This document shows positions 1-64,000 of a stretch of DNA of 64,000 nucleotides, one piece after another. A program made the position numbers and the translations under genes. The notes beneath the pieces are model-generated. The model did not search any database and was not told the origin of the DNA. It saw nothing but the letters and a program-made list of their open reading frames with translations. Each line of letters starts with the position of its first letter. The stretch's first letter is position 1. This DNA is from Anaerolinea sp. (lineage in GTDB: Bacteria > Chloroflexota > Anaerolineae > Promineifilales > Promineifilaceae), in NCBI GenBank assembly GCA_014879875.1, contig JACSRF010000600.1, positions 3,005-67,004 on the forward strand, in the 5' to 3' direction.

Positions 1-457
1 GCGCGGCAGCGAGCGAACAATAATAGGTAGAAACGCCAGAACCCACTTCGATGTACCGGCGTGGTTTGTAGTGACGGAGCATCAGGTAAAGGGTAAGCGC
101 GTCGAGTTCTGTGTACCCCGGCCCAAAGCCCTCGTGAATGATCTCCTGATAACAGGGTAATTGGGCAAACTCGGCGTAATGGTCGGCCAGCATGTGCGCC
201 AGGCTTGTTTTGAATTTATCGAGGTCATATTGGATACCGGCCAGCGCGCTGGGGTGGTTCCAGCGCGCCACGTTCTTTTGCAAGTCAGACAAAACCGGCA
301 AAGGAGAGTAATAATCTTTTTTGCGGACGATATTGTAACCCAGGGCAGCGGCGATAGAGCGGGTTAAGGTGACAAACGGCCGTTCTCCCGCTTTTTTTGT
401 TTTTTCCAGTGTCTCCCACACAGGGCGGGGAAGATTTCGTTGTAGAAATGTCTTCAT
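1..457 (-). CDS. SAM-dependent methyltransferase-like protein, N-terminal part (gene runs off the window)
   Basis: Own translation of the minus strand from ATG at 457-455: MKTFLQRNLPRPVWETLEKTKKAGERPF...YKPRRYIEVGSGVSTYYCSLAAA. IEVGSGxST resembles SAM-binding motif I. There is no stop before position 1, so it is absent from the ORF track. Confidence 0.5.
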   Translation of the reverse strand, partial: MKTFLQRNLPRPVWETLEKTKKAGERPFVTLTRSIAAALGYNIVRKKDYYSPLPVLSDLQKNVARWNHPSALAGIQYDLDKFKTSLAHMLADHYAEFAQLPCYQEIIHEGFGPGYTELDALTLYLMLRHYKPRRYIEVGSGVSTYYCSLAAA

Positions 458-505
458 AATTTCGTTTCCGTTACAGACCTACTCAATTCTCAAGACATGC
501 CTGTA

Positions 506-1666
506 TTATATTGCCTGATCGGCTTCGTAACCGGACAGCGCATTGAGTTGCTTGATAAGCCGCTGCCAGGAAAAACGGCCGTTCTCCTCCCCAATCCGCG
601 CCGCCATCCCCGGCCCCAACTCCTCCGCAAAAAAACGGTTGATCGCCGCCGCCAACGCTGTCGGGTCATCTGGCGGCACGACCAACCCCGTTTGTTCGTG
701 CGTGACTACCTCCGCCAGCCCACCAACGTTTGTCGTAATCACCGGCTTGCCCTGCCCAAACGCCACCTGAATGATGCCGCTTTGCGTGGCGCTGCGATAA
801 GGCAGCACGACCACAGCGGCACGCGCGATGCAGGCCGCCAGCAGTTCATTGGGCAAATAATCATCCACCAACGTCACCGCCTCAGCAATACCCAACCGGG
901 CGATCTGCTCCTGATACAGTGCCGTCCCCTGCCAAAATTCGCCGGCGACGAGCAAATGCAACGGCCGTTGCGCCAACACCGCCGGCAGCGCCGCCAACAG
1001 CACGTCCAGCCCTTTATACGGCCGTACAAACCCGGCAAACAACAACAGCGGCCGATCCGCCGGCAGCGTCCAGGGTAACGCGACCGGCGGCACATCCCCC
1101 AACGCCGCATACGTGGGGTGCGGCGTCACGCACAAGGGGGCGCGCGCGCCTACGTCCGGCAAAATCCGCTGCAAAATAGCGCCGTCTGTCTCCGCATGGA
1201 CAATGTACCCAGCCCCGGCCGCCAACGCCAGCCGCGTCAGCAAAGGGAGCAGCAGGCGCAGCTTCCCCTGTTCGTGCGGCAGCACATTATGGCAAATGAA
1301 CAGCAACTTGGGGCGCGAGGGCAGCCGCCGAATGCCCTGCCCCAACACCGCCCACGCCGGCGCCCAAAACGGATGCCACCATTGCATCACCACCACATCC
1401 GGCTGCCATTGGCGCAGCCGTCGCAGCGCCCGCCGCCAGCTCAGCGGGTTGAGTGGGTCCAGCAGGTACTCGGCGTCGGTTTGCAGCGGCCGTTCGCTGG
1501 GGTCCCGGTCACTGCGCCCCGGAAACAACCAGGTTGGGTACTGCTGCGCAAACGATAGCAACAAAACCTCATGTTGGCGGCGTAATTCCTGCGCCAACAA
1601 TGTGGTGTAATGGGCAATGCCACCGCGATAAGGGTAAGTTGGGCCGATCAAACAATAACGTACCAT
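506..1666 (-). CDS. glycosyltransferase family 4 (GT-B fold)
   Basis: ORF 506..1699. N-terminus MVRYCLIGPTYPYRGGIAHY and C-terminal VVVLPYRSATQSGI...GKPVITTNVGGLAEVVTHEQTG (EX7E-like region) are typical of GT4. I chose ATG at 1666, preceded by TATAAT 6 nt upstream. Confidence 0.85.
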   Translation of the reverse strand: MVRYCLIGPTYPYRGGIAHYTTLLAQELRRQHEVLLLSFAQQYPTWLFPGRSDRDPSERPLQTDAEYLLDPLNPLSWRRALRRLRQWQPDVVVMQWWHPFWAPAWAVLGQGIRRLPSRPKLLFICHNVLPHEQGKLRLLLPLLTRLALAAGAGYIVHAETDGAILQRILPDVGARAPLCVTPHPTYAALGDVPPVALPWTLPADRPLLLFAGFVRPYKGLDVLLAALPAVLAQRPLHLLVAGEFWQGTALYQEQIARLGIAEAVTLVDDYLPNELLAACIARAAVVVLPYRSATQSGIIQVAFGQGKPVITTNVGGLAEVVTHEQTGLVVPPDDPTALAAAINRFFAEELGPGMAARIGEENGRFSWQRLIKQLNALSGYEADQAI

Positions 1667-1745
1667 GCGGGAATTATACCGGTTTTGCCTAAAGCACACG
1701 CCTCACGCTTCACGTTTCCCGCAATCCGCAATACAATCCCCCGCT

Positions 1746-2609
1746 ATGATTCTCATCACCGGCGCCACCGGCTTCATCGGTCGTTCCCTCACCCGCCACC
1801 TGACGGCCGCAGGGTACGAATGGCAGGCATATAACGGCCGTATCAACAACCCCCTCCACCTGCGCCAACAACTCGCCGGGGTGGATGTCGTCATCCACCT
1901 GGCAAGCTCCGAAGCGCGTGGTCGCAACCGCCTGTTGCAACACGTAGACATCGAAGGCACGGAGCGCCTCATCGAAGAGTGTCGCCGCGCCCAGGTACAG
2001 CAGATTATCATCGTCAGCCGCATTGGCGCCGATTCCTACTCATTGCAACCCCTCCTGCGCGCCAAAGGTGACATAGAACGCGCCATCCGCGGCAGCAGCG
2101 TCCCCTACACCATCATCCGCGCCGCCACCCTTTTTGGGCAGGGTGATCGCTTTTCGGAAATCATTTTGGGGCTGGCAATCTGGAGTTGGCCTTTGGTCTG
2201 GCTGCCCGGTGGGGGAACAGTCGCCATGCAGCCCTTGTGGATAGAGGACCTGGCGCGTTGTCTGGTGCAAACAGTGGGCCGCACCGACCTTCTGGGACAA
2301 ACAATTACCGTTGCTGGCGAAGAACGGCTGCGCTATCAGGACATCGCGCGCGAGATTTTAGTGGCCACCGGGCTGCGTCGTCTCCCATTCAACCTGCCAT
2401 TGGTCTTGTTACGGCCGTTCACCACCCTCCTCTTTCGCTGGTGGCATTGGCCGGCCGTCACCGCTTACTTCGCCGACCGCTTTTTTGTGCCCGAAGTCGC
2501 CGACCTGGACAGCGTGCTGCGCGTCTATGGCTTTCGGCCGGCCCACTTACGCGAAACCAGCGCCTACTTACGTCGCCCCGGCCTGCGCTGGCGACTTTTC
2601 CATCGCTAA
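1746..2609 (+). CDS. NAD(P)-dependent epimerase/dehydratase-type SDR (NmrA/NDUFA9-like)
   Basis: ORF 1665..2609. The internal start gives MILITGATGFIGRSL (GxxGxxG Rossmann motif). An atypical SDR, about 287 aa. Confidence 0.8.
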   Translation: MILITGATGFIGRSLTRHLTAAGYEWQAYNGRINNPLHLRQQLAGVDVVIHLASSEARGRNRLLQHVDIEGTERLIEECRRAQVQQIIIVSRIGADSYSLQPLLRAKGDIERAIRGSSVPYTIIRAATLFGQGDRFSEIILGLAIWSWPLVWLPGGGTVAMQPLWIEDLARCLVQTVGRTDLLGQTITVAGEERLRYQDIAREILVATGLRRLPFNLPLVLLRPFTTLLFRWWHWPAVTAYFADRFFVPEVADLDSVLRVYGFRPAHLRETSAYLRRPGLRWRLFHR

Positions 2610-2805
2610 AGACCTGACAAATGTAACTGAATAGTTACGACTAAGAAAACAATGGGGCTTCAGGATTTTGCGGGGTTGACGCCGTGAAACCCTGCGACAA
2701 GCTCAGGGCAGGCTGTGATGCGTGATGCGTGATTTTCTCTGGTCACATAAGGACTTCGGCGTGAGCTCAGTCGAACGCTCAGGGGTGATTACCCAAAAAC
2801 GAAAA

Positions 2806-2841
2806 CGGGCTGACCCAGTGGGCCAGCCCGATTGTTTTTTT
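2806..2841 (+). terminator. rho-independent terminator-like hairpin plus T-run
   Basis: CGGGCTG-N11-CAGCCCG followed by ATTGTTTTTTT. It lies about 200 nt after the SDR stop. A second perfect 10-bp hairpin (GAGAGTCAGG...CCTGACTCTC, 2842-2871) follows. Confidence 0.6.
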
Positions 2842-3062
2842 GAGAGTCAGGAACGCCGAAACCTGACTCTCGTTAAAAGGAGGAGAAGAAGAGATTTTTT
2901 AATACACCAACATTGTAGGCGTGAAATCTACGTTTCGCTGTACGGTGAGCCTACGCAAAAACTACGCAAAACCTACGCTTGTGACAAGAACAACAAACAC
3001 TCCTCCTCTTTCTTCCTTCAACTTTCTTCCTTCTTCCCGCTTCCAGCGTTACAATCAAGCCA

Positions 3063-5858
3063 ATGACACATATCAGCCGCTACCACGCCTTGGGCATCAT
3101 GGTCATGACCTTATTAATTGCCGCTGCCCTGCGCTTGCCAAATTTGACAACAGCCCCTCCTGGGCTCCATTACGACCTGGCAGCCAATGGCATACTGGCG
3201 GGCGACATCGGTTTCCGTGGTGATCGTCCCGTTTTTATTGCCAGCTATACCGGTAAAGAAGTGCTCTATTTCTACCTGGCCGGCGGGATGATGCGCTTGT
3301 TGGGCGAATCCGTCTTTGCTTTGCGCCTGACGGCCGCTTTCGTCGGCATTCTCACGGTGGCGGCAAGTTACTGGCTGGGGCGGGAGATGGGCTTGGACCG
3401 CCGCGTCGTCCTTATTGCCGTTATTTTGCTCGCCGTCAGCTTTTGGCACCTCCTGTTCAGCCGCTATGGCTTCCGCGCCATCACCCAGCCCTTGTTACAG
3501 GCGCTCACCCTGGCTGCCCTGCTGCGCGGCGTGCGCCGTGACCGATGGGCCTGGCTGGTTGCGGCCGGTACACTGCTTGGCTTAAGCGCCTACACCTACC
3601 TGGCCGTGCGCCTTTTCCCGGCGCTGCTGCTGCTGGCGACGCTGCCTTTGTTGGCGCAGCGGCGCTGGCAGCGCAGCAAGCAATTGCTGCTGGTGTTACT
3701 GCTTGGGGCGCTGGCGCTATCGCCTCTCCTGGCTTACTTTTACCAGCACCCGGAAGCGTTTTGGGTACGCATCACGCAAGTATCGCCGGATACGGCCGTT
3801 GCCCTGCCCCTCACCGACAGCCTCCTCAAATCATTAGAAATGTTCTTCCTCGTCGGCGACCCGTACATTCGCTTCAACCTGCCTGGCCGTCCTCTCTTCA
3901 ACAGCTTTTGGGGAACGTTGCTGGTTGTTGGTTGGTTGTACACACTCTGGCGCTGGTCACAGCCGGCGCAAGATTGGGAGCGCGTCACCAAACTGCTGCT
4001 CCTGCTCAATCCGTTGATCATGCTGCTGCCCACCGCCCTGGCCACCAGCGAAATCGTCCCCAGCAATTTGCGCGCCATTGGCCTGATCCCCCTCATCTTT
4101 TACCTGCCCGGCATTGGCCTGGCGGTACTGCTGCAATCGCTGGAAAATTGGCTGCGCAGCCGTATGGTGACGCTGGCGACGTTGGCGATTGGCCTGGTGG
4201 TGCTGCTGTTGGGCGGCATTACCACCGACCGGCTGTACCACCGTGTTTGGGCCAACAACCCAGAGTTATATTATGAGTCTGATGGGGATCTGGTAGACGT
4301 TGCCCGCTTCCTCGACGAATACGATACAAGCAGCAAGACCATCTACGTCGCCGCCCGCCATTACCAACATCCAACCGTGGCCTTTCTCAGCGACAAGTAT
4401 GGCGCTGTCAACTGGCTGCCGGGCAGCCAGGCGCTTGTCTTTCCTGCTGCAGGACCGTCCCTCCACATTTTCCCGCACAACAGCCCCTTGCCAGATTGGG
4501 CCGCCCCATACTTCACCACAGCGCAACGGCTAACAGAAGGCACAACGGCCGTCGGCCTGGATGCGTTTACGGCTTATGTAACGGCCGTTCCCCCCGCCTT
4601 GCGCCCTAATCATGCCGTCAATGTCAACTTCAGTCACGCCATCACCCTTTTAGGTTACAACGTAAACGTCGCCTACACCGGCGACGCCATGCCCATAACC
4701 CTGTTCTGGCGCGTACAAAACACCCCCCAGGCTGACTACGTGCCTTTTGTCCATCTGGAAGATTTGTGGCAGCATCGCTGGAGCCAGGTGGAGGCCAACG
4801 CTTACCCGGCCGCGCAGTGGCAGCCGGGCGATACCATCATCCAACGAATAGACCTGCCCATCCCGCCCGGCGCGCCCCCCGGTTCCTATCGGCTGCGCAT
4901 TGGCCTGTTTGACCCGACGACGGGAAACCCGCTGGCGCAACTGGATGAAGACGGCCGTTACGCGGGCAGCGCCTTCATCCTCGATCACGTCGGCGTGTTG
5001 GCCGGACCAATCCCCGACGATTTGCCGCGGCCCCCGTTCGCCATCAGCCAGCAAATCATCCCTGGCCTGCGCCTGTTGGGGTACCAACGCGGCGGCGATA
5101 CCGTTTTCACCGGCGATACGTTGGGGCTGGCGCTGTGGTGGGAAGCGACACAACCGCTGCCCAACCTGATCACACGCCTGGAACTGCTGCGCGCCGACAA
5201 CACCGGCCGCATTTTGCTCGACACCCAACCCGTTCATGACGGCTACCCGTTCCGCTACTGGTACACACCCCAATTCCTCATTGACCACGTTGACCCGCGC
5301 ATCCCCGCCGATTTTCCCGCCGGCAATTACCGGCTGCAACTACGTATGCTGGATGAGAAAAACGAAACGCTGCTCAAACAGGGACTTGGCTGGGTGGAGA
5401 TCATCGCCACGGAGCGGCTGTTCACGCCGCCGCCCACGCAGTTTAAGTTAGATATTAACTTTGGCAATGAAATCAGCCTGCGCGGTTATGACGTGGATGT
5501 TTACGGTGATAATCAGTTTACGCTGCGCCTGGTGTGGCAAAGCGCGCAAACGGCCGCCGCCGACTACACCGTCTTTGTCCATGTGCTGGGGCTGGACGGG
5601 ACATGCTGTATCTGGCAGCAAGATACCATGCCACAGCAAAACCAGTACCCCACCACACGCTGGCTGCCAGGCGAGGTCGTCGTGGATACCTACCAGATCG
5701 CTTTGCCCGCTGGCCTGGCGACGGGCAAATATCCGTTGGAGATAGGGTTGTATATGGCGGAGACAGGGCAGCGGTTACAGGTCAGCACAACAATGCCGGG
5801 TACGGCCGTCATCACACCCGATGCGGTTTATTTACGGCCGTTGCTCATTGAGGAGTGA
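3063..5858 (+). CDS. GT39/ArnT-PMT-like membrane glycosyltransferase with large extracytoplasmic C-terminal repeat region
   Basis: 931-aa ORF. The N-terminal ~450 aa are polytopic and hydrophobic with ArnT/PMT-like loops. The C-terminal half contains three ~110-aa related modules (…LLGY…(L/F)WW/FWR…PAGxYxLxIGL…). Confidence 0.8.
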   Translation: MTHISRYHALGIMVMTLLIAAALRLPNLTTAPPGLHYDLAANGILAGDIGFRGDRPVFIASYTGKEVLYFYLAGGMMRLLGESVFALRLTAAFVGILTVAASYWLGREMGLDRRVVLIAVILLAVSFWHLLFSRYGFRAITQPLLQALTLAALLRGVRRDRWAWLVAAGTLLGLSAYTYLAVRLFPALLLLATLPLLAQRRWQRSKQLLLVLLLGALALSPLLAYFYQHPEAFWVRITQVSPDTAVALPLTDSLLKSLEMFFLVGDPYIRFNLPGRPLFNSFWGTLLVVGWLYTLWRWSQPAQDWERVTKLLLLLNPLIMLLPTALATSEIVPSNLRAIGLIPLIFYLPGIGLAVLLQSLENWLRSRMVTLATLAIGLVVLLLGGITTDRLYHRVWANNPELYYESDGDLVDVARFLDEYDTSSKTIYVAARHYQHPTVAFLSDKYGAVNWLPGSQALVFPAAGPSLHIFPHNSPLPDWAAPYFTTAQRLTEGTTAVGLDAFTAYVTAVPPALRPNHAVNVNFSHAITLLGYNVNVAYTGDAMPITLFWRVQNTPQADYVPFVHLEDLWQHRWSQVEANAYPAAQWQPGDTIIQRIDLPIPPGAPPGSYRLRIGLFDPTTGNPLAQLDEDGRYAGSAFILDHVGVLAGPIPDDLPRPPFAISQQIIPGLRLLGYQRGGDTVFTGDTLGLALWWEATQPLPNLITRLELLRADNTGRILLDTQPVHDGYPFRYWYTPQFLIDHVDPRIPADFPAGNYRLQLRMLDEKNETLLKQGLGWVEIIATERLFTPPPTQFKLDINFGNEISLRGYDVDVYGDNQFTLRLVWQSAQTAAADYTVFVHVLGLDGTCCIWQQDTMPQQNQYPTTRWLPGEVVVDTYQIALPAGLATGKYPLEIGLYMAETGQRLQVSTTMPGTAVITPDAVYLRPLLIEE

Positions 5859-5898
5859 GCGGTATTTGGCAATCGGCGTCATGACGCAGTGCGACATG

Positions 5899-5951
5899 TT
5901 GCGCGCCCTCCGGTGCAAAGTTATAATGTTTTCAGGTAATTTACCTGAAAA
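5899..5951 (+). promoter_or_regulatory. sigma70-type promoter (TTGCGC-17-TATAAT) overlapped by a 23-bp perfect palindrome operator
   Basis: -35 TTGCGC at 5899-5904, a 17-nt spacer, and -10 TATAAT at 5922-5927. The palindrome TTTTCAGGTAA-T-TTACCTGAAAA spans 5929-5951. All lie upstream of the acyl-CoA dehydrogenase start at 5987. Confidence 0.6.
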
Positions 5952-5986
5952 ACCTAAACGCTTTTCGGACACCATGAGTAAAAACT

Positions 5987-7195
5987 ATGCTAGATTTTTC
6001 CCTGACCGATGAACAACTGAGTGTAGCCGAGATGGTGCAGCGCTTTGTGGACCACGAAGTATACCCCACCATCAAAGAGTATGACCGCAAACAGCAGATG
6101 AACCCGGCCGTTTTGCCGCGCATGGCAGAATTAGGCATTCTGGGCATCAACATCCCCGTTCGCTATGGCGGGCAGGGATTCGACTACGTAACCCTGGGGC
6201 TGGTGTGCGAAGAACTGGAACGGTGCGATTCGACCCTGCGCGTGGTGATGTCGGTCCACATGGGGCTGAACAGCATGGGCGTGCTGCAATGGGGTACAGA
6301 GGAGCAAAAGCAGCGCTTCCTGACGCCGCAAGCAAAGGGGGAAAAATACGCCGCCTTTGGCCTGACCGAACCAAACGCCGGGTCCGACGTCGCCGCCATG
6401 CGCTCCACCGCCCGCCGCGATGGGGACGACTACATCCTCAATGGCGAAAAGATGTGGATCAGCCTGGCGACGAAGGCGCATCACGTGCTCTGGTTTGCCA
6501 AGACAGACCCGCAGGCAGGGCATCAGGGGATCACCGCATTTATGGTGGAGACGGATATGCCCGGCGTCACCAGCGGCGACATCCATGGCAAGTTGGGGAT
6601 GCGCGCCGGTTCCACAGGCTGGATTAGCTGCCAGGACGTGCGCGTGCCGGCCGCCAACCGTATTGGGGAGGAGGGGGAAGGGTTTAAGATCGCCATGAGC
6701 TGCCTGGATAACGGCCGTTACACCGTTGCCGCCGGCGCGACGGGCCTCATCCGCGCCTGCCTGGATGCCTCCCTCAAATATGCGCAAGAACGGGAAACCT
6801 TCGGCCAACCCATTGCCGCTTACCAGCTCATGCAGCAAAAAATCGCCTTCATGCAGCAGTGGTACGACACCGCGCGGCTGCTCTACCTAAAAGCGGGCTG
6901 GATGAAAAACGAAGGGCTGCGCAACACCCGCGAAACCTCTATGGCGAAATGGTACGCCACCGACCAATCCTTCCAGGCCGCGCACGAAGCCATTCAAATT
7001 CACGGCGCATATGGCTACTCTGACGAGTACGACGTGGAACGCTACCTGCGCAACGGCCGTGGCGCCATTATTTATGAAGGAACCAGCGAAATTCATCAGT
7101 TAATGCAGGCCGGGTATGCGCTGGGCACGCGCAAAGATAGACCATTACGCTGCGAACTGCCCGCTTATGACCCGGATTTTTGGCAAAACGAGTAG
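5987..7195 (+). CDS. acyl-CoA dehydrogenase
   Basis: 402-aa [13 protein letters not shown] start, [11 protein letters not shown] and [10 protein letters not shown] motifs typical of the ACAD family. Followed by etfBA. Confidence 0.92.
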
Positions 7196-7198
7196 CAT

Positions 7199-7265
7199 CG
7201 GTAATCCGTAATCGGTAATCCGTAATCCGTAATCGGTAATCCGTAATCGGTAATCCGTAATCCGT
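7199..7265. repeat. heptanucleotide tandem repeat (CGGTAAT/CCGTAAT) x 9.5
   Basis: Units read directly: G C G C C G C G C C(partial), where G=CGGTAAT and C=CCGTAAT. This amounts to a 35-bp higher-order unit repeated about 1.9 times. It starts 4 nt after the ACAD stop. Confidence 0.95.
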
Positions 7266-7387
7266 TGGACGCTAACTTTGGAGAATGCCAGCAGATAACG
7301 GTATATGGACTTCGGGTTACAGACAGTAGGTATATTGCGTAACAGGGTTGCGCAATATGTAATACGCAATCCGTAGGAGGTTAATAC

Positions 7388-8185
7388 ATGAAAGTAGTTG
7401 TGTGTACCAAGCAAACGCCCAGCACAACGGCCGTTTTCTCTGTCAATAACGGCGTGGTAAGCTGGGACGATCCCGGTGGCAAGCCCAACGTAGTCAACCC
7501 GTGGGATGAATACGCCATCGAAGAAGGCATTCGCCTCAAGGAAAATCACGGCGCAAGCGACGTGATCGCCCTGGCTGTTGGCGATGAAGACAGCAAAGAA
7601 GCGTTGAAAACCGCGTTGGCGATGGGCTGCACCGACGCCCGCCTGGTCGCCGACGCCGCTTTTGCCGGGTCCGACGCCGTAGGCACGGCGCGCGTGTGGG
7701 CCGCCGCCATCAACCAGATTGGCGACGTCAAGGTTGCCATCTTCGGCAAGCTGACCATTGACGACAACATGAGCGTGGCCGCAATGATGACGGCGCGCAA
7801 ATTGGGCTGGACGCCGCTCACCTTCGTCTCCGCCATCAAAGCGATCAGCGGCGATTCGATCACGGTGGAACGCCTGTTGGACGATGGCAAAGAGACCGTC
7901 ACGGCCCCCCTGCCGGTAGTCATCAGCGTCGTCAAAGAGATCAACGAGCCACGTTATCCCTCCTTTATGGGCATTCGCAAGGCCAACCGCGCCGAAATCC
8001 CGGTGTGGGGCGCGGGCGATTTGAGCGTGGATGGGCCGACGGGCACGGCCGTCAGCAAAGTAGATTGGTCACGTGTGTACGCCATCCCACCGCGCGAAGG
8101 CAGCGTGGAGATGATCGCCGCCGGCAGCGTGGAAGAGCAGGTGGAAATCCTGGTTGATAAATTATTTGAGGAGAAGGTGATATGA
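7388..8185 (+). CDS. etfB: electron transfer flavoprotein subunit beta
   Basis: 265-aa ORF, MKVVVCTKQTP... typical EtfB N-terminus. AGGAGG RBS at 7375-7380. A 4-nt overlap with etfA. Confidence 0.93.
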   Translation: MKVVVCTKQTPSTTAVFSVNNGVVSWDDPGGKPNVVNPWDEYAIEEGIRLKENHGASDVIALAVGDEDSKEALKTALAMGCTDARLVADAAFAGSDAVGTARVWAAAINQIGDVKVAIFGKLTIDDNMSVAAMMTARKLGWTPLTFVSAIKAISGDSITVERLLDDGKETVTAPLPVVISVVKEINEPRYPSFMGIRKANRAEIPVWGAGDLSVDGPTGTAVSKVDWSRVYAIPPREGSVEMIAAGSVEEQVEILVDKLFEEKVI

Positions 8186-9156
8186 GCGGCGTATGGGTAT
8201 GGATCGAAAACAGCAACGGCGCAATGGCCGCCATCAGCCGGGAGGTTTTGGGGGCAGCGCGTACAATTGCTGAGGAACTGCGTGAAGACGTCACCGCCAT
8301 TGTGTTTGGGCACGAGGTCAGCGGCATGGCCGATGAAGCGTTTGACCTGGGCGCGGATGCAGTGATCGGCTGTGATGATGAGACGTTAGCCAGCTTCCGC
8401 GTGGAGGCATATGGCCCACTGTTGACGCAGTTGGCGCAAGAGCGGGAACCGGCCGTGCTGCTGCTGGGCGAATCTACGCGCGGCGGCGATCTGGCGGCCT
8501 GGGTGGCGGCCGAATTGGACGCCGGGTTGGTGACAGACGCCCTCGCCATTGAAGTGGATGGGGAAACGGTCAAGGCGACGCGCTCCGTGTATGCCAACAA
8601 GCTGCTCTCGACGACCTTTGTCAAAGAAGGGATGCAACTTGTGACGCTGCGCAGCCGCGCCTTCCCACAGGCGGAGTCTACCGGCAACAGTGGCGACGCT
8701 GAATGGATGGACGCTGTTGTCAGCGAGGATGACATCCCCACCAAAGTTGTGGGTTTCGAGGGTAAGGAAGGCAAGGTCAGCCTGACGGACGCCAGCATCA
8801 TCGTCAGCGGTGGGCGCGGCGTGGGTGGGCCAGAAGGGTTTGCCCCGATCCAGGCGTTGGCCGATGTGTTGGGCGGGGCGATGGGCGCTTCGCGCGCGGC
8901 CGTAGACGCGGGCTGGATTCCGTATGAGCATCAGGTGGGGCAAACGGGGAAGACGGTCAGCCCAGACCTGTATATTGCTTGCGGTATCAGCGGGGCAATT
9001 CAGCATCAAGCGGGGATGCGCACGTCGAAGATTATCGTGGCGATTAACAAGGATGCGGAAGCACCGATTTTCAGCCTGGCGCAGTATGGGCTGGTGGGCG
9101 ATTTGTTCAAGATTGTGCCCGCGTTAACGGAAGCGTTTAAGAAGCGGCTGAGTTAA
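8182..9156 (+). CDS. etfA: electron transfer flavoprotein subunit alpha
   Basis: 324-aa ORF with the C-terminal FAD-binding signature IACGISGAIQHQAGM. Confidence 0.93.
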   Translation: MSGVWVWIENSNGAMAAISREVLGAARTIAEELREDVTAIVFGHEVSGMADEAFDLGADAVIGCDDETLASFRVEAYGPLLTQLAQEREPAVLLLGESTRGGDLAAWVAAELDAGLVTDALAIEVDGETVKATRSVYANKLLSTTFVKEGMQLVTLRSRAFPQAESTGNSGDAEWMDAVVSEDDIPTKVVGFEGKEGKVSLTDASIIVSGGRGVGGPEGFAPIQALADVLGGAMGASRAAVDAGWIPYEHQVGQTGKTVSPDLYIACGISGAIQHQAGMRTSKIIVAINKDAEAPIFSLAQYGLVGDLFKIVPALTEAFKKRLS

Positions 9157-9178
9157 GCTCACGCTTTTGGGCAGCGCC

Positions 9179-9221
9179 AGACCTGACAGGTTTTTAAAGA
9201 CCTGTCAGGTCTTTTTATTTT
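9179..9221 (+). terminator. rho-independent terminator (GACCTGTCAGGTC hairpin family)
   Basis: AGACCTGACAGG (9179-9190) pairs with CCTGTCAGGTCT (9201-9212), giving a 12-bp stem, followed by TTTTTATTTT. Confidence 0.85.
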
Positions 9222-9409
9222 CACGCCCCCTTCATGCAACTGATAACTACTTTGCAGTGGGGCTGTTGGAGGCGAAACGGCCGTCGCCCCCATTCTCCCT
9301 TATGCTACCCTCAGTTCTGGTAACACATAGCCTCTTTCTATTTCCCCATCCATCTTGCCTGCATGGCCCATCACAACCCCGGCTAATTTTATACTTTTTG
9401 GAGGTAACG

Positions 9410-11248
9410 ATGATTTTCATATTTCGTGGTAACGTTTGTGGTCGTATTTGTGATGAATGCAGCGAACCCCTGGACAACGTACTCATCCGTCTCTATCGCC
9501 CGGTGGCTGGCGCCAATCTGGCGCTGCAAGCCGTCACCGCCGCCAAACACACTATTGCCGTTTTGTCTGACGAAGCAGTGAAAGCAAAAGCGGAAAGATT
9601 GTTGGCAGAGGTGGCGACAGATGAACGCGGGAATTTCCTCTTTGAACTGGATGGCGACAAATTGAATTATATGGGCGACGCCATGGAAATTGACGTGCGC
9701 CTGACGCATGTCCCCCACCAGGTGAGCGCCAAAAATGATCCGGTGCAGTTCACGATCACCACCTTGCAGCCAGCCTGGCACGAGCGGGACAACGCGCTGA
9801 TCGCGCATTGGGAATATTGCCTTCCGGCGCGTATCTGGTGCGCCATTCGCGCTTTGTTTGATGCGTGGGTGATTTGTGGCCGGGTGATTGTGGGGGCAAC
9901 CGGCGTGCCCGTACCGAACGTGGTGGTACATGCTTTTGACAATGATTGGATCACCGATGATCCCTTGGGGCAGGCGACGACGAATAGCAACGGCCGTTTC
10001 CGCATTGATTACACCTCGCTCACCTTCAAACAAACCTTCCTTTCTCCTGTCATCAACGTAGAAACACCTCTGTTCGCGTCCGCAGTTGGCCCCGACGTTT
10101 ACTTCCACGTAGACACCTTGCTCAATGTGCCCCTGCTGCACGAAGACCCAAGTATTGGGTATACCAGCAGCCGCGAAAATGTCGGTAATTGTTTCTGCGT
10201 CACGCTGGCGCTGCAAGAAGGTCCTGGTGATGATCCCCAGACTGAACCGCTGCCGGTATTCAATCGGGTTGGCGGCTACAATTTCCTCACGCAAATTGAC
10301 AGCGCGCCGGCCGGTGATGGGAAAACATTGGGCGATGACCGCGCTTTTTACAGCACGCTGCGACTGAATGGCATTTTGCCCAAGCGCATCAATGGCAACG
10401 CTTGCGAATACGTGTTTGAGGTCGCCGAATGGTCGGGCGGCGTGTTGGGGGCGTTTACCCAGGTTCCATTAACGCAAATTGCCAAAACGCACATTGGCGA
10501 TTTGCAGCGCGTGACGGCCGATCCCATCAACCCTGTGCAAACCGATCCCTATTACGTGAACGGCAACCCGGTCACGGAACTGGTCGCCACGGTGACAGGC
10601 GATGGTTGGATTCACGTGCCGCAGCAGAGCAACGCCTATGGGCCTGGTTATTTCCAGCCCAACGGCAACATGATCCGCCTGATTTCGACGCAGTTGACCA
10701 GCCAGGCGCTCGACATGGCCGGTTTGCTGGCGGGGCAGAGCGCCACCAGCACCGGGCAGCCATTGGCGCAAAATCATTATTTTGCCCTGCGCATGTGGGT
10801 GCGCGAAGCGGGCAATCCGGCCTCGGCGCAGTTGGCGGGCACGTGCCAGCGGTTGGCGATCTGCAATGCGCGTTATAACAACGTGCCGCAGGGCGGCTCC
10901 TGGGCGCCTTCCCTGGAGAACAACGCCCTGGCTGCGCATACCATTGATCTTGAAGAACTGCAAACGGCCGGCGGCTGCGCCCAAATCACCACGGCGCTGA
11001 CGGTGTTTTACACGGCCGCTGCCGCCAACCTGGGCAGCGTCACGGTGAGCATGACCGGGCCGGGTGGGCCATACAGCTTTGCGCCCATTGCCAGCAGCCC
11101 CGACACATTTGGAACGGCCGTGCCCCTGTTCAACGTCGCCACCCTGGCCCCCTGCGCCTACACCGTGCAAATCTCGGTGCAGGTGTTGCTGACCACTGGC
11201 GACAGCATCCCCGACAACTTGTGGGATCAACTCGCTTTTTGTAAATAA
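9410..11248 (+). CDS. hypothetical protein with two transthyretin/carboxypeptidase-regulatory-like beta-sandwich segments; no signal peptide
   Basis: ORF 9167..11248, but its first 80 codons cover the etfA terminator. ATG at 9410 follows GGAGG. MIFIFRGNVCGRICDECSEPLDNVLIRLYR and VICGRVIVGATGVPVPNVVVHAFDND...TNSNGRFRIDY resemble CarboxypepD_reg-type folds. The remaining ~400 aa are unrecognised. Confidence 0.7.
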   Translation: MIFIFRGNVCGRICDECSEPLDNVLIRLYRPVAGANLALQAVTAAKHTIAVLSDEAVKAKAERLLAEVATDERGNFLFELDGDKLNYMGDAMEIDVRLTHVPHQVSAKNDPVQFTITTLQPAWHERDNALIAHWEYCLPARIWCAIRALFDAWVICGRVIVGATGVPVPNVVVHAFDNDWITDDPLGQATTNSNGRFRIDYTSLTFKQTFLSPVINVETPLFASAVGPDVYFHVDTLLNVPLLHEDPSIGYTSSRENVGNCFCVTLALQEGPGDDPQTEPLPVFNRVGGYNFLTQIDSAPAGDGKTLGDDRAFYSTLRLNGILPKRINGNACEYVFEVAEWSGGVLGAFTQVPLTQIAKTHIGDLQRVTADPINPVQTDPYYVNGNPVTELVATVTGDGWIHVPQQSNAYGPGYFQPNGNMIRLISTQLTSQALDMAGLLAGQSATSTGQPLAQNHYFALRMWVREAGNPASAQLAGTCQRLAICNARYNNVPQGGSWAPSLENNALAAHTIDLEELQTAGGCAQITTALTVFYTAAAANLGSVTVSMTGPGGPYSFAPIASSPDTFGTAVPLFNVATLAPCAYTVQISVQVLLTTGDSIPDNLWDQLAFCK

Positions 11249-11267
11249 GAGTAGCAAAGCCGTTGGT

Positions 11268-11313
11268 TAGTTTGTTTGATGGTTGGTTTGCCAACCAACC
11301 ATCAAACAAACTA
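11268..11313 (+). repeat. 21-bp perfect inverted repeat (hairpin) downstream of the hypothetical gene
   Basis: TAGTTTGTTTGATGGTTGGTT-TGCC-AACCAACCATCAAACAAACTA. It shares the TTGGTTAG/CTAACCAA core with a hairpin at 59717-59755. Confidence 0.85.
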
Positions 11314-11540
11314 GCAAACCCCCTCAACCCCCTCTTTTCTCATCCCCTGATTATTTTCTCCTAACATTTTCTGAACAAATTACGACTACGATACATCCTG
11401 TTTTGGACAAAATTGAGACAACGGGTGTATTTCAGGTAAGGTAAGGCATAGATTTGCGGATGAAGGATTGCGTCGCATCCGTAAATCCTGCTCATCCGTT
11501 GTCTACCGGAAATGAAACTCAATGCCAAAGGAGAAGATAG

Positions 11541-12227
11541 ATGACGAAAAAACTGTATTTGCTGTCCATACTGACAATTTTTGCGTTTTTGTTAACAGGT
11601 TGTTTTGCTTTGCAGGAGGCGGAAGGATCGAGCGGCGCTGTCGTCGCCCCGACGTTGGCCGCCGTTGACGCGGCGACCGGGCAGAATGCGAGTGGGACGG
11701 TTTACACCATAGACGCGGCGCGGTCTGAAGCGCGTTTCTCCATTGACGAGGTGCTGCGCGGCTCAGATTTCACCGTTGTCGGCGTCACCAACAATGTGGC
11801 CGGGCAAGTTGCCCTGGACGTGAACAACCCCGCCGCGGCCCAAATGGGCGCAATTGTCATCAATGCCCGTGACCTGGCAACGGACGACGATTTTCGCAAT
11901 AATGCCATCAGAAACAGGATTCTGCTGACGGATAATTATGAATTTATCACCTTCACGCCGAAAACGTTGGTCGGGCTGCCGGACAGCGTGACTGTGGGGC
12001 AGCCGTATGATCTGCAAATCGTCGGCGACCTGACGATGGCCGGGCAGATGCAAGAAGTGACCTTCGCCGCCACCGTAACGTTAAATTCGGCGACCGAGAT
12101 GCAAGGAACGGCAACGGCCGTCATCGCCTATGCCGATTGGGGGGTTCGCGTGCCGTTGTCGCAGACGGTAACGGCCGTTGCCGATCAAGTCACCCTGGAA
12201 CTCGCCTTCGTCGCCGTCGCGCCATAA
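11541..12227 (+). CDS. YceI-family lipoprotein
   Basis: 228 aa with lipobox LLTGC. YTIDAARSEARFSIDEVLRG... and the later ...TFAATVT... beta-barrel pattern are typical of the YceI-like domain. Confidence 0.8.
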   Translation: MTKKLYLLSILTIFAFLLTGCFALQEAEGSSGAVVAPTLAAVDAATGQNASGTVYTIDAARSEARFSIDEVLRGSDFTVVGVTNNVAGQVALDVNNPAAAQMGAIVINARDLATDDDFRNNAIRNRILLTDNYEFITFTPKTLVGLPDSVTVGQPYDLQIVGDLTMAGQMQEVTFAATVTLNSATEMQGTATAVIAYADWGVRVPLSQTVTAVADQVTLELAFVAVAP

Positions 12228-12259
12228 TAACCTCGCCCAATTCACAGAGAGTCATGAGA

Positions 12260-12291
12260 AGCCCTGAGTGCAGCCACTCAGGGCTTTTTTT
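12260..12291 (+). terminator. rho-independent terminator
   Basis: AGCCCTGAGTG-CAGC-CACTCAGGGCT followed by TTTTTTT. Confidence 0.85.
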
Positions 12292-12377
12292 CATGGGGCA
12301 GTTCATTCACAATCCGCGCATTCCCGTTATAATGTGAGGAGATGACATGCGCGGTACGCACCACCATGAATGAAAGC

Positions 12378-12410
12378 TGTAGCCCAAGTTGCTAACCTGG
12401 GCTACATTTT
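12378..12410 (+). terminator. hairpin plus short T-run inside the rsgA leader
   Basis: TGTAGCCCA-N11-TGGGCTACA followed by TTTT. It overlaps the 3' end of a 17-codon mini-ORF (12342-12395). Confidence 0.5.
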
Positions 12411-12523
12411 CAGGACAGACCACCGGAGTTGCAAAACCTCGGAGGTGCGCGCCCCGCACAGCGCCGAACTGATTACCGAACACCGAACACCGATTACTGA
12501 ATTACCATCATGGAGGCTGATCT

Positions 12524-13465
12524 CTGAAACAACTAGAAGGACTTGTCATTAAGGCGCAAAGCGGCTTTTTTACCGTGCGCACAGCGGAAGGGGATTTTAT
12601 CGCCACCATTCCGGGGCGCTTGAAGAAGGAGCGGCTGGAAACGGACATTGTGGCCGCCGGGGATCGGGTGACCATCTCTATTCAAGATCGTGATACGAAT
12701 TTGATTGAAGCGGTGACCGAGCGCAAGTCGGTGTTGTCGCGGGTACGGCCGTCGGCAGGCGCGCGCAATCTCTCATCTGACCGGGAACAGGTATTGGTCG
12801 CCAACCCCGACCAACTGGTTTTTGTATTTTCAGTGAAAAACCCAACCCCCAATTTGCGCAAATTAGACCGCTTTTTGGTGGTGGCGGAATTAAACACGCT
12901 GCCGGCCGTCATTTGCGTGAACAAAGTTGACCTGGGCGGGGTAGAGCATGCGCAGCAGCAGTTCCAACTTTATGCAGACATTGGCTATGAGGTGATCTAC
13001 ACCAGCGTTAAGGCAAATATTGGCCTGGATGCGCTGCGCGACTGTTTACGCGGCAAGCTGTCTGTGTTGACCGGGTCGTCGGGCGTGGGCAAATCGAGCT
13101 TGCTGAATGCGTTGCAGCCGGGGCTGGGCTTGCAGGTGCGCGAAGTGAGCGGGACGACCGGCAAAGGGCTGCACACGACGCGCCATACGGAATTATTTCC
13201 GCTGGACGTTGGCGGCTACGTGGCGGATACGCCAGGGATTCGCGGGTTGGCATTGTTCGACGTGGAGCCGACGGAATTGGATGGGTATTTTCGAGAAATC
13301 GCGCCGCTGGTGGCTTCCTGCCAATTTAACGACTGCACCCACACGCATGAACCGAAGTGTGCGGTGGTTGCCGGGGTGAAAAACGGCCGTATCCACCCCG
13401 ACCGGTACCAAAGTTATTTGCGTTTACGCGAAGAACATGAAAAACTAGATGAAGCGCTTTATTAG
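12524..13465 (+). CDS. rsgA: ribosome small-subunit-dependent GTPase A
   Basis: The ORF track starts at GTG 12575. However, the conserved OB-fold N-terminus (LEGLVIKAQSGFFTV) is encoded upstream, in frame. The only candidate start there is CTG 12524, 7 nt after GGAGG. G motifs are NKVDL and GSSGVGKSSLLNAL, with the Zn knuckle C..C.H..EP.C. Confidence 0.85.
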   Translation: MKQLEGLVIKAQSGFFTVRTAEGDFIATIPGRLKKERLETDIVAAGDRVTISIQDRDTNLIEAVTERKSVLSRVRPSAGARNLSSDREQVLVANPDQLVFVFSVKNPTPNLRKLDRFLVVAELNTLPAVICVNKVDLGGVEHAQQQFQLYADIGYEVIYTSVKANIGLDALRDCLRGKLSVLTGSSGVGKSSLLNALQPGLGLQVREVSGTTGKGLHTTRHTELFPLDVGGYVADTPGIRGLALFDVEPTELDGYFREIAPLVASCQFNDCTHTHEPKCAVVAGVKNGRIHPDRYQSYLRLREEHEKLDEALY

Positions 13466-13512
13466 GGCGTCGGGCGTCGGTTCACCGATTACTGATTGCC
13501 GGCGTCGGGAAG

Positions 13513-14484
13513 ATGAAGATGCAAGGAAGTAGACGCGCAGCATTGATTCAGGTTATTGCCCTCACCCTCTTGGCCTTGTTATTGGGGGCGTGCGCTGGGG
13601 GGGGGACGGCCGTTGCCACCCCTATTGGCGCCACGGGCATTCCTGTCGGCGCGGAGTTTGCTCCTTTCTATGCCGCCGCTGGCGGTGCGCGCGTGTTTGG
13701 CTACCCCATCACCGAGGCGTTCCAACCGGCAACGGATGAGCCGTTAACCCAATATTTCCAAACGATGCGCCTGGATTATCGCCCTGAACAACCGGCCGGC
13801 CAGCAAGTGACCGTTTACCCACTGGGCGAATGGGCTTTTGCCGGCGTGTTGAAACCAGAACCGGCGCCGGTTGCGGAGAACGGCCGTTCCCGCCTCTTCC
13901 CAGAAACGGGTTATACCGTGCAAGATGAATTTTTGACTTTTTATGAGGATCACGCCGATGTGCAGCTTTTTGGGCCTCCCATTTCCCCACAGCTAGACGA
14001 GGGGGGCTTGCGCGTGCAATATTTTCGCAATGGGCGGTTGGAATGGCGGCCCGAACTGCCGGTGGTGCAGCGCGTGCAGGTCAGCCTGTTGGGACAGGCG
14101 CATTTTGACACGGTGATGGTCTTCCGTTACCGGCAAATTTATGCGGCGCGCCCGGTGTCATCGGCCGGGCTTACGGAAGTAAACGTCGCCGCGGCGGTGA
14201 AGTCGTCAGTGCTCTATGCCGGGGATGAGCAGGTGTTGTACGTGACGGTGCAAACAGCAGACGGCCGTGCCGTACCCGACCTGTTGGTTGCTGTGACCAT
14301 CACTTACGCAGAACAAAGCCAGATTGTAGAACTTGGCCGGACTGACGCTGACGGCCGTATTCAAACAAAACTTGACTTAACGGCCATTCCCCCTGGTAAT
14401 CAGGTACAGCTTCTGGTCACGGCATATGCCATCAACGGCGACCCCATCGGCGCGGCTATGTTGGGCTTTCGTACCTGGTGGTAA
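13513..14484 (+). CDS. secreted lipoprotein with LGFP-like repeats and a C-terminal Ig-like domain
   Basis: Signal/lipobox ...LLLGACAGGG. Repeats VFGYPITEAF...TQYFQTMRLDY and LFGPPISPQL...VQYFRNGRLEW. The C-terminus has a beta-sandwich-like pattern. Confidence 0.65.
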   Translation: MKMQGSRRAALIQVIALTLLALLLGACAGGGTAVATPIGATGIPVGAEFAPFYAAAGGARVFGYPITEAFQPATDEPLTQYFQTMRLDYRPEQPAGQQVTVYPLGEWAFAGVLKPEPAPVAENGRSRLFPETGYTVQDEFLTFYEDHADVQLFGPPISPQLDEGGLRVQYFRNGRLEWRPELPVVQRVQVSLLGQAHFDTVMVFRYRQIYAARPVSSAGLTEVNVAAAVKSSVLYAGDEQVLYVTVQTADGRAVPDLLVAVTITYAEQSQIVELGRTDADGRIQTKLDLTAIPPGNQVQLLVTAYAINGDPIGAAMLGFRTWW

Positions 14485-14709
14485 AGAACGAGAATTTAAT
14501 GACGTGCCCGTTTGTAGTAACCGCTTTAGCGGGTTCCTGGACAAGCCAGAAAAGAATTTAATACGAAGGCACAAAGATAGAAAGATACAAAGAAAAAGAA
14601 AACCCTTTGTTTCTTTGTTTCTTTGTTTCTTTGTATCTTTGTATTAAAAGTTCTTTGTATTAAAAGTTCTTGCGCAACGGGTAAGCATCTGACTTGAAAG
14701 GTACTAAGA

Positions 14710-15555
14710 TCAGGTGAAGGCAAAATCGAGTTTACGCAGGTACCAACGGCCGTCAATCATATCTGCCACCTCTTGGGCGAGGGTAACGGCCGTTGTATAC
14801 CGGTCATCCGGCTCTTTTGCCATTGCTTTGTTGATGATCTCCGCCCAACCGGGCTGCAAATCAGGCCGTTCGCGGCGCAAATCGGGCACGGGTTCATTCA
14901 CATGCGCCAGCGCCGTTTCTAACGGTGCGCGGTTGGGGTAGGGGGGCGCGCCGGTTAACGCTTCGTAGAGGACACAGCCAAGAGCGTAGATGTCAGCACG
15001 GCCGTCTAGCGGTATGCCTCTGACTTGCTCTGGACTCATGTAGGTGGGCGTACCAACCAGCAGCCCTTGTGTCTGGCCGGTGGGGCGATTGACAAATTTT
15101 GCCAGACCAAAATCAGAAAGATAAGCCAGTCCGTCGTCATCAAGCAAGATATTGGCCGGTTTCAGGTCACGATGGACGATGCCGCGCCGGTGGGCATACG
15201 CCAACCCTTGCGCCACCCGCTGCAAAACCTGTGAAAATTGGTGTGGCGACAATGTTTCCGCGCTTAATTTATCTTGCAGCGTGCCTCCTGGCATGTGGCG
15301 CATGACGATGTAAGGTTGGTCGCCGTGCAGACCAAAATCGCAAATGGGCACAATCGCATCATGTTCCAAGGCGGCGACAGCCTCCGCTTCGCGGAAAAAG
15401 TAGTCGCGGTAAATGTCGTCGTCGGTTAGCGCAAAGGACATGACCTTAACGGCCACGTGGCGCTTGATAGCGGGATCGTAGCCCAGATAAACGGCCGCCA
15501 TGCCCCCTTCCCCCAGTTCGCTTTGTATTTCATATCGTCCAATGTGCATGATCAC
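14710..15555 (-). CDS. serine/threonine protein kinase (catalytic domain only)
   Basis: 281 aa. Motifs VAVKVM, HRDLKPANILL, DFGLAK, GTPTYMSPEQ. Confidence 0.9.
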   Translation of the reverse strand: MIMHIGRYEIQSELGEGGMAAVYLGYDPAIKRHVAVKVMSFALTDDDIYRDYFFREAEAVAALEHDAIVPICDFGLHGDQPYIVMRHMPGGTLQDKLSAETLSPHQFSQVLQRVAQGLAYAHRRGIVHRDLKPANILLDDDGLAYLSDFGLAKFVNRPTGQTQGLLVGTPTYMSPEQVRGIPLDGRADIYALGCVLYEALTGAPPYPNRAPLETALAHVNEPVPDLRRERPDLQPGWAEIINKAMAKEPDDRYTTAVTLAQEVADMIDGRWYLRKLDFAFT

Positions 15556-15655
15556 TCCCTGCCGGTGGTCGGTAGTCGGTGATCCGAATACCGATTACGA
15601 ATGCCTTGTCTGGGTAGGATAGCGAGAACGGCCACAGCAGACAATCAAACTATAG

Positions 15656-16462
15656 TCAGGGAGCCGCGTTTTGCCGCACAAGAAAGGCGAGTTCGGTGGC
15701 AAAGGGGAAACGTCGTACCGTCCAATCCCGCCCGGCGGCCCAGGCGTCAAACTGTGCTTCGTAGGTGGCGACCATGCCTTTGCTGCGCCCGCCCAGGCTG
15801 GCAACGGGAAAGCTGATGAGCAGGTAGCGGGCATTGAGGGCGTCGAGGAGGTGAGGAACGGCCGTTTTCTCCACCTGCTCCAGCACCGGCAGCAGCTTCA
15901 GCAGCAGGGCCAGGTCCACCGGCTGCGTTGGTGGGTCGCTGATGACGTCACGCACGGCCGTTTCTCCCTGCACCCCTGCTAACGCCAAAAACTCGCCCAC
16001 AAAGCAAACCATGTCTGCGTAAATGTCATAGCCAATATACCGCGTATCGGCCGTAAATGGCATCCACGGCCATGCCAGCCCATTCAACCCGCAAGCCACG
16101 TCCATCACCGAACGCAGCGGCGGCAAATCGGCCAAAATTGTTGTGTAAAACATTTCCAAAATAGGCAGCCGTTCATGGGTAGAGGCGTGCAGCCCCATCA
16201 CCGCGCGGCAGGCAGCGCGCAAAGCGGCCTCATTCCCCGCTGCTGCCCGCAAATCGGCCAGCGCCCGCGCATAATCAATTTTCGCCTCGAAATAGGCGCC
16301 GCCGACCTGATGCAGCTTATTTTTGGTGGCTTTCACCGCTTCCTTCAAGCCGCGCCGCGCCGCCAACTCCCGCGCGCCAATGCGCCGCACCAGGTCCGGG
16401 CTGATGTGCTGGTACTTGGGGGAGATGAGAACGGCCGTTACTAACCCATCAAGCTCATTCAC
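15656..16462 (-). CDS. FmrO/Rmt/ArmA-family 16S rRNA (guanine1405-N7)-methyltransferase
   Basis: Recalled alignment to RmtB-type enzymes: SPKYQHISPDLVRRI, NKLHQVGGAY, GLHASTHERL, VMDVACGLNGLA, DLALLLKLLPVLE, SFPVASLGGRSKGM, TELAFLV. I place the start at GTG 16462, which overlaps the upstream stop as GTGAATGA. Confidence 0.8.
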   Translation of the reverse strand: MNELDGLVTAVLISPKYQHISPDLVRRIGARELAARRGLKEAVKATKNKLHQVGGAYFEAKIDYARALADLRAAAGNEAALRAACRAVMGLHASTHERLPILEMFYTTILADLPPLRSVMDVACGLNGLAWPWMPFTADTRYIGYDIYADMVCFVGEFLALAGVQGETAVRDVISDPPTQPVDLALLLKLLPVLEQVEKTAVPHLLDALNARYLLISFPVASLGGRSKGMVATYEAQFDAWAAGRDWTVRRFPFATELAFLVRQNAAP

Positions 16463-16757
16463 GATTCCCCACCCTGGCCAACCGCCGCAACCAATCAGCA
16501 AAATGTGGACATTGCGCCTGCATGAGCGATAACTCAATCCGTTGGGCAATCAGGTTGCCATGGAACACCTTTTTGTAAGCGGGAAATAGTTTTTCTAATC
16601 GTTTTGAGGGGGATGTTTGCGCATTGTCGTTGAAGTTGCTTTTGCCCGCGCCATTCGCGCCAATCAAGATATTTAATGGTCGCAGTTCAAACGCTTGCAA
16701 GCTACGAATAGACTTAAAGCCTTCAATGGTTATGTCCTGAATTGGCGTTCCCATCAA
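16455..16757 (-). pseudogene. deletion remnant fusing an AAA/ABC-type ATPase N-terminus to a DUF4276-like C-terminus
   Basis: 100-aa ORF. Residues 1-41 (ITIEGFKSIRSLQAFELRPLNILIGANGAGKSNF) form an AAA_21/OLD-like Walker A N-terminus. Residues 45-95 (SPSKRLEKLFPAYKKVFHGNLIAQRIELSLMQAQCPHFADWLRRL) match the C-terminal tail I remember for DUF4276 proteins. Everything between is missing. Confidence 0.55.
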
Positions 16758-16794
16758 TTTTTCCTTTGGGTTTGGTCGAAAATAAGGTTTGAGT

Positions 16795-17907
16795 TTAGGA
16801 ACCGCGTTCCTCAGCAGGAACGCGGTTCCTGGTCCTACGTAAATTCTGCATCAACTGCATCATAAAGCGCAAGTTGTGCAGCGTCGCCAGCCGTTGGTAG
16901 AGCGTATCACCCACCTTGTACAGGTGATGCAAATACCCCAACGTGTAATGCTGGCACGCCGGGCAGTCACAAAACTCAGAAATGGGGGCGTTGCGCTTGA
17001 TGTGTTTGTCGTCTTTGACATAGATGTAGCGGAAAAAGTCACCGTTCAGGTTGCCGCGCGTGGGGTCAACGGTGAAGGAGTATAAACGGCCGTGTCGCGC
17101 ATCCCGTGTTGGCATCGTACTATCAAACAACTCATACCCCATCTCCACACACGCCGCCACATTCGCCGGATGTCCTACCCCCAATGCATGAACCGTGAAC
17201 TGTGGCGGTATCAGTTCGCGCACCAGCCCCAGCATCTCCGTCAACAAATTCCCTTCCCCATCCAACGGCCAGCCGCCATAGCCATAGCCATCAAAGCCAA
17301 TTTCCAGCAGTTGTTCTGCGCATTGACGGCGCAACTCCGGCAAGCCACCGCCCTGTACGACGGCGACTAATTTCGGCATTTGTACGGCCGTCAGCCGTTT
17401 CTGCGCCGCCAGTTTCGTAAACTCCTCCTTGCAGCGCCGCGCCCAGGCCACCGTGCGCCCCACCGACTGCACCTGCTCCGCATAAGGTGCATCCACGTGC
17501 GTACAATCATCGAAACAAATCACCACGTCCGCGCCATAGCTCATTTGCAACTGCACGCTCTTCTCCGGCGTCAGGTTAAATTTATGTTCCTCAATGCGAA
17601 ACGTCGCCCCTTTATCTGTAATCGAGCCACTTTTGGAGTTTTGCCGCAGCAGCGAGTACACTTGGAAGCCGCCGGAGTCGGTAAAAATCGGCCCATGCCA
17701 ACCGGTCATGCGGTGCAGCCCGCCCAAAGCCTGGATGGTCGAAGACCCCGGTTTCTGCATCAAGTGGTACGCATTCATCTGCACCGCCTGGATGCCGCAA
17801 GTGCGCAAATCCTGCGCATCCACGCCGCGCACCACGCCTTGCGTGCCATCTGGCAAGAAGGCAGGTAGTTGGATGGAACCGTGTGGCAGTTGAAGTGTTG
17901 GTGTCAT
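16795..17907 (-). CDS. tgt: tRNA-guanine transglycosylase family protein (divergent)
   Basis: 370 aa. FTDSGGFQVYSL (catalytic Asp), LFDSTMPTRDARHG, and Zn site CDCPACQHYTLGYLHHL. Atypical features are PDGT instead of PVGT, GYGGWPLDGEG instead of GGLAVGE, and an extra ~12-aa insert before the Zn site. Confidence 0.8.
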   Translation of the reverse strand: MTPTLQLPHGSIQLPAFLPDGTQGVVRGVDAQDLRTCGIQAVQMNAYHLMQKPGSSTIQALGGLHRMTGWHGPIFTDSGGFQVYSLLRQNSKSGSITDKGATFRIEEHKFNLTPEKSVQLQMSYGADVVICFDDCTHVDAPYAEQVQSVGRTVAWARRCKEEFTKLAAQKRLTAVQMPKLVAVVQGGGLPELRRQCAEQLLEIGFDGYGYGGWPLDGEGNLLTEMLGLVRELIPPQFTVHALGVGHPANVAACVEMGYELFDSTMPTRDARHGRLYSFTVDPTRGNLNGDFFRYIYVKDDKHIKRNAPISEFCDCPACQHYTLGYLHHLYKVGDTLYQRLATLHNLRFMMQLMQNLRRTRNRVPAEERGS

Positions 17908-17923
17908 TTCTTAAATCCGTTGT

Positions 17924-17990
17924 CGGTAATCGGTAATCGGTTCACGGCTTACGGTTCACGGCTTACGGCTTACCGATTACGATTCACGTT
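17924..17990. repeat. heptamer-periodic repeat array filling the tgt/rsmF divergent spacer
   Basis: CGGTAAT CGGTAAT CGGTTCA CGGCTTA CGGTTCA CGGCTTA CGGCTTA CCGATTA CGATTCA CGTT, ending directly at the rsmF ATG (17991). Confidence 0.9.
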
Positions 17991-19370
17991 ATGTTGCAAA
18001 ATCCGCCACCGCCCGAATTTATGCAAAAAATGCGCCGCTTATTGGGCGCCGAATTCGCCGCTTTTGCCGCCAGCTATGAGCAGGAAGCGCGCATTGGGCT
18101 GCGGGTGAATACGCTGAAAATAGATGTGGCTGATTTTAGCAGCAAAGCCCCATTTACGCTTACGCCGGTAGGAGCTTATGAACCGGCCGGTTTCCACGTG
18201 GCGGATGAGGCAAAACCGGGCCGTCACCCTTACCATGCCGCCGGGCTGTATTACATGCAAGAACCGTCGGCGATGGCCGTGGCGGCGCTGCTCGACCCGC
18301 AGCCGGGGGAATGGGTGCTGGATTTGGCGGCCGCCCCTGGTGGTAAAGCCACCCACCTCATCGCCCGCATGAAAGACCAGGGCTTACTCGTCGCCAACGA
18401 CGTAGACCGAGGCCGCGCCCGCGACCTGGCGGAAAATCTGGAGCGGTGGGGCACGCGCAGCGTGCTGATTACCAATAACACACCGCAGCAGTTGGCGGCG
18501 CACTTTGGCCCCGTTTTTGACCGCGTGCTGCTGGACGCGCCTTGCTCCGGCGAGGGGATGTTCCGCAAGCAAGGGGGCTTTGCCTGGAGCGAGACGATGG
18601 TGTTGGCCTGTGCGCGGCGACAAACGGCGATTTTGGATACGGCCGTTTCCCTTCTGCGCCCTGGTGGCATTCTCGCCTACGCCACCTGCACCTTCTCCCC
18701 GGAAGAAGATGAGGGGGTGATCGGCCGTTTCCTGACCGATCATCCCGACTTCACCCTAATCAATCCGACTCATTTTGCTGGTTTTGCTCCCGGCCATCCT
18801 GACTGGCTGCCTGCTGGCGTGTATCTGCCCAATGAATTCCAACTGGCAAACACGATCCGCTTTTGGCCGCACCTCTTCGCCGGGGAGGGGCATTTTGTGG
18901 CGCTGCTGCAAAAAGAGGGGGATGGGCAGCCCTCCAGACCGGACAGGTCTGCAAAACCTGCCAGGTCTCCATTGTGGGCGGCATTTGCGCGGGAGACGCT
19001 GCGGATTGCGTTTGATGACGAGCGGATGGGGGTGGTAAACGGCCGTTTTCTCCACCTCTTCCCCCCTGCCGCGCCCGGCACAGCCGGGCTGTACGTGCTG
19101 CGTCATGGCCTACCCCTGGCCGAACTGGGCAAAAACCATCTCAAGCCAGATCATGCGCTGGCGTTGGCGTTAACGGCCGCCGCTGTGCAGCAGCACGTCA
19201 ACTTCGCCCCAGACGATCCGCAGCTAACCGCCTATCGCAACGGGCAAACACTCTCCAGCCCCGGCCCCAACGGCTGGACGCTGGTGACGGTAGACGGCTT
19301 CGGCCTGGGTTGGGCGAAGCGGGTGAATGGCGTGCTGAAGAACCATTATCCGCGCGGGCTGCGCCGGTGA
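17991..19370 (+). CDS. rsmF: 16S rRNA (cytosine1407-C5)-methyltransferase RsmF-like (NOL1/NOP2/Sun family)
   Basis: 459 aa. YMQEPSAM, DLAAAPGGKAT, DAPCSGEGMFRK, TCTFSPEEDE. The C-terminal domain ending GFGLGWAKRVNGVLKNHYPRGLRR resembles E. coli RsmF/YebU. Confidence 0.85.
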   Translation: MLQNPPPPEFMQKMRRLLGAEFAAFAASYEQEARIGLRVNTLKIDVADFSSKAPFTLTPVGAYEPAGFHVADEAKPGRHPYHAAGLYYMQEPSAMAVAALLDPQPGEWVLDLAAAPGGKATHLIARMKDQGLLVANDVDRGRARDLAENLERWGTRSVLITNNTPQQLAAHFGPVFDRVLLDAPCSGEGMFRKQGGFAWSETMVLACARRQTAILDTAVSLLRPGGILAYATCTFSPEEDEGVIGRFLTDHPDFTLINPTHFAGFAPGHPDWLPAGVYLPNEFQLANTIRFWPHLFAGEGHFVALLQKEGDGQPSRPDRSAKPARSPLWAAFARETLRIAFDDERMGVVNGRFLHLFPPAAPGTAGLYVLRHGLPLAELGKNHLKPDHALALALTAAAVQQHVNFAPDDPQLTAYRNGQTLSSPGPNGWTLVTVDGFGLGWAKRVNGVLKNHYPRGLRR

Positions 19371-19526
19371 GCGTCGGTCAGTTTACGGCTTACGGTTTAC
19401 GGCGTTGCCTCTTTATGCTATAGACCTTCAGATAATGTTTTGGTGTCCGAAGTCGAGGCTTTAGCCGAGAGTGAATCAAAATATTTTTCTGAACATCTAT
19501 AAATTCTTGCTGTGGAGGCGTCATCT

Positions 19527-20306
19527 ATGAAAGTGAAATCCGGTAGGACGGCCGAAAGTCACGCTGCCATCCAAGAACTTGTTGATTTTCTGGAACAGTT
19601 CGGCGAGATCGCAGAAGAACAGGAGAGCGTGTTCAGGGTCAACGGGCAGGAAACCATGCTCGTTCTGTTCAGTTCCTTCGCCTATTTCCAGCAAAAGGGA
19701 TAGTACATCCGCTTTGAAAACGATCAAGCATATTTGGGCGTCACCAAGGCGCACCAGCACCTGAACGTGACCGACGCCAGGCATCGCTTTGAGTCGCTCT
19801 GGCAGCGCCCAGACATCGCCGAAGAATACCAGGCGGAATCGCTCTACATCCCGGACAGCTTACCGGAGCCGGATCGGCGTATGGGGCAAGTGTTGCGTGT
19901 CGTGCGCGACACAAAGCAGAGCCGCTTTGTCAAAGAGCTTTATGAGTATCGTTGTCAGGTTTGCGGAATGGCAATTTATGCGCCCAAACTCAAAAGTGTC
20001 TGGTACTGTGAAGCGCACCATTTACAACCGCTGGGCCGCCGGTATAGTGGCCCAGACCATGCCAGCAACATTGTCGCCCTTTGTCCTAACCACCATAGCA
20101 TGATGGATTTGGGCGTGCTGGCGATTGATCCGATTAACCTGACCATTTTGGCGCGGCACAATGGCGAATCAACCCAGGATCGCCTGTTGACGCTGCGCAA
20201 GGAACATGGCCTCAATCAAAAATATTTGCAATTTCACCTCGACAAGATTTTTGCTGGTGGGGACGCTGCTGCCGAATCGCCTTTGGTCGCTGATTTCCTT
20301 TTGTAA
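19527..20306 (+). pseudogene. HNH endonuclease gene interrupted by an in-frame TAG (19701-19703)
   Basis: ORFs 19512..19703 and 19734..20306 are in the same frame, separated only by TAG. GGAGG at 19514-19518 precedes ATG 19527. The downstream part carries the HNH motif YCEAHHLQPL...NIVALCPNHHSMMD. Confidence 0.6.
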
Positions 20307-20329
20307 CGCCTCCCCTTTGACCTGGCGGT

Positions 20330-20806
20330 GTGACGATGATTACCATAGACATTCCCGGATACAAGCTGTTGCAACTGCGCCATCTGGTGTTGGACTACAA
20401 CGGCACGCTGGCGGTGGATGGCGCTTTGCTGCCCGGCGTGGCGGGTGCGCTGCATGTTTTGGCCGCCCACGTGCAAATTCACGTCCTCACGGCCGATACT
20501 TTCGGCACAACGCAGGCCGCCCTGGCCGATGCGCCCTGCATTGTGAACATTTTGCCGCCACAAGCGCAAGACAGCGCCAAGCGGGATTACGTGGTGGCGC
20601 TGGGGGCGGAGGGGTGCGTGGCGGTGGGCAACGGCCGTAACGATGCCCTCATGTTACAGGCCGCCGCACTCGGCATTGCCGTGCTGCAAGCGGAAGGCAC
20701 GGCCGTTGTCACCCTCACCGCCGCCGACGTTGTCACGCCCACCATTCTTGATGCGCTGGCGCTGCTGACCCAGCCGCGCCGCCTCATCGCCACTTTACGC
20801 GCCTAA
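20330..20806 (+). CDS. HAD-superfamily hydrolase (COG4087-like soluble P-type-ATPase-related phosphatase)
   Basis: 158 aa. LVLDYNGTLAVDG (DxxGT-type motif I) and GNGRNDALML (motif III). Confidence 0.75.
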   Translation: MTMITIDIPGYKLLQLRHLVLDYNGTLAVDGALLPGVAGALHVLAAHVQIHVLTADTFGTTQAALADAPCIVNILPPQAQDSAKRDYVVALGAEGCVAVGNGRNDALMLQAAALGIAVLQAEGTAVVTLTAADVVTPTILDALALLTQPRRLIATLRA

Positions 20807-20809
20807 CCG

Positions 20810-21364
20810 ATGACCCAACCACCTGAACCCACCCCACGCATTGTCTGGCACGGCCGTTCCTGGCGGCTGCGCGTCGAACCCTATCTCTTACCCGACGGTT
20901 GCATTCTTGAGCGCGGTTTCATCGAGCATCCGGGGTCTGTCGTCCTCGTGCCCGTGCGTGACACGCCAGCCGGTCCCGAAACGCTGATGCTGCGCCAATA
21001 TCGCGCCGCCCTGCGGGAAACGATCCTGGAACTGCCCGCCGGCACGCGCGGATGGGATGAAGATTGGCGCCAATGCGCCCAACGGGAATTGCAAGAAGAG
21101 ACGGGCTGCCGCGCCGACACCCTCATTCCTCTCGGCGAAATCTGGCCGGCTCCCGGCGTCTCGAATGAGAAGATGCAGCTTTACCTGGCGCTGGGGCTGC
21201 ACGATGACCCGCTGCCGCCCGACGCGGACGAGGAGATTGTCGTCCAGCCGATGCTGTTGGCGGAGTTGGTGCAAATGGCGCAAGACGGCCGTCTACAAGA
21301 CGCGAAAAGCGTCGTCGGCATCTGGCGCGCGGCTGCCCACCTTCAGAGCGTGTTTGCGAAGTAG
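20810..21364 (+). CDS. NUDIX hydrolase (ADP-ribose pyrophosphatase-like)
   Basis: 184 aa. Nudix box ELPAGTRGWDEDWRQCAQRELQEETGC. Starts 4 nt after the HAD gene. Confidence 0.85.
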   Translation: MTQPPEPTPRIVWHGRSWRLRVEPYLLPDGCILERGFIEHPGSVVLVPVRDTPAGPETLMLRQYRAALRETILELPAGTRGWDEDWRQCAQRELQEETGCRADTLIPLGEIWPAPGVSNEKMQLYLALGLHDDPLPPDADEEIVVQPMLLAELVQMAQDGRLQDAKSVVGIWRAAAHLQSVFAK

Positions 21365-21416
21365 TTACACGGGGAATGAGAGAGGATTTCTCTCTCATTC
21401 CCTGTGTAACTCTGTG

Positions 21417-23834
21417 TTACGTCCCGGACTCTTCTTCCTCCTCGTCATCCCCCTCATTGCCAAAGCGCTTCAAATCGTGCGCCAGATTAAAGAGGCGTTC
21501 CTGCACCGCATAATGCACCGTCCCTGGCGGGAAATCCCCCTCGGCGTCGCGCTGCCCGGCCGTCAGTCCGGTCAGGATTTCGATGCCCTCATCAATGGTC
21601 TGCACCGGCCAGATGGTGAACTGCCCGTTGGCAACGGCCGTAACCACCTCGTCCGCCAACATCAAATGGGGCACATTGCTGGCCGGAATAATAACCCCTT
21701 GGTCGCCGGTGAGTCCGCGCGCCTGGCACACCTTAAAAAAGCCCTCGATCTTTTCGTTGACGCCGCCAATCGGCTGCACCTCGCCCCGCTGATTGACCGA
21801 CCCGGTGACGGCTACCCCCTGGCGTACCGGCAGCCGCCCCAGGCTAGAGAGCAAAGCGTACAATTCGGCGCATGAGGCGCTGTCGCCCTCAATGCCACCG
21901 TAATTTTGCTCAAAGGTCAGGCTGGCCGACAGGGACAATGGCTGGTGCTGCGCATACGTGCCGCCCAGGTAGCCATTCAGCGTCAGCACCCCTTTTTGAT
22001 GAATGGGGCCGGACATGTCAATTTCCCGCTCGATATGCACCACGCCCGATTCCCCCATGAAGGTGCGCGCCGTAATGCGCCCTGGCTGCCCGAAGGCGTA
22101 TTCGCCGGTATCTATCACCGACAAGCCATTGACCTGGCCGATCACCATGCCGCTGGTGGCAATAAAAATGCTCCCTTCCAGGATTTGTTCTAGCACGACC
22201 TCTTCCAGGCGGTTGGCGCGGTAGGCGCGTTCGGCTAAAGCTTGTTTGACGTCGGCAGGGGTGACGGTGGTACGGCCGTTGACCCCCGCCCAATAACTCG
22301 CCTCGCGCACCAGGTCGGCCACGGCGCCAAAGCGTGTGCTTAATTTTTGCTGATACTCCGCCAGCCGCGACCCATATTCCACAACCTGGGCAACGGCCGC
22401 CGGGTCAAACGGGTGCAAACTTTCCTTCTGGCATTGGGTGGCAATAAATGTGGCATAGGCCAGCACTTGCTCGGCATTACGCGGCATGAGCGAATCAAAA
22501 TCGGCGCGCACCTTAAACAGTGTGCTGAAATCCTCATCTTGTTCATACAACATGTAATAAATGCCCGCATTGCCCATCAAAATGATTTTGATAGACAGCG
22601 GGATGGGTTCTGGGTCCAACGATTTTGCCAGCACCCGCTCCCCATCCATCGTTGCCACCGGCTGCACACGAATGTCTCCCCCCTTCAAGGCGCGCTTCAA
22701 GCCTTCCCAGGCGGCCATATCTTGCAGCAAATCGGCGGCGTCCATGATCAAGTAGCCCCCATTAGCGCGGTGCAGGCTGCCGCTTTTGATATTGGTAAAG
22801 TGGGTTAAAACAACACCAGACTGCATTTCATACTCAATACGCCCAAAAAGATTGTAGTAGGTTGGGTTCGGCTCAATAATCACCGGCACGCCTGTTGTGC
22901 GGCTGTGATCAACCAGGACGTTCACTTCATACCGCCGCAGGTCAATCTCCTGGTCGCTGTCATCCTCTGGCGGGGCAAAATCGTCAATCTGGTTGAGCAC
23001 GTCCTGATACACTTCGTTCAGGTAGAGCAGCACTTCGGGGTCATCTGGGTACAAATCCCGTATATGCTCAAAATGATGCTGAATGGCATTGGCGGTTACG
23101 TCGCGGTCAATTTGTTGAATTTGTTGGCGGGCGGCCGTTTCCAGTTGATGAATATGGTAGAGAACATCATCCAGTTCATCCGTCAATGCTTCTTGCTGTT
23201 TTTCTAGTTCACGTCGGGCGGCTACGTCCATCTCTTGCAAGGCAGGCAGCGTCAGCGGTTTGCCCTCTTGCACCGGCGTGACCATCAACCCCGATGGCGT
23301 GTTCATCAACCCAAATCCGGCCGCGGCCGCTTTGTGTTCAACCGTTTGCATGATTTCTGCCTGCTGCATTTGCAACGCTTCACGTATCTGGTCAATGGCT
23401 TCACGGTACGCATCTGTGTCAAATGCCTGGGGTAAATCATTGCTCAGGTTGGCGATCAAATTAAGCATTTGCGCCTGAAACGCGACGCCTTGCCCGGCCG
23501 GAAAGGCGATAGCGCGTGGTTGATGGGGCGTCGCAAAATTGTTGACGTAGAGCCAATCTAAGGGCACGGGCTGCGCGCGTGCGCGCTCTTGCAAAAAATG
23601 CTCAATGGTTGTGCCGCGCCCGGTACCAACAGGGCCAAGCACATAAATGTTGTACCCTTTGTTGGGGATGCTAATGCCAAATTCAATGGCGCGCGTGCCG
23701 CGTGGCTGCCCAATGATGGATGTGGATGGCTCTAACTCGGCCGTCGTGGCAAACGAAAACAGGCTCGTATCGCATGTGGCCCGCAGCTGCTGCGGTAATA
23801 AAGACTGCACAGGCATAAGTTTCTCCGATGTCAA
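21417..23834 (-). CDS. Lon-like AAA+ protease (COG1067/LonC-like, long helical insertion)
   Basis: 805 aa. Walker A VLGPVGTGRGT, a long coiled-coil insert, and a C-terminal Lon proteolytic domain with GDSASCAELYALLSSL. Confidence 0.85.
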   Translation of the reverse strand: MTSEKLMPVQSLLPQQLRATCDTSLFSFATTAELEPSTSIIGQPRGTRAIEFGISIPNKGYNIYVLGPVGTGRGTTIEHFLQERARAQPVPLDWLYVNNFATPHQPRAIAFPAGQGVAFQAQMLNLIANLSNDLPQAFDTDAYREAIDQIREALQMQQAEIMQTVEHKAAAAGFGLMNTPSGLMVTPVQEGKPLTLPALQEMDVAARRELEKQQEALTDELDDVLYHIHQLETAARQQIQQIDRDVTANAIQHHFEHIRDLYPDDPEVLLYLNEVYQDVLNQIDDFAPPEDDSDQEIDLRRYEVNVLVDHSRTTGVPVIIEPNPTYYNLFGRIEYEMQSGVVLTHFTNIKSGSLHRANGGYLIMDAADLLQDMAAWEGLKRALKGGDIRVQPVATMDGERVLAKSLDPEPIPLSIKIILMGNAGIYYMLYEQDEDFSTLFKVRADFDSLMPRNAEQVLAYATFIATQCQKESLHPFDPAAVAQVVEYGSRLAEYQQKLSTRFGAVADLVREASYWAGVNGRTTVTPADVKQALAERAYRANRLEEVVLEQILEGSIFIATSGMVIGQVNGLSVIDTGEYAFGQPGRITARTFMGESGVVHIEREIDMSGPIHQKGVLTLNGYLGGTYAQHQPLSLSASLTFEQNYGGIEGDSASCAELYALLSSLGRLPVRQGVAVTGSVNQRGEVQPIGGVNEKIEGFFKVCQARGLTGDQGVIIPASNVPHLMLADEVVTAVANGQFTIWPVQTIDEGIEILTGLTAGQRDAEGDFPPGTVHYAVQERLFNLAHDLKRFGNEGDDEEEEESGT

Positions 23835-23959
23835 AAGTATGAAATCTTACTCCCTGCTTTCGCAGAGAGCAACAAACAAGCAGTTGATCAATGAAAGTGG
23901 TTTCCATACACCCTGTTGTTCTTTTCCGCTTCATCTGCCTGTCAGGTATAATCAGGGTC

Positions 23960-25984
23960 ATGGCGATCCTGTCAGCAGCTTACGTAGGTCAATCGTTTGG
24001 CGCTTTTGATGTCTTTCAAGGCGTCACCGGCAGCATCCCCCATGGCGGCAAAGTGGGGCTGGTGGGACCAAACGGCATTGGCAAAACCACACTGCTGCTC
24101 ATTCTGGCCGGGCTGAGCCAGCCAACCAGCGGCAGCGTCACCATTGCCCGTGGCGCGCGCATCGGCTATTTACCCCAAGAATCCTCCGACGCCTTTACCG
24201 GGCAAAATCACACCGTTTATGCGGAAATGCTTGGCGCATTTAGCGCCTTATTGGCCGACGAACAACGACTGCGCGAGATGGAGATCATGATGGCGCAGCA
24301 AGAAGCGCCGGCCGACTTGCTGGCGCGTTACAGCCAGTTGCAAGCAGCCTTTGAACTGGCCGGTGGATATCATTACCAGACACGCATCAAGCAAGTGTTG
24401 ACCGGCTTAGGCTTTTCCGAGCCAGACTGGGCGCTGCCCCTGCCCCATCTGAGTGGTGGACAAAAGACACGCGCTTTGTTGGCGCGCCTGCTGCTGGAAA
24501 CCCCTGATTTGCTCATTTTGGATGAACCCACCAACCATTTAGACATGGAGGCGGTGGAATGGCTGGAAGGGATGCTAAAAACGTGGGATGGGGCAGTGTT
24601 GGTGGTGAGCCATGACCGTTATTTCCTGGACCGGGTTGCGAATACCATCTGGGAAATGAACAGCGCCGGGATTGAGATTTATAGGGGAAATTACAGCGCC
24701 TACGTGGTGCAGCGGCAAAGCCGATGGGAACTGCTAACAAAAGCATTTGCCGACTTTAAGGCGTATGCGGAGAAGGAGATGGATTTCATTCGGCGCAACA
24801 TCGCCGGGCAGCGCACGCAAATGGCGCAGGGCAAGTTGAGCCGACTGGCGCGGGAGGTAGAAGCTGTCCGTGTCGGGGGCGTCGGGATTATCCCCCAATT
24901 AAATAGCAAAGGATGGCTGCAACTTTCGCAAGGGCTGGATTTGCGCCGGCCGGCCAGCACCGTTGGCGAACTGCAACAGCGGCTTGGGGAACTGCCAGCG
25001 CCATACCAGCCGCTCACGCTGAACCTGACGTTACGGCCGTCGCACCGCAGTGGTAACATCGTCTTGCGCACCACAAATTTACAGGCTGGCTACACAGCGC
25101 AAGTCCCTTTGTTTCAGGCGGAAGACATTGAACTGCACCGGCAAGAGTGCGCCGCCCTGATTGGGGGCAATGGCACGGGCAAAACAACTTTCTTGCGCAC
25201 AATTTTGGGGGAACTGTCGCCATTAAGCGGAGAGATCGAATTGGGCGCCAGTCTGAAAATCGGGTATTTTGCGCAAACACAGGAAAACATGAACCCGAAT
25301 AACAGCGTCTTGGATGAACTGCTGCTGCATAACAACATGCTCCTGAGCGAAGCACGGAGTTACCTGGCGCGTTTTCTGTTTCGTGGGGATGACGTCTATA
25401 AACAGGTACAATCATTGAGTGGCGGTGAGCGCAGTCGGCTGGCATTGGCGCTGCTCACGTTGGCCGAAGCCAATTTTCTGCTGCTGGATGAACCGACAAA
25501 TCATCTCGACATTCCGGCGCAGGAAGTGCTACAAGCGGCATTGGAAAACTTTGCCGGAACCGTGCTGCTGGTGTCGCACGACCGGTATCTGGTAGACCGG
25601 TTGGCAACACAGATATGGGAGTTACGCGACGGCCGTCTCCACGTCTATGCCATGCCTTATCAAGCATACCTGGCGCAGCGCCAGCAAGAACTGGAAGCAG
25701 CGCAACTGGCCGTTACATTGCAGCGGGAAACAGTCCCGGCTGCCCGGCAAACAAACGGACAGCAGCTCAGTAAAAACGAGCAGCGCCGCCGCGCCGTCGC
25801 TTTAAGTGAACTCGAAGAGCAAATTACCCTTACCGAAAAACGGCTGGACGCGATCAGCCAGGCATTGCAAGACACAACCCAGGCGCAAGCTTTTGACAAG
25901 ATACAAAGCCTGAGCATAGAATATACAAACGTAACCGAGGAACTCGACGCACTGCTAAGTGAATGGGAGATACTGCATGAGTGA
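23960..25984 (+). CDS. ABC-F family ATPase (Uup/YheS-like translation factor type)
   Basis: Two ABC cassettes (GPNGIGKTT/LSGGQKTR and GGNGTGKTT/LSGGERSR), no TM domain, and a C-terminal coiled coil. I chose ATG 23960 (MAILSAAYVGQSFG), which has TATAAT 7 nt upstream. Confidence 0.88.
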   Translation: MAILSAAYVGQSFGAFDVFQGVTGSIPHGGKVGLVGPNGIGKTTLLLILAGLSQPTSGSVTIARGARIGYLPQESSDAFTGQNHTVYAEMLGAFSALLADEQRLREMEIMMAQQEAPADLLARYSQLQAAFELAGGYHYQTRIKQVLTGLGFSEPDWALPLPHLSGGQKTRALLARLLLETPDLLILDEPTNHLDMEAVEWLEGMLKTWDGAVLVVSHDRYFLDRVANTIWEMNSAGIEIYRGNYSAYVVQRQSRWELLTKAFADFKAYAEKEMDFIRRNIAGQRTQMAQGKLSRLAREVEAVRVGGVGIIPQLNSKGWLQLSQGLDLRRPASTVGELQQRLGELPAPYQPLTLNLTLRPSHRSGNIVLRTTNLQAGYTAQVPLFQAEDIELHRQECAALIGGNGTGKTTFLRTILGELSPLSGEIELGASLKIGYFAQTQENMNPNNSVLDELLLHNNMLLSEARSYLARFLFRGDDVYKQVQSLSGGERSRLALALLTLAEANFLLLDEPTNHLDIPAQEVLQAALENFAGTVLLVSHDRYLVDRLATQIWELRDGRLHVYAMPYQAYLAQRQQELEAAQLAVTLQRETVPAARQTNGQQLSKNEQRRRAVALSELEEQITLTEKRLDAISQALQDTTQAQAFDKIQSLSIEYTNVTEELDALLSEWEILHE

Positions 25985-27422
25985 GCAGGTGAAAATCATT
26001 ACCCAAACTGGCAAGGTCATTGTCGGCATTACCGGCAATATTGCCACCGGTAAATCAGCCATTATGCGGCTGGCGCGGGACAATGGCGCCTTGACGATAG
26101 ATGCCGATCAGGTGGTCCACGAAATTATGGACACAGACGCCAACATGCAGGCTGCTATCGCCGTCGCTTTTGGTAATGAAGTACGCCTGCCCAACGGATT
26201 GATTAATCGCCGTACCCTGAGCAAAATTGCCTTTAACGACCAGAGCGCGCTGGCGGATCTGGAACAAATCGTTCATCCGGCTGTGCGCCTGGATATTGCT
26301 CGTCGCATTCATGAAACAGACAAACCCGTCATTTTTATTGAAGCCATCAAGCTGCTTGAAGGCCCACTGGTGGAGATGTGTCATCAGATTTGGGTCACGC
26401 GCTGTCCCAAACAACGCCAGCTAGAACGCCTGATGATTTGCCGGGGCATGGATGCCGAAACGGCTACCCGGCGCATAGACCTGCAATCGCCGCAAGAAGA
26501 AAAGGTCGCGCGCGCCGATGTTGTCATTGATACGGCCGGTTTGATGCGTGAGACAGAGACCCAATTTGAAATGGCTTGGGAACGGCTGCCAACAGCGGCA
26601 ACGGCCGTACCGATCACATTAACCCTGGCTGCGGAAACGGCCGTTCCCCCTCTGCCCGCAGCTGCTTCCATCCCGGTCAACGAACCAGAACAAACTCCCC
26701 AACCAGCGCCAACCACATTAAAACGGCCGATTTCCGATGCCCTCAAGAAAAAATTAGGCCGCACCCTGCCCGGCGCCCCCAAAACGCCCGCCACAACAGC
26801 CGCACCAACGCCAACACCTGATGCCACGCCACCTGATGTTGTGACGCCTGATGCCACGCCACCTCGCGCAACGCCCGTCGCCACGACGCCCGTCGCCACG
26901 ACGCCCGTCGCCACGACGCCCTTACCCACAGACACCAATGTCGAAGTGCGCCGTGCACGGCCGTCAGACATTCCCTCTATCCTCCTCCTCATCCACCACG
27001 CCACCGACGGTAAACTAAAACTCAAACGCGCCGATATGCTCGTCGCCCTTGGCGAGCGTAGTTACTTCATCGGACAGATAGGCACCAACATCCAGGCGGT
27101 AGTCGGCTGGAACATCGAAAACCTCGTCAGCCGTATAGACCAGATTTTCTTCCATCCGCTAGCAGCCATTCCCACCGTTGGCAAAGCTATTCTTGACAGC
27201 ATCGAGCAGTCGGCAGACCGGCACATTTGCGAAATCATCGTCGCTTTTCTCTCCCACGACACCCCACCCGCGCTGCGGCAGTTGTTTGCCGCCTATGACT
27301 TTGTCCCGGCCGAACTGGAGAAAATGCCCGCAGCCTGGAAAGCCGCCATTCAAGAGTCACCACCAGAACAGGCAGATTTTGTTGTTAAAGTGCTGCGTGA
27401 ACGTGTCACACACCCAATTTAA
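25977..27422 (+). CDS. coaE: dephospho-CoA kinase fused via a Pro/Thr-rich linker to a GNAT-like C-terminal domain
   Basis: MSEQVKIITQTGKVIVGITGNIATGKSA (CoaE P-loop). The linker is TPATTAAPTPTPDATPPDVVTPDATPPRATPVATTPVATTPVATTP. The C-terminal ~150 aa (VEVRRARPSDIPSILLLI...) have an acetyltransferase-like pattern. The start overlaps the ABC-F stop (ATGAGTGA). Confidence 0.8.
   Translation: MSEQVKIITQTGKVIVGITGNIATGKSAIMRLARDNGALTIDADQVVHEIMDTDANMQAAIAVAFGNEVRLPNGLINRRTLSKIAFNDQSALADLEQIVHPAVRLDIARRIHETDKPVIFIEAIKLLEGPLVEMCHQIWVTRCPKQRQLERLMICRGMDAETATRRIDLQSPQEEKVARADVVIDTAGLMRETETQFEMAWERLPTAATAVPITLTLAAETAVPPLPAAASIPVNEPEQTPQPAPTTLKRPISDALKKKLGRTLPGAPKTPATTAAPTPTPDATPPDVVTPDATPPRATPVATTPVATTPVATTPLPTDTNVEVRRARPSDIPSILLLIHHATDGKLKLKRADMLVALGERSYFIGQIGTNIQAVVGWNIENLVSRIDQIFFHPLAAIPTVGKAILDSIEQSADRHICEIIVAFLSHDTPPALRQLFAAYDFVPAELEKMPAAWKAAIQESPPEQADFVVKVLRERVTHPI
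26871..26921 (+). repeat. perfect 15-bp tandem repeat x3.4 inside the coaE linker
   Basis: ACGCCCGTCGCCACG at 26871, 26886 and 26901, plus a partial copy. It encodes (TPVAT)n. An 18-bp duplicate CCTGATGCCACGCCACCT is present at 26817 and 26847. Confidence 0.9.
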
Positions 27423-27503
27423 TGAAAACGGAGCGCAGACAACCTGGCCTGCACTGACGAGCAAACCGCTCGTGCTCCATTATCAAAGGAGTTGTCATAG
27501 TAT

Positions 27504-27725
27504 ATGGACGCTGTTAAAACATGGATTACAAACCATCCAAACCTGTTTTCCTGGCTTATTCTAGCCATTGGCATGGTTGCCTTACTGCTGGTTGAAGCGC
27601 GGGACGTTGGGTTAGAAACCAGCCAATGGTTCTGGCTTATCGTGGTCACAACCCTCGTCGCCGGCGCCTGCATCTGGATCATCAGTTGGGGTGACGATGA
27701 CGAACCGGACACGGCCGAACAATAG
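27504..27725 (+). CDS. small membrane protein (2 predicted TM helices)
   Basis: 73-aa ORF with two hydrophobic stretches and an acidic tail. AAGGAG lies upstream. Immediately precedes the M50 protease gene. Confidence 0.5.
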   Translation: MDAVKTWITNHPNLFSWLILAIGMVALLLVEARDVGLETSQWFWLIVVTTLVAGACIWIISWGDDDEPDTAEQ

Positions 27726-27739
27726 CCACCCACACTACC

Positions 27740-28864
27740 ATGTACAATAACACGAGCGGCCCCGCTGTCCCCCCAGACAAAGTTGAAGCCTTGCGGCATA
27801 GTATCCCTGATTTATTTACAATCTCAGATACGACGCTAGACCAGCCCCACCCCGGTTATGTTCGGTTCCGTGGACATTTTCTGCAAGACCCGGCGCGCTG
27901 TTATGATGACCTGCGCATCCGCTTTGAACAACACGGATTTACCCCCATGCTGCGCCAGGAGCAGGAACGGGTCGCCCTCATTGCCCTGCCCATGGTGTTC
28001 ACCGCCCAAAAAACCAACCCCATCGTCAACCTGATCCTGCTGCTCTTCACCATTCTCTCCACCCTCTACCTGGGCGCCACCTATGGGCTTACCGCCGGAA
28101 CAACGTTGAATTTGTGGAGCGGTTGGCCGTTTTGCGCCAGCATCATGCTGATTTTAGGCGCGCACGAACTGGGACACTACTTTGCCGCGCGTTACCATAA
28201 AGTACCTGTAACACTGCCATACTTTATCCCGCTGCCGCCTCCGTTCTCACTCTTTGGTACCCTGGGCGCATTTATTCAATTGAAAGCGCCAATCAAAAGC
28301 CGCCGCGCCCTACTGGACGTCGGCGCGGCCGGACCTTTAGCCGGATTCGTTTTTGCGTTACCCATTCTCATATATGGGCTGGCAACGTCACCTGTCGGAC
28401 CAATCGGCCCACTTCCAGCAGATGGCGTCATTTTATTGGAAGGAAACTCCATCTTGTATGCCCTCACCAAGTTCATGATCTTTGGGCAGTTCTTGCCTAA
28501 TGGCAATCTGGACGTGCAGTTGAATCAGGTGGCCTGGGCTGGCTGGGTAGGCTTACTGGTGACGGGATTAAATCTACTCCCCGTTGGGCAGCTCGATGGC
28601 GGACATATCATGTACGTACTATTAGGGCAGCGCGCGCGTCAACTGTTCTGGCCTGTGCTGTTGGCGCTTGGAATACTGGTCGTTTTAACGGGAACGCCTA
28701 CCTGGGTTATCTGGATCGTGATCTTGTTCTTCTTGGGGCGCAATCATGCTGAACCATTAGATGATGTGACGCCATTAGACAACAGACGAAAAGCTATCGC
28801 CAGGTTTACACTGATTTTGTTCCTGCTGGTATTCGTCCCCATTCCCATTCAGATTTTACAGTAA
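27740..28864 (+). CDS. site-2 protease family (M50) membrane metalloprotease
   Basis: 374 aa. HELGHY zinc motif, later NLLPVGQLDGGH. Polytopic. Confidence 0.85.
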   Translation: MYNNTSGPAVPPDKVEALRHSIPDLFTISDTTLDQPHPGYVRFRGHFLQDPARCYDDLRIRFEQHGFTPMLRQEQERVALIALPMVFTAQKTNPIVNLILLLFTILSTLYLGATYGLTAGTTLNLWSGWPFCASIMLILGAHELGHYFAARYHKVPVTLPYFIPLPPPFSLFGTLGAFIQLKAPIKSRRALLDVGAAGPLAGFVFALPILIYGLATSPVGPIGPLPADGVILLEGNSILYALTKFMIFGQFLPNGNLDVQLNQVAWAGWVGLLVTGLNLLPVGQLDGGHIMYVLLGQRARQLFWPVLLALGILVVLTGTPTWVIWIVILFFLGRNHAEPLDDVTPLDNRRKAIARFTLILFLLVFVPIPIQILQ

Positions 28865-28959
28865 CAACATGGCAAGAGGAGCGGATCGCTTTAGCCGGAA
28901 CGCTCCGATTAAAGGTAAAGGAAAGCGATCCGGAGATCGCCAAGTTATTTGGAGAGCAT

Positions 28960-29628
28960 ATGCGGAAATTGATTCGTCTGGGCGCTAAATTGATCATGTT
29001 CTTAATAGCCGATGTAACCGCAATCGGCACAGAAAACCTGCCGGCCAATGGCAGCTTCATCGCTGCGTCCAACCACCTGGGGCGCGTAGACGCCATCCTT
29101 ACCCTGACGCTCATTGACCGCAGTGACCTCATTTTAATGATCGCTGAAAAATATCGAAAATCCGCCTTTTGGCGTTTCGTTGTCAAACACCTGGACGCCA
29201 TCTGGCTCAACCGGTTTGAGGCTGATTTTCATGCTCTGCGCATCGTTGTCAAACGGCTGCGGCAAGGGCAGTTTCTGGTCATTGCGCCTGAGGGTACACG
29301 CAGCCAACAAGAAACATTGATGCTTGCTAAACATGGCACAGCCTTTCTGGCTGCCAAAACCGGCGCCCCCATTATCCCCATTGCCCTTTATGGCACAGAA
29401 GATCGCGTTATTAAGCAAAATCTGCGCCGTTTCAAACGCAGTAAAATTGTCGTGCAAGCAGGGGCCCCCTTCACTTTGCCTCCGCTTGATCACAAAAATC
29501 GCGATCAATACCTGCAAGCACAAACCGACGAAATCATGTGTCGTATTGCCGCCATGCTGCCCCCCTCTTATCATGGTGTTTATGCCGACCATCCACGGCT
29601 GCGCGAGCTAACGGAATGTGAAGCGTGA
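28960..29628 (+). CDS. plsC: 1-acyl-sn-glycerol-3-phosphate acyltransferase
   Basis: 222 aa. NHLGRVD (HX4D) and APEGTRS motifs. Confidence 0.85.
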   Translation: MRKLIRLGAKLIMFLIADVTAIGTENLPANGSFIAASNHLGRVDAILTLTLIDRSDLILMIAEKYRKSAFWRFVVKHLDAIWLNRFEADFHALRIVVKRLRQGQFLVIAPEGTRSQQETLMLAKHGTAFLAAKTGAPIIPIALYGTEDRVIKQNLRRFKRSKIVVQAGAPFTLPPLDHKNRDQYLQAQTDEIMCRIAAMLPPSYHGVYADHPRLRELTECEA

Positions 29629-29668
29629 AGTTTGTCTATTGACGTTTCACGCTTCACGTTTCACGGTT
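29618..29668. terminator. hairpin built from heptamer repeats between convergent plsC and the FAD oxidase gene
   Basis: GTGAAGCGTGAA (29618-29629, overlapping the plsC stop) pairs with TTCACGCTTCAC (29646-29657), followed by GTTTCACGGTTTTT. Confidence 0.65.
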
Positions 29669-29674
29669 TTTCCT

Positions 29675-31054
29675 CTACGCAAAAATTTTTCCCGGATTCA
29701 AAATACCATTGGGGTCAAGCGTTTGCTTGATCTGACGCATCACGTCTAATGCCGCGCCATGCTCGTAGGGCATTAGCGGCGCTTTGCCAATGCCTACGCC
29801 ATGCTCGCCGGTTGCCGTTCCTCCCAGGTCTACTGCCTTGCAGATAACGGCCGCATTGACAGCCTTGACGCGCCGGTGCGCATCCTCATCCTGGTACGCC
29901 AACGTGAAGTGCATGTTGCCATCCCCCGCATGACCGATGAGAAAACCAGATACGTCCTGCGCCTGCATTTCCTGTTCGGCATAGGCCACCAACGCCGGGT
30001 AGGCGCTGATAGGCACAGCCACATCCATCGGCATCCACGAAATACCAGGATTCAAGCGCAATTTGGTCTCATAAGTCTGGTGACGGGCGTGCCAGATGCG
30101 CTGGCGCTCGGTGGGATCGGCCGTTGCATAGACACGTGTCGCGCCCATCTCATCACATATTTCACGCACCATGTCCAGTCCTAATTGAATGGTTTCGGCA
30201 TGAGTGGCGTGAAACTCCATCAACAGCGTGGGTTGGGCGGGTAGATCCACGCCGTTTTCTTGGGCAAGCATGGCGGCCGTAGAAGCGTCAATAAAATCGA
30301 GCGCCGCCAGGTCCAGGCCGGTTCCCTTGATGGCAACAACTGCGGCCACGGCCGTTTCCACATCAGCAAACGACGCCGCCACCGCACTCATCAGGGCCGG
30401 AATTGGCGTCAGCTTCAACGTCGCTTGCGTAATCACCCCCAACGTGCCCTCACTGCCCACAAACAGATGCAGTAAATCGTACCCCGACGACTGCTTGATG
30501 GAGCGCGAACCCACGTGAATGAGACGGCCGTCGGCCAGCGCCACCTCCATCCGCAGCACATTATCTTTCGACGCCCCATACTTCACCGTGCGAATGCCGG
30601 CCGCATTATTCGCCAACATCCCGCCAATCGTCGCATTCGCCCCGGGGTCTGGCGGAAAAAAGAGGCCATACACCGCCAACTTTTTGTTCAAATCCTTGTA
30701 ACCAATGCCCGGTTGCACCGTCACCTGAAAATCATCAACATGAACCGCTACAATCGCCTGCATCCGCCCGGTTGAGAGCACAATGCCGCCATACAGCGGG
30801 ATCGGGTTGCCTTCCAACGACGACCCTACACCCCACGGCGTTACTGGAATGCGCTGCTCATTTGCCAGGCGCAGCACGCCAGCCACCTGCGCCGCCGTTG
30901 TCGGCCACACGACCACCTCGCCCAAATGGGGCGGGTGGCTCGACATGTCGGCGGCGTGCAGATTCAGTTCAGATACGGCCGTACTGACCCCATCCGTCCC
31001 CACAATTGCCTGCAATTGTTGCAAAACGTCATCTGTAACCAGGTTATACGACAT
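29675..31054 (-). CDS. FAD-linked oxidase (GlcD/D-lactate dehydrogenase family)
   Basis: 459 aa. An N-terminal PCMH-type FAD-binding domain ([13 protein letters not shown]) and a C-terminal GEHGVGIGK. Confidence 0.88.
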
Positions 31055-31057
31055 CCC

Positions 31058-31627
31058 TTATGCCTCCATCCTTGTTTGCCGTCGCTGCCACAGCCAGACA
31101 AGCAAAACGCCACCGAGCAGCAATACCAATGACAGCCAGCGAGGGACCATCTGCGTTGGCGTGGGCAAAACAGCCGGCGGCGTCTTTGCTTTCTGCCAAT
31201 CCACCGCGGCCGACCGCGCCCCTGTAGTGATCGCATTCTCAAAATTAGCCCCGGTCACATTCACAGCCCGCAGCCGCGCATTCTGCCAATCAGAACCGGC
31301 GCAATCGGCGCCTTCGCAGTTAATCCCGATCAGTTTTGCCCCCGTCAGCTGCGCCTGGCTCAAATTTGCCTGCGCAAAATTGATGCCGGCAACAAAGGCG
31401 TCGCTCAAATCGGCCGCCGATAAATCTGCTCCCTGCATCTCATTATTGGCAACAACAGCCTTCTGCAAATTGACGCCGTGTAAATTCGCATTTGTCAGGC
31501 GCGCCCCCGTTAAGCGCGCCCCAGACAAATCAAGACCACTGGCGTCTGCTCCGGTCAAATCCTGGCGCTGCTGTATCGCTGCTAAAAATGCTTCTCGTGT
31601 TGCAAACTTAACTTCTGCTGCTGTCAT
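31058..31627 (-). CDS. pentapeptide-repeat protein with C-terminal TM anchor
   Basis: 189 aa. Continuous A(D/N)LxG-type pentapeptide repeats, and a C-terminal hydrophobic helix LSLVLLLGGVLLVWLW. Confidence 0.85.
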   Translation of the reverse strand: MTAAEVKFATREAFLAAIQQRQDLTGADASGLDLSGARLTGARLTNANLHGVNLQKAVVANNEMQGADLSAADLSDAFVAGINFAQANLSQAQLTGAKLIGINCEGADCAGSDWQNARLRAVNVTGANFENAITTGARSAAVDWQKAKTPPAVLPTPTQMVPRWLSLVLLLGGVLLVWLWQRRQTRMEA

Positions 31628-31910
31628 CTTTACCTGCCTTAAAAATAACGGGGATTGTAGGATTTTTTCTTATATCTTTTAATCCCCTAACCTGGATAAA
31701 CCAAAAAAGAGATTCATCTTATGTGCCCTTATCTTAACTGAAAATCGGTTCTTTTCATCTATTTGCCATCGCTTGCCCGGCGTCTGTTTGCCGCAGACTT
31801 GCCAGACAAATGGGTGAATGCTATTGTGTAGAGAAAGAAGAACCGCGTTCCGCGGAAGGAGTGCAGTTCCGACAAGGATTATTCAAGTTTCATTCCTTAC
31901 GAGGCATACC

Positions 31911-33464
31911 ATGAAGAAAAAAACAGTTGTCTGGCAATGGTTCATGATTATTCTGCTGCTGTTATCATTGGCAGCCTGCCGCAGTGAAGTAGAGCAAGAG
32001 TTCCCGATCACGCTGGTCGTGCCAACGGCCGTTGGGTCAGGCGGGGAGGAGCCTGTCGCGGCACTGCCTACAGCCAGCAGCGCCCCAATTCAGGCGGCGG
32101 CAACGGTGACAATAGCAGGGGATGAGAGTGACGCAACGGCCGTTTCCCTCGCCACCCCTACGTTACAGTCCACCGCTACCCCCGCAGGCACGCCCACAGC
32201 CCCCCCCGTCACCAATCCGGTCACCAGCATTGTCAGCCGGCCGCCGCTGCCAGGTATCAGCCGTGACCTGCTGTTCATCGCCGATGGCGCATTGCAGTTG
32301 TGGGCGCGTAACGGGCAGGTGGAAACCATTTTGCCCGGCGGTGGCAGCGGTGAACGGGAGCGCCCAGAAATCTATTTGACCGGTGATGTCAGCAGTTTTG
32401 CCGTGACGGCCGACGGCCGTTTCCTGGTGGCCGCCCGCGTTACCCATACAGACCCAATTAGCCCCACACGGGCGCAAACCTTTACCATTGTTTCTGTCAA
32501 CCTGGATCGCCGCGAAAGCCGCACCCTGGTCGCTGAAGCATTCGACGTGCGCGCCCTGACCATTGCCGGGGATGGGCAGCATGTGGCCTTTGTGGCGCAA
32601 ACGGCGCAAAGCGAACCGGCCGAAGCCGCCTATGAAATGCGCGTGGTGCAGGTGGGCAGCGGCGCCGTCAAAATCGCAGCGCCATGCGCCATTCCGTGTG
32701 GCAATCTGGCCTGGCACCCAGATAATCAAAATGTGGTTTGGGGGGATGGCGAGATGGGCGTGCGGCTCTATAACGTGACGGCCAGAGAGCCACAGCTCCT
32801 GCTGGCAAGTCCGCGCAGCGGGGGTGACGTGACGGTTTATGGGCCAATTGCCTGGGCGCGCAACGGCCGTTTCCTGCTCATGTGGCGCAGCGCCATTGAA
32901 GGGGGCGACCGCGTAGTGCTGGACGTGCCAACCGGCCAGGTCATGCCCATCCCCAACAGCTTTGTGTACGCTGACCCACACTGGACGGCCGTTACCTGGA
33001 TGCAAGATGACCGGCTGTTAGTATCACGCCCACAACTGAGCGGGGAGCAGTTGCGCCCCCCTGTTGTAGAAATCTGGCGCGTCAACCCTGACCAGGTGCA
33101 GTTGGTATTGGAAGAAACAGACGCTCTTGCGGTGGCCCCCAGTGGCATTGCCGCGCCATTTCATTTGGAAAGCGGCCGTTTCGGTTTCTTGCTCTACAAC
33201 CCCATCGCGCTCGACGCAAATGGCGTGTACCTGCTCAAAGGGTTTGGTGATCAATTAGATCGCGTCAATGCCCTCTGGCCGGCCGTTACGGCTTGGGACA
33301 TCGTGGCCGCCTGGAATCCAGATGGCAGCGGCGTCGTCATCCAACAAGCCAATGCCGGCGTATTTTACGCCCCTACCAACAATTCTGCCCTGTACAACAT
33401 CCAGCCCGCCCTCGGTCAATGGCCGCGCGACTTTTACTGGCTGCCACCGCGCATCCAACCATAA
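31911..33464 (+). CDS. lipoprotein with Pro/Thr-rich linker and beta-propeller-like (TolB/WD40-like) domain
   Basis: MKKKTVVWQWFMIILLLLSLAAC lipobox at the internal ATG 31911. A low-complexity TPTLQSTATPAGTPTAPP stretch. Repeated ...G..VA/F.. strands. Confidence 0.65.
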   Translation: MKKKTVVWQWFMIILLLLSLAACRSEVEQEFPITLVVPTAVGSGGEEPVAALPTASSAPIQAAATVTIAGDESDATAVSLATPTLQSTATPAGTPTAPPVTNPVTSIVSRPPLPGISRDLLFIADGALQLWARNGQVETILPGGGSGERERPEIYLTGDVSSFAVTADGRFLVAARVTHTDPISPTRAQTFTIVSVNLDRRESRTLVAEAFDVRALTIAGDGQHVAFVAQTAQSEPAEAAYEMRVVQVGSGAVKIAAPCAIPCGNLAWHPDNQNVVWGDGEMGVRLYNVTAREPQLLLASPRSGGDVTVYGPIAWARNGRFLLMWRSAIEGGDRVVLDVPTGQVMPIPNSFVYADPHWTAVTWMQDDRLLVSRPQLSGEQLRPPVVEIWRVNPDQVQLVLEETDALAVAPSGIAAPFHLESGRFGFLLYNPIALDANGVYLLKGFGDQLDRVNALWPAVTAWDIVAAWNPDGSGVVIQQANAGVFYAPTNNSALYNIQPALGQWPRDFYWLPPRIQP

Positions 33465-33468
33465 AAAA

Positions 33469-33499
33469 GGCCTGACAGGTCTGGCTGACCTGTCAGGCC
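33469..33499 (-). terminator. terminator hairpin (GACCTGTCAGG family) between convergent genes
   Basis: GGCCTGACAGGTC-TGGCT-GACCTGTCAGGCC (13-bp stem). The T-run (CCTTTTTTAT) is present only on the minus-strand reading, so it should serve the 1342-aa gene. Confidence 0.8.
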
Positions 33500-33507
33500 C
33501 CCTAATG

Positions 33508-36500
33508 CTAGGGCGCGCGGTGGATCACCGGCAAATAGAGCGTGTAACTCGGCGGCAGCGGCAAGTAAACCTGAATGGCATCGGCGAGCGTGGCCGATTG
33601 GTCATCTGGGTTTGTCCATGTGATGCTGTAAACGCCAGCGTCAATACCGGCGGGGATAACGGCCGTCGCCTGATTAGCCGATAGCACGGTGACATTGTTT
33701 AGCGTGATGATTGTGCTGCCCTGCTGCATGGTGACGACCGCTCCAGGCATGAAGTTCGCCCCGGTCAACGTCACAACCGTCACCACATCGTTGGTAAGGG
33801 TAACAGGAGAGACGCTGGTCAGCTGCGGCGCATCGGCCGTTTGCAGCGTCGTCGTCACCACCCAGCTCGTTATCGGCGTGGCATCTTGGGCGCTGCGGAA
33901 GGTGTGCAAACCGGCCGTCAGCGGCACGTCGAATTCATAGAAAAAGCCGTTGACAGATGTGGGCATTCCCACTGCCTGCGCCAACGCATCTATGAACAAG
34001 GTGATAAACCCATCATCAGGCATGAACACCTCAACGTGATACAACCCGCTGATTGGTGTGTCCAGGCGCACGGTTGAATTCAACCCGTCCGCCGCCGCCA
34101 GGCCAGACCAGGTGTAACTGTTGGCCAACACGCCGGTAATTTGTGGCAAGTAATCCACGGTCAGGTCGTATTGCAGAGGCGCGTCGTTGCCGCCATTGGC
34201 AAGCAAGTACAGGCGCGCGCCGTCGTTCGGAATTTGGAATGTAGACCAGACGGTTTCGCCGCCAAAGAGGGGATCCATGACGAGGATGTCATCGCCGGCG
34301 GCGTTGACGACTGCCAGTTGCAGCGAGTCGGAGATGCTGCCGGTGAGCGCGATTTGCAAATTCACTGCGGCGGCCGCGCCAATGTAGAGGGGCAGCCACT
34401 CTTCGCTGAAATCGTTGACATCGCCGCCCAGGTCGCCGCCTGTTTTGTGGTAGGGAAGGGTATCGGGAGTGACGGCCGTTTGTGTCAGCGTCACGTCCCA
34501 ATCGGCGCCAACCCCGCTGTCTTGCACAATCATGAGATCATGTAAACCGGCGGGCACAAAGTAGGTGACGCTGGCGTCGGTTTCGGCCGTTTTCTGAATG
34601 TACTCTTCGTTGAGGAAGAATTGGTAACGGCCGTCATCAACCCCCAGGTCAAAGGTGTACAATCCATCTGCCGGAAATTCAACGCGAATATGGCTGTTTC
34701 GGTTCGCTCCTTGCAAAGCGGCCGCCAACCCATCCCAGGTGTAGGGCAATTCAGGCAAGGCATAGACCGTCAGGTCATAGTTTAAGGGGGCGCTGTTGCC
34801 GGCGAATGCTTGTAGTTGGAACAACGTGGTACCGGCGTTCAGGTCTAGCGTTGTCCAATATGTCTCGCCGCCGAACAACATCACCGTAAACCCATTGGCG
34901 CTCATTTGCAAGATGTCACCGGTATTGCCGCTCAGGGTCAGGGCGACGTTCACCATGCGCGCGGCGCTCAGGTTCAGGGGCAGCCACTCTTCGGTAAAGT
35001 CAGCGCCGCCACCCAATGGGCCGCCAACTTTATGATAGGGCAGCGCGTCATTGGGCGCGCCCACTTCGGCAATGTCCAGTGACCAATCCACCATGCCGCC
35101 ACCTGTGTCCTGGTCAATGTAGAGATCGTGAATACCGGCCGTCACAAAGTAAGCGACCGTGCCATCTGCGGCTGCGGTTTTTTGGATGTAATCGGCGTCA
35201 ACCAGGAATTGGTACAACTCGCCGGTATTCACGCCAAAGTCAAATGTGTAGAGGCCATCGTTGGGGAAGTTAAGGCGGATGTGGCTGTTCAGCCCTGCAG
35301 GGGCCGACATGCCTGCCCAGTTGTAGGCGGTAACAGGGATGTAGTAGAGGGTCAGGGTGACGGAAGCGGCCGTTGCCCCATTGTTGGTCAGCGTCAGGCC
35401 ATTGTTACCGGCAGACAAGGCGCCGCTCCCCCACAGGGTCTCGTTTTGCATGGCGTCGCCTGTCCACACGGGCGCGCCGTCGCCATTGACAATAGCCAGA
35501 TTAACGGGGCCGCCATTGGCAACAGAAAACGCAAAATTAAAGTCGAGGTTCCCATTGGCGGGATATTCCGGCGTGACGCTTTCGCCTGGCTGCAAGATAC
35601 CTTCAAAGTTAAAGAAACTGGCAGCAGGCGTTACCGGCGTTACGCTGGCCGCCCAGTCAGTGGCGGCAAAGGTGGTATCTTGCACGGTGTGGATTTGGTG
35701 CATACCGGCGGACACCTCAATATCGTAGCTGCTGCTGATGAGCGATTCGCCTTGTGGGGTGATGACCCGTAAATTGTCATCCAGTACCAGATTGGCAAAC
35801 CCTTCGTTGTTATCAATAGCAAAGCGATAGACGCCGGCGGTGGGGAAGTTGACCATGATGCTGGCGTTGTTGCCGGCATCCAGAGAGAAACCATCCCAAA
35901 CGGCCGTGCCATCCGCCGGAACTGCGCTCATTGTCAGCGAGTAAGCCATGGGGTTGGCGTTGCCATTCGCGGCAGCAATACGCAGGCGGTTGACGCCCGC
36001 GTTTAAGGCAAAGTTTGCCCAAACGCGCTCGGTACCCAAAATGGTGTTTAGCGCGAAAGTTTGTACCGCGCCGGTTGCTCCATACACTTCCAGGTTCAGG
36101 CTGTCGGTGATGTTACCGGTGGTTTCAATGACCAGATTGACCGTTTGCGCAGTGTCTAATGTTACCGGCAGCCACTCTTCGCTAAAATCATTGTCCACGC
36201 CGCCCAAATCTCCCCCATCTTTGCTGTAGGGCAGGGCGTTGTTGGTGGCGGCAACGAAGTTAACACCCACACTCCAGGCTGCTCCTTCGGTGGTGTCATG
36301 GTGCAGGTAGAGGTCGTGAAGGCCGGCCGAGGCAAAGTAGGTAACGCTGGTATTGGTTTCGGCCGTTTTTTGAATGTAATTGTCGTCTAGCAAGAATTGG
36401 TAACGGCCGTCTGTCACCCCCAGGTCAAATTGATACAAACCGTCGCTGGGGAATTGCAGGCGAATGTGGCTGTACAGACCACGGAAATCGCTTTGTCCGC

Positions 36501-37536
36501 TCCAGGTGTAATTTGTCGTCGGAATCGTCGAAATTGTCAACGCATAGGCCAGCGTACCGACATTGGCAGCATCGGCCGTTAAATGGATCAGGCTGATCCC
36601 GGCGGGCAGGTTCAACGTTGACCAGGTTGTTTCGCCAGCATAGACGGCTGACAAGGGTACGCGGAGCGCTTGTCCCGGCTGCGTCACTTCGAGCGCCAGG
36701 TTATCGCCAGCCGCGCCGGTCACGGCAAGCGCCAGGTTAACCTGGGTGGCTGTGTTCAACTGAATGGGCAGCCATTCCTCAACAAAACGGGGGTTATCCC
36801 CATCCAGCCCACTGCCTGTCTTTGTATATGGCAGACTGTCATTAGGCGCGCCTACGTCGGAAATGGAGACTTGCCACGTGGCTCCGACCGCGCTGTCTTG
36901 TACAACGGTCAAATTGTGCCTACCGGCGGGGACAAAGTAGGTGACGCTGGTGGAGGAGACGGCCGTTTTCTGAATATACTCATTGTTTAGTAAAAATTGA
37001 TATTGACCGGCTGTCACACCCAGATTAAATGTATACAAGCCATCGCTGGGGAAATTGACCCGCGCCTCGCTGCTTAAGCCAGCTCCCGTCGTCGCCCCAT
37101 TCCACACATAAGGCGCATTGGGCAAGTCGTACAACGAAAGCTGAAAACTGGCGACTGCGGCGCCATTGTTCGTCAAGGTCATGCCATTTTGCCCAACCGT
37201 GAGCGTGCCACTCCCCCACAGGGTTTCCCCTGCGACGGCCGTGCCCTGCCAGATAATGACGTTACTGGCATTACGTATCGTAAAAGCGACCGGACCACTG
37301 CCGGTAATTGCCAGGGAAAAATTAAAATCCCGGTTTCCTGTGAAATTAGGGTAAACCGGATTCACACTGGCCCCTGGGTTCAAATTACCATTCAAAGAGA
37401 AAAACGCATTTGTTGGGGCCGCAGCCATATCAGCCGCAACTGGGGAGGAAAACCCCCCTATCACTAAAACAAACAGACAAAGAAGGTATAATACCCGTCT
37501 CTGCCAATCAACACCGCGTTCAGATTGAGTTACCAT
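33508..37536 (-). CDS. 1342-aa secreted modular repeat protein with C-terminal IPT/TIG-like domain
   Basis: An N-terminal signal anchor, then three ~100-aa module types arranged A-B-C-B-C-B'-A-B-C-B-C-B'' (see findings). The last ~110 aa are IPT/TIG-like (PQLTSVSPVTL...VVTLTGANF). No catalytic motif recognised. Confidence 0.85.
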   Translation of the reverse strand: MVTQSERGVDWQRRVLYLLCLFVLVIGGFSSPVAADMAAAPTNAFFSLNGNLNPGASVNPVYPNFTGNRDFNFSLAITGSGPVAFTIRNASNVIIWQGTAVAGETLWGSGTLTVGQNGMTLTNNGAAVASFQLSLYDLPNAPYVWNGATTGAGLSSEARVNFPSDGLYTFNLGVTAGQYQFLLNNEYIQKTAVSSTSVTYFVPAGRHNLTVVQDSAVGATWQVSISDVGAPNDSLPYTKTGSGLDGDNPRFVEEWLPIQLNTATQVNLALAVTGAAGDNLALEVTQPGQALRVPLSAVYAGETTWSTLNLPAGISLIHLTADAANVGTLAYALTISTIPTTNYTWSGQSDFRGLYSHIRLQFPSDGLYQFDLGVTDGRYQFLLDDNYIQKTAETNTSVTYFASAGLHDLYLHHDTTEGAAWSVGVNFVAATNNALPYSKDGGDLGGVDNDFSEEWLPVTLDTAQTVNLVIETTGNITDSLNLEVYGATGAVQTFALNTILGTERVWANFALNAGVNRLRIAAANGNANPMAYSLTMSAVPADGTAVWDGFSLDAGNNASIMVNFPTAGVYRFAIDNNEGFANLVLDDNLRVITPQGESLISSSYDIEVSAGMHQIHTVQDTTFAATDWAASVTPVTPAASFFNFEGILQPGESVTPEYPANGNLDFNFAFSVANGGPVNLAIVNGDGAPVWTGDAMQNETLWGSGALSAGNNGLTLTNNGATAASVTLTLYYIPVTAYNWAGMSAPAGLNSHIRLNFPNDGLYTFDFGVNTGELYQFLVDADYIQKTAAADGTVAYFVTAGIHDLYIDQDTGGGMVDWSLDIAEVGAPNDALPYHKVGGPLGGGADFTEEWLPLNLSAARMVNVALTLSGNTGDILQMSANGFTVMLFGGETYWTTLDLNAGTTLFQLQAFAGNSAPLNYDLTVYALPELPYTWDGLAAALQGANRNSHIRVEFPADGLYTFDLGVDDGRYQFFLNEEYIQKTAETDASVTYFVPAGLHDLMIVQDSGVGADWDVTLTQTAVTPDTLPYHKTGGDLGGDVNDFSEEWLPLYIGAAAAVNLQIALTGSISDSLQLAVVNAAGDDILVMDPLFGGETVWSTFQIPNDGARLYLLANGGNDAPLQYDLTVDYLPQITGVLANSYTWSGLAAADGLNSTVRLDTPISGLYHVEVFMPDDGFITLFIDALAQAVGMPTSVNGFFYEFDVPLTAGLHTFRSAQDATPITSWVVTTTLQTADAPQLTSVSPVTLTNDVVTVVTLTGANFMPGAVVTMQQGSTIITLNNVTVLSANQATAVIPAGIDAGVYSITWTNPDDQSATLADAIQVYLPLPPSYTLYLPVIHRAP

Positions 37537-37930
37537 AACAAAAACACTCCTTGATTAAATTATCGGTAATTGCTTACTGTGACGGCGACTACTGATGGCA
37601 AACCTGCACTTGGACAACAAACAACATCCTGATAAAAACAAAATTTGTGTTCAAACACATACAACAAGTAGGGGCGTATGACCATACGTCCCCCACATTG
37701 TTCGCAAGCCTCTACATACCCATAGAACCATCCTGTCGTTTGACCAGGCAGTTCACATTATATAACGAAACTTGCAAGTAATTATACGGACAAAGGTCAT
37801 GTCATGATAGTTTTCTTTACTGATGGAAGTGTATGGCAACGAAGTTATTCTTTTACAAGTCCTACCTGATTAGTCGCAATCAGATTGACATAAACAATAA
37901 AAGAAGAATCACTATCCCCAAAGACGACAA

Positions 37931-38878
37931 TCAGGCAAATGGCTCTTTGAAATCATAGAGGCCATTATCCACCTGCCACTGTCGGGCACAAACTGAATTT
38001 GGACAAAGAAGACGGCCGTTAACGGCGCTGCCCAGCGGTGACTGACAGAGGGGACAGGCAAAGAAGGTGTTGGCGACGGCCGATGCGTCTGGAACGGCCG
38101 TTACGTCTGGAACGGCCGTCTCCCCTATCGCCGGATGCGCGCTAACCACAAACACGCTTGGACTTAACTGCCCGATACGTCCTGTATGCTGCATCATCCC
38201 ATCTAAAGTGACCAACAGCCGCGTTGGCAACAAACGCTTGAGTGGGGCAAAGCGAAAATAGGAGACCGCCAGCGTTCGTCCTGGGGAAAAACGTGCGGCA
38301 TGTAATTGCTGCCGAATCCATCGTGGGTGAAAGTCAAAATTGAGCGCGACAAATTCAACGGGTGACAAAGTGAATGGCGACCATGACTGGCGACGCAGCC
38401 AGTAACGGCCAATAGCCTTTACATTCTGCTTGTTGGCAAACTCCAACACATAACGGCCACCAGGTCGCGCAATCCGCGCAAGTTGAGCAAACAAAGCAGG
38501 CGCATCAGCCGCATGATGCAGCGTGCGCACCTGTACCATTGTGTCAAACAACCCTGGGATAAATGGCATTTGATACCAATTACCGGCTACAAACAGAAAA
38601 CGAGGATCATGCCCCCAAACCGCTTGCGCTTCGCGCAGCAGCGAACGTGAATAATCAAACAAAACAACCGTTTCATAACCCAGGTATTCATCGGCCAGAC
38701 GGCCGAATCCGGCGCCAATCTCAATGAGTGTTCGCCCGGTTGGTGGCAGCAGGCGGCGCAGCGCAACCCGTTCAACCTGGTCTTCATACCCACGTCCCTG
38801 GCCCTCCCAGAACCGTGTGCGGTAATCTGAACCCTCATAATCACAGACCGGCGGTTTATCAGCCATAGCAGAACTCAC
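37931..38878 (-). CDS. class I SAM-dependent methyltransferase with C-terminal Trm112-like zinc ribbon
   Basis: 315 aa. LIEIGAGFGRL motif I. The C-terminus is CPLCQSPL...LLCPNSVCARQWQVDNGLYDF. Confidence 0.8.
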   Translation of the reverse strand: MSSAMADKPPVCDYEGSDYRTRFWEGQGRGYEDQVERVALRRLLPPTGRTLIEIGAGFGRLADEYLGYETVVLFDYSRSLLREAQAVWGHDPRFLFVAGNWYQMPFIPGLFDTMVQVRTLHHAADAPALFAQLARIARPGGRYVLEFANKQNVKAIGRYWLRRQSWSPFTLSPVEFVALNFDFHPRWIRQQLHAARFSPGRTLAVSYFRFAPLKRLLPTRLLVTLDGMMQHTGRIGQLSPSVFVVSAHPAIGETAVPDVTAVPDASAVANTFFACPLCQSPLGSAVNGRLLCPNSVCARQWQVDNGLYDFKEPFA

Positions 38879-38923
38879 TCCTGGGGCAACAACCGCCAGG
38901 TTGTGCGGCTGCGCGACTACACA

Positions 38924-39562
38924 TTACTCATTGGCCGCGCCAACAGGAACGGGAATGGAATCCACCGGCTGATTCACACGGCCGCTAATCCGCTCAAACA
39001 AGTCTTGACCGTTTGCTGGCAATCCACGCAAAAGAGCGTCTAGTGGCGCAAAAATACTTTGCAAGCGATTAAAAGGCGCCCCCAACTCCGTTTCGTCTAG
39101 CGGAATGATCGCCTCAACCGCCAACTGTACAGGCAACGTCTCACTAATAGGAACTTGCAAGTCCAACTGCACCGGCAGCGCCAAATTCTTGGGCAAGTTT
39201 AGAGACACGACACCATTGATTTCGCCGCCACCATGGGGCAAGGTGAACTTAGCCGGCACGTTGACCAGTGGGACATCCCTGAGTATAACCACCGACGTCG
39301 TTGTTGATAGGGGCACGGTCAGCACGACAGGAATGGTATCACTGACGTCAATGGTGCGGCGAATGGTCGCCTGATTCATATCTACAAAGCTTGAATTCAA
39401 ACCGCTAACAATTGGACTGGCAATATCGTTGACAATCGGCAAGATGAGAGGTGCAGCCACCAGTAAGACGATCAACAGGATCAAGTTGATCGTAAACGAA
39501 AATAAGATGGCAAACGTTTTGAAGGCTTGCCACGGTTTTTTATCCCATACACGCTTATTCAT
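38924..39562 (-). CDS. membrane-anchored hypothetical protein
   Basis: 212-aa ORF with a single N-terminal TM (FAILFSFTINLILLIVLLVAAPLIL). GGAGG RBS. No recognisable domain. Confidence 0.6.
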   Translation of the reverse strand: MNKRVWDKKPWQAFKTFAILFSFTINLILLIVLLVAAPLILPIVNDIASPIVSGLNSSFVDMNQATIRRTIDVSDTIPVVLTVPLSTTTSVVILRDVPLVNVPAKFTLPHGGGEINGVVSLNLPKNLALPVQLDLQVPISETLPVQLAVEAIIPLDETELGAPFNRLQSIFAPLDALLRGLPANGQDLFERISGRVNQPVDSIPVPVGAANE

Positions 39563-39757
39563 CTGTCTACCTCCATTGAGTCTTCAGGTTGACATATAAC
39601 GGATTGACATTATGGTAACATACTTTACGTAAATATCAAAGGGCGAAAAAAATGTTTCCCAAGAAACAACACAAACGCCAGGCAAAATCAGAATGTCGCT
39701 TGCGAGAACAGGTCAGAAAAGAGTAAAATGTGGCAAGCATATTTCAGGAATATATTT

Positions 39758-40945
39758 ATGACCAATGACATAGCCATTTTTCTTGACCTTGACAACCTGG
39801 TTATCGGCGCCAAACAAGCAAACTTAACGTTCAACATCAATTTGATTCTGGACCACATCAAGAAAATCACGAACGGCCGTATCGTGATGCGCCGTTCTTA
39901 TGGAGATTGGCGGCAAAGCCGCGATCAACTCAAAGACTTGACCACGGCCGGATTCACAACCCAATCAACTGTGCCGATCAACAACTTCAGCAAAAACCTG
40001 GCCGACATGCAAATCGTTGTAGACGCCATGGACACGATCGTGGATGGTCATAAATACAGCACCTACGTCCTGATGACTGGCGATCGTGATTTCACGCCAC
40101 TGGTACAATCTTTGCGCAAACGAGGGAAACAAGTCATTGGCGTCGGCGTGAAACATACGGCCAGCAGCAGTTTTGTGGGGCTTTGCGACAAATATATTTT
40201 TTATGAGGATTTAATCCCTGCGCCCACGTTGAGCGAGGCTGATGTTGAGAAACTGGTGGAGCGCGCTATCAACGAATTACAGCAGGACAATCAACTGATC
40301 CGCGCCAGCCTGCTCAAACAACGCATGGATGAACTCAGCCGGGGGGCATTCTCCAATTCGAGTTATGCCGAAGGCAGTTTTCGTAAGTTTTTAGCGAATT
40401 ACGCCTATCTGGTGGAAATCAGGCAAGAAGACACAACCACCTACGTGCAAAAAGTGACAACGCCCAAACCGGTGGAACGGCCGTTGCACCTCCGCTATCG
40501 TAGCAGCCTGAAAAAGAACAAACTACGTGTTGTTCCGGCCAGGCAGCGTTACGCCATCCTCAAAGATATCATCACGTTCCTGCGCCGTGATCAAGTACAT
40601 TACTGGCGCCCTCTCATTGATGATCTGGCACAGCACTATCAACAAACCAATCAGGAAGAGCTGTCAAAAAATCTGATCAACGCTGTCATGCTGCTGGCGC
40701 GTCGCGCCCAAGTTGTTCACACGCATAAAGGGAAATCTCTTTCCGCAGCCACAGTCACACTAGGCATCAACAGCGATAAATTATTACAAGAAGCGATCTT
40801 GCGCTGTGATCAGGCTTATTTGCAAGAATTAATTAACCTGCCTGAACCGTTCGATCCTGAAGAAGCCGCCATCGCCTTGTACGACACACCTCAATATGCC
40901 CCTTATCTCAAAGCCATTGTCAACAAGATGAACATACAGCCTTGA
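39758..40945 (+). CDS. NYN-domain (LabA/DUF88) protein with OST-HTH/LOTUS-like region
   Basis: MTNDIAIFLDLDNL..., LMTGDRDFTPLVQSLRKRGKQVIGVG (NYN/PIN-like acidic residues), followed by helical LOTUS-like segments. Confidence 0.8.
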   Translation: MTNDIAIFLDLDNLVIGAKQANLTFNINLILDHIKKITNGRIVMRRSYGDWRQSRDQLKDLTTAGFTTQSTVPINNFSKNLADMQIVVDAMDTIVDGHKYSTYVLMTGDRDFTPLVQSLRKRGKQVIGVGVKHTASSSFVGLCDKYIFYEDLIPAPTLSEADVEKLVERAINELQQDNQLIRASLLKQRMDELSRGAFSNSSYAEGSFRKFLANYAYLVEIRQEDTTTYVQKVTTPKPVERPLHLRYRSSLKKNKLRVVPARQRYAILKDIITFLRRDQVHYWRPLIDDLAQHYQQTNQEELSKNLINAVMLLARRAQVVHTHKGKSLSAATVTLGINSDKLLQEAILRCDQAYLQELINLPEPFDPEEAAIALYDTPQYAPYLKAIVNKMNIQP

Positions 40946-40981
40946 TGCCCAGTCCATGCGCACACGGATGCGTACCACGCA

Positions 40982-41440
40982 TTACGTTTCACGCCCTAGT
41001 TTAACTTCATCACGATGGCCAAACCCTTTGCTGTTGTCAATAAAATACATCCGCTGCGGGCGCAACCGATACCAATTTACTTTTGCCAAAGCGGTCGCAA
41101 TTTGCGCTGGGGCGTGTTGCAAGAATGGATATTTCTCCTTGTACCGGGAGACGGCCGTTACACGCTCCTCATTGACTAACTGATTAACAACCCCCTCGCA
41201 CTGAATGCCCTGAATCTGCCGCCAATCTGCATAATCCTCCTGAATGGTCGCCGCAATTTGCGCCGAGACAAGGAAGTTCTGCGCGTGCCGTGTATGCGCA
41301 GCGGAAAGAAATATCAAATTAAACCCATCATTGACGTAAAAAACGGCCGCTGCCCACACGCCATCAACACCACTCGTCGCAATTGTCATGACATGATGCC
41401 CGGCCAGATAAGCCAATGCTTGCTGCTGAATCTCATCCAT
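40982..41440 (-). CDS. pyridoxamine 5'-phosphate oxidase family (FMN-binding split-barrel) protein
   Basis: 152 aa. LAGHHVMTIATSGVDGVWAAAVFYVNDGFNLIFLS pattern. Confidence 0.7.
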   Translation of the reverse strand: MDEIQQQALAYLAGHHVMTIATSGVDGVWAAAVFYVNDGFNLIFLSAAHTRHAQNFLVSAQIAATIQEDYADWRQIQGIQCEGVVNQLVNEERVTAVSRYKEKYPFLQHAPAQIATALAKVNWYRLRPQRMYFIDNSKGFGHRDEVKLGRET

Positions 41441-41510
41441 CGCTTGAATCCTTCCTCTCCGTTATGCGCTATGAAGCGTAAAAGGTGACCAATGGCAGGC
41501 GCTTCGCGCT

Positions 41511-42098
41511 TCACGTTTCACGCTTCCCACTCCCACCTGACCAACGTTGAAACAAATCTTCCGACAATTCGATGTCGAGCAAATCGAGCACACGATTAAC
41601 CGTCTGGTTAATGATGTCATCAATCGTTTGCGGGCGATGATAAAAAGCAGGCACAGGGGGCACAAGCACGGCCCCCATCTCCACAACCTGGGTCATCATG
41701 CGCAAATGTCCCAAATGTAATGGGGTTTCTCGTGGCACAAGGATTAAACGGCGGCGATCTTTCAAGACAACATCGGCCGCTCGCAGCAGCAAATTGTCGC
41801 TGAACGAATAGGTTATTCCTGCCAATGTCTTCATAGAACAAGGCATGACGACCATACCCATCGTTTTGTATGAACCAGAAGAAACAGCCGCGGCAATGTC
41901 TTTGATACGATAACTAACGTCAGCCAATGCCTGCACCTGCTCTACCGTGTAATCAGTTTCCAGGCCAATTGTTATGCCTGCCGCATTGCTCATAACCAGG
42001 TGTGTTTGCACATCGGCCACCTGTTGCAGCACTTCAAGCAAACGAATACCATAAATGACGCCACTGGCGCCCGAAATTCCTACAATTAATCGTTGCAT
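41511..42098 (-). CDS. ubiX: flavin prenyltransferase UbiX
   Basis: MQRLIVGISGASGVIYGIRLLE..., with VMPCSMKTLAGI. Start chosen at ATG 42098. Confidence 0.9.
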   Translation of the reverse strand: MQRLIVGISGASGVIYGIRLLEVLQQVADVQTHLVMSNAAGITIGLETDYTVEQVQALADVSYRIKDIAAAVSSGSYKTMGMVVMPCSMKTLAGITYSFSDNLLLRAADVVLKDRRRLILVPRETPLHLGHLRMMTQVVEMGAVLVPPVPAFYHRPQTIDDIINQTVNRVLDLLDIELSEDLFQRWSGGSGKRET

Positions 42099-42358
42099 AA
42101 TCATCCAGTCGTGAACGCAATTACGCCACATGCTCCAGGTAAGGTATAATGCCAGTAGCAGAAGTAATCAGAAGTCAGTACGCGGTAGACAGCCACAGGG
42201 AACGCCCACTGATAACTGAATACTGATTACCGATTACTGAACACCGGTACCAGGGAAAAAACATGGTCATCTCAATGACGCATCATCCCTGCTAACGCAT
42301 TGTAAAGAAGGACGAAAGAAAGACCAAGCTTTCTTAACACCAAATTCAAGAGGATCCT

Positions 42359-43306
42359 GTGAAAACGATTTACACGTCTGATTTTAAGGTTGGCGATGAA
42401 TTTACAAACGAACTGTTTTTGCTGCAAGACGTAACGCGACGGTCTACAAAAGACGGCCGTCCCTATCTGCTCTGCACCATCCGCGACAATTCCGGCCAGG
42501 CCGGGGCTGTGTTTTGGAATGTACCCGATTATATTGAACAATGGGCAGCCTCAGGCGCGGCCGTTCTCGTTTCTGGCCGGGTCGTCAACTATAAAGACAG
42601 CATTCAGATCAACATCACCGATATGAATCCAGGCCAACAAGCCGATTTAGGCGAACTGCTGCCGACCAGTTCGCGCTCTCGTGATGACATGATTCAAGAA
42701 TTACGCCAGCATATCACCAGTCTGGATGAACCCTGGCAAACCCTCACTGCCCACATTTTGCTGGATGATGCTTTTCTGCCACGCTATGCGAGCGCCCCGG
42801 CCGCCCGCAGTATGCACCACGCCTATATCAGCGGCTTGCTAGAACATTCTCTCAGCATGGCTGCCATCGCCATCACATTGGCGCAGCATTATCCCTTTGT
42901 TGACCGCAACCTGCTGCTTGCTGGGGCGCTCCTGCACGACATGGGCAAAACTTACGAATATGAAGTTGAGGGAGGATTTTCAGTTTCCGATGACGGCCGT
43001 CTGGTGGGTCACATCATCCGCGCCATTGTCCTGGTGGAAAAAACGGCCGCTGCACTCAACTTTCCTGACGACAAACTACAACACCTGCTTCACCTGATCG
43101 CCTCACATCATGGCGCGATGGAGTGGGGCGCGCCAATTGTCCCCAAAACTCTGGAAGCCGTTCTGTTACACCAAATAGACCTGCTCGACAGCCGCATCCA
43201 GGGTTTCCTCGACCACGTGCGCACCGAAAGTGGCGACAAGGTGTGGACCAGCAAAAGCAGCCACATGTTCAGCACTGAACTACGCCGCCCACATAACATG
43301 CCGTAA
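42359..43306 (+). CDS. yhaM: 3'-5' exoribonuclease YhaM-like (OB-fold plus HD domain)
   Basis: 315 aa. An N-terminal OB fold, and an HD domain with HHAYISGLLEHSL and LLHDMGK. Confidence 0.85.
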   Translation: MKTIYTSDFKVGDEFTNELFLLQDVTRRSTKDGRPYLLCTIRDNSGQAGAVFWNVPDYIEQWAASGAAVLVSGRVVNYKDSIQINITDMNPGQQADLGELLPTSSRSRDDMIQELRQHITSLDEPWQTLTAHILLDDAFLPRYASAPAARSMHHAYISGLLEHSLSMAAIAITLAQHYPFVDRNLLLAGALLHDMGKTYEYEVEGGFSVSDDGRLVGHIIRAIVLVEKTAAALNFPDDKLQHLLHLIASHHGAMEWGAPIVPKTLEAVLLHQIDLLDSRIQGFLDHVRTESGDKVWTSKSSHMFSTELRRPHNMP

Positions 43307-43388
43307 ACCGGCAAAGTGTTTCCCAAGAAACAATGCAACGTGGGGCGTGATGCATCTGTCTTCACGCCCCACGTTGCACACCCTTCTA

Positions 43389-45482
43389 TCAAGGCGCAAC
43401 GCTATACACAGAAAAAACGTACTGCTGCCGCTCATTCCAGAATTCATAATAAGTTCCACCAGGGAACACGGCACGCACGTGCTCCAATTCATGCGCACGC
43501 TCTGGTAAAAAAATAAAAAGGGTAGGCCCATACAGGTTTAAACGAGCGGGCTGTGTCAATGGCTCAATGACATCTTCGCCGACCATATCCGGAACCAGAT
43601 AGGGAATCGTGGACAGGCTGTAATACCCCATACGTGGTACGCCAAAAAAATAAACGTGCTGTTGGCGCGTCTCTTGCTCGCGCAAATAGATAGCAATATC
43701 AGTGGCCGTTTCCGTGTTCCATCCACCTAATACATAATGATCGTAAACCTTAAAAAAATAATAGTGAACGTCAAGCACGGCCGTCCACAGCATTACCAGC
43801 AAAGCTCCCGTAATAACCACTTTTGCGCGCGACGGCCACAACTGGCGCAGCCAGGCAACGGCCTGCCCTAACGGCAGCGCCATGATGATCGCCACCAACG
43901 GAATTGACATAATGTATCGTTGTGAGGCGGGCGGATCCAGGCTAAACCCACTGGCAACAACGGCCGCCCCCAAAGGCAGCAGCAGCAGCAAATAGCGCAA
44001 ATCAAAGGAAAGCAGCGACCAGGCCAACCCAATCAAAAACAATGTCGCCGCCCCTGTCAGCAGCAGCGGCACGCCAGGGTCATAGAGCAGGCGCAAGGGC
44101 TGATGAGTAAAGCCTAACGCGGCCGTCGCCATCTGCCCCACAATGATCGCTGCGGCCGTTTTTTCTTCGCGCTGCATGGTGTCTTCCAACCAGCCATCAA
44201 AAACAGTTACCCGCTGTAACGGCGCATTAAAATTATCGGGGGATGAAGCAAACAGCACCGCCAACGGCAAAAACACAATGACGGCCACATAGACTGACAG
44301 GAGCAGCCCGGCAAAACGCTGCCGCAGCAAAGCGCGCTCCCCAATCAAGGCAGCGACGCCCCACATCATAAACAACAAAGGTAAAATACGGATACTGACG
44401 TAAAAATATTGTCCCAACCCCACCGCAATCCCACTCAAGAGCAAACTGGCGCGACGGCCGTAACGCCAACCATGCCACAAGCCGGCAATCGCCACCGTCG
44501 CAAACAATCCATCCCAGATATTATTCAAGCCAATGCGGCTCATGTGAATGTGGTAATGAGAGGCCAACAAATACAACGCCGCCAGCCCCCCCGTAACCCG
44601 ATCAAACATGGAGCGTCCCAACCAATAAACGGCCGTCACCGTCAATGCCCCAGCCACGGCCGACGTCAGCCGCAGCGCGGCCGTTGTATTGCCCATTAGC
44701 CAGATACCCACACTCTGCACAGCAAAATAAAAGGAGGGGAAAGAAAACCAGCCAAAGGAAAAGAGGTTGTTGACATCCCCCTTGAGAAAACTAACAGCCA
44801 CCAGACCAGACGATCCCTCATCGCCAGAAAGTGTCGTGGGAATCGTCTCCATGAACAGGCCGCGCAGCAAAAAAGCGCCACTAAACAGGACGGCCGTCAG
44901 CAGCAAATCGCGCCGTGTAACCCGCAGCGACAACGACTCACCCAGCTGCCAACTGCCCACAAGCGCCAGCACAATAGACGACAGCCAGGCAACATTAGCC
45001 ACCAACGGCTGCCGCGCCACCAACAGCGGTCCGGCAGCCAGCAAAGCCATCACCCCCAAAAAAGGCGCCAGCAGCAGCAGCGGGACCTGCCCCGGCGTCA
45101 CTTGTAACCGCCCTGCCGCCCATTGCAGCGACGACAACAACCATTGGGGAAGCTGTGGGTGGCGAGCAATTCGTCCTGCTGCCAGAAAAAGCAGCAGCCC
45201 CAACAACATCAGCGCAAACACAACCCAACGCTGCGGCAAAGGAACATGCCGGTACGCCCCTTGCCCCAAGAAAACCAACAACCCTCCGCTGACTAACAGC
45301 CCCACTACCGGCCAGCGTACAACCTCAGCAGGGAGTAAGGTAGATGACGATCCACCAGCTTCCCGCCACCACCAGATTGGTTTTCCTGTTAAACGGCTCT
45401 TGCGCGCGCGATACCAGGCATAAAATACGCCACCTAACAAAGGAAAGGCCACCAGCCATAAATAAAATAATTCTATCGGCAT
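43389..45482 (-). CDS. GT39/ArnT-like membrane glycosyltransferase (second copy)
   Basis: ORF 43389..45554. I prefer ATG 45482 (MPIELFYLW...), preceded by GGGAGGG. Polytopic, with SGDEGSSGL and ArnT-like loops. Confidence 0.8.
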   Translation of the reverse strand: MPIELFYLWLVAFPLLGGVFYAWYRARKSRLTGKPIWWWREAGGSSSTLLPAEVVRWPVVGLLVSGGLLVFLGQGAYRHVPLPQRWVVFALMLLGLLLFLAAGRIARHPQLPQWLLSSLQWAAGRLQVTPGQVPLLLLAPFLGVMALLAAGPLLVARQPLVANVAWLSSIVLALVGSWQLGESLSLRVTRRDLLLTAVLFSGAFLLRGLFMETIPTTLSGDEGSSGLVAVSFLKGDVNNLFSFGWFSFPSFYFAVQSVGIWLMGNTTAALRLTSAVAGALTVTAVYWLGRSMFDRVTGGLAALYLLASHYHIHMSRIGLNNIWDGLFATVAIAGLWHGWRYGRRASLLLSGIAVGLGQYFYVSIRILPLLFMMWGVAALIGERALLRQRFAGLLLSVYVAVIVFLPLAVLFASSPDNFNAPLQRVTVFDGWLEDTMQREEKTAAAIIVGQMATAALGFTHQPLRLLYDPGVPLLLTGAATLFLIGLAWSLLSFDLRYLLLLLPLGAAVVASGFSLDPPASQRYIMSIPLVAIIMALPLGQAVAWLRQLWPSRAKVVITGALLVMLWTAVLDVHYYFFKVYDHYVLGGWNTETATDIAIYLREQETRQQHVYFFGVPRMGYYSLSTIPYLVPDMVGEDVIEPLTQPARLNLYGPTLFIFLPERAHELEHVRAVFPGGTYYEFWNERQQYVFSVYSVAP

Positions 45483-45540
45483 AAACACCCTCCCTATCAA
45501 CATTACCGCAATCTCCGCGACCTTGCTACAATCCGCAAAC

Positions 45541-46695
45541 ATGGACGGCCGCACCAGACAGTTAGTACAGGCATTGCACGATCACCCGGCGCAGATCGTA
45601 TTTGTCGCTGCCGGCGCCGGCACGCAAGCCCTCTCCGACATATTGGGCGTATCTGGGGCGTCACGCACCTTACTCGAAGCCGTCGTGCCCTACAGCGCGG
45701 CAGCCCTCGACGAATTTCTCGGCCAAACGCCGGCGCAATACGTAGCTGCAGAAACCGCAAGGCTGTTGGCCGGGCGCGCCTTCACCCGCGCCCGCTGGCT
45801 GCGTCCCAACAACGATCCGGTCATCGGGTTGGCTTGCACCGCCACCATCATCACCGACCGTCCCAAACGAGGCGAACATCGCGCCCACGTCGCCATCTGG
45901 CATACGCGCAAACTAACGGAATATGGACTCTATCTGCACAAAGGGTTACGCAGCCGCAGCGAAGAAGAAGAGATGGTCAGCCACCTGTTGCTCAATGCTC
46001 TGGCTGAAGCGTGCGCGCTGCCACACCGCTTACCTTTACCCCTGCAACCAGGCGACCGATTGGAAACAGTCACCCATGACTTTGCCCAGGTGGCGCAACA
46101 ATTAACAGATGGAGCCATCCCCTTCTTCGGGTTACAGGCACACGGCCTCATCTGCGTGGCCGACGCGCGGCCGCAACTGATACTGTCCGGCGCATTCAAC
46201 CCACTGCACGATGGACACCTGGCGATGGCAAACGCTGCCAGCCAGGTTTTGGGCAAACCGGTTGCCTTTGAAATCGCAGCCGTCAACGCGGATAAACCCT
46301 CACTGGAGGTAAACACCCTGCTCGACCGCCTGGCGCAGTTTGCCGGCCGTTACGCCGTCTACGCCAGCAATGCCCCAACCTTTGTCGAAAAAACGCGCAT
46401 TTATCCGGGAGCCAACTTCATTGTTGGCTATGATACGGTGCAGCGCATTCTACAGCCCCGCTATTACGGAAATAGCGAACAACAGATGTGCGCCGCTCTC
46501 CATGAAATTCGCGCGCAAAGCTGCCGTTTCCTCGTGGCCGGCCGTCGCGCGCCCGACGGTCAATTTTATGAACTCACCGACCTCTTCATCCCCTCAAACT
46601 GCGATGATTTGTTCCAGCCCATTCCTGCCAACCTATTCCGCATGGACATCTCCTCCACCCGCCTCCGCGCCACCCACGCCAGGAGCAGTCGGTAA
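45541..46695 (+). CDS. two-domain protein: CinA/PncC-like N-terminal half plus HxGH cytidylyltransferase-like nucleotidyltransferase
   Basis: MDGRTRQLVQALHDHPAQIVFVAAGAGTQALSDILGVSGASRTLLEAVVPYS (CinA-C-like). The C-terminal half has LILSGAFNPLHDGHLAMA (HxGH) and ISSTRLR (ISSTxxR). Confidence 0.7.
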   Translation: MDGRTRQLVQALHDHPAQIVFVAAGAGTQALSDILGVSGASRTLLEAVVPYSAAALDEFLGQTPAQYVAAETARLLAGRAFTRARWLRPNNDPVIGLACTATIITDRPKRGEHRAHVAIWHTRKLTEYGLYLHKGLRSRSEEEEMVSHLLLNALAEACALPHRLPLPLQPGDRLETVTHDFAQVAQQLTDGAIPFFGLQAHGLICVADARPQLILSGAFNPLHDGHLAMANAASQVLGKPVAFEIAAVNADKPSLEVNTLLDRLAQFAGRYAVYASNAPTFVEKTRIYPGANFIVGYDTVQRILQPRYYGNSEQQMCAALHEIRAQSCRFLVAGRRAPDGQFYELTDLFIPSNCDDLFQPIPANLFRMDISSTRLRATHARSSR

Positions 46696-46707
46696 ACCGT
46701 GAAGGGA

Positions 46708-47424
46708 TTACGGATTACGAATTACAATTTGAGTCGGTTGTGACAGCTTGACGATGCTCTGCCCAGGGTAAACCCCTTTGCGCAGGCTGAGATTGGCATA
46801 GACGAGGGTGTGTGGCCCCACAATACAGCCAGGATTAAGCACCGCATTGCAGCCGGTTTGCACGTAGTCGCCCAAAATCGCGCCCAGCTTTGCCAGCCCC
46901 GTATCACAAGCCACGCCATCAATGGTCAAGATGATGGACGGCCGTTTCCCCGTCACCTCATCCTTCGCACTCAACATCCCTAAATTACTCAGCTTCGTCC
47001 CTGCGCCCAAATTCACATGCTGCCCCAGCACACTATCCCCCACATAATTAAAGTGCGGCGCGGCCGCGCGCGGCAAAAACAAACTATTCTTCGCCTCGCT
47101 GGCATGTCCCAAAATGCTCCCCGCCAGCAAAATCACATCCTCACGCACAAACGCCCCATGCCGCACCACCGCTCCCGGCCCAATATATGCCGGTCCTTGC
47201 ACGTAAGCGCCCGGCTCAATCCGCGCTCCGACGCCAATATAAATTGGGCGGTCGCCTAGATAAGCGCCCGGCATCACCTCACCTAAAATCGTCTGCCCAT
47301 CCCCGACTAAGCGCGCTACCTGCTGCTTAATGCGCGCCACCACATCCCACACATACTCACACCCCGCAAACAACTCCGCCACCAGCGGATCCGTCAAATC
47401 AAAAAAATCTCCTGGTTGCAACAT
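46708..47424 (-). CDS. left-handed beta-helix (hexapeptide-repeat) transferase-like protein
   Basis: Hexapeptide periodicity throughout (…IGVGARIEPGAYVQGPAYIGPGAVVRHGAFVRE…). Start ambiguous: 47424 ATG or 47445 GTG. Confidence 0.65.
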   Translation of the reverse strand: MLQPGDFFDLTDPLVAELFAGCEYVWDVVARIKQQVARLVGDGQTILGEVMPGAYLGDRPIYIGVGARIEPGAYVQGPAYIGPGAVVRHGAFVREDVILLAGSILGHASEAKNSLFLPRAAAPHFNYVGDSVLGQHVNLGAGTKLSNLGMLSAKDEVTGKRPSIILTIDGVACDTGLAKLGAILGDYVQTGCNAVLNPGCIVGPHTLVYANLSLRKGVYPGQSIVKLSQPTQIVIRNP

Positions 47425-47669
47425 ACCGTCACCCTTTACACTCAATAATAAACCGTAATTGGTTCGCCCGTTGCTAAGGAACGAGAATTAAACAACTTGA
47501 ACATTTAACCGGCTAAAGCCTCGACTCCAAGGGATAAGTCATTTAAGCGCCATTCCTAATCACCGATTACCGACCACTGATTACTGATTACTGACGCCCG
47601 ATTGTATGCAAAGAAAGAGCGATAGCAAGTTGTATGAGATACAATCACACTGTTACAATGTGAACGACT

Positions 47670-50600
47670 ATGGACTTTGACCTGCAACCACTTATCGCCT
47701 ATATCCCCATGGATCGCCGCCAGGCCATCGCCTACGGGAAAACCTTGCCTGACCGCACAGTTGGCGCGGCCCTCTTTGCCGACATCTCCGGCTTTACGCC
47801 GCTCACAGAAGCGCTGGCCACGGAGTTAGGACAACGGCGCGGCGCGGAAGAGTTGACGCGCCAACTCAACGCCGTCTATACGGCGCTGGTGGAACGTGTT
47901 CACCAATATGGCGGCAGCGTTATCAGTTTTAGCGGCGACGCCATTACCTGCTGGTTTAACAAAGATGATGGTGTGCGCGCCACCGGCTGCGCACTGGCAA
48001 TTCAACGTGTCATGCAATCCTTTGCTCAGGTCAGCACCCCTGGCGGTAAAGTCGTGTCCCTGGCAATCAAAGTTGCCCTGACCACCGGCAGCGTGCGCCG
48101 CTTCATTGTCGGCGACCCACACATTCAACAAATTGACATCCTGGCGGGCGCTACCCTTGACCACATGGCGGCCGCTGAAAAACATACGGAAAAAGGGGAA
48201 ATTGTCATCGGGCCTGAAGGTATGGCCGCTTTACAAAAGAAAGTCAACGTCGTCACCTGGCGCGAAGATGAAAAAACAGGCGCGCGCTACGCCGTTGTGG
48301 ATGGCCTGCTGGTTCCTGTCACCCTATCTGCTCCGTGGCCGGCATTAAGCGCCACAGCGCTGACGCCGGAACAGGTGCGCCCCTGGCTGCTGCCCCCCAT
48401 CTACGAGCGGCTGCGCCGTGAACAAGGGCAGTTCCTGGCCGAACTGCGCCCGGCAGTGACCTTGTTCCTGCGCTTTACCGGCCTGGATTATGATGGGGAT
48501 GACGCCGCCGGCGCTAAATTGGATGCCTATATTCGCTGGGCGCAAAATGTGATGGCGCGTTATGAAGGATACCTGTTGCAAGTCACTGTTGGCGACAAAG
48601 GCAGTTATTTTTACGCCGCCTATGGCGCACCCATCTCGCATGGGGATGATGCGCAGCGGGCTGTCGCCGCAGCCATCGAACTGCGCTCCCCGCCACCTGA
48701 GTTTGATTTTATTGCCAATATTCAAATCGGGATCAGCCAGGGACGTATGCGTACCGGCGCGTATGGCGGCGAAATGCGCCTGACCTATGGCGTGTTGGGA
48801 GATGAAGTCAACACCTCCGCGCGGCTGATGGGGATAGCACAGCCAGGGCAAGTGTTGGTGAGCCACCACGTAGCAGATCTGATTTCGCGGCAGTATGAAT
48901 GCCGCAGCCTGGGGTTAATTGCGCTAAAAGGCAAAAAGGAACCGCTGCCAGTTTGTGAAGTCCTGGCGCGGCGGCAACCTTCATCGCAACGGCCGTCTTC
49001 CCTCTTCACACATCCACTGGTAGGGCGGGAACAGGATCTGCAACAAATGGCTGCACGGGTGCAGCCGGCGCTGGCAGGGCAAGGACAAATTCTACGTATT
49101 AGCGGCAGCGCCGGCGTGGGTAAAAGTCACCTGGCGGCCGAATTCAGTGAACGGGCGCTGCAAACTGGATTCCATCTGGTGGTCGGTTCCTGCCAGAGTA
49201 CCACGCAGGGCGCCCCTTACTATCCCTGGCGGCAGGTGTTTCGCGCATTTTTTGCCCTGGAAGGGGAAACGGCCGTTCCCGACCATGCCGCACAAACACA
49301 ACAGGCAATTGCCCAGGTCGAAGCCCACCTCAACAAATTGAATCCTGACTGGACTTTGCGTCTACCCCTCATTGGTGATTTGCTCAATCTGCCCATCCCA
49401 GACAATAACGTTACCGCGTCGTTTGACCCGCGTTTGCGTCAGGAGGCGTTGTTCACGTTGGCAGTTGACATGCTGCAACAGTGGGCCGGGGAACGGCCGC
49501 TGCTGCTGCTGCTGGAAGACGTTCACTGGATGGACGAAGCCTCCCTCGGCCTCACCGTCACCCTCGGCCGCGCCATCGTCAATGCGCCCATCGCCATCCT
49601 GCTGGTGCAGCGCCCTCCCCGGCAAGCAGACAAACCCATCCTGCCCGAACTAGACGCCTTACCGTATCATCACGCTCTTGACCTGAACGAACTATCCGAC
49701 GCCGGCGTCACCGCCCTCGTCAGCAACCGGCTTGGCAGCGAACCGACACAGCTTACCCTCGACCTGCTGCAAGCACAGGCGCAGGGCAATCCATACTTTG
49801 TTGAAGAACTGGTTGTGGCGCTGCGTGAAGCGGGACATCTCTACCTCAACGAAACCGACCATACCTGGCGTCTGTCAGATAGCATCTTCAACGCGCTGCG
49901 CCAGGCGAACTGCCTGGTTAAACAAGGCGGAGAATGGATGCTGGCGCCCAACATCTCGCTTTCTGTCGCCGACCTGGGCATTCCCGACTCCATTCACGGC
50001 ATTGTTCTCTCTCGTCTGGACCGGCTGGATGAGGAAGAAAAATTGACGTTGAAGGTCGCCAGCGTGATCGGCCGTACCTTTGGGTTGGTACTGCTCGACC
50101 ATGCCCACCCCGCACAGCCCACTCTGGTCGTCTTGCAAGAACAAGTTAGCCACATCGAAGAGCGCGACTTCGTCCGCCTGGAGATCCCTGCTCCTCAACT
50201 CATTTACCTCTTCAAGCACAATACCACCCAAGAAGTGGCTTACGAAACCTTGCTGTTCGCCCAGCGTCGCGCCCTGCACAACGTCGTCGCCGAATGGTAT
50301 GAAACCACTTATGATGATGGGCAATACACACAGAATTCCGCATTGGCGCCCCATTATCCGCTGCTCGCTTATCATTGGCGGCGCGCAGAAAACCCAGAGA
50401 AAGAGCGTTTTTATACTCACCTGGCCGGGGAACAGGCAGCCACCCGCTTTGCGAACGAAGAAGCCATCACTTATTTCACGCGCGCCCTGGAACTGACGCC
50501 CACAGATGATTTGCAGGCACACTACCAGCTTACGCTGATGCGCGAAGCAGTCTACCACCTGGCCGGAATGCGCGACGAGCAGGCGCAAGACCTGGTGCAG

Positions 50601-51803
50601 TTGCGAACCCTGGCAGAACGCATCAACAACCCGCACATCCATGCTGAAGTCACGCTGCGCTATGCCAATTACTATGAAGCGATGAGCGACTACGGTTCAG
50701 CCCAAATGATCGCCCAACAAGCCGTACAATGGGCAGAGATGGCGACAAACCCAGACTTAAAAATTAGGGGTCTTATTGCCTGGGGGTTGGCCTTATGGCG
50801 GCGCGGCGCATTGGATGAAGCACAACATCATCTGGAAAAGGCGCTATCGCTGGCTCATGCACAAAACAACAAAGCAGGCGAAGCAACCAGCCTGCATCAC
50901 CTGGGTACTGTGTCTTACTATTTTGGTGATCTGGAAAATGCCAGAAAATATTTAGAAGAGGCGCTAGAACTACGACGACAACTGGAAGCGCTGCCCGATC
51001 AAGCAGGCAGTCTGACAAATCTGGTAGGGGTGTACCATGCGCTGGGAGACTTCTCTAAGAGCGAAGAATACGGCCGTCAGGCGCTAACGATTTATCAAGC
51101 CATTGGCAACCGGCGCGAAGAGGCAACGGCGCTCAACAATTTGGCAGCCATTCACCACACGCTCGGAAATTTGCAAGTAGCACGTGATGAGCACCAACGG
51201 GCATGGACGCTTTATCAGGCGCTAGGAAACCGTTCAGGGGAATCCCTGGCAGCCATTAATTTGGCGCTTGTCCTGCATGATTTAGGGCACAATACAGAAG
51301 CTTATCACTTTGCGCAGCAAGCTGTGTCCATAGACAGGTCTATTGGCGATAAAGTCGGGCAAGGGTACAGCCTGACAACGCTAGGGTTGGCGCTTGAAGG
51401 TCTACAACGGTGGGGTGAAGCCCAACAGATGTATCATGAAGCAATGATTATTAGAAAAGAGATTGGTCAACATGCCAACGCCATTGATGATATAACCGGG
51501 CTGGCGCGTGTAGCCTTATATCAAGACCATCATCATGAGGCGCTCAAGCTTACACAAGAAGCAATCGAATGGATTGAGCAATATGGCGTCCACGGAAGTG
51601 AATACCCGATACGGGTCTACTTAACGCTTACAGATATTTTAACCACCTCTGCCAAGGCGCAGCAGGTGGCAAAAATCTTAGAAGACGCGAATAAGCTGTT
51701 ACAAGAACAAGCAGCCCAAATTAGCGACGAACAAACCAGACGTGAATTTCTGCAACAAGTCCCACTGCATCAGGAACTCTATACCCGGCTTTTGCACCTT
51801 TAA
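47670..51803 (+). CDS. class III adenylate/guanylate cyclase (two CHD domains) - AAA/STAND ATPase - TPR protein
   Basis: 1377 aa. Cyclase domains (FADISGFTPLTE; FLRFTG...GDKGSYFYAAYGAP...GDEVNTSARL), P-loop GSAGVGKSH, and C-terminal TPR repeats. Confidence 0.88.
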   Translation: MDFDLQPLIAYIPMDRRQAIAYGKTLPDRTVGAALFADISGFTPLTEALATELGQRRGAEELTRQLNAVYTALVERVHQYGGSVISFSGDAITCWFNKDDGVRATGCALAIQRVMQSFAQVSTPGGKVVSLAIKVALTTGSVRRFIVGDPHIQQIDILAGATLDHMAAAEKHTEKGEIVIGPEGMAALQKKVNVVTWREDEKTGARYAVVDGLLVPVTLSAPWPALSATALTPEQVRPWLLPPIYERLRREQGQFLAELRPAVTLFLRFTGLDYDGDDAAGAKLDAYIRWAQNVMARYEGYLLQVTVGDKGSYFYAAYGAPISHGDDAQRAVAAAIELRSPPPEFDFIANIQIGISQGRMRTGAYGGEMRLTYGVLGDEVNTSARLMGIAQPGQVLVSHHVADLISRQYECRSLGLIALKGKKEPLPVCEVLARRQPSSQRPSSLFTHPLVGREQDLQQMAARVQPALAGQGQILRISGSAGVGKSHLAAEFSERALQTGFHLVVGSCQSTTQGAPYYPWRQVFRAFFALEGETAVPDHAAQTQQAIAQVEAHLNKLNPDWTLRLPLIGDLLNLPIPDNNVTASFDPRLRQEALFTLAVDMLQQWAGERPLLLLLEDVHWMDEASLGLTVTLGRAIVNAPIAILLVQRPPRQADKPILPELDALPYHHALDLNELSDAGVTALVSNRLGSEPTQLTLDLLQAQAQGNPYFVEELVVALREAGHLYLNETDHTWRLSDSIFNALRQANCLVKQGGEWMLAPNISLSVADLGIPDSIHGIVLSRLDRLDEEEKLTLKVASVIGRTFGLVLLDHAHPAQPTLVVLQEQVSHIEERDFVRLEIPAPQLIYLFKHNTTQEVAYETLLFAQRRALHNVVAEWYETTYDDGQYTQNSALAPHYPLLAYHWRRAENPEKERFYTHLAGEQAATRFANEEAITYFTRALELTPTDDLQAHYQLTLMREAVYHLAGMRDEQAQDLVQLRTLAERINNPHIHAEVTLRYANYYEAMSDYGSAQMIAQQAVQWAEMATNPDLKIRGLIAWGLALWRRGALDEAQHHLEKALSLAHAQNNKAGEATSLHHLGTVSYYFGDLENARKYLEEALELRRQLEALPDQAGSLTNLVGVYHALGDFSKSEEYGRQALTIYQAIGNRREEATALNNLAAIHHTLGNLQVARDEHQRAWTLYQALGNRSGESLAAINLALVLHDLGHNTEAYHFAQQAVSIDRSIGDKVGQGYSLTTLGLALEGLQRWGEAQQMYHEAMIIRKEIGQHANAIDDITGLARVALYQDHHHEALKLTQEAIEWIEQYGVHGSEYPIRVYLTLTDILTTSAKAQQVAKILEDANKLLQEQAAQISDEQTRREFLQQVPLHQELYTRLLHL

Positions 51804-51910
51804 CGATGGCTTTGGCGCAGTCCAATGTCTATGCGGAACCTGTCGAAGCATACATAGTTGATGTCCAGGTGCTGCGCGTGATAACTCAGGCAGACACAAG
51901 CTGGTCCAGT

Positions 51911-52489
51911 TTAATTGCAAGGCGCGCCAACCACCAGAAATTGTTCGGCGACCCAGCCTTCATCACCGCCTAACACCCGTACTTTACGCCAGGTAAAATT
52001 ATTGACCGTGACCGGTTCCTCATCGAGCAGCGTCACAATGGTCCCTTCCGCCAGCACGCGGATCTCATCGCCTGCCGGCGCTGTGCGCAATGTCAGGCCG
52101 CTCCCCCCCGTATTTTCGATGGAAGCGCGGCAGACAACAGGGGTGACTGTTGGCGTTGGCAGCGTCAGATCAGGCGTGGGGCTGGGCGTTTCGGTCGGGG
52201 GGAAGGTTTGAATGACCTGCGTTGGCGTACTGGCGGTCCCTCCCTCACTGGCGTTTCCCGCCTCGGCCGCATCGGCGGCCAGGTTTTGTTGGCGTTCGAG
52301 CGCCAATAGGCTGACAGAAGCCAGGAACAGCAGCACGCTGAACAGCAAGCTGAACCCGGCGCGGCGCAGCATCGCTTCACGTTCCAAGGTGTAGAAGCGC
52401 GCTCCACCCCGGCGAATGCCGCGATAAGCAGCCAGGGCCATAACCAGGCCGGCCAGGGCGAGGGCGATGGGGATAAATAGACCGCTCAT
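51911..52489 (-). CDS. membrane-anchored bacterial SH3-domain protein
   Basis: 192 aa. Two N-terminal TM helices, a P/T-rich linker, and a C-terminal SH3_3-like region (GLTLRTAPAGDEIRVLAEGTIVTLL...WRKV). Confidence 0.65.
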   Translation of the reverse strand: MSGLFIPIALALAGLVMALAAYRGIRRGGARFYTLEREAMLRRAGFSLLFSVLLFLASVSLLALERQQNLAADAAEAGNASEGGTASTPTQVIQTFPPTETPSPTPDLTLPTPTVTPVVCRASIENTGGSGLTLRTAPAGDEIRVLAEGTIVTLLDEEPVTVNNFTWRKVRVLGGDEGWVAEQFLVVGAPCN

Positions 52490-53142
52490 AAAGCTAAATC
52501 ATGCGCCGTGATAGGGCCTGGACGTAACAGGCGCGGCGGATTCGTGGTACAGTCAACGACAGTGGATGCCTGACCTTGTGGCGACGGGCCACCATCCAGG
52601 ACAACCGCAACCATACCGTCCAGGGCCGCTAATGCTTGCGCTGCTGTTTGCGCCGGTGGCTGCCCCGATAAATTGGCGCTGGTGGCAGCGACTGCGCCAC
52701 CGGCTGCGCGAATCAGGGCGCGGGCGGCCGTACAATCAGGGATACGCACGGCAATGGTTTCGTCAGTCGAAAGGATGGCTGGTAGTTCCGGCCGTTTGCG
52801 CACAACGAGCGTCAGCGGGCCGGGCCAAAATTGCTGAATGTAGCGTTGGGCAAGGGGGGGTAGGGACAAGGATACGTTCTCCAGGTCTGACAGGTCGGCC
52901 AGGAGGATGGGGATGCTTTTGGTGAACGGCCGTAACTTGACGGCGTATAAACAGGCAATGGCGGCTGGCTGAAAAGCGTGCGCGCCGAGGCCGTAAACGG
53001 TATCGGTAGGGAAAACAACTAATTCGCCTTGTTGCAGCAAAGCGGCCGTTTTAACAATTGCGTCCGGCAAATGCGCTGGCCATAGTTGTGTCTGTCGTTG
53101 CGCCGAAGATTGCGGCGGCGTTACCAACTGTTCATCTCTCAT
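52486..53142 (-). CDS. tsaC: L-threonylcarbamoyladenylate synthase (Sua5/YrdC/YwlC family)
   Basis: 218 aa. VVFPTDTVYGLGA and SANLSGQPP motifs. Confidence 0.88.
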   Translation of the reverse strand: MRDEQLVTPPQSSAQRQTQLWPAHLPDAIVKTAALLQQGELVVFPTDTVYGLGAHAFQPAAIACLYAVKLRPFTKSIPILLADLSDLENVSLSLPPLAQRYIQQFWPGPLTLVVRKRPELPAILSTDETIAVRIPDCTAARALIRAAGGAVAATSANLSGQPPAQTAAQALAALDGMVAVVLDGGPSPQGQASTVVDCTTNPPRLLRPGPITAHDLAL

Positions 53143-53999
53143 TGAATATTGCTGATCATCACAATTCTGTCGTGTCCGGCCAGATCGGGGGAAACTTGAA
53201 TGTGGGCTGTGGGGAAGCAGGTCTGCGCCACTTCATAGACGACCAATCCTTGTCGCCAACCGATTTCCAGAAAAATTGCGCCACCAGGGTTCAGTTTTGC
53301 CGTTGCTTGCTGCAGCAGTTCCTCAATTAAATCAAGCCCATCGCGTCCCCCTTTCAGGGCAACGGCCGGTTCGTGTAATTTTACCCCATCATCAAGGGCA
53401 GTCCACTCCGCATCGGTCACGTAAGGTAGATTGGCGACGATTACATCCACCGCATGAGTAAGAGGTGAGAGCAAGTGTCCCTGGTGAAATTGAATCCGCC
53501 CCGGGGCCAGGCGTTGGGCGTTTGCTTGCGCCACCGCCAACGCCGCCGCCGCAATGTCTATGGCGATAACCTCTGCTTGTAACAGTTGGCGCGCCAGGGT
53601 GATGGCAATGCAGCCGCTGCCTGTCCCTACATCTACCAGAATGGGCAACGGCCGTTCCTCTCCCCATCGCGCGCGCACCCATTTAATCACCCGCTCCACC
53701 AGCAGTTCTGTTTCCGGCCGGGGGATGAGGACGGCTGGCGTCACCTGGAACTCGCAGTCGTAAAAGGGCGCCGCGCCAATCAGGTAGGGAATGGGTTCTT
53801 TTTGCCGGGCGCGGGCGATGAGACGCCGATATTGTTGAGTTTGGTCGGCCGTTAATGGTGTTTCGGGGTGCGCCACCAGGTAACTGTGCGTCACGCGCAG
53901 CAGATGTTGCAGCAGCAGCCGCGCATCTAGCTCTGGCGTGGGAGACGTGGCCTGGAGTTGGGAACGGCCGTAAAGGAGCGCCTCAGCAATGGTCATCAT
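53139..53999 (-). CDS. prmC: peptide chain release factor N5-glutamine methyltransferase
   Basis: 286 aa. VDVGTGSGCIAI SAM motif. The catalytic tetrapeptide reads NLPY rather than the canonical NPPY. Confidence 0.85.
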   Translation of the reverse strand: MMTIAEALLYGRSQLQATSPTPELDARLLLQHLLRVTHSYLVAHPETPLTADQTQQYRRLIARARQKEPIPYLIGAAPFYDCEFQVTPAVLIPRPETELLVERVIKWVRARWGEERPLPILVDVGTGSGCIAITLARQLLQAEVIAIDIAAAALAVAQANAQRLAPGRIQFHQGHLLSPLTHAVDVIVANLPYVTDAEWTALDDGVKLHEPAVALKGGRDGLDLIEELLQQATAKLNPGGAIFLEIGWRQGLVVYEVAQTCFPTAHIQVSPDLAGHDRIVMISNIQ

Positions 54000-54043
54000 G
54001 GCTCTTGTGTAATATGCGCCAACCCAACAACACAGATTCCGGT

Positions 54044-54592
54044 CTACGCCACTCCTGGGATCAATCCCAGCGATTCCAGTTTATCAATGATAATCTGCGC
54101 GCTCTCGGCCACACTTTCCTGGTCTGTGCGCACGTGAATGTCAGGGGTCAGCGGCGCCTCAAATGGATCGGAGATGCCCGTGAAGTTGGGGATTTCACCG
54201 GCAATCGCTTTTTGATACAACCCTTTCACGTCACGCGCCATGACCACATCTAGCGGCGCGTCTACAAAAGCTTCTAAAAAATTAGTCGTTTGCGCCCGCA
54301 CCATATCCCGTACTGCCTGGTAAGGTGAAATGAAAGAGCAGATGACGCCCACCTCATTGCGCGACAGCAATTTGGCGACAAAGGTAACTCGTTCAATGTT
54401 TTTATCCCGGTCTTCTTTAGAAAAGCCTAAATCCCGCGTCAGGCTTTCGCGCACCACATCGCCATCTAGCCGTTCAATTCGCAGTCCGCGCCCTTTTAAT
54501 TCCTGTTCCAACACCAGGGCAATGGTTGTTTTACCGGCGCCGGATAACCCGGTCATCCAGACGACGAAACCTTGTTGTTTTGTTTCTTGCAT
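54044..54592 (-). CDS. cysC: adenylylsulfate kinase
   Basis: 182 aa. VWMTGLSGAGKTT, LDGDVVR. Confidence 0.9.
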   Translation of the reverse strand: MQETKQQGFVVWMTGLSGAGKTTIALVLEQELKGRGLRIERLDGDVVRESLTRDLGFSKEDRDKNIERVTFVAKLLSRNEVGVICSFISPYQAVRDMVRAQTTNFLEAFVDAPLDVVMARDVKGLYQKAIAGEIPNFTGISDPFEAPLTPDIHVRTDQESVAESAQIIIDKLESLGLIPGVA

Positions 54593-54597
54593 GTTTG

Positions 54598-56319
54598 TTA
54601 TCCTTCTATAGTCTCCGTTTTCAAAAATCCTTGGTCAACCAGCAGATCAATGATTTGACGCGCATTTTCCTCTGGCGTCTGCGCCAGCGTGGTCAGTCGT
54701 ATCTCTGGAAATTGTGGAACTTCATACGGGTCATCAATTCCGGTAAACGCGCGAATCTCGCCGCGACGGGCGCGGGCATAAAGCCCCTTCGTGTCACGCT
54801 GTTCGCAAATGTGGATTGGCGTGTCCACAAACACTTCCACGTAATGTTCCTGCCCGACCATATTGCGCACATCATTGCGGGTGGCACGATATGGGCTAAC
54901 GGCCGCGCACACAACGACGCCGCCATGCCGTACAATCTCCCCAGCCACGTAGCCCATGCGCCGCACATGGCTGTCGCGGTCCTCCTTGCTGTAGCCCAAC
55001 CCTTCGGAAAAATGGGTGCGCACCACATCACCGTCGAGCAGGGTTACATTACGGCCGTATTCCTGCAATAACATCGTCAACACATTGGCCGTCGTAGACT
55101 TGCCCGCATTATGCAGCCCCGTAAACCAGACGCATACGCCCTGGCGGTGACGTGGCGGGTACGTCTCGGCCAGAATTTCGGCGACTTCTGGGCGGGTAAA
55201 CCAGCCCGGCAACTGCCTTCCTTTTTGCAAATATTCCTCGCGCACCTGTGTTCCTGAAATGGAAGCAGTGCGGATATCTTCCGTAATGTTGGTTATTTCT
55301 TCGTACCGGTCTTCTTCTGGTAAGTAGACCAACATCTGGAAAGGAACCACCCCTACCCCCAATTCATCGCTAAACCGTTCCACCATCTCTTGCGCGGCGT
55401 ATGGGCCATAAAAAGGTTTGCCGGAGAAATCTTTTCCTGGACCGGCATGGTCGCGCCCCACAATGAGATAGTTAGCGCCATAGTTGCGCCGAATGAGCGC
55501 GTGCCACAACGCTTCACGCGGCCCGGCCATGTGCATGGCCAGAGGGAGGAGGGAGAGGAGGATACGGCCGTTATCATAATACCGCTGCGCCAACGCCTTG
55601 TAGGTGCGCACCCGTGTAAAATAATCCACGTCGCCCGGTTTTGTCAGCCCGACAACCGGGTGCAGCAGCAGCACCCCATCCTTTTCCTGCACAGCGCGTT
55701 TCGTCAGTTCCTCATGGACGCGATGCAGCGGGTTGCGCGTTTGAAAAGCAATGACATTGTGATGCCCAAACTGTTGCAGCCGTATCCGCGTTTCCGCCGG
55801 CGTCAGGCGCAGCTCCTTGAAATCATAATGGGTTGGCAAGTTTAATACGTGCAGCGGCCCAGAGATGTGATATTTGCCCCAGCGGTGCATTTCAGTCACC
55901 AATGGATGGCGTAAATCTTGCGTGCCATACACTTTAGCGGCCGCCTCGGTCAGATTCCAGGTGTATTTTTCTTCAACCTGCATCAGCGCCAACAATTCGT
56001 TTTGCGGATCACGCAGGGCAATCTCCATGCCCACAGCAATGTCATCGTCATCGTCCACTGTCAGCACAACAGGCAGCGGGAAAATAATCCCATTCGCCAG
56101 CCGCATCTGGTCCAACACCTGTTGATAGTCGGCCTGCCCCATGAACCGATCCAGCGGGGAAAAAGCGCCGGTCGCCAGCAGTTCCAGATCGCACACCTGC
56201 CGCTCGGTTAAACGAATGGAGGGAGCGCGATTAGCGCGGGCGGTTAACGCGGCCAACAAATCGTGCTGGACGCATAAATCAATCAACTGCCCACCATAGG
56301 GAGGGATGAGCGTTGTCAT
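54598..56319 (-). CDS. sat: bifunctional sulfate adenylyltransferase / APS-kinase-like protein
   Basis: The ATP-sulfurylase core has FQTRNPLHRVHE and VGRDHAG. The C-terminal domain has VWFTGLHNAGKST and LDGDVVR. I chose ATG 56319, overlapping the upstream stop as ATGA. Confidence 0.9.
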   Translation of the reverse strand: MTTLIPPYGGQLIDLCVQHDLLAALTARANRAPSIRLTERQVCDLELLATGAFSPLDRFMGQADYQQVLDQMRLANGIIFPLPVVLTVDDDDDIAVGMEIALRDPQNELLALMQVEEKYTWNLTEAAAKVYGTQDLRHPLVTEMHRWGKYHISGPLHVLNLPTHYDFKELRLTPAETRIRLQQFGHHNVIAFQTRNPLHRVHEELTKRAVQEKDGVLLLHPVVGLTKPGDVDYFTRVRTYKALAQRYYDNGRILLSLLPLAMHMAGPREALWHALIRRNYGANYLIVGRDHAGPGKDFSGKPFYGPYAAQEMVERFSDELGVGVVPFQMLVYLPEEDRYEEITNITEDIRTASISGTQVREEYLQKGRQLPGWFTRPEVAEILAETYPPRHRQGVCVWFTGLHNAGKSTTANVLTMLLQEYGRNVTLLDGDVVRTHFSEGLGYSKEDRDSHVRRMGYVAGEIVRHGGVVVCAAVSPYRATRNDVRNMVGQEHYVEVFVDTPIHICEQRDTKGLYARARRGEIRAFTGIDDPYEVPQFPEIRLTTLAQTPEENARQIIDLLVDQGFLKTETIEG

Positions 56320-57143
56320 TTGCGTACCGTCCATTTGTACCAAAGGATGCCGATCAGCGCCGCTGCTGCGCCGCCAACGATGGAGGAGATCAGGTTGACC
56401 AGGTCGTTATTCAGCCAGAACCAGCCGCGTAACGGCCGTGTCGCCGTGCCACATTTATGAATTTTACGCTCTGTATCTTTCTGGCAGGTGTCGCAGTAGT
56501 AGATTTGCTGAATGGTCGCCCCCATCAGGCTGTCGGTCAGGCTGCCAATCAACCCGCCCATGGCCCCGGCCAACGCCACCCGACCAAGCATTTTTTCATC
56601 GCGTGTTTGTTGCAGCAATCCAGCCACCAGCCCGATGAGCAGACCGCCGGCAAAGGAAACGGCCGTGCCCAACCACGACACCCCGCCCGACGTACCTACC
56701 TCCACCACCTGGCCGGTGGTAATGAGGCGCGGTGGATTTTTGCTCAATGTGCCCAATTCAGTCGCCCAGGTATCGGCCGTCACCGTTGCCATCACGCCAA
56801 CGAATAGGAAGAACCAGATGGGCGAGGGAAACAGCGCACTGAGCACAGCCAGACCCGCTCCCAACCCGCCATTGGCCAGCACTTGCCCCATGTCGCGCCG
56901 GTGTCCTTTTTCAAACTTTTCGGCGGCCGCGCGTTTTTCCGCCTCCTTAAAGTGGGAGAGCAGGCTGGAACTGACAAAAAAAATCGCCAGCAGCGCCCCC
57001 CATACCCAACCCCCTAGCCCAAACGTTAGCGTCCCCACCACCAGCGCGCCCGCTGCGCCCGATTTTGACAGTGACCCGCGCCACAGCGCCAGCCCGGCAA
57101 TCAGGCTGCTTAACCCGATGGCAATTGCTAAACTTTGCACCAT
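56316..57143 (-). CDS. DUF92/TMEM19-family integral membrane protein
   Basis: 275 aa. Gly-rich polytopic pattern typical of DUF92, with a Cys-containing insert YYCDTCQKDTERKIHKCG near the C-terminus. Confidence 0.7.
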   Translation of the reverse strand: MVQSLAIAIGLSSLIAGLALWRGSLSKSGAAGALVVGTLTFGLGGWVWGALLAIFFVSSSLLSHFKEAEKRAAAEKFEKGHRRDMGQVLANGGLGAGLAVLSALFPSPIWFFLFVGVMATVTADTWATELGTLSKNPPRLITTGQVVEVGTSGGVSWLGTAVSFAGGLLIGLVAGLLQQTRDEKMLGRVALAGAMGGLIGSLTDSLMGATIQQIYYCDTCQKDTERKIHKCGTATRPLRGWFWLNNDLVNLISSIVGGAAAALIGILWYKWTVRK

Positions 57144-57781
57144 ACGTCTTCCTTGAAGATAGCGAGGATTAAAAGATGATGGGATTAAGAAAAATCCCCC
57201 AATCCCTTAATCCCCGCATGTCGTTTATCTATGAAGCGAGAGCAATTTGCTCGCCCAGTAGCGAGCAAGTTTACCAAACGCCCCGGCAATTGGCGACACA
57301 ACGACCGCCCCTTTCAACCGACGCCCGGATTTGCAGTAGGGTGGCAGGAATTCCAATTATGCCTTGTTCACTGGGAATGAATTCCCAGGCTGAGGCAAAA
57401 AACGTGCTGAAGCACGTTAGGGCGACACCCCCCAACCCGTTTTAACGGGTTTTGTGTCTCAGACGCCGGTTTCAACCGTGTCAATAGCGCACAAGTTCCA
57501 TCATTAGAATTGCTGGTAGGGTGATCGTCGGTTTACGATTTCACGTTTTTTTTGTACAATCTCGCCCTAAATAGCTCGTTATCATTGTGCAAGTTATCCA
57601 ATAAATTGAAGGACATGACACCTGATAGGCTTGACGCATGACACATGTCACATGACATGCGCCACAGAATGCGGCACACTGTATGAGCAAGCAGTCTTCT
57701 GGGCGAACATGTCTGTGATCACCCACAATGACAGCAAGCAATCACTTAAAAAATCACACTAATTTTGGAGAGAAACTTCCC

Positions 57782-59032
57782 ATGGCTGAAAATTTGAATC
57801 CTTTTGCAATTGCGCAGGCGCAGCTCGATGAAGCTGCTGAAGTATTAGGACTAGACCCCGACATGCACGCCTTTCTACGGCGGCCCCAGCGGGAATTCCA
57901 CTTCTCGATTCCCGTGAAGATGGATGATGGCACAACAAAAACGTTTCAGGGCTTCCGCGTGCAGTACAATGACGCGCGCGGCCCGGCCAAAGGTGGCATT
58001 CGCTTCCACCCCGATGAGACCATAGATACGGTGCGTGCGTTGGCGGCGTGGATGACCTGGAAAACGGCCGTTGCCGACATCCCCCTCGGTGGCGGCAAAG
58101 GCGGCGTCATTTGCAACCCACGTGAACTATCTACCGGCGAACTAGAACGGCTCAGCCGTGGCTACATGCGCAACATCGCCCGTTACGTCGGCCTCTTCCA
58201 GGACTCGCCCGCCCCCGACGTCAACACCAACCCCCAAATCATGGCCTGGATGCTGGATGAATATGAAACCATCATGGGGCATCGGGAACCGGGAACCATC
58301 ACCGGCAAACCATTAGCTTTAGGTGGTTCCGCCGGCCGGGGTCCGGCGACGGCCATGGGCGGCATGTACACCATCCGCGAAGCAGCCAAAGTATTAGGGA
58401 TTGAGTTGAAAGGAGCGACGGCGGCCATCCAGGGCTTTGGCAACGTCGGCTCTTTTGCCGCCAAGCTGGCGCAAGAAATGTTTGGCATCAAGGTCATTGC
58501 CCTCAGCGATGAATTCGGCGGCATCTACAATGCCAATGGGTTCGATTACCACGAAGTGGCGGCGCACATGGCGAAAACGGGCAAGGTCATTGACTTCCCC
58601 GGCAGCGTCCCCATCTCCAACAAAGATTTGCTAGAATTAGGCGTGGATATCCTGATTCCGGCAGCCATTGAGAACCAATTGACCTCGGCCAATGCGGAAA
58701 ATATCAAAGCGAAGATCATTGCCGAATTGGCCAACGGCCCCACAACGCCAGACGCCGACAACGTCTTTGAGCGCAAGGGCATTTATGTCATCCCCGACTT
58801 CCTGTGCAACGCGGGCGGCGTCACCGTCTCTTACTTTGAAATGGTGCAAAATGCCTACCAGTATTACTGGACAGAAGAGATGGTCAATCAACGCCTGGAC
58901 GAGAAGATGACCCATGCGTTCCACGCCGTCCACAACATGGCGCAGCAGAAAAAGGTGTACACCCGTGTGGCCGCTTACCTGGTTTCGGTGAGCCGGGTAG
59001 CCGAAGCGGTGCGTCTGCGCGGTTGGGTATAA
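57782..59032 (+). CDS. gdhA: NAD(P)-specific glutamate dehydrogenase
   Basis: MAENLNPF... start after GGAGAG. GGGKGG catalytic-Lys region, GFGNVG dinucleotide motif. Confidence 0.92.
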   Translation: MAENLNPFAIAQAQLDEAAEVLGLDPDMHAFLRRPQREFHFSIPVKMDDGTTKTFQGFRVQYNDARGPAKGGIRFHPDETIDTVRALAAWMTWKTAVADIPLGGGKGGVICNPRELSTGELERLSRGYMRNIARYVGLFQDSPAPDVNTNPQIMAWMLDEYETIMGHREPGTITGKPLALGGSAGRGPATAMGGMYTIREAAKVLGIELKGATAAIQGFGNVGSFAAKLAQEMFGIKVIALSDEFGGIYNANGFDYHEVAAHMAKTGKVIDFPGSVPISNKDLLELGVDILIPAAIENQLTSANAENIKAKIIAELANGPTTPDADNVFERKGIYVIPDFLCNAGGVTVSYFEMVQNAYQYYWTEEMVNQRLDEKMTHAFHAVHNMAQQKKVYTRVAAYLVSVSRVAEAVRLRGWV

Positions 59033-59086
59033 GCTGGTAGTAACAGCGAACGCTGTGGCCGATCCCCTGACCGCGCCGCAGCAGAT

Positions 59087-59126
59087 AGACCTGACAGACC
59101 CGGCGAGACCTGTCAGGTCTTTTTTA
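59087..59126 (+). terminator. rho-independent terminator (GACCTGTCAGGTC hairpin family)
   Basis: AGACCTGACAG (59087-59097) pairs with CTGTCAGGTCT (59110-59120), then TTTTTT. Confidence 0.85.
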
Positions 59127-59271
59127 CTTGCGAAAATAGAACATTTATGCTATAAATCTGGTGAAAAACAATATCGAAAACAGCTTTTGTTGACAGGAAA
59201 AATGTGTTACCATTGCCCCATCGTGCATAACATCCCAACCATTTATCACACAACATATAAAGGAGTGGCTC

Positions 59272-59700
59272 ATGTATCAAAAGATCATCATTGTGGGAAA
59301 TCTGGGGCGAGACCCGGAGATGCGTTACATGCCGGATGGAACGGCCGTTACCAATTTCAACCTGGCATCTTCGCGACGTTGGACTGGCGCTGATGGGCAG
59401 TCCCGTGAGGAAACAACCTGGTTTCGGATAGAGGTTTGGCGTAAACAAGCCGAGACAGCAAACCAATATCTGAACAAAGGCAGCAAGGTGCTGGTTGAAG
59501 GACGTATTAAACCCGATCCAAACACCGGGGGACCGCGCCTGTGGACGCGCCAGGACGGTACGGTTGGCGCCAGTTTCGAGGTCGTTGCCGATACGGTTCG
59601 TTTCCTGACCCCCAAAGGCGGCGAAGGCAGCTATGCCGGTGGCGGCGATTATAGCGAGGAAGGCGCGCCAGCCCACGAAGAAGACGACATCCCGTTCTAG
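59272..59700 (+). CDS. ssb: single-stranded DNA-binding protein
   Basis: 142 aa. An OB-fold N-terminus (MYQKIIIVGNLGRDPEMRY), a Gly-rich linker, and the acidic tip EEDDIPF. Confidence 0.93.
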   Translation: MYQKIIIVGNLGRDPEMRYMPDGTAVTNFNLASSRRWTGADGQSREETTWFRIEVWRKQAETANQYLNKGSKVLVEGRIKPDPNTGGPRLWTRQDGTVGASFEVVADTVRFLTPKGGEGSYAGGGDYSEEGAPAHEEDDIPF

Positions 59701-59925
59701 TCTAAGTCAAAGTCATTGGTTGGTTAGTGGGTTCGTTTACCTGCTAACCAACCAACACTTCCCTGTTCGTAACCGTTCACTCCCCGCCAGTTGAGCGTTC
59801 GACTTAGCTCACGCCGAAGCCTTGTCAAAACCGGCGGGGAGTGAATGATTACGTCTCCTCTAACAACCCCCGACCTTCAACAAGTGCGACTTTCTCTTGC
59901 GACGTTTTTGCGACGATAGCTTGCT

Positions 59926-60180
59926 ATGATGCGGCGCATGGTAAGCGATACCGGCAAGTTACGGCAGCCAACTCATTACCAGGCTTACCTGGTTCGTTTG
60001 TGGCGGGAGAATGAGACTGCGCCCTGGCGGGTGATGGTAACGGATGTACCGACGGGGGCGCAGCGCCATTTCGCCAGCCTGGATGCCTGTTTTGTGTTTA
60101 TACAAAGAGATCTGGACACGGCCGTTATCGCCAAAGAAACAGATCGGGAATTCAAGGACGGGAAGAACCCAACCACATAA
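59926..60180 (+). CDS. small hypothetical protein (YLVRLWRE...WR...TG...FASL type)
   Basis: 84-aa ORF. The pattern HYQAYLVRLWRENETAPWRVMVTDVPTGAQRHFASLDACFVFI is one I recall as a recurrent small-protein family in Chloroflexota, cyanobacteria and actinobacteria. Confidence 0.5.
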   Translation: MMRRMVSDTGKLRQPTHYQAYLVRLWRENETAPWRVMVTDVPTGAQRHFASLDACFVFIQRDLDTAVIAKETDREFKDGKNPTT

Positions 60181-60190
60181 GGAGCGTGTT

Positions 60191-62077
60191 ATGAAACAAA
60201 TAGGAATCGTATTTACTTTACTCACCATTGTCGGGTTTGCGGCCCTGGGGTTGGTCTGGCCCAGTCAGGCCGCGCCCACGCAAAACATCATCATTGTCAC
60301 CATCACCGACGACGCCGAATGGCCGGATGGCTTTTGTTCGCTGCGCGAGGCGCTGCACAACGCCAATAACAACATGCAGATATTCAACGGTGAAGGAGAA
60401 TGCGCCGCCGGTTCCGCCAGCGAGACCGATGTCATTCGGCTTACCAGCGGCGAGACCTATTCCCTGACCCTGCCCGGCAATGGGGATGACGAAGGGGATT
60501 TGGATATTCTAAACAATAGTCTGCCGCTTGACCTGCGCATTGACGCGGATGGGGCCGTCGCGGCCACCATCAACATGACCATCGCCGGCCAACGGGTGAT
60601 GGAGATTCATGGCGCAGTAGTGGAAATAGACAACGTGACCATAAGCGGCGGCGTTCACCCCGATGCTGGCGGCGGCATCCTGAACAATGGCGGCGCACTG
60701 ACCCTGACGAACGTGAGCCTGCAAAACAACAGCGCCAATTCGGGGGGCGGCCTTTACAATGACAACGGTACGGTTCTGGTCGGCGATAACACGCAGATCG
60801 TCCTCAACACAGGCGCATTGGGCGGCGGTGGCATCTTCAACAGTGGCGTGCTGACCGTTAGCAACAGCATGGTTCGGGCCAATAACAGTTCCGGTGGGTC
60901 TGGCGGCGGCATTTACAATGGTGGCGGGACGCTGGTTGTGCAAGAAAACAGCGCCGTTAATTTGAACACGGCCGCTTTCGATGGCGGCGGTATCTACCTG
61001 ACCAACGACACCGTTTCGGCCCACATTCAGCACAGCATGGTGGATGGCAACCAGGCCGACAACGATGGCGGCGGCATCTATTTTGCATCATTGTCTTACG
61101 AGAAGCTGCTGCTGGAACACAGCCAGATCAACGGCAATACGGCCGGGCAAAATGGCGGCGGCGCCTGGGTCGCCGCCCAGATAAACCACACACAAATTAA
61201 TGACAACAGCGCGGCTAACATTGGCGGTGGACTGTACACCTCTGGCAGCTTTTTCTTGCATGACGTCGCCGTGCGCGGGAACACGGCCGTTTCTGGCGGC
61301 GGTTTGGGCGGTGGTCAGGTTTATGCGACACAGCTTATTGTGGCCGAAAATGAAGCCGATCAGCGCGGTGGTGGTTTATACGTCTCATATGTAGAACTGC
61401 AAGATAGCCAGGTTATCAGCAACACGGCCGGAACCGATGGTGGCGGCCTCTATTCAGACAACAACATATTCGTCAATAATGCCGCCCGTCTGGAACGCGT
61501 ACTGGTAGCCCACAACAACGCGACCAATGGCGGCGGCGTCTGGGCGGGCCGGCGCATGACTCTGGGCAATGTCACCATCAGCAGCAACGGCGCCCAGGCC
61601 GATGGCGGCGGCCTGTACATTGACGCCAGCGGTATCGTCACCGCTACCAACGTCACCCTGGCCATCAACATGCCCGGCGTAGATTTGTACAAAGAGGGCG
61701 AGATGACGCTGCAAAACAGCATTATCAGCAATCTAGACCAGCCTAACTGCGCGCTGATTGCCACGCCCATTAACTCCCTCGGCAACAACCTCTCTGATGA
61801 TAATTCTTGCCAGGGGCTGGACGAGCCAACGGACATCGTTGATCCAGACACGCTGCTTGGTCCACTGGCGAATAACGGCAGTAACACGCCAACCCACGCC
61901 CTGCTGGATGGCAGCCCAGCCATTGACAGTGGCGATGACGCTGCCTGCGCCGAGCCATTGGTCAATGGCGTGGATCAGCGCGGTCTGCCCCGTCCTTATG
62001 GCGACGCCTGCGACATAGGCGCACATGAGGAGCAGCCCCCCTACCGTCTCTATTTGCCGGTTGTGATACGGCCGTAA
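60191..62077 (+). CDS. secreted parallel beta-helix repeat protein (choice-of-anchor-Q-like / PMP-repeat-like)
   Basis: MKQIGIVFTLLTIVGFAALGLVWPSQA signal peptide after AAGGAG. DGFCSLREALHNANNN motif. Many GGG(I/L)Y(N/S) beta-helix turns. The C-terminus is ...GAHEEQPPYRLYLPVVIRP. Confidence 0.85.
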   Translation: MKQIGIVFTLLTIVGFAALGLVWPSQAAPTQNIIIVTITDDAEWPDGFCSLREALHNANNNMQIFNGEGECAAGSASETDVIRLTSGETYSLTLPGNGDDEGDLDILNNSLPLDLRIDADGAVAATINMTIAGQRVMEIHGAVVEIDNVTISGGVHPDAGGGILNNGGALTLTNVSLQNNSANSGGGLYNDNGTVLVGDNTQIVLNTGALGGGGIFNSGVLTVSNSMVRANNSSGGSGGGIYNGGGTLVVQENSAVNLNTAAFDGGGIYLTNDTVSAHIQHSMVDGNQADNDGGGIYFASLSYEKLLLEHSQINGNTAGQNGGGAWVAAQINHTQINDNSAANIGGGLYTSGSFFLHDVAVRGNTAVSGGGLGGGQVYATQLIVAENEADQRGGGLYVSYVELQDSQVISNTAGTDGGGLYSDNNIFVNNAARLERVLVAHNNATNGGGVWAGRRMTLGNVTISSNGAQADGGGLYIDASGIVTATNVTLAINMPGVDLYKEGEMTLQNSIISNLDQPNCALIATPINSLGNNLSDDNSCQGLDEPTDIVDPDTLLGPLANNGSNTPTHALLDGSPAIDSGDDAACAEPLVNGVDQRGLPRPYGDACDIGAHEEQPPYRLYLPVVIRP

Positions 62078-62150
62078 TCGGTAAACCGTAAACCGTGAAC
62101 CGTGAACCGTGAACCGTATTCCATAAACGGAACACGGTTTACGGTTCACG
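62072..62150. repeat. heptamer-periodic inverted array filling a convergent intergenic spacer
   Basis: CCGTAAT CGGTAAA CCGTAAA CCGTGAA x3 CCGTATT CCATAAA CGGAACA CGGTTTA CGGTTCA. The left and right halves are in opposite orientation, giving an imperfect long hairpin. Confidence 0.9.
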
Positions 62151-62155
62151 ATCTA

Positions 62156-64000
62156 TCAGGGCAATGCGTAACAGTTGCCTGTCCCCTGGATAACCGTATG
62201 GTCATGGTTCGCCACCAGGACACAGAGTTGGGTTGCCGCTGCTGGCCGGTCGGCCAGGCCGTAGCCGATGAACGGGCTGGGGCCGCCGTAGACGAACCAG
62301 GGGCCGCTGCCCGGCACGCCCGCCTGCTCCGGCGGCACGGTATTGAAGAAGAAGTGGACGTGGGTGTGCATCACGTCAGGCGTGAAGCCATAGGTCTGGA
62401 AGGCCACGCTGTACTGGTTGCCATCCAGGGAGATGCCGGTGATTTCAGCGTATTGGCCCGGCGCGGCGTAGTTGTTGAGAATGAGGGGGAGGAAGAGCGT
62501 ATTGCTGCCTTCCACCAAGACGTATTGCGTCAGCAAGGGCGTCTCCAGAATGCAGTGAACCAGTTGCGCGCTGCTGTCGGTGTTGCAAGAGACCCCGCCG
62601 CTTTGCCAACGGCCGTCTTCCCAATAACGCAGCGTCAACCGATCCAGGTTTAGCCCGGCCACATCGTTCGGGTCATAGCTCAGGCTGACGTGGGCCGTCT
62701 CGTAGAGGCGATAATTGCTCAACAGGCTGTTTTCCTGGTAAGCGTCCAGGTAGAAAGCGCGGCCGGCGTAGGGCAGGTCGCCCAGGCTGGCAGGCAGGCC
62801 GGTTTCCTCATAGGTCACAAGCGTATCGGCGAAGACGGAACCGCCGGGTAAGGTGAGTTGGCTGCCGCTGGCACTCAACGTGCCAGTGGTCACGGCCGTT
62901 AACCACACCTGCGCGTCCACAATTCGCGTCGGCACGGGGCTGTCGTTTTGCGCCATGAAGCCGCCGTCTGCCGTCACGCTGTAATCATCGTTGACCACAT
63001 CGTTGCTGGCGCTGACGGTGAAGGTGAGAACGGCCGTTTGCCCATACCCACCTAACTCAGGAATCGTCCACTGCACCTCATTCCCCACCAGCGCGCCGCC
63101 GCCCAGATAAGTCACTCCAGCAGGCAGCACATCTCGCACCAGCAAGTTGGTCGCCGTCAGCGCGCCGCTGTTGACGACGGTCAGGGTGTAGGTGAAGGGT
63201 TGGTTGGGAACGGCCGTTGCCGGGCCAACCTTACTGATGCTCAAATCCGGGTCAGGGCCGCTGCTGATGCGCGCGGACTGGATCGCCCCGGCAAACGCGC
63301 CGCAGTTCGCCGCCTGCACAGAGATGATCTGCTCCCCGGCCTGGTCAAAGCGGAAGGCGGCATTGGGGAAACCTTGCCCCGTCTCCGGCTCTGGCGTCCA
63401 GGTGAAGGTGATGGGGATGGAGGCATTGAGAGGGGAAACGGCCGTGCTAAACAGCAGCAGTTCATCCACCAACCCCGTATTCGGCCCGCTCAGCGTCACG
63501 TCAGCCACGGCCACACCACACCCGGCTGGTAATATGGTGAAACTGCCCAGCACATCCCCGTCTTGCACATTGGGGGCCTCCCCGTCGCCGCTCTTGCTGT
63601 CCACGCGGAATTCTACATTGTAGACGCCGATGGCCGCCGGGCCAAAGGTCAACGTCGGCGTCATAACTGCCGTCAGGCCAGAGCCAGAAAAACTGCTGGT
63701 TGCCAGGTGCAACGATACCGTGTCGGTCAGAACCAGGGTCAGGTTTTCGCCCGGTAAGCCTTCGCCCATAATTTCCTCGGAGGCATTGAGCAGCCGGTAG
63801 AAACTGCCCGCTCCTGGCTGTTCGACGACGCGCACCCAGGCGGCCGTTTCGCCCGCCTCATTCCGCAGGCGCATATCCATGTACTGCATATCCCGCCACG
63901 TGCCGGTGGTGATCGGGGCCGTCCAGCTAATGGCAAAGGTCTGACTTACGCCCACGCTGATGCTGCTGCCCGATTCGGGATGGAGTAAGCTGCTTTCCCC
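62156..64000 (-). CDS. DUF11/conserved-repeat-type secreted protein, C-terminal part (5' end probably outside the window)
   Basis: The ORF is open to the window edge, and the listed M at 63955 is a GTG. DLSISKVGPATAVPNQPFTYTLTVVNSGALTATNLLVRDVLPAGVTYL is a DUF11-like repeat. There is an internal LFLPLILNN motif and a 104-aa C-terminal domain. Confidence 0.75.
   Translation of the reverse strand, partial: GESSLLHPESGSSISVGVSQTFAISWTAPITTGTWRDMQYMDMRLRNEAGETAAWVRVVEQPGAGSFYRLLNASEEIMGEGLPGENLTLVLTDTVSLHLATSSFSGSGLTAVMTPTLTFGPAAIGVYNVEFRVDSKSGDGEAPNVQDGDVLGSFTILPAGCGVAVADVTLSGPNTGLVDELLLFSTAVSPLNASIPITFTWTPEPETGQGFPNAAFRFDQAGEQIISVQAANCGAFAGAIQSARISSGPDPDLSISKVGPATAVPNQPFTYTLTVVNSGALTATNLLVRDVLPAGVTYLGGGALVGNEVQWTIPELGGYGQTAVLTFTVSASNDVVNDDYSVTADGGFMAQNDSPVPTRIVDAQVWLTAVTTGTLSASGSQLTLPGGSVFADTLVTYEETGLPASLGDLPYAGRAFYLDAYQENSLLSNYRLYETAHVSLSYDPNDVAGLNLDRLTLRYWEDGRWQSGGVSCNTDSSAQLVHCILETPLLTQYVLVEGSNTLFLPLILNNYAAPGQYAEITGISLDGNQYSVAFQTYGFTPDVMHTHVHFFFNTVPPEQAGVPGSGPWFVYGGPSPFIGYGLADRPAAATQLCVLVANHDHTVIQGTGNCYALP

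Follow-up and report, generated by a model that had tools for sequence, protein, structure and literature searches.

To our knowledge, highly iterated palindromes have so far been known from cyanobacteria only, and the phenomenon is still unexplained. The cyanobacterial element HIP1 has been linked to a methyltransferase (PMC4390886, PMC6105098), it shows excess conservation (PMC5861425), and a gain in transformation that depends on methylation has been described for it (10.1101/2024.09.10.611283; 10.64898/2026.06.24.733823). Here we analyzed a window of 64,000 nucleotides (positions 1..64000), an ordinary chromosomal segment of an uncultured member of the Chloroflexota from the neighbourhood of Ardenticatenia/Promineifilales. 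The original prediction, made from the letters of this DNA, was that the palindrome ACGGCCGT is hyper-abundant in it and resembles HIP1. The hyper-abundance was confirmed, and the elements of the description hold: we found 96 dispersed copies. Full-text searches of the literature returned no described equivalent of ACGGCCGT, in agreement with what had been stated.

Abundance and null models

The 96 exact copies amount to 1.5 per kb, or about one per 670 bases, and their spacing is Poisson; the closest pair lies 18 nt apart, start to start (38094 and 38112). Inspection by eye had given about 95 copies, and the positions then listed were correct within 1–2 nt, except for one placed at 1844 whose true start is 1834. 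The G+C content had been overestimated (about 58%; measured, 56.0%). Among all octamers in the window ACGGCCGT ranks first by a wide margin, and the runner-up palindromic octamer, GGCGCGCC, occurs 13 times.

The predicted large excess over about 2 expected copies was borne out, with 1.5–2.6 copies expected from composition or codon permutation. Dinucleotide shuffles (n=100) gave 1.70 ± 1.13 copies (maximum 4), and permutation of codons within genes (n=1000) gave 2.58 ± 1.65 (maximum 9). Markov models of orders 0, 2 and 3 predict 1.5, 2.5 and 4.4 copies, that is, observed/expected ratios of 64, 39 and 22; the ratio comes near 1 at orders 5–6 only because those models contain the motif's own 6- and 7-mers. 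Shuffling synonymous codons with every protein sequence preserved (n=1000) raised the expectation to 11.58 ± 3.01 (maximum 21), still far below 96, so that the excess persists in the recount under Markov and codon-preserving models that had been proposed. A single codon pair as the source is ruled out, since a chain built on codon pairs, those of the motif among them, yields far fewer copies than observed, both in frame 0 (9.8 expected, 44 observed) and in frame 1 (3.9 expected, 35 observed). The excess is thus robust against all null models tried.

Distribution of the copies among genes

All 96 copies lie within ordinary housekeeping genes, on both strands and, as predicted, in all three reading frames: 44 in frame 0, read as TAV; 35 in frame 1, read as (N/D/Y/H)GR; and 17 in frame 2, read as xRPx. 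In the following, the peptide given with each copy denotes its frame.

In ORFs on the forward strand, copies were found in the epimerase (1665-2609: 1834..1841, NGR; 2411..2418, LRPF), ORF 3063-5858 (3792..3799, 4545..4552, 4581..4588 and 5802..5809, TAV; 4951..4958, DGR; 5834..5841, LRPL), acyl-CoA dehydrogenase (5987-7195: 6711..6718 and 7053..7060, NGR), ETF-beta (7388-8185: 7427..7434 and 8045..8052, TAV), ORF 9167-11248 (9277..9284, KRPS; 9990..9997, NGR; 11114..11121, TAV), YceI (11541-12227: 12114..12121 and 12171..12178, TAV), RsgA (12575-13465: 12745..12752, VRPS; 13383..13390, NGR), ORF 13513-14484 (13606..13613, TAV; 13880..13887, NGR; 14261..14268 and 14351..14358, DGR), RsmF (17991-19370: 18639..18646, TAV; 19039..19046, NGR), ORF 20330-20806 (20631..20638, NGR; 20699..20706, TAV), the NUDIX protein (20810-21364: 20850..20857, HGR; 21285..21292, DGR), ABC-F (23891-25984: 25033..25040, LRPS; 25629..25636, DGR), CoaE (25959-27422: 26601..26608 and 26637..26644, TAV; 26957..26964, ARPS), ORF 31818-33464 (32025..32032, 32136..32143 and 32985..32992, TAV; 32413..32420, DGR; 32863..32870, NGR), the NYN protein (39728-40945: 39873..39880, NGR; 40477..40484, ERPL), the HD-domain protein (42359-43306: 42453..42460 and 42993..43000, DGR), glutamate dehydrogenase (57728-59032: 58064..58071, TAV) and ORF 60044-62077 (60118..60125, TRPL; 61283..61290, TAV; 62068..62075, IRP-stop, overlapping the stop codon).

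ORFs on the reverse strand carry copies in ORF 2-457 (376..383, ERPF), the glycosyltransferase (506-1699: 575..582, NGR; 961..968, QRPL; 1018..1025, VRPY), the protein kinase (14710-15555: 14746..14753 and 14998..15005, DGR; 14786..14793, TAV), FmrO (15656-16549: 15858..15865, 15954..15961 and 16431..16438, TAV), TGT (16795-17907: 17086..17093, HGR; 17384..17391, TAV), the Lon-like protein (21417-23834: 21634..21641, TAV; 22272..22279, NGR), the FAD-oxidase (29675-31054: 30348..30355 and 30975..30982, TAV; 30524..30531, DGR), ORF 33508-37536 (33659..33666, 34472..34479, 35900..35907, 36959..36966 and 37235..37242, TAV; 34627..34634 and 36403..36410, DGR), the methyltransferase-fold protein (37931-38878: 38012..38019, NGR; 38094..38101 and 38112..38119, TAV), ORF 40982-41440 (41151..41158, TAV), ORF 43389-45554 (43777..43784, 44629..44636 and 44890..44897, TAV; 44454..44461, YGR), the hexapeptide-transferase (46708-47445: 46938..46945, KRPS), DUF92 (56316-57143: 56432..56439, TRPL; 56659..56666, TAV), ORF 59113-59676 (59341..59348, NGR) and DUF11 (62156-64000: 62609..62616, DGR; 62892..62899, 63030..63037, 63210..63217 and 63438..63445, TAV). 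The copies in the four remaining genes are described below with their relatives.

The recurrent TAV, NGR/DGR and RP tripeptides that had been noted follow the word. It encodes 44 of the 45 TAV tripeptides in the window, against 17% expected from codon usage, and 35 of the 38 (N/D/Y/H)GR tripeptides, against 5% expected; TAV, NGR and DGR exceed their amino-acid expectation 4.3-, 5.3- and 3.3-fold. HIP1 in cyanobacteria is enriched in non-coding DNA too, whereas the 5.9 kb of non-coding DNA in the window contain 0 copies of ACGGCCGT, where an enrichment as high as that in coding DNA would give about 5.5. Non-coding copies are present in other loci of the clade, in a sample that is biased by the mode of collection.

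Site architecture

The CGGCCG core of the word is near-obligatory, and the outer positions favour A/T. Around the word there is a weak symmetric extension, GGnA-ACGGCCGT-TnCC, and the full 16-mer GGAAACGGCCGTTCCC occurs at the CoaE copy 26637..26644. This hierarchical symmetric site holds under control for codon phase and was found again across lineages; its graded footprint spans 16 bp, more than the sites of type II methyltransferases typically do. The original prediction had also pointed to copies extending to a longer word and to dozens of one-mismatch relatives. Both were found: AACGGCCGTT comprises 25 of the 96 copies, and the outer-position variants NCGGCCGT/ACGGCCGN number 66 in the window, with about 15 expected. 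Over a pooled 384 kb we counted 795 perfect copies versus 123 inner one-mismatch words.

Lineage distribution, mobile elements and conservation

At least 12 metagenome-assembled genomes of Ardenticatenia/Promineifilales, including Ca. Leptofilum, carry ACGGCCGT at 0.4–3 per kb. The bearing loci L002, L010, L012, L081, L339, L341, L343, L345, L346 and L347 have 0.36–2.85 copies per kb, and the bearing clade spans 50–65% G+C. Of the 80 genome loci, those from Promineifilum and from every other phylum have at most 0.31 per kb. A family-level clade of Ardenticatenia/Promineifilales has the word as a heritable trait, which the original prediction had not foreseen.

Also unforeseen was that in phages and other mobile elements the density of ACGGCCGT equals or exceeds that of the chromosomes: a genuine tailed phage that encodes terminase, portal and head proteins has 3.5–3.7 copies per kb, and a conjugative-type element 3.7 per kb. 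These dense phages and elements presumably belong to the bearing clade. The only DNA methyltransferases seen were an HsdM-like fragment and a D12-class enzyme, both on the phage; they showed no association with ACGGCCGT, as the contig of the nearest viral homologue has 0 copies.

Between two genomes with 79.5% nucleotide identity, 22 of 27 and 22 of 30 ACGGCCGT sites are common to both. In the same pair, 21–24% of all or of GC-matched octamers are shared, and 0 of 13 control palindromes; the Jaccard index of shared sites is 0.63 for ACGGCCGT versus 0.28. Orthologous positions of the word are therefore retained about three times better than those of other octamers.

Individual copies illustrate both retention and origin. 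The Logan strains L082/L083 retain all three copies of the forward-strand cyclase/AAA/TPR ORF 47670-51803 (48989..48996, QRPS; 49269..49276, TAV; 51070..51077, YGR). On the reverse strand, the Sua5 copy (ORF 52486-53142: 52926..52933, LRPF) is common to L002, where it reads QRPF. In PrmC (53139-53999), the copy at 53648..53655 (ERPL) is adjoined by a one-codon indel relative to L082, and that at 53964..53971 (YGR) occurs also in L081 and L002. The Sat/CysC copy at 55051..55058 (ORF 54598-56343; YGR) is shared with L081, L002 and L010, and non-bearing relatives have other codons at this site, TAT GGC CGC or TTC GGC CGC. At the second Sat/CysC copy (55564..55571, NGR) relatives have PDR or QDR, so the copy there arose by amino-acid changes. 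Orthologue alignments gave the changes IAI to TAV, PDR to NGR and VAV to TAV at ACGGCCGT sites; neither indels nor longer conserved flanks were seen. A comparison of orthologues had been proposed to see how the sites arise. The word was installed one copy at a time by point substitutions, of which some were synonymous and others changed the amino acid; copies arose in this way in every reading frame and on either strand. ACGGCCGT is thus a highly iterated palindrome and not a mobile repeat.

Possible mechanisms

The null models, the reading frames and the choice of codons all place the signal at the DNA level, as claimed, and so do the distorted proteome, the distribution among lineages and the excess of conservation; a protein motif as its origin is rejected; the same six lines agree with a HIP1-like character. 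ACGGCCGT therefore shows those hallmarks of a HIP element that can be tested; its sequence is new, and so is the phylum. Taken as a whole, the original interpretation is partly supported.

The best explanation overall is in our view a HIP-class element acting through a marked word, to which we assign a probability of about one half. A directional force that is sequence-specific, symmetric and lineage-restricted points to a lineage-specific, putatively dimeric protein that would read ACGGCCGT. By analogy with HIP1, the most likely candidate would be an orphan DNA methyltransferase that acts on the CGGCCG/GGCC core, along with any factor that recognizes the resulting mark. DNA with the marked word might then have an advantage in DNA transactions, be it in recombination, in repair, or when incoming DNA is taken up and established. 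Selection or biased fixation would bring about both the gain and the retention of copies, and resident phages and elements would come to share the word by convergence. The 64-kb window contains no genes for a DNA methyltransferase, Vsr or competence, and approximate queries found no C5-methyltransferase or Vsr homologues in the fetched loci, a very small sample that includes about 0.4 Mb of motif-dense DNA.

A purely mutational or repair ratchet would account for the retained copies without selection. The excess conservation of ACGGCCGT is also expected under such a ratchet, and selection is therefore not proven. The simplest form of biased repair, a Vsr-type ratchet from T:G to C:G that would build ACGGCCGT, is argued against by the one-mismatch words of the pooled 384 kb: it predicts a specific loss of C-to-T variants, but these are at or above expectation (63 versus 57), and it is the inner transversion variants that are depleted instead (60 versus 102 expected, observed/expected about 0.6). 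No signature of T:G patch repair was seen among these variants.

With its HIP-class character, ACGGCCGT represents a second, independent example of the highly iterated palindrome phenomenon, in Chloroflexota.

Abundance of ACGGCCGT in the window

An exact search of the window found 96 copies of the palindromic octamer ACGGCCGT in 64,000 bases (1500 per Mb), in agreement with the original prediction of about 95 copies of a hyper-abundant word resembling HIP1, the cyanobacterial type case of the highly iterated palindromes (HIPs). The positions first given for individual copies were right to within a base or two, with one slip (1844 should read 1834), and the G+C content, taken to be about 58%, was measured at 56.0%. 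ACGGCCGT was by far the most frequent octamer: octamers not overlapping it reached at most 23 copies, and the runner-up among palindromic octamers, GGCGCGCC, had 13. Dinucleotide-preserving shuffles of the window gave 1.70 ± 1.13 copies (maximum 4), and Markov models of orders 0, 2 and 3 predicted 1.5, 2.5 and 4.4 copies. The observed/expected ratio was 39 at order 2, and the word is over-represented 40- to 60-fold in the host.

Permutation of codons within genes gave 2.58 ± 1.65 copies. A shuffle of synonymous codons that left all proteins unchanged raised the expectation from 2.6 to 11.6, because the peptides TAV and xGR are frequent; even so, it produced 11.58 ± 3.01 copies and at most 21 in 1000 shuffles, against 96 observed. 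A codon-pair chain that included the word's own pairs predicted 9.8 copies in frame 0, where 44 were observed, and 3.9 in frame 1, where 35 were observed. The original prediction was to be given up if a codon-preserving model brought the ratio close to 1, or if one dipeptide or codon pair explained the enrichment; the ratio stayed far from 1 (96 against 11.6) and codon pairs were insufficient.

All 96 copies were intragenic and spread over 47 ordinary genes on both strands, including those for a glycosyltransferase, acyl-CoA dehydrogenase, ETF, RsgA, TGT, RsmF, a Lon-like protease, ABC-F, CoaE, Sat/CysC, PrmC, Sua5, glutamate dehydrogenase and large secreted repeat proteins. The word was read as TAV in frame 0 (ACG GCC GTn, 44 copies), as N/D/Y/H-G-R in frame 1 (nAC GGC CGT, 35 copies) and as x-R-P-x in frame 2 (17 copies). 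Of the TAV tripeptides in the window it encoded 44 out of 45, and of the (N/D/Y/H)GR tripeptides 35 out of 38, where codon usage would give 17% and 5%, respectively. These peptides are themselves in excess of the amino-acid composition (TAV, 45 against 10.4 expected; NGR, 17 against 3.2; DGR, 15 against 4.6), and with 44 of 45 encoded by ACGGCCGT the TAV excess is caused by the word itself. Together with the three frames and both strands, this places the signal at the DNA level and not in a protein motif, as had been proposed.

Among the genes of the window are one for an adenylate/guanylate cyclase-AAA_16-TPR protein of 1377 aa (47670-51803, + strand), which resembles TOMM kinase/cyclase fusions, and three for big secreted repeat proteins with choice-of-anchor Z/Q, CSLREA and DUF11 domains (33508-37536, - strand; 60044-62077, + strand; 62156-64000, - strand). 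The cyclase gene and the three secreted-repeat genes carry ACGGCCGT like any other gene.

Origin of the copies and their conservation

The origin of copies was traced by aligning the Sat/CysC-PrmC-Sua5 block and GlyRS codon by codon. One route is codon choice: a conserved Y/H-G-R is written TAC GGC CGT in bearers (genomes dense in the word) and TAT GGC CGC or TTC GGC CGC in non-bearers. Many copies came instead with amino-acid replacement, from IAI, VAV, SAI, HAV, LVV or MAL to TAV, or from PDR or QDR to NGR. The comparison of orthologues, suggested along with the original prediction, thus reveals both synonymous and amino-acid-changing substitutions behind the word. Copies aligned gap-free to non-copy sequence in orthologues, which indicates installation by substitution with no insertion of a repeat unit.

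Two loci of relatives, L339 (GCA_020634395.1) and L341, formed a syntenic stretch of 16.2 kb in which 79.5% of nucleotides were identical. The word occupied the same aligned position in 22 of the 27 copies of L339 and 22 of the 30 copies of L341, with one extra pair offset by 3 nt. Full conservation was seen for 21% of all octamers, for 24% of octamers with six G/C, and for none of 13 other palindromes of 75% G+C. The Jaccard index between the two loci was 0.63 for ACGGCCGT against 0.28 for other abundant octamers. The immediate flanks of the copies were conserved no better than background, and no indels at copies were found in orthologue alignments of this kind. The sole indel found beside a copy lies in PrmC (window 53648-53655), where one codon abutting ACGGCCGT is missing relative to two strains from Logan assemblies (L082 and L083) that are 97.9% identical to the window.

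Distribution of the word among relatives

The Sat/CysC protein of the window is nearest to those of uncultured Chloroflexota labelled Anaerolineales, Promineifilaceae or Ardenticatenaceae. A scan of genome contigs found no relative more than 75% identical, and the same species appeared only in two sets of Logan read assemblies (at least two runs, SRR26809235 and SRR33233605), where a stretch of 9.66 kb is 97.9% identical in nucleotides; all 10 copies of ACGGCCGT in this stretch were kept. Among 80 Sat/CysC loci taken from species representatives of GTDB, the word was dense only in three Chloroflexota MAGs (L002, 1.43 per kb; L010, 0.85; L012, 0.36), and did not exceed 0.31 per kb in Promineifilum, in every other phylum, or in equally distant uncultured Ardenticatenaceae. 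The locus L081 (GCA_020432715.1; 63.7% G+C) had 1.04 copies per kb. Further bearers, covering 50-63% G+C, were found through GlyRS: L343 (GCA_964407335.1) with 2.85 copies per kb, L341 with 1.98, L346 (GCA_020634245.1) with 1.59, L339 with 1.50, L347 (Ca. Leptofilum) with 1.31 and L345 (GCA_014879345.1) with 0.73. In the NCBI taxonomy, Ca. Leptofilum belongs to Chloroflexota; Ardenticatenia; Promineifilales; Promineifilaceae.

In all, loci of ten independent relatives had 0.36-2.85 copies per kb at 50-64% G+C, and the trait was replicated across independent NCBI, ENA, JGI and Logan assemblies. Since bearers occur clade-wide and have motif-poor sister lineages, ACGGCCGT is a heritable trait of a family-level group, like HIP1 within cyanobacteria.

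In two motif-poor loci from Promineifilum sp. MAGs (L009 and L011), the top octamer was the non-palindromic GCGGCCGA/TCGGCCGC (23-25 copies per 22 kb). CGGCCG was found there 77 times against 37-43 expected, about twice the second-order Markov value, and the core alone may be enriched, to a lesser degree, outside the clade of ACGGCCGT as well. GATC was under its mononucleotide expectation in the window (176 against 242), and likewise in L346 (43 against 83), L347 (42 against 83) and another fetched locus, L084 (32 against 56).

Phages, mobile elements and an unrelated satellite

Pattern scans of IMG/VR yielded contigs with 1.7-3.7 copies per kb. The phage IMGVR_UViG_3300048592_001391 (65.5 kb), which encodes a large terminase, a portal, a head-morphogenesis protein and a head protease, carried ACGGCCGT at 3.6 per kb, with 75 copies in one stretch of 20.6 kb and 48 in a second of 13.6 kb. 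The contig L205, with tape measure and minor tail proteins, had 1.7 copies per kb, and L099, a conjugative-type element with FtsK/SpoIIIE, SLT, ParA, RadC and antirepressor genes, had 3.7. Chromosomal metagenome contigs were similar (L241, with GlyRS and MutS2, 3.1 per kb; L250, with FtsK, 2.6). The idea that mobile elements are denser than chromosomes was dropped, as the chromosomal contigs L241, L343 and L250 reach 2.6-3.1 per kb; mobile elements match their hosts in density, and we do not claim that they exceed them.

The target of a restriction-modification system would be avoided by phages, and under avoidance its recognition palindrome would be rare in host and phage alike. A restriction target under avoidance is therefore ruled out for ACGGCCGT, given its 40- to 60-fold excess in the host and its density in the phage.

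Viral contigs were searched with the pair pattern ACGGCCGT-N(1-30)-ACGGCCGT, for which the matches listed were mostly chance pairs. A triple pattern was cleaner; in metagenomes, about one third of its matches belonged to a degenerate 12-bp tandem satellite, TACACGGCCGTG. This satellite is present in L277 (3596-6064), in L265, L287, L286 and L252, and in about 35 other short JGI contigs (Ga0056108_*, Ga0056133-5_*, Ga0209259_*, Ga0209459_*), and for kilobases on end it produces 5-18 copies of ACGGCCGT and GTGTACAC per kb. Nothing connects it with the dispersed word, and only the search pattern brought it up. Satellite contigs were left out of the pooled statistics.

Placement of the copies and anatomy of the site

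Spacing in the window was Poisson-like (coefficient of variation 0.91; Kolmogorov-Smirnov test against an exponential, p = 0.63; variance/mean 0.97 in 2-kb bins). Regular or clustered spacing is ruled out there at the scale of 0.1-60 kb, and no tandem structure or long repeat was found around the copies.

The site is hierarchical. CGGCCG occurred 203 times in the window: in 96 cases it was flanked by A and T, in 66 just one outer base was present (ACGGCCGC/A/G and complements), against some 15 expected, and 41 had neither. Outside the octamer we found a weaker symmetric preference, for A at -1 and T at +8 (about 50%) and for G at -4/-3 and C at +10/+11 (50-60% of copies), giving a graded, symmetric consensus of 16 bp, GGnA-ACGGCCGT-TnCC. 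Information was gone beyond 4 nt on either side of the octamer, with no conserved flanks past 16 bp. The flank preference withstood a control for codon position (for instance, 58 copies had C at +10 where 27 were expected). It was seen again in chromosomal loci of relatives, in contigs from metagenomes and in several contigs of mobile elements; it was missing in one phage.

The 5.9 kb of non-coding DNA in the window contained no copy, against about 5.5 expected at coding-level enrichment. Absence from non-coding DNA was dropped as a general property, since other bearing loci had 102 non-coding copies in 40 kb, a figure biased by the finding of these loci through clusters of ACGGCCGT. In the fetched locus L242 (3446-3482), two copies combine into a single perfect palindrome, AAAAAACGGCCGTTTCCCGCGGGAAACGGCCGTT, some 30 nt long and directly after a stop codon. 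It resembles a terminator-type hairpin built from ACGGCCGT; the window has no such case.

Comparison with known repeated words

The closest parallels are HIP1 (GCGATCGC) and the other cyanobacterial HIPs (GGGATCCC, TCGATCGA, CAGGCCTG), in which, as here, a single palindromic octamer is the top 8-mer. The two words are comparable in density (1500 per Mb for ACGGCCGT; 300-2700 for HIP1) and in observed/expected ratio under a second-order Markov model (39; 16-317). In both, isolated copies lie in all three frames and spread by substitution rather than insertion, flank extensions are weak, copies are conserved well above control palindromes, and the trait is lineage-wide with exceptions among close relatives. 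The core of each is a classical target of methyltransferases and restriction enzymes, CGGCCG/GGCC for ACGGCCGT and CGATCG/GATC for HIP1.

The differences are the word itself and the phylum, Chloroflexota as opposed to Cyanobacteriota; GCGATCGC has no copy in the window. Xu et al. 2018 reported HIP copies to be conserved above control octamers and palindromes, with quasi-periodic spacing at 10-90 kb, and Elhai 2015 found cognate (orphan) methyltransferases for the HIP core in the same genomes. These enzymes are the main mechanistic clue for HIP1; for ACGGCCGT, no reader protein was found in the window or the fetched loci. A further difference is that ACGGCCGT is shown here to reach at least the same density on a tailed phage and a conjugative-type element. 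HIP elements are enriched in non-coding DNA too; with the exception of this enrichment (0 copies in 5.9 kb of the window, 102 in 40 kb of other bearing loci), ACGGCCGT has every HIP hallmark that can be read from sequence. HIP1-type abundance has been reported as not seen outside cyanobacteria (PMC5861425). Full-text literature searches for ACGGCCGT as a genomic word, for HIPs in Chloroflexota and for CGGCCG methylomes gave nothing relevant, which agrees with the original view of a HIP1-like element with no described equivalent. We consider it very probable that ACGGCCGT is a DNA element of the HIP class.

Other classes fit less well. Chi and KOPS/FtsK sites are also short over-represented words (5-8 nt) read by DNA-processing machines, and one proposal for HIP1 is a role like that of Chi (10.1101/2024.09.10.611283). 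They are, however, asymmetric and strand-skewed relative to replication, whereas ACGGCCGT, as a perfect palindrome, reads identically on both strands and so has no orientation. REP, BIME and MITE repeats are likewise palindromic and highly repeated, but they are intergenic, imperfect palindromes of 20-150 bp with a transposition-like spread; ACGGCCGT has 8 bp, and in the window all its copies are intragenic, with unique flanks and Poisson spacing.

A candidate reader and alternative explanations

Origin by substitution, a symmetric and hierarchical site, restriction to a lineage, sharing with resident mobile elements and retention in excess are established for ACGGCCGT. The word would be defined by a sequence-specific protein of the lineage, as nothing else could do so, and its symmetry suggests that this reader is a dimer or a symmetric enzyme. 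Conserved orphan enzymes act as methyltransferases on the HIP1 core (PMC4390886, PMC6105098). Once methylated, HIP1 lifts the efficiency of transformation and integration up to 100-fold (10.1101/2024.09.10.611283; 10.64898/2026.06.24.733823). By analogy, the core CGGCCG/GGCC may be methylated, and the methylated 'self' word would favour the DNA carrying it in recombination, repair or uptake. It is for this parallel, together with the CGGCCG target and the symmetry, that we prefer a methylation-linked 'self' word. With a probability of roughly 0.4, ACGGCCGT would be a second, independently evolved HIP with a lineage-specific, probably methylation-linked reader, whose carriers have an advantage and on which chromosomes, conjugative elements and phages of the Promineifilales/Ardenticatenia clade have converged. 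We give even odds to the whole chain from methylated word to favoured DNA, while the methylation-linked mechanism, drawn from HIP1, is tentative.

The window contains no DNA methyltransferase, Vsr or competence gene. A regular-expression search for C5/N4/N6 catalytic motifs in the dense loci gave nothing convincing. In tblastn searches with approximate M.HaeIII, M.HhaI and Vsr queries, no C5-methyltransferase or Vsr homologue was found in the fetched loci, including about 0.4 Mb of motif-dense sequence, apart from a match in one viral contig that was not dense. Since there are one to few such genes per 5-Mb genome, these negative results carry little weight. The phage IMGVR_UViG_3300048592_001391 (locus L348) encodes an HsdM-like N6_Mtase fragment beside ParB (9548-10639) and a D12-class enzyme (15025-15912); neither type of methyltransferase showed association with ACGGCCGT, and no close viral relatives were found on motif-dense contigs. 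The D12 family includes GATC m6A enzymes. It can also include GGCC-specific m4C enzymes (PMC4390886, PMC6105098).

In the window, a lone HNH_2 (PF13391) endonuclease-like ORF of 190 aa (19734-20306, + strand) lies between RsmF and hydrolase/NUDIX genes, with no methyltransferase adjoining. An FmrO-family 16S rRNA methyltransferase gene of the aminoglycoside-resistance type (15656-16549, - strand) adjoins a Ser/Thr protein kinase gene.

The main rival, which we regard as unlikely, is a neutral by-product of repair, in which a methyltransferase and very-short-patch or methyl-directed mismatch repair turn near-miss words into a functionless ACGGCCGT. This is Elhai's ratchet for HIPs, a model put forward for HIP1 (PMC4390886). 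It would account for the origin of copies by substitution; continual re-conversion would also give excess conservation, and resident prophages and plasmids would gain the word passively. Near-miss words are indeed scarce. In pooled motif-bearing loci (384 kb, with approximate figures because a few loci qualify through a local cluster only), we counted 795 perfect copies and 123 words that differ from ACGGCCGT at a single one of the inner six positions; in the window alone, inner one-mismatch words numbered 10 against about 25 expected. The depletion seen in the window for all inner variants fails for transition variants in relatives: in the pooled set transversion variants were depleted (60 against 102 expected), transition variants were at or above expectation (63 against 57), and the transition variant ACGGTCGT/ACGACCGT was somewhat high (18 against 10). 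We infer that near-miss words are consumed and that perfect copies decay mainly by transitions; the ratio of 795 to 123 would put the force from one mismatch to perfect at about 100 times the neutral back-mutation rate, a rough estimate and no measurement. Patch repair of T:G to C:G should deplete precisely the C-to-T and G-to-A variants, which are not the depleted ones, so that a ratchet of the Vsr type is disfavoured. Neither the outer A/T preference nor the changes from C to T seen at position 8 in comparison with GC-rich relatives are T-to-C conversions, and no Vsr or MutH-like gene was seen in the fetched loci, a tiny sample. Biased-repair schemes of another type are possible.

A role as an uptake sequence in conjugation or transformation, with a surface or periplasmic receptor that prefers fragments carrying ACGGCCGT and thereby biases uptake and recombination, is improbable to a further degree. 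Like the DUS of Neisseria and the USS of Pasteurellaceae, which occur about once per kb, ACGGCCGT has a density of about 1-3 per kb, lies mostly within genes in all frames and distorts the proteome through its tripeptides, has a core with weaker flanks, and is common to a family of related species, here in spite of very different G+C contents. Its presence on phages and a conjugative-type element would also fit. On the other hand, DUS and USS have 9-12 bp, are asymmetric and serve a demonstrated uptake receptor in naturally competent species, whereas ACGGCCGT and its 16-bp extension are palindromic. To our knowledge there is no record of natural transformation in the Promineifilales/Ardenticatenia clade. 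DUS also often form inverted pairs in terminators; in the window we found no excess of inverted pairs at gene ends and no non-coding copies. The parallel with HIP1 extends to this alternative, as an uptake role has now been proposed for HIP1 (10.64898/2026.06.24.733823; 10.1101/2024.09.10.611283).

Still less probable is an abundant nucleoid-associated or chromosome-organising protein, a dimer of which would read about 16 bp, with copies kept for the shape of the chromosome. The symmetric 16-bp consensus, its resistance to codon-phase control, its recurrence across lineages and the excess conservation of copies would agree with this, and a structural role was proposed for HIP1 (PMC5861425). 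Yet spacing is neither regular nor clustered, the immediate flanks are conserved no better than background, one phage has the 8-mer without the flank preference, and there is no evident reason why phages should carry even more copies.

Finally, that ACGGCCGT is no DNA element at all, reflecting codon usage, a codon pair, a peptide motif, a mobile repeat, a satellite or an assembly artefact, is a reading refuted for practical purposes: the synonymous shuffle does lift the expectation and a satellite containing the word does exist in unrelated metagenome contigs, but the null models, the three frames and two strands, the encoding of TAV by the word itself, the Poisson spacing, the short flanks free of tandem structure and indels, and the recurrence in independent assemblies all stand against it.

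Implications

HIP1 became known in 1993, and opinion on its function is still divided between a repair ratchet, chromosome structure and a signal for uptake or recombination. The puzzle of HIPs has so far had effectively one example in one phylum, and ACGGCCGT adds an independent replicate rather than a new category of element. The replicate spans 50-65% G+C and comes with motif-free sister genera (Promineifilum) and motif-laden phages. Long-read MAGs of this clade exist, among them Microflora Danica bins and a 2.3-Mb contig of Ca. Leptofilum, so that methylation can be read from public raw data. Binning can also make use of the word as a strong k-mer marker, and so can the assignment of phages and plasmids to these uncultured hosts, among which are filamentous activated-sludge bacteria.

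The proteomes of bearers are measurably skewed, with an excess of TAV, NGR and DGR, which is relevant to analyses of evolutionary rate and to codon models. With two words, motif density can be profiled against gene content twice and the results intersected. If ACGGCCGT is indeed a second HIP, the machinery shared by HIPs, a phenomenon without explanation for 30 years, could come to light where the sets of gene families co-varying with the two words intersect.

Follow-up and report, generated by a model that had tools for sequence, protein, structure and literature searches.

Are the intergenic spacers of this DNA built from tandem 7-nt units, and, if so, what kind of repeat are these and what might they do? 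Autocorrelation of the crude spacer DNA (5.3 kb) of the window, the whole 64-kb stretch analysed here, gave a lag-7 identity of 0.304, against 0.255 in 1000 dinucleotide-preserving shuffles, none of which reached the observed value (z = 8.1). The autocorrelation check that the original prediction proposed genome-wide, run here on window spacers, thus gave a period-7 signal above a shuffled background. Harmonics were found at lags 14 (z = 5.4), 21 (z = 4.8) and 28 (z = 2.1), and no remaining lag rose above z = 2.0. With the three largest arrays removed, the lag-7 peak still stood at 0.285 vs ~0.26. TRF returned 18 period-7 rows for the window, compared with 9 for periods 4, 5, 8, 10, 11 and 13 combined, and TRF together with direct reading located period-7 repeats at all 15 loci listed earlier.

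Coding DNA of the window had period 3 only and no lag-7 peak. Array density was 1.69 per kb in non-coding DNA vs 0.085 per kb in coding DNA. After correction of gene starts, 10 of 14 arrays were non-coding, three were at the margins of ORFs or within a questionable ORF, and a single one (58273-58297) was truly intragenic; the arrays are nearly confined to non-coding DNA. The arrays are less pervasive than had been claimed. Among the 36 spacers that are 25 nt or longer, 13 contained a period-7 block, defined by 14 or more of 21 positions matching at lag 7 (the most productive of five control lags gave 2), and the 12-nt spacer at 46696 adds one more, so that 13-14 of 36-37 spacers, about a third and not nearly every one, carry arrays. 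Nor are the spacers built from repeats, the arrays covering 615 of 5348 spacer bases (11.5%). The earlier observation of heptamer arrays is thus partly confirmed: real, yet overstated.

One degenerate unit family

The arrays (Table 1) form one genome-specific degenerate family, (TYACNGW)n. The consensus was derived from 76 units in 20 blocks; A3 is present in 70 and C4 in 75 of the 76, position 5 is G, C or T, position 7 is A or T, and three of the seven positions are nearly free. TTACTGA occurs five times and TAACTGA once among the window units. The earlier claim that the units are related stands for these 76 and fails for the CATGACA/CATGTCA block at 57637-57660, which is outside the family. 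A pair of arrays at 14555-14690 repeats the architecture of the heptamer pairs with an 8-nt unit.

Table 1. Period-7 arrays and related blocks of the window. F, forward; R, reverse; z, folding z; sister, sister species L002; strain, 97%-identical strain L083.
Positions	Strand	Feature	Units	Gene context	Folding	Further findings
1695..1740	+	F array	ACACGCC TCACGCT TCACGTT TCCCGCA ATCCGCA ATACAAT	Divergent spacer, glycosyltransferase (-) / NAD-epimerase (ATG at 1747); ends 6 nt before that ATG		Degenerate orthologous copy in sister; weak promoter-like match TTCACG-17-TACAAT (1709-1737) within array
2713..2735	-	Short array	TCACGCA x2.7 (GTGATGC on + strand)			Within ~150 nt missing from sister
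7197..7266	-	Longest array	~10 units, TTACGGA / TTACCGA in alternation (+ strand CGGTAAT/CCGTAAT)	Begins 1 nt past acyl-CoA dehydrogenase stop codon; 121 nt ahead of etfB	Unstructured, z -0.1	TRF: 9.9 copies, 88% matches
12466..12506	+	F array	GAACTGA TTACCGA ACACCGA ACACCGA TTACTGA (5 units)	rsgA 5' UTR (predicted); stops ~6 nt ahead of GGAGG Shine-Dalgarno sequence	Unstructured, z +0.5	Strain: kept, with unit-type swap and 1-nt deletion; sister: no array at this position
13466..13512	+	Array	GGCGTCG x2, TCACCGA TTACTGA, GCCGGCGTCGGGAAG	Entire 47-nt rsgA-lipoprotein spacer	Modest hairpin, z -1.8	Present in strain, absent in sister
14555..14690	.	Inverted 8-nt-unit arrays	(ACAAAGAT)n, loop, (CTTTGTTT)n	Between convergent genes	Hairpin, -42.2 kcal/mol, z -6.7	
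15561..15603	.	Inverted pair	R block CGGTGGT CGGTAGT CGGTGAT, then F block ATACCGA TTACGAA	7 nt upstream of Ser/Thr kinase start (- strand)	z -1.9	14 of 21 matches at lag 7; shorter orthologous copy in sister
17921..17990	.	Inverted pair	R block TCGGTAA x2.7; F block TCACGGC TTACGGT TCACGGC TTACGGC TTACCGA TTACGAT TCACGTT	Fills 83-nt divergent spacer (17908-17990), tgt (-) / rsmF (+); F block abuts ATG at 17991	z -2.2	Sister: orthologous copy shorter, degenerate
19373..19405	+	F array	TTACGGC TTACGGT TTACGGC	10 nt past rsmF stop codon	Unstructured, z +0.45	Absent in sister
29617..29668	.	Inverted pair	GTGAAGC GTGAAGT, loop, TCACGCT TCACGTT TCACGGT	Between convergent genes; upstream gene's TGA stop in first unit	~20-bp hairpin, -31.0 kcal/mol, z -5.8; 0/200 shuffles fold as well	T-run after hairpin on + strand
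41497..41528	+	Array	AGGCGCT TCGCGCT TCACGTT TCACGCT	Overlaps stop codon of flavoprotein gene (- strand), against which it reads in reverse	No significant fold, z -0.3	
42206..42250	+	F array	CCACTGA TAACTGA ATACTGA TTACCGA TTACTGA ACACCGG	Divergent spacer	z -1.1	Exact TAACTGA unit at 42213
46688..46727	.	Inverted pair		Spans 12-nt convergent spacer; stop codons of both genes within units (TAA 46693-46695, TTA 46708-46710)	Weak hairpin, z -1.5	
47556..47603	+	F array	TCACCGA TTACCGA CCACTGA TTACTGA TTACTGA CGCCCGA	67 nt upstream of adenylate-cyclase/TPR gene	z -1.15	
57535..57556	+	Short family remnant	(CGGTT)TACGAT TTCACGT, then T-run		No fold	
57629..57660	.	Period-7 block outside family	CATGACA CATGTCA CATGACA; palindromic	Upstream of gdh		TRF: TGACACA x3.7
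62070..62152	.	Inverted pair	7-unit R arm (CCGTAAT ... CCGTGAA x3), 3-unit F arm (ACACGGT TTACGGT TCACGAT)	Convergent genes; TAA stop of upstream gene within first unit	Long hairpin, -48.5 kcal/mol, z -6.1; 0/200 shuffles fold as well	

It is scarcely credible that the arrays are assembly artefacts or remnants of mobile, MITE-like elements. The longest array does break assemblies, being the breakpoint in four short-read (Logan) assemblies, but two arrays recur base for base in an independent Logan contig, the separately assembled 97%-identical strain carries arrays with point changes, and the sister-species MAG has them at orthologous sites. Given this recurrence in independent assemblies, the artefact was rejected. 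The window spacers and scanned genes showed neither terminal inverted repeats nor target duplications, and no transposase genes.

Relatives and proposed slippage

RsgA shares 85% identity with its counterpart in an Ardenticatenaceae MAG, and every best hit falls in the Chloroflexota; by these sequence matches the host is a member of the Chloroflexota, of Ardenticatenaceae/Promineifilaceae type, and the claim of STRR-like heptamer arrays in a non-cyanobacterial genome was correct. In the closest relatives, spacer lag-7 identity was 0.277 vs ~0.256, and non-coding arrays were of period 7 (35), 14 (15) and 8 (14), every other period having at most 5. Lag-7 identity in Anaerolineales was 0.254, with 8 arrays, mostly from two loci. 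A period of 7, less markedly of 8, thus characterises the host's Chloroflexota clade and not Anaerolineales, and the unit sequence depends on the genome: unit families vary among genomes and at times within one (L027, L033), with several in 20 kb.

The sister species has the same family in the same spacers, with shorter arrays; its counterpart of the longest array has ~4 units instead of 10, and the alignment shows gaps of 28 and 7 nt. Between the two species, the arrays have diverged more than the adjoining promoter and UTR DNA, and at 85% RsgA identity the array of some spacers is absent or different. The spacer between the acyl-CoA dehydrogenase gene and etfB holds a repeat element in five species, its families differing. 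Between species, the arrays differ in unit number and through swaps of unit type. Near-identical strains showed no copy-number change (no difference at all in L082, and an equal number of units in L083), so the copy-number comparison suggested earlier gave differences between species and none at strain level.

The account we favour, and hold to be somewhat better than an even bet, is that these are heptanucleotide simple-sequence-repeat arrays, of the same kind as cyanobacterial STRRs and TAACTGA repeats, with a slippage origin and with roles in UTRs and hairpins. Slippage at 7-nt units has already been proposed for such repeats (PMC4679880, PMC4692102). The arrays would grow and shrink through replication slippage, which the shorter sister-species arrays with their gaps of 28 and 7 nt fit; with copy number constant among near-identical strains, slippage is deduced solely from the comparison between species. 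Since 7 is not a multiple of 3, the arrays would be tolerated only outside genes. Slippage that starts independently from random seeds leaves one family with a near-invariant AC core at ~16 loci unexplained, and the account still lacks a step of seeding, spreading or selection.

The same comparisons bear on the proposal of contingency loci (phase variation), where a change in the number of units switches adjoining genes on and off. Tandem repeats do lie in or beside promoter regions, as in the tgt/rsmF spacer, which is nearly all array, and copy number differs between species. However, the genes alongside have housekeeping roles (rsgA, tgt, rsmF, etfBA, gdh), many arrays are positioned after stop codons, and copy number does not change between near-identical strains. 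This role, raised in the original prediction, is unsupported and we regard it as very unlikely.

Hairpins, orientation and gene ends

Single arrays are unstructured and lie immediately before start codons or after stop codons. A predicted rsgA promoter (TTCACA-16-TATAAT, 12306-12333) would place the array at 12466..12506 in the 5' UTR. Inverted pairs fold: the strongest here reach z -5.8 and -6.1, those of relatives z -4.6 to -8.1, and they match the non-repeat hairpins of other convergent spacers (z -6.5 to -8.9). Tandem units build three of the six strongly structured convergent spacers. Opposed blocks had been said to form hairpins often; strong folds were obtained at 2 loci and modest ones at 3-4. 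All five window pairs have the order WCNGTRA...TYACNGW, reverse then forward. Arms are unequal (7 vs 3 units, 2 vs 4 units), as expected if each slips independently.

In the favoured account, arrays would be transcribed as parts of UTRs. Head-to-head arrays would form a long stem-loop at convergent gene ends, where ordinary hairpins stand, probably a transcription-terminating or RNA-stabilising 3' hairpin that would still pair after a one-unit slip. For the inverted pairs, and for these only, placement and folding support the earlier suggestion of terminators; the hairpins are mostly without a U-tract. Single forward arrays may serve as an unstructured leader immediately 5' of ribosome-binding sites or start codons, and reverse arrays abutting gene ends may provide the stop codon (TAA or TGA); five genes have their stop codon within a repeat unit. 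We infer any function beyond the hairpins.

Could the arrays instead be functionless debris of neutral slippage, with accidental hairpins? Their quick turnover between species, the diversity of units across the clade and their exclusion from coding DNA, expected of any non-triplet repeat, would all follow. The inverted pairs, however, are placed exactly like ordinary convergent-end hairpins and are equally stable, their reverse-then-forward order is constant, arrays persist at orthologous positions, and the five-species spacer keeps a repeat element even though its family differs. We consider debris alone unlikely.

Of the window blocks no more than 20 nt from a gene boundary, all six beside start codons are forward, and 8 of the 10 beside stop codons are reverse (Fisher p = 0.007). 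These counts come from manual reading of few blocks, not all of them independent, since each inverted pair enters twice. The bias was not reproduced in relatives, where a crude automated tally gave forward:reverse 16:11 at 5' ends and reverse:forward 13:16 at 3' ends.

Such a bias might point to recognition arrays for a trans-acting DNA- or RNA-binding factor that reads TYACNGW at 7-nt spacing, slippage supplying only the raw material. The putative factor would act on leaders, where it would control translation or transcription, and at 3' ends; MacGregor's comparable idea for TAACTGA names S1, Csp or CsrA-like binders (PMC4679880). Here we find it rather improbable, though slightly likelier than the debris reading. 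One family with nearly invariant A3-C4 recurs at ~16 loci and is retained at orthologous sites of the sister species, each of the 6 blocks close upstream (0-20 nt) of a start codon or the Shine-Dalgarno sequence is forward, and the units resemble TAACTGA, whose repeats are also forward of start codons in Beggiatoaceae. HutP-type ring proteins read NAG triplets at 7-nt spacing, a precedent for 7-nt periodic RNA recognition. Yet the 40 of 49 window ORFs scanned held no candidate protein, all being ordinary housekeeping; the freedom at three unit positions, the unrelated units of related genomes, conservation below that of neighbouring DNA and an orientation bias not reproduced in relatives also speak against recognition.

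Comparison with known heptamer repeats

In many prokaryotes no long simple repeat is more abundant than the heptanucleotide class (Mrazek, Guo and Shah 2007, as summarised in PMC4679880 and PMC4692102), and families are described from Xanthomonas, Beggiatoaceae, Bacteroidetes, Burkholderia and cyanobacteria (PMC4679880, PMC4692102). Calling the arrays unexpected was therefore too strong: they are a known kind of intergenic heptanucleotide repeat, in a phylum, the Chloroflexota, for which our literature search found no report of such repeats. As in the prokaryotic long repeats so summarised, heptanucleotides dominate, non-triplet units are kept out of genes and polymerase slippage is proposed; a difference is that Chloroflexota are not named among repeat-rich taxa in those two summaries.

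TAACTGA repeats (marine Beggiatoaceae, some Cyanobacteria, Bacteroidetes; MacGregor 2015, PMC4679880) are close in sequence, the window units TTACTGA and TTACCGA being 1-2 substitutions away, and exact TAACTGA arrays occur in a Chloroflexota MAG (L046). Both are intergenic, of 2-10 copies, forward, just upstream of start codons, and break assemblies; the published repeats have 7-nt-step indels between close strains (PMC4679880). The window family is degenerate and mixed, whereas related heptamers of the 'Maribeggiatoa' genome are rarely repeated; many 3'-end arrays and inverted hairpin-forming pairs occur here, against one indirect repeat reported there, and no alternate RNA polymerase beta-prime gene lies near the window arrays. 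GGGAATC (Xanthomonas) and GGGGAYT (Nostoc) heptamers likewise recur in corresponding spacers of related species, with wide variation in length and sequence, and form inverted pairs between convergent genes (Rehm et al. 2015, PMC4692102). A relative (L019) has a GGGGATC/AGGGATC array, but the window units are neither G-rich nor able to form G-quadruplexes. REP/BIME palindromes are also intergenic, often just after stop codons, hairpin-forming and present in many copies per genome. REPs are, however, single imperfect palindromes of ~20-40 nt, not tandem 7-nt units, and are linked to RAYT transposases, none of which was among the 40 of 49 ORFs scanned.

Cyanobacterial STRRs (Mazel et al. 1990) share with the arrays tandem 7-nt units, many intergenic loci per genome and several related units. 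Hairpins are possible in both; an STRR that forms a hairpin between hupS and hupL is said perhaps to stabilise the transcript or couple translation (PMC2670836). The hosts differ, heterocystous Cyanobacteria there and Chloroflexota here. So do the units: STRR1-3 are CCCCAGT, TTGGTCA and CAACAGT, and STRR1 and STRR3, once reverse-complemented, would have just an AC-N-G core in common with TYACNGW. A hyper-abundant octameric palindrome accompanies the repeats in the same genome in both cases, HIP1 in cyanobacteria and ACGGCCGT here. The HIP-like palindrome noted earlier is real, occurring 96 times in the window; its core is CGGCCG, that of HIP1 GCGATCGC.

Period-7 arrays in the spacers of the window

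TRF placed 18 period-7 rows at or beside the coordinates of the original prediction and none elsewhere in the window, against 9 rows for periods 4, 5, 8, 10, 11 and 13 combined. A period-7 repeat was read at every locus that the prediction had listed, and TRF found period 7 at 15 loci. Within the 5.3 kb of spacer DNA defined by a crude gene map (49 ORFs), base identity at lag 7 was 0.304, compared with a mean of 0.255 after dinucleotide-preserving shuffling (z = 8.1; 0 of 1000 shuffles per spacer reached 0.304). At lags 14, 21 and 28, z was 5.4, 4.8 and 2.1, and all remaining lags in spacer DNA stayed at z ≤ 2.0. Lag-7 identity was still 0.285 when the three largest arrays were masked. Coding DNA carried a period-3 signal only. 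Array density was 1.69/kb in non-coding and 0.085/kb in coding DNA (~20-fold). After three over-extended gene starts had been corrected, the sole block truly within a gene was a weak one at 58273-58297.

The claim that nearly every spacer is built from such repeats was too broad. Of the 36 spacers that are 25 nt or longer, 13 contained a period-7 block, as did a 12-nt spacer at 46696; the highest count among five control lags was 2 spacers. The arrays, at ~16 dispersed, mostly intergenic loci in 64 kb, make up 11.5% of spacer bases. The remaining spacers hold ordinary hairpins, one 8-nt-period array, or members of a second dispersed hairpin family made of short repeats, GGTTGGTT(AG) ... (CT)AACCAACC (Table).

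Phasing of 20 blocks yielded 76 units, 32 of them distinct, with the consensus T (60), Y (72), A (70), C (75), G/C/T (43/21/11), G (54), A/T (42/25), or TYACNGW. TTACCGA (12) and TTACGGA (6) were the most frequent units, followed by TTACTGA, TCACGTT and TCACGGT (5 each). Because phase and strand were picked to maximise the AC core, the consensus is to some degree circular, but 70/76 at A3 and 75/76 at C4 far exceed what this choice could produce. The heptamers first described as separate forms (CGGTAAT, CCGTGAA, CTGATTA, CACGCTT, ACGGCTT) all fall into this single family once rotated or reverse-complemented. Outside it stands a palindromic block, CATGACA CATGTCA CATGACA (57629-57660), a possible operator ~70 nt ahead of the gene for glutamate dehydrogenase.

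Orientation and folding beside genes

Inverted pairs were ordered WCNGTRA...TYACNGW in 5/5 cases. Their arms are unequal (7 vs 3 units, 2 vs 4), and their stability relative to shuffled sequence differs from site to site (Table). Array hairpins in relatives were as strong (z -4.6 to -8.1), and the non-repeat hairpins of other convergent spacers reached z -6.5 to -8.9. Six of the 10 convergent spacers are strongly structured, and three of these six are made from tandem units. Direct arrays were unstructured (z -1.1 to +1.0). The hairpin and terminator role originally suggested for the arrays is supported in part, by folding and position: stable stem-loops were found at 29617-29668 and 62070-62152 only, and the direct arrays do not fold. 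A T-run follows the 29617-29668 hairpin on the + strand only and none follows that at 62070-62152; the non-repeat hairpins in the genome mostly lack a T-run too.

Inverted arrays and dispersed hairpins, with position, setting and folding (z, stability against shuffled sequence; L-numbers, loci from relatives)
Feature	Position	Setting	Folding
Inverted pair	62060-62165	convergent gene ends	-48.5 kcal/mol, z -6.1
Inverted pair	29610-29685	convergent gene ends	-31.0 kcal/mol, z -5.8
Inverted pairs	17905, 15550, 13460, 46680		z -1.5 to -2.2
8-nt-unit inverted arrays, (ACAAAGAT)n ... (CTTTGTTT)n, plus 16-nt repeat	14555-14690	convergent genes	-42 kcal/mol, z -6.7
GGTTGGTT/AACCAACC family, window	11263-11310, 59716-59756		
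GGTTGGTT/AACCAACC family, relatives	L003:7940-8020, L005:5850-5925, L015:5395-5470		

Forward blocks ended 0-20 nt ahead of start codons or Shine-Dalgarno sequences in 6/6 cases and reverse blocks abutted stop codons in 8/10 (orientation vs gene end, Fisher p = 0.007), although these window counts come from a small number of blocks, some of them paired. Five genes have their stop codon within a unit, and the bias at gene ends may simply arise because an array is tolerated there only in the orientation that carries TAA or TGA. An automated orientation tally over 81 loci, with crude gene calls, was not significant (16 forward to 11 reverse on the start-codon side in relatives); it is confounded by those gene calls and by ACGG-type units, which match the core on both strands.

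The array ahead of rsgA lies downstream of a near-consensus promoter (TTCACA-16-TATAAT), which places it in the 5' UTR. We considered whether the arrays contain embedded promoters (TTCACG as -35, TACGAT or TACAAT as -10, giving leaderless mRNAs) and rejected this, since it came from a single scan hit whose arrangement is not conserved in the sister-species MAG, L002. A shared promoter-proximal motif, CGCAATCCG, was likewise discarded, not being enriched (26 matches against 29.6 expected). The rsgA gene itself (12513-12529) apparently starts at a CTG codon at 12527, with GGAGG 9 nt ahead of it and an in-frame TGA just upstream; the whole clade conserves this CTG, its Shine-Dalgarno sequence and the codons that follow.

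Arrays in strains, the sister species and the wider clade

All 80 of the 80 best genome matches of RsgA were Chloroflexota, the protein being 85% identical to that of an Ardenticatenaceae MAG, so the host had rightly been called non-cyanobacterial. The neighbouring genes are ordinary chromosomal and mostly housekeeping ones (acyl-CoA dehydrogenase, etfBA, rsgA, tgt, rsmF, a lon-like protease, coaE, gdh, glycosyltransferases). No transposase domain was detected among 40 scanned ORFs and no Rfam family matched anywhere in the window.

A Logan short-read contig of the same strain, from another run, was identical to the window across two arrays. A strain with 97% identity, taken from another assembly, likewise had both arrays, with internal changes; in it, one ACACCGA unit was converted to TTACCGA, an existing unit type, together with a 1-nt deletion, and the unit count was the same at two short arrays. 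Four short-read contigs break off within the longest array, which is what a repeat longer than the assembler's k-mer should cause. With the arrays recovered in the independent contig, the 97% strain and the sister-species MAG, they are not the assembly artefacts that they might have been.

The window is collinear with L002 over ~19 kb, with genes 75-81% identical. Past the acyl-CoA dehydrogenase stop, L002 has ~4 units where the window has 10 (alignment gaps of 28 and 7 nt). The TYACNGW arrays in its divergent tgt/rsmF spacer and its kinase leader are shorter and more degenerate, and L002 has no counterpart of the array at 19373. Copy-number difference was seen only against the sister species, the Logan contigs being identical or ending inside the array, and a tgt-based search for strain-level copy-number data returned no match. 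The flanks of the arrays are mostly housekeeping genes and show no association with surface, virulence or restriction functions, which speaks against the contingency sites that had been suggested.

Among the closest relatives (Ardenticatenaceae/Promineifilaceae-type MAGs; 32 RsgA neighbourhoods), lag-7 identity in spacers was 0.277 vs ~0.256, with lags 14 and 21 likewise raised; in 48 Anaerolineales neighbourhoods lag-7 identity was 0.254. The close group held 35 non-coding arrays of period 7, 15 of period 14, 14 of period 8 and at most 5 of any other period, and Anaerolineales had 8 period-7 arrays, mostly in two loci. Unit types varied by genome (GATTGAC, CAATCTC, GGGGATC, TCACTGT and others), and certain genomes carried several unrelated units inside 20 kb. 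Units with an AC-N-G core occurred in L012 (the window's own type), L023 (ACTGGGG/ACTGTTC-type) and L046 (exact TAACTGA arrays). The units differ among genomes while period 7 recurs; thus the period is constant and the unit sequence is free. In the more distant L003, L005 and L015, a repeat hairpin of another kind, GGTTGGTT/AACCAACC, occupies the spacer between the acyl-CoA dehydrogenase gene and etfB. TTCATCC heptamers just downstream of rsgA (ATGAGATTCATCCTTCATCC...; L003, L004, L005, L015, L016 and L086) were dropped as spacer arrays, as they lie in the signal-peptide coding region of a lipoprotein gene; conserved across species, they are a rare period-7 repeat within a gene.

Known heptanucleotide repeats and other elements

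The period-7 arrays of the window are statistically well supported and belong to a known kind of element, of which our literature search found no report in the phylum Chloroflexota. Like STRRs, they consist of a tandem heptanucleotide unit at many dispersed, mostly intergenic loci; unlike STRRs, their host is not a heterocystous cyanobacterium. The cyanobacterial STRR1-3 units are reportedly CCCCAGT, TTGGTCA and CAACAGT, and none of the 32 distinct window units is a rotation or complement of these sequences. STRRs, the 7-bp intergenic repeats of filamentous cyanobacteria, can fold into hairpins, with transcript stabilisation or translational coupling as possible roles (PMC2670836). TAACTGA repeats are known from Beggiatoaceae and from 15 cyanobacteria and 5 Bacteroidetes; those of 'Maribeggiatoa' lie mostly forward, just upstream of start codons, and Cyanothece strains differ by 7-nt indels in them (PMC4679880). 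The commonest window unit is instead TTACCGA, exact TAACTGA accounting for 1/76. GGGAATC (Xanthomonas) and GGGGAYT (Nostoc) repeats occupy the same spacers across related species with extensive length variation, and inverted pairs of them were found between convergent genes (PMC4692102). REP/BIME elements, single imperfect palindromes linked to RAYT transposases, differ, as the window elements are tandem heptamers, most of them non-palindromic, and no RAYT-type transposase was seen in the 40 scanned ORFs.

As summarised in PMC4679880 and PMC4692102, Mrazek et al. found heptanucleotides to outnumber all other long simple repeats in many prokaryotes, with polymerase slippage as the proposed cause. 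Most likely, the window arrays are slippage-driven heptanucleotide arrays in non-coding DNA, of which the inverted pairs would act as 3' hairpins of convergent genes and the forward arrays as unstructured leaders. Slippage alone fails to account for one unit family dominating a genome, a point common to the window arrays, STRRs and TAACTGA repeats. This leaves room for a sequence-specific factor acting on the arrays, which we consider unlikely. More speculative still, and in our judgement improbable, is that TYACNGW, TAACTGA and STRR units share their AC-N-G core and gene-end orientation through a trans-acting reader of 7-nt-periodic nucleic acid (e.g. a ring-shaped RNA or DNA binder) common to several lineages, most of them filamentous (Cyanobacteria, Beggiatoaceae, some Bacteroidetes and Ardenticatenales-type Chloroflexota), often beside hyper-abundant octameric palindromes; the arrays would then be a genome-wide regulatory or chromosome-organising code and not slippage products.

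The role and spread of heptamer repeats in spacers have been in question since STRRs were described in 1990. To this the arrays add a Chloroflexota clade with a fixed period of 7 and a changing unit sequence, orthologous arrays in a sister species, and clear cases in which ordinary hairpins, presumably terminators, are replaced by inverted arrays. They therefore offer a comparative system for separating mutational mechanism from selection. The arrays also break short-read assemblies and cause mis-called gene starts and ends, which is relevant to MAG annotation of wastewater and sediment Chloroflexota.

The 64 kb contain 96 copies of ACGGCCGT, an 8-bp palindrome built on a CGGCCG core (e.g. 38076-38119), mostly as AACGGCCGTT; the second most frequent palindrome has 13. 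ACGGCCGT also ranks first among octamers in many relatives, palindromes being found in L002-L005, L008, L009, L011, L013, L015, L016, L018, L021-L023, L027 and L029, with other forms in L021 (CCGGCCGG, 55 times), L022 (TCGGCCGA, 35 times) and L023 (GCGGCCGC, 28 times). No such palindrome was seen in Anaerolineales loci, and cyanobacterial HIP1, GCGATCGC, was absent. The CGGCCG-core palindromes form a HIP-like system in which the flanking base varies. A link between heptamers and palindrome, suggested by the ACGG shared with ACGGCCGT, was rejected: in relatives that share the palindrome the heptamers are unrelated, and array-bearing relatives can lack palindromes.

Two further features were noted. 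The segment 2800-2995 (- strand) is ~95-100% identical to L002 between flanking genes at 75-77%. It carries a CUCCUCC stretch and two hairpins, followed in this list by a terminator that ends in a T-run (2830-2806), and the 11-nt repeat CTACGCAAAAA occurs in it three times. The segment matches no Rfam family above threshold and is a candidate conserved small RNA of ~200 nt; the overlapping ORF 2722..3066 is probably no gene. At 26815-26921, a 15/30-nt coding repeat (ACGCCCGTCGCCACG, 3.4 copies, 100% matches) lies in the C-terminal extension of the CoaE-domain protein and is probably a low-complexity linker.
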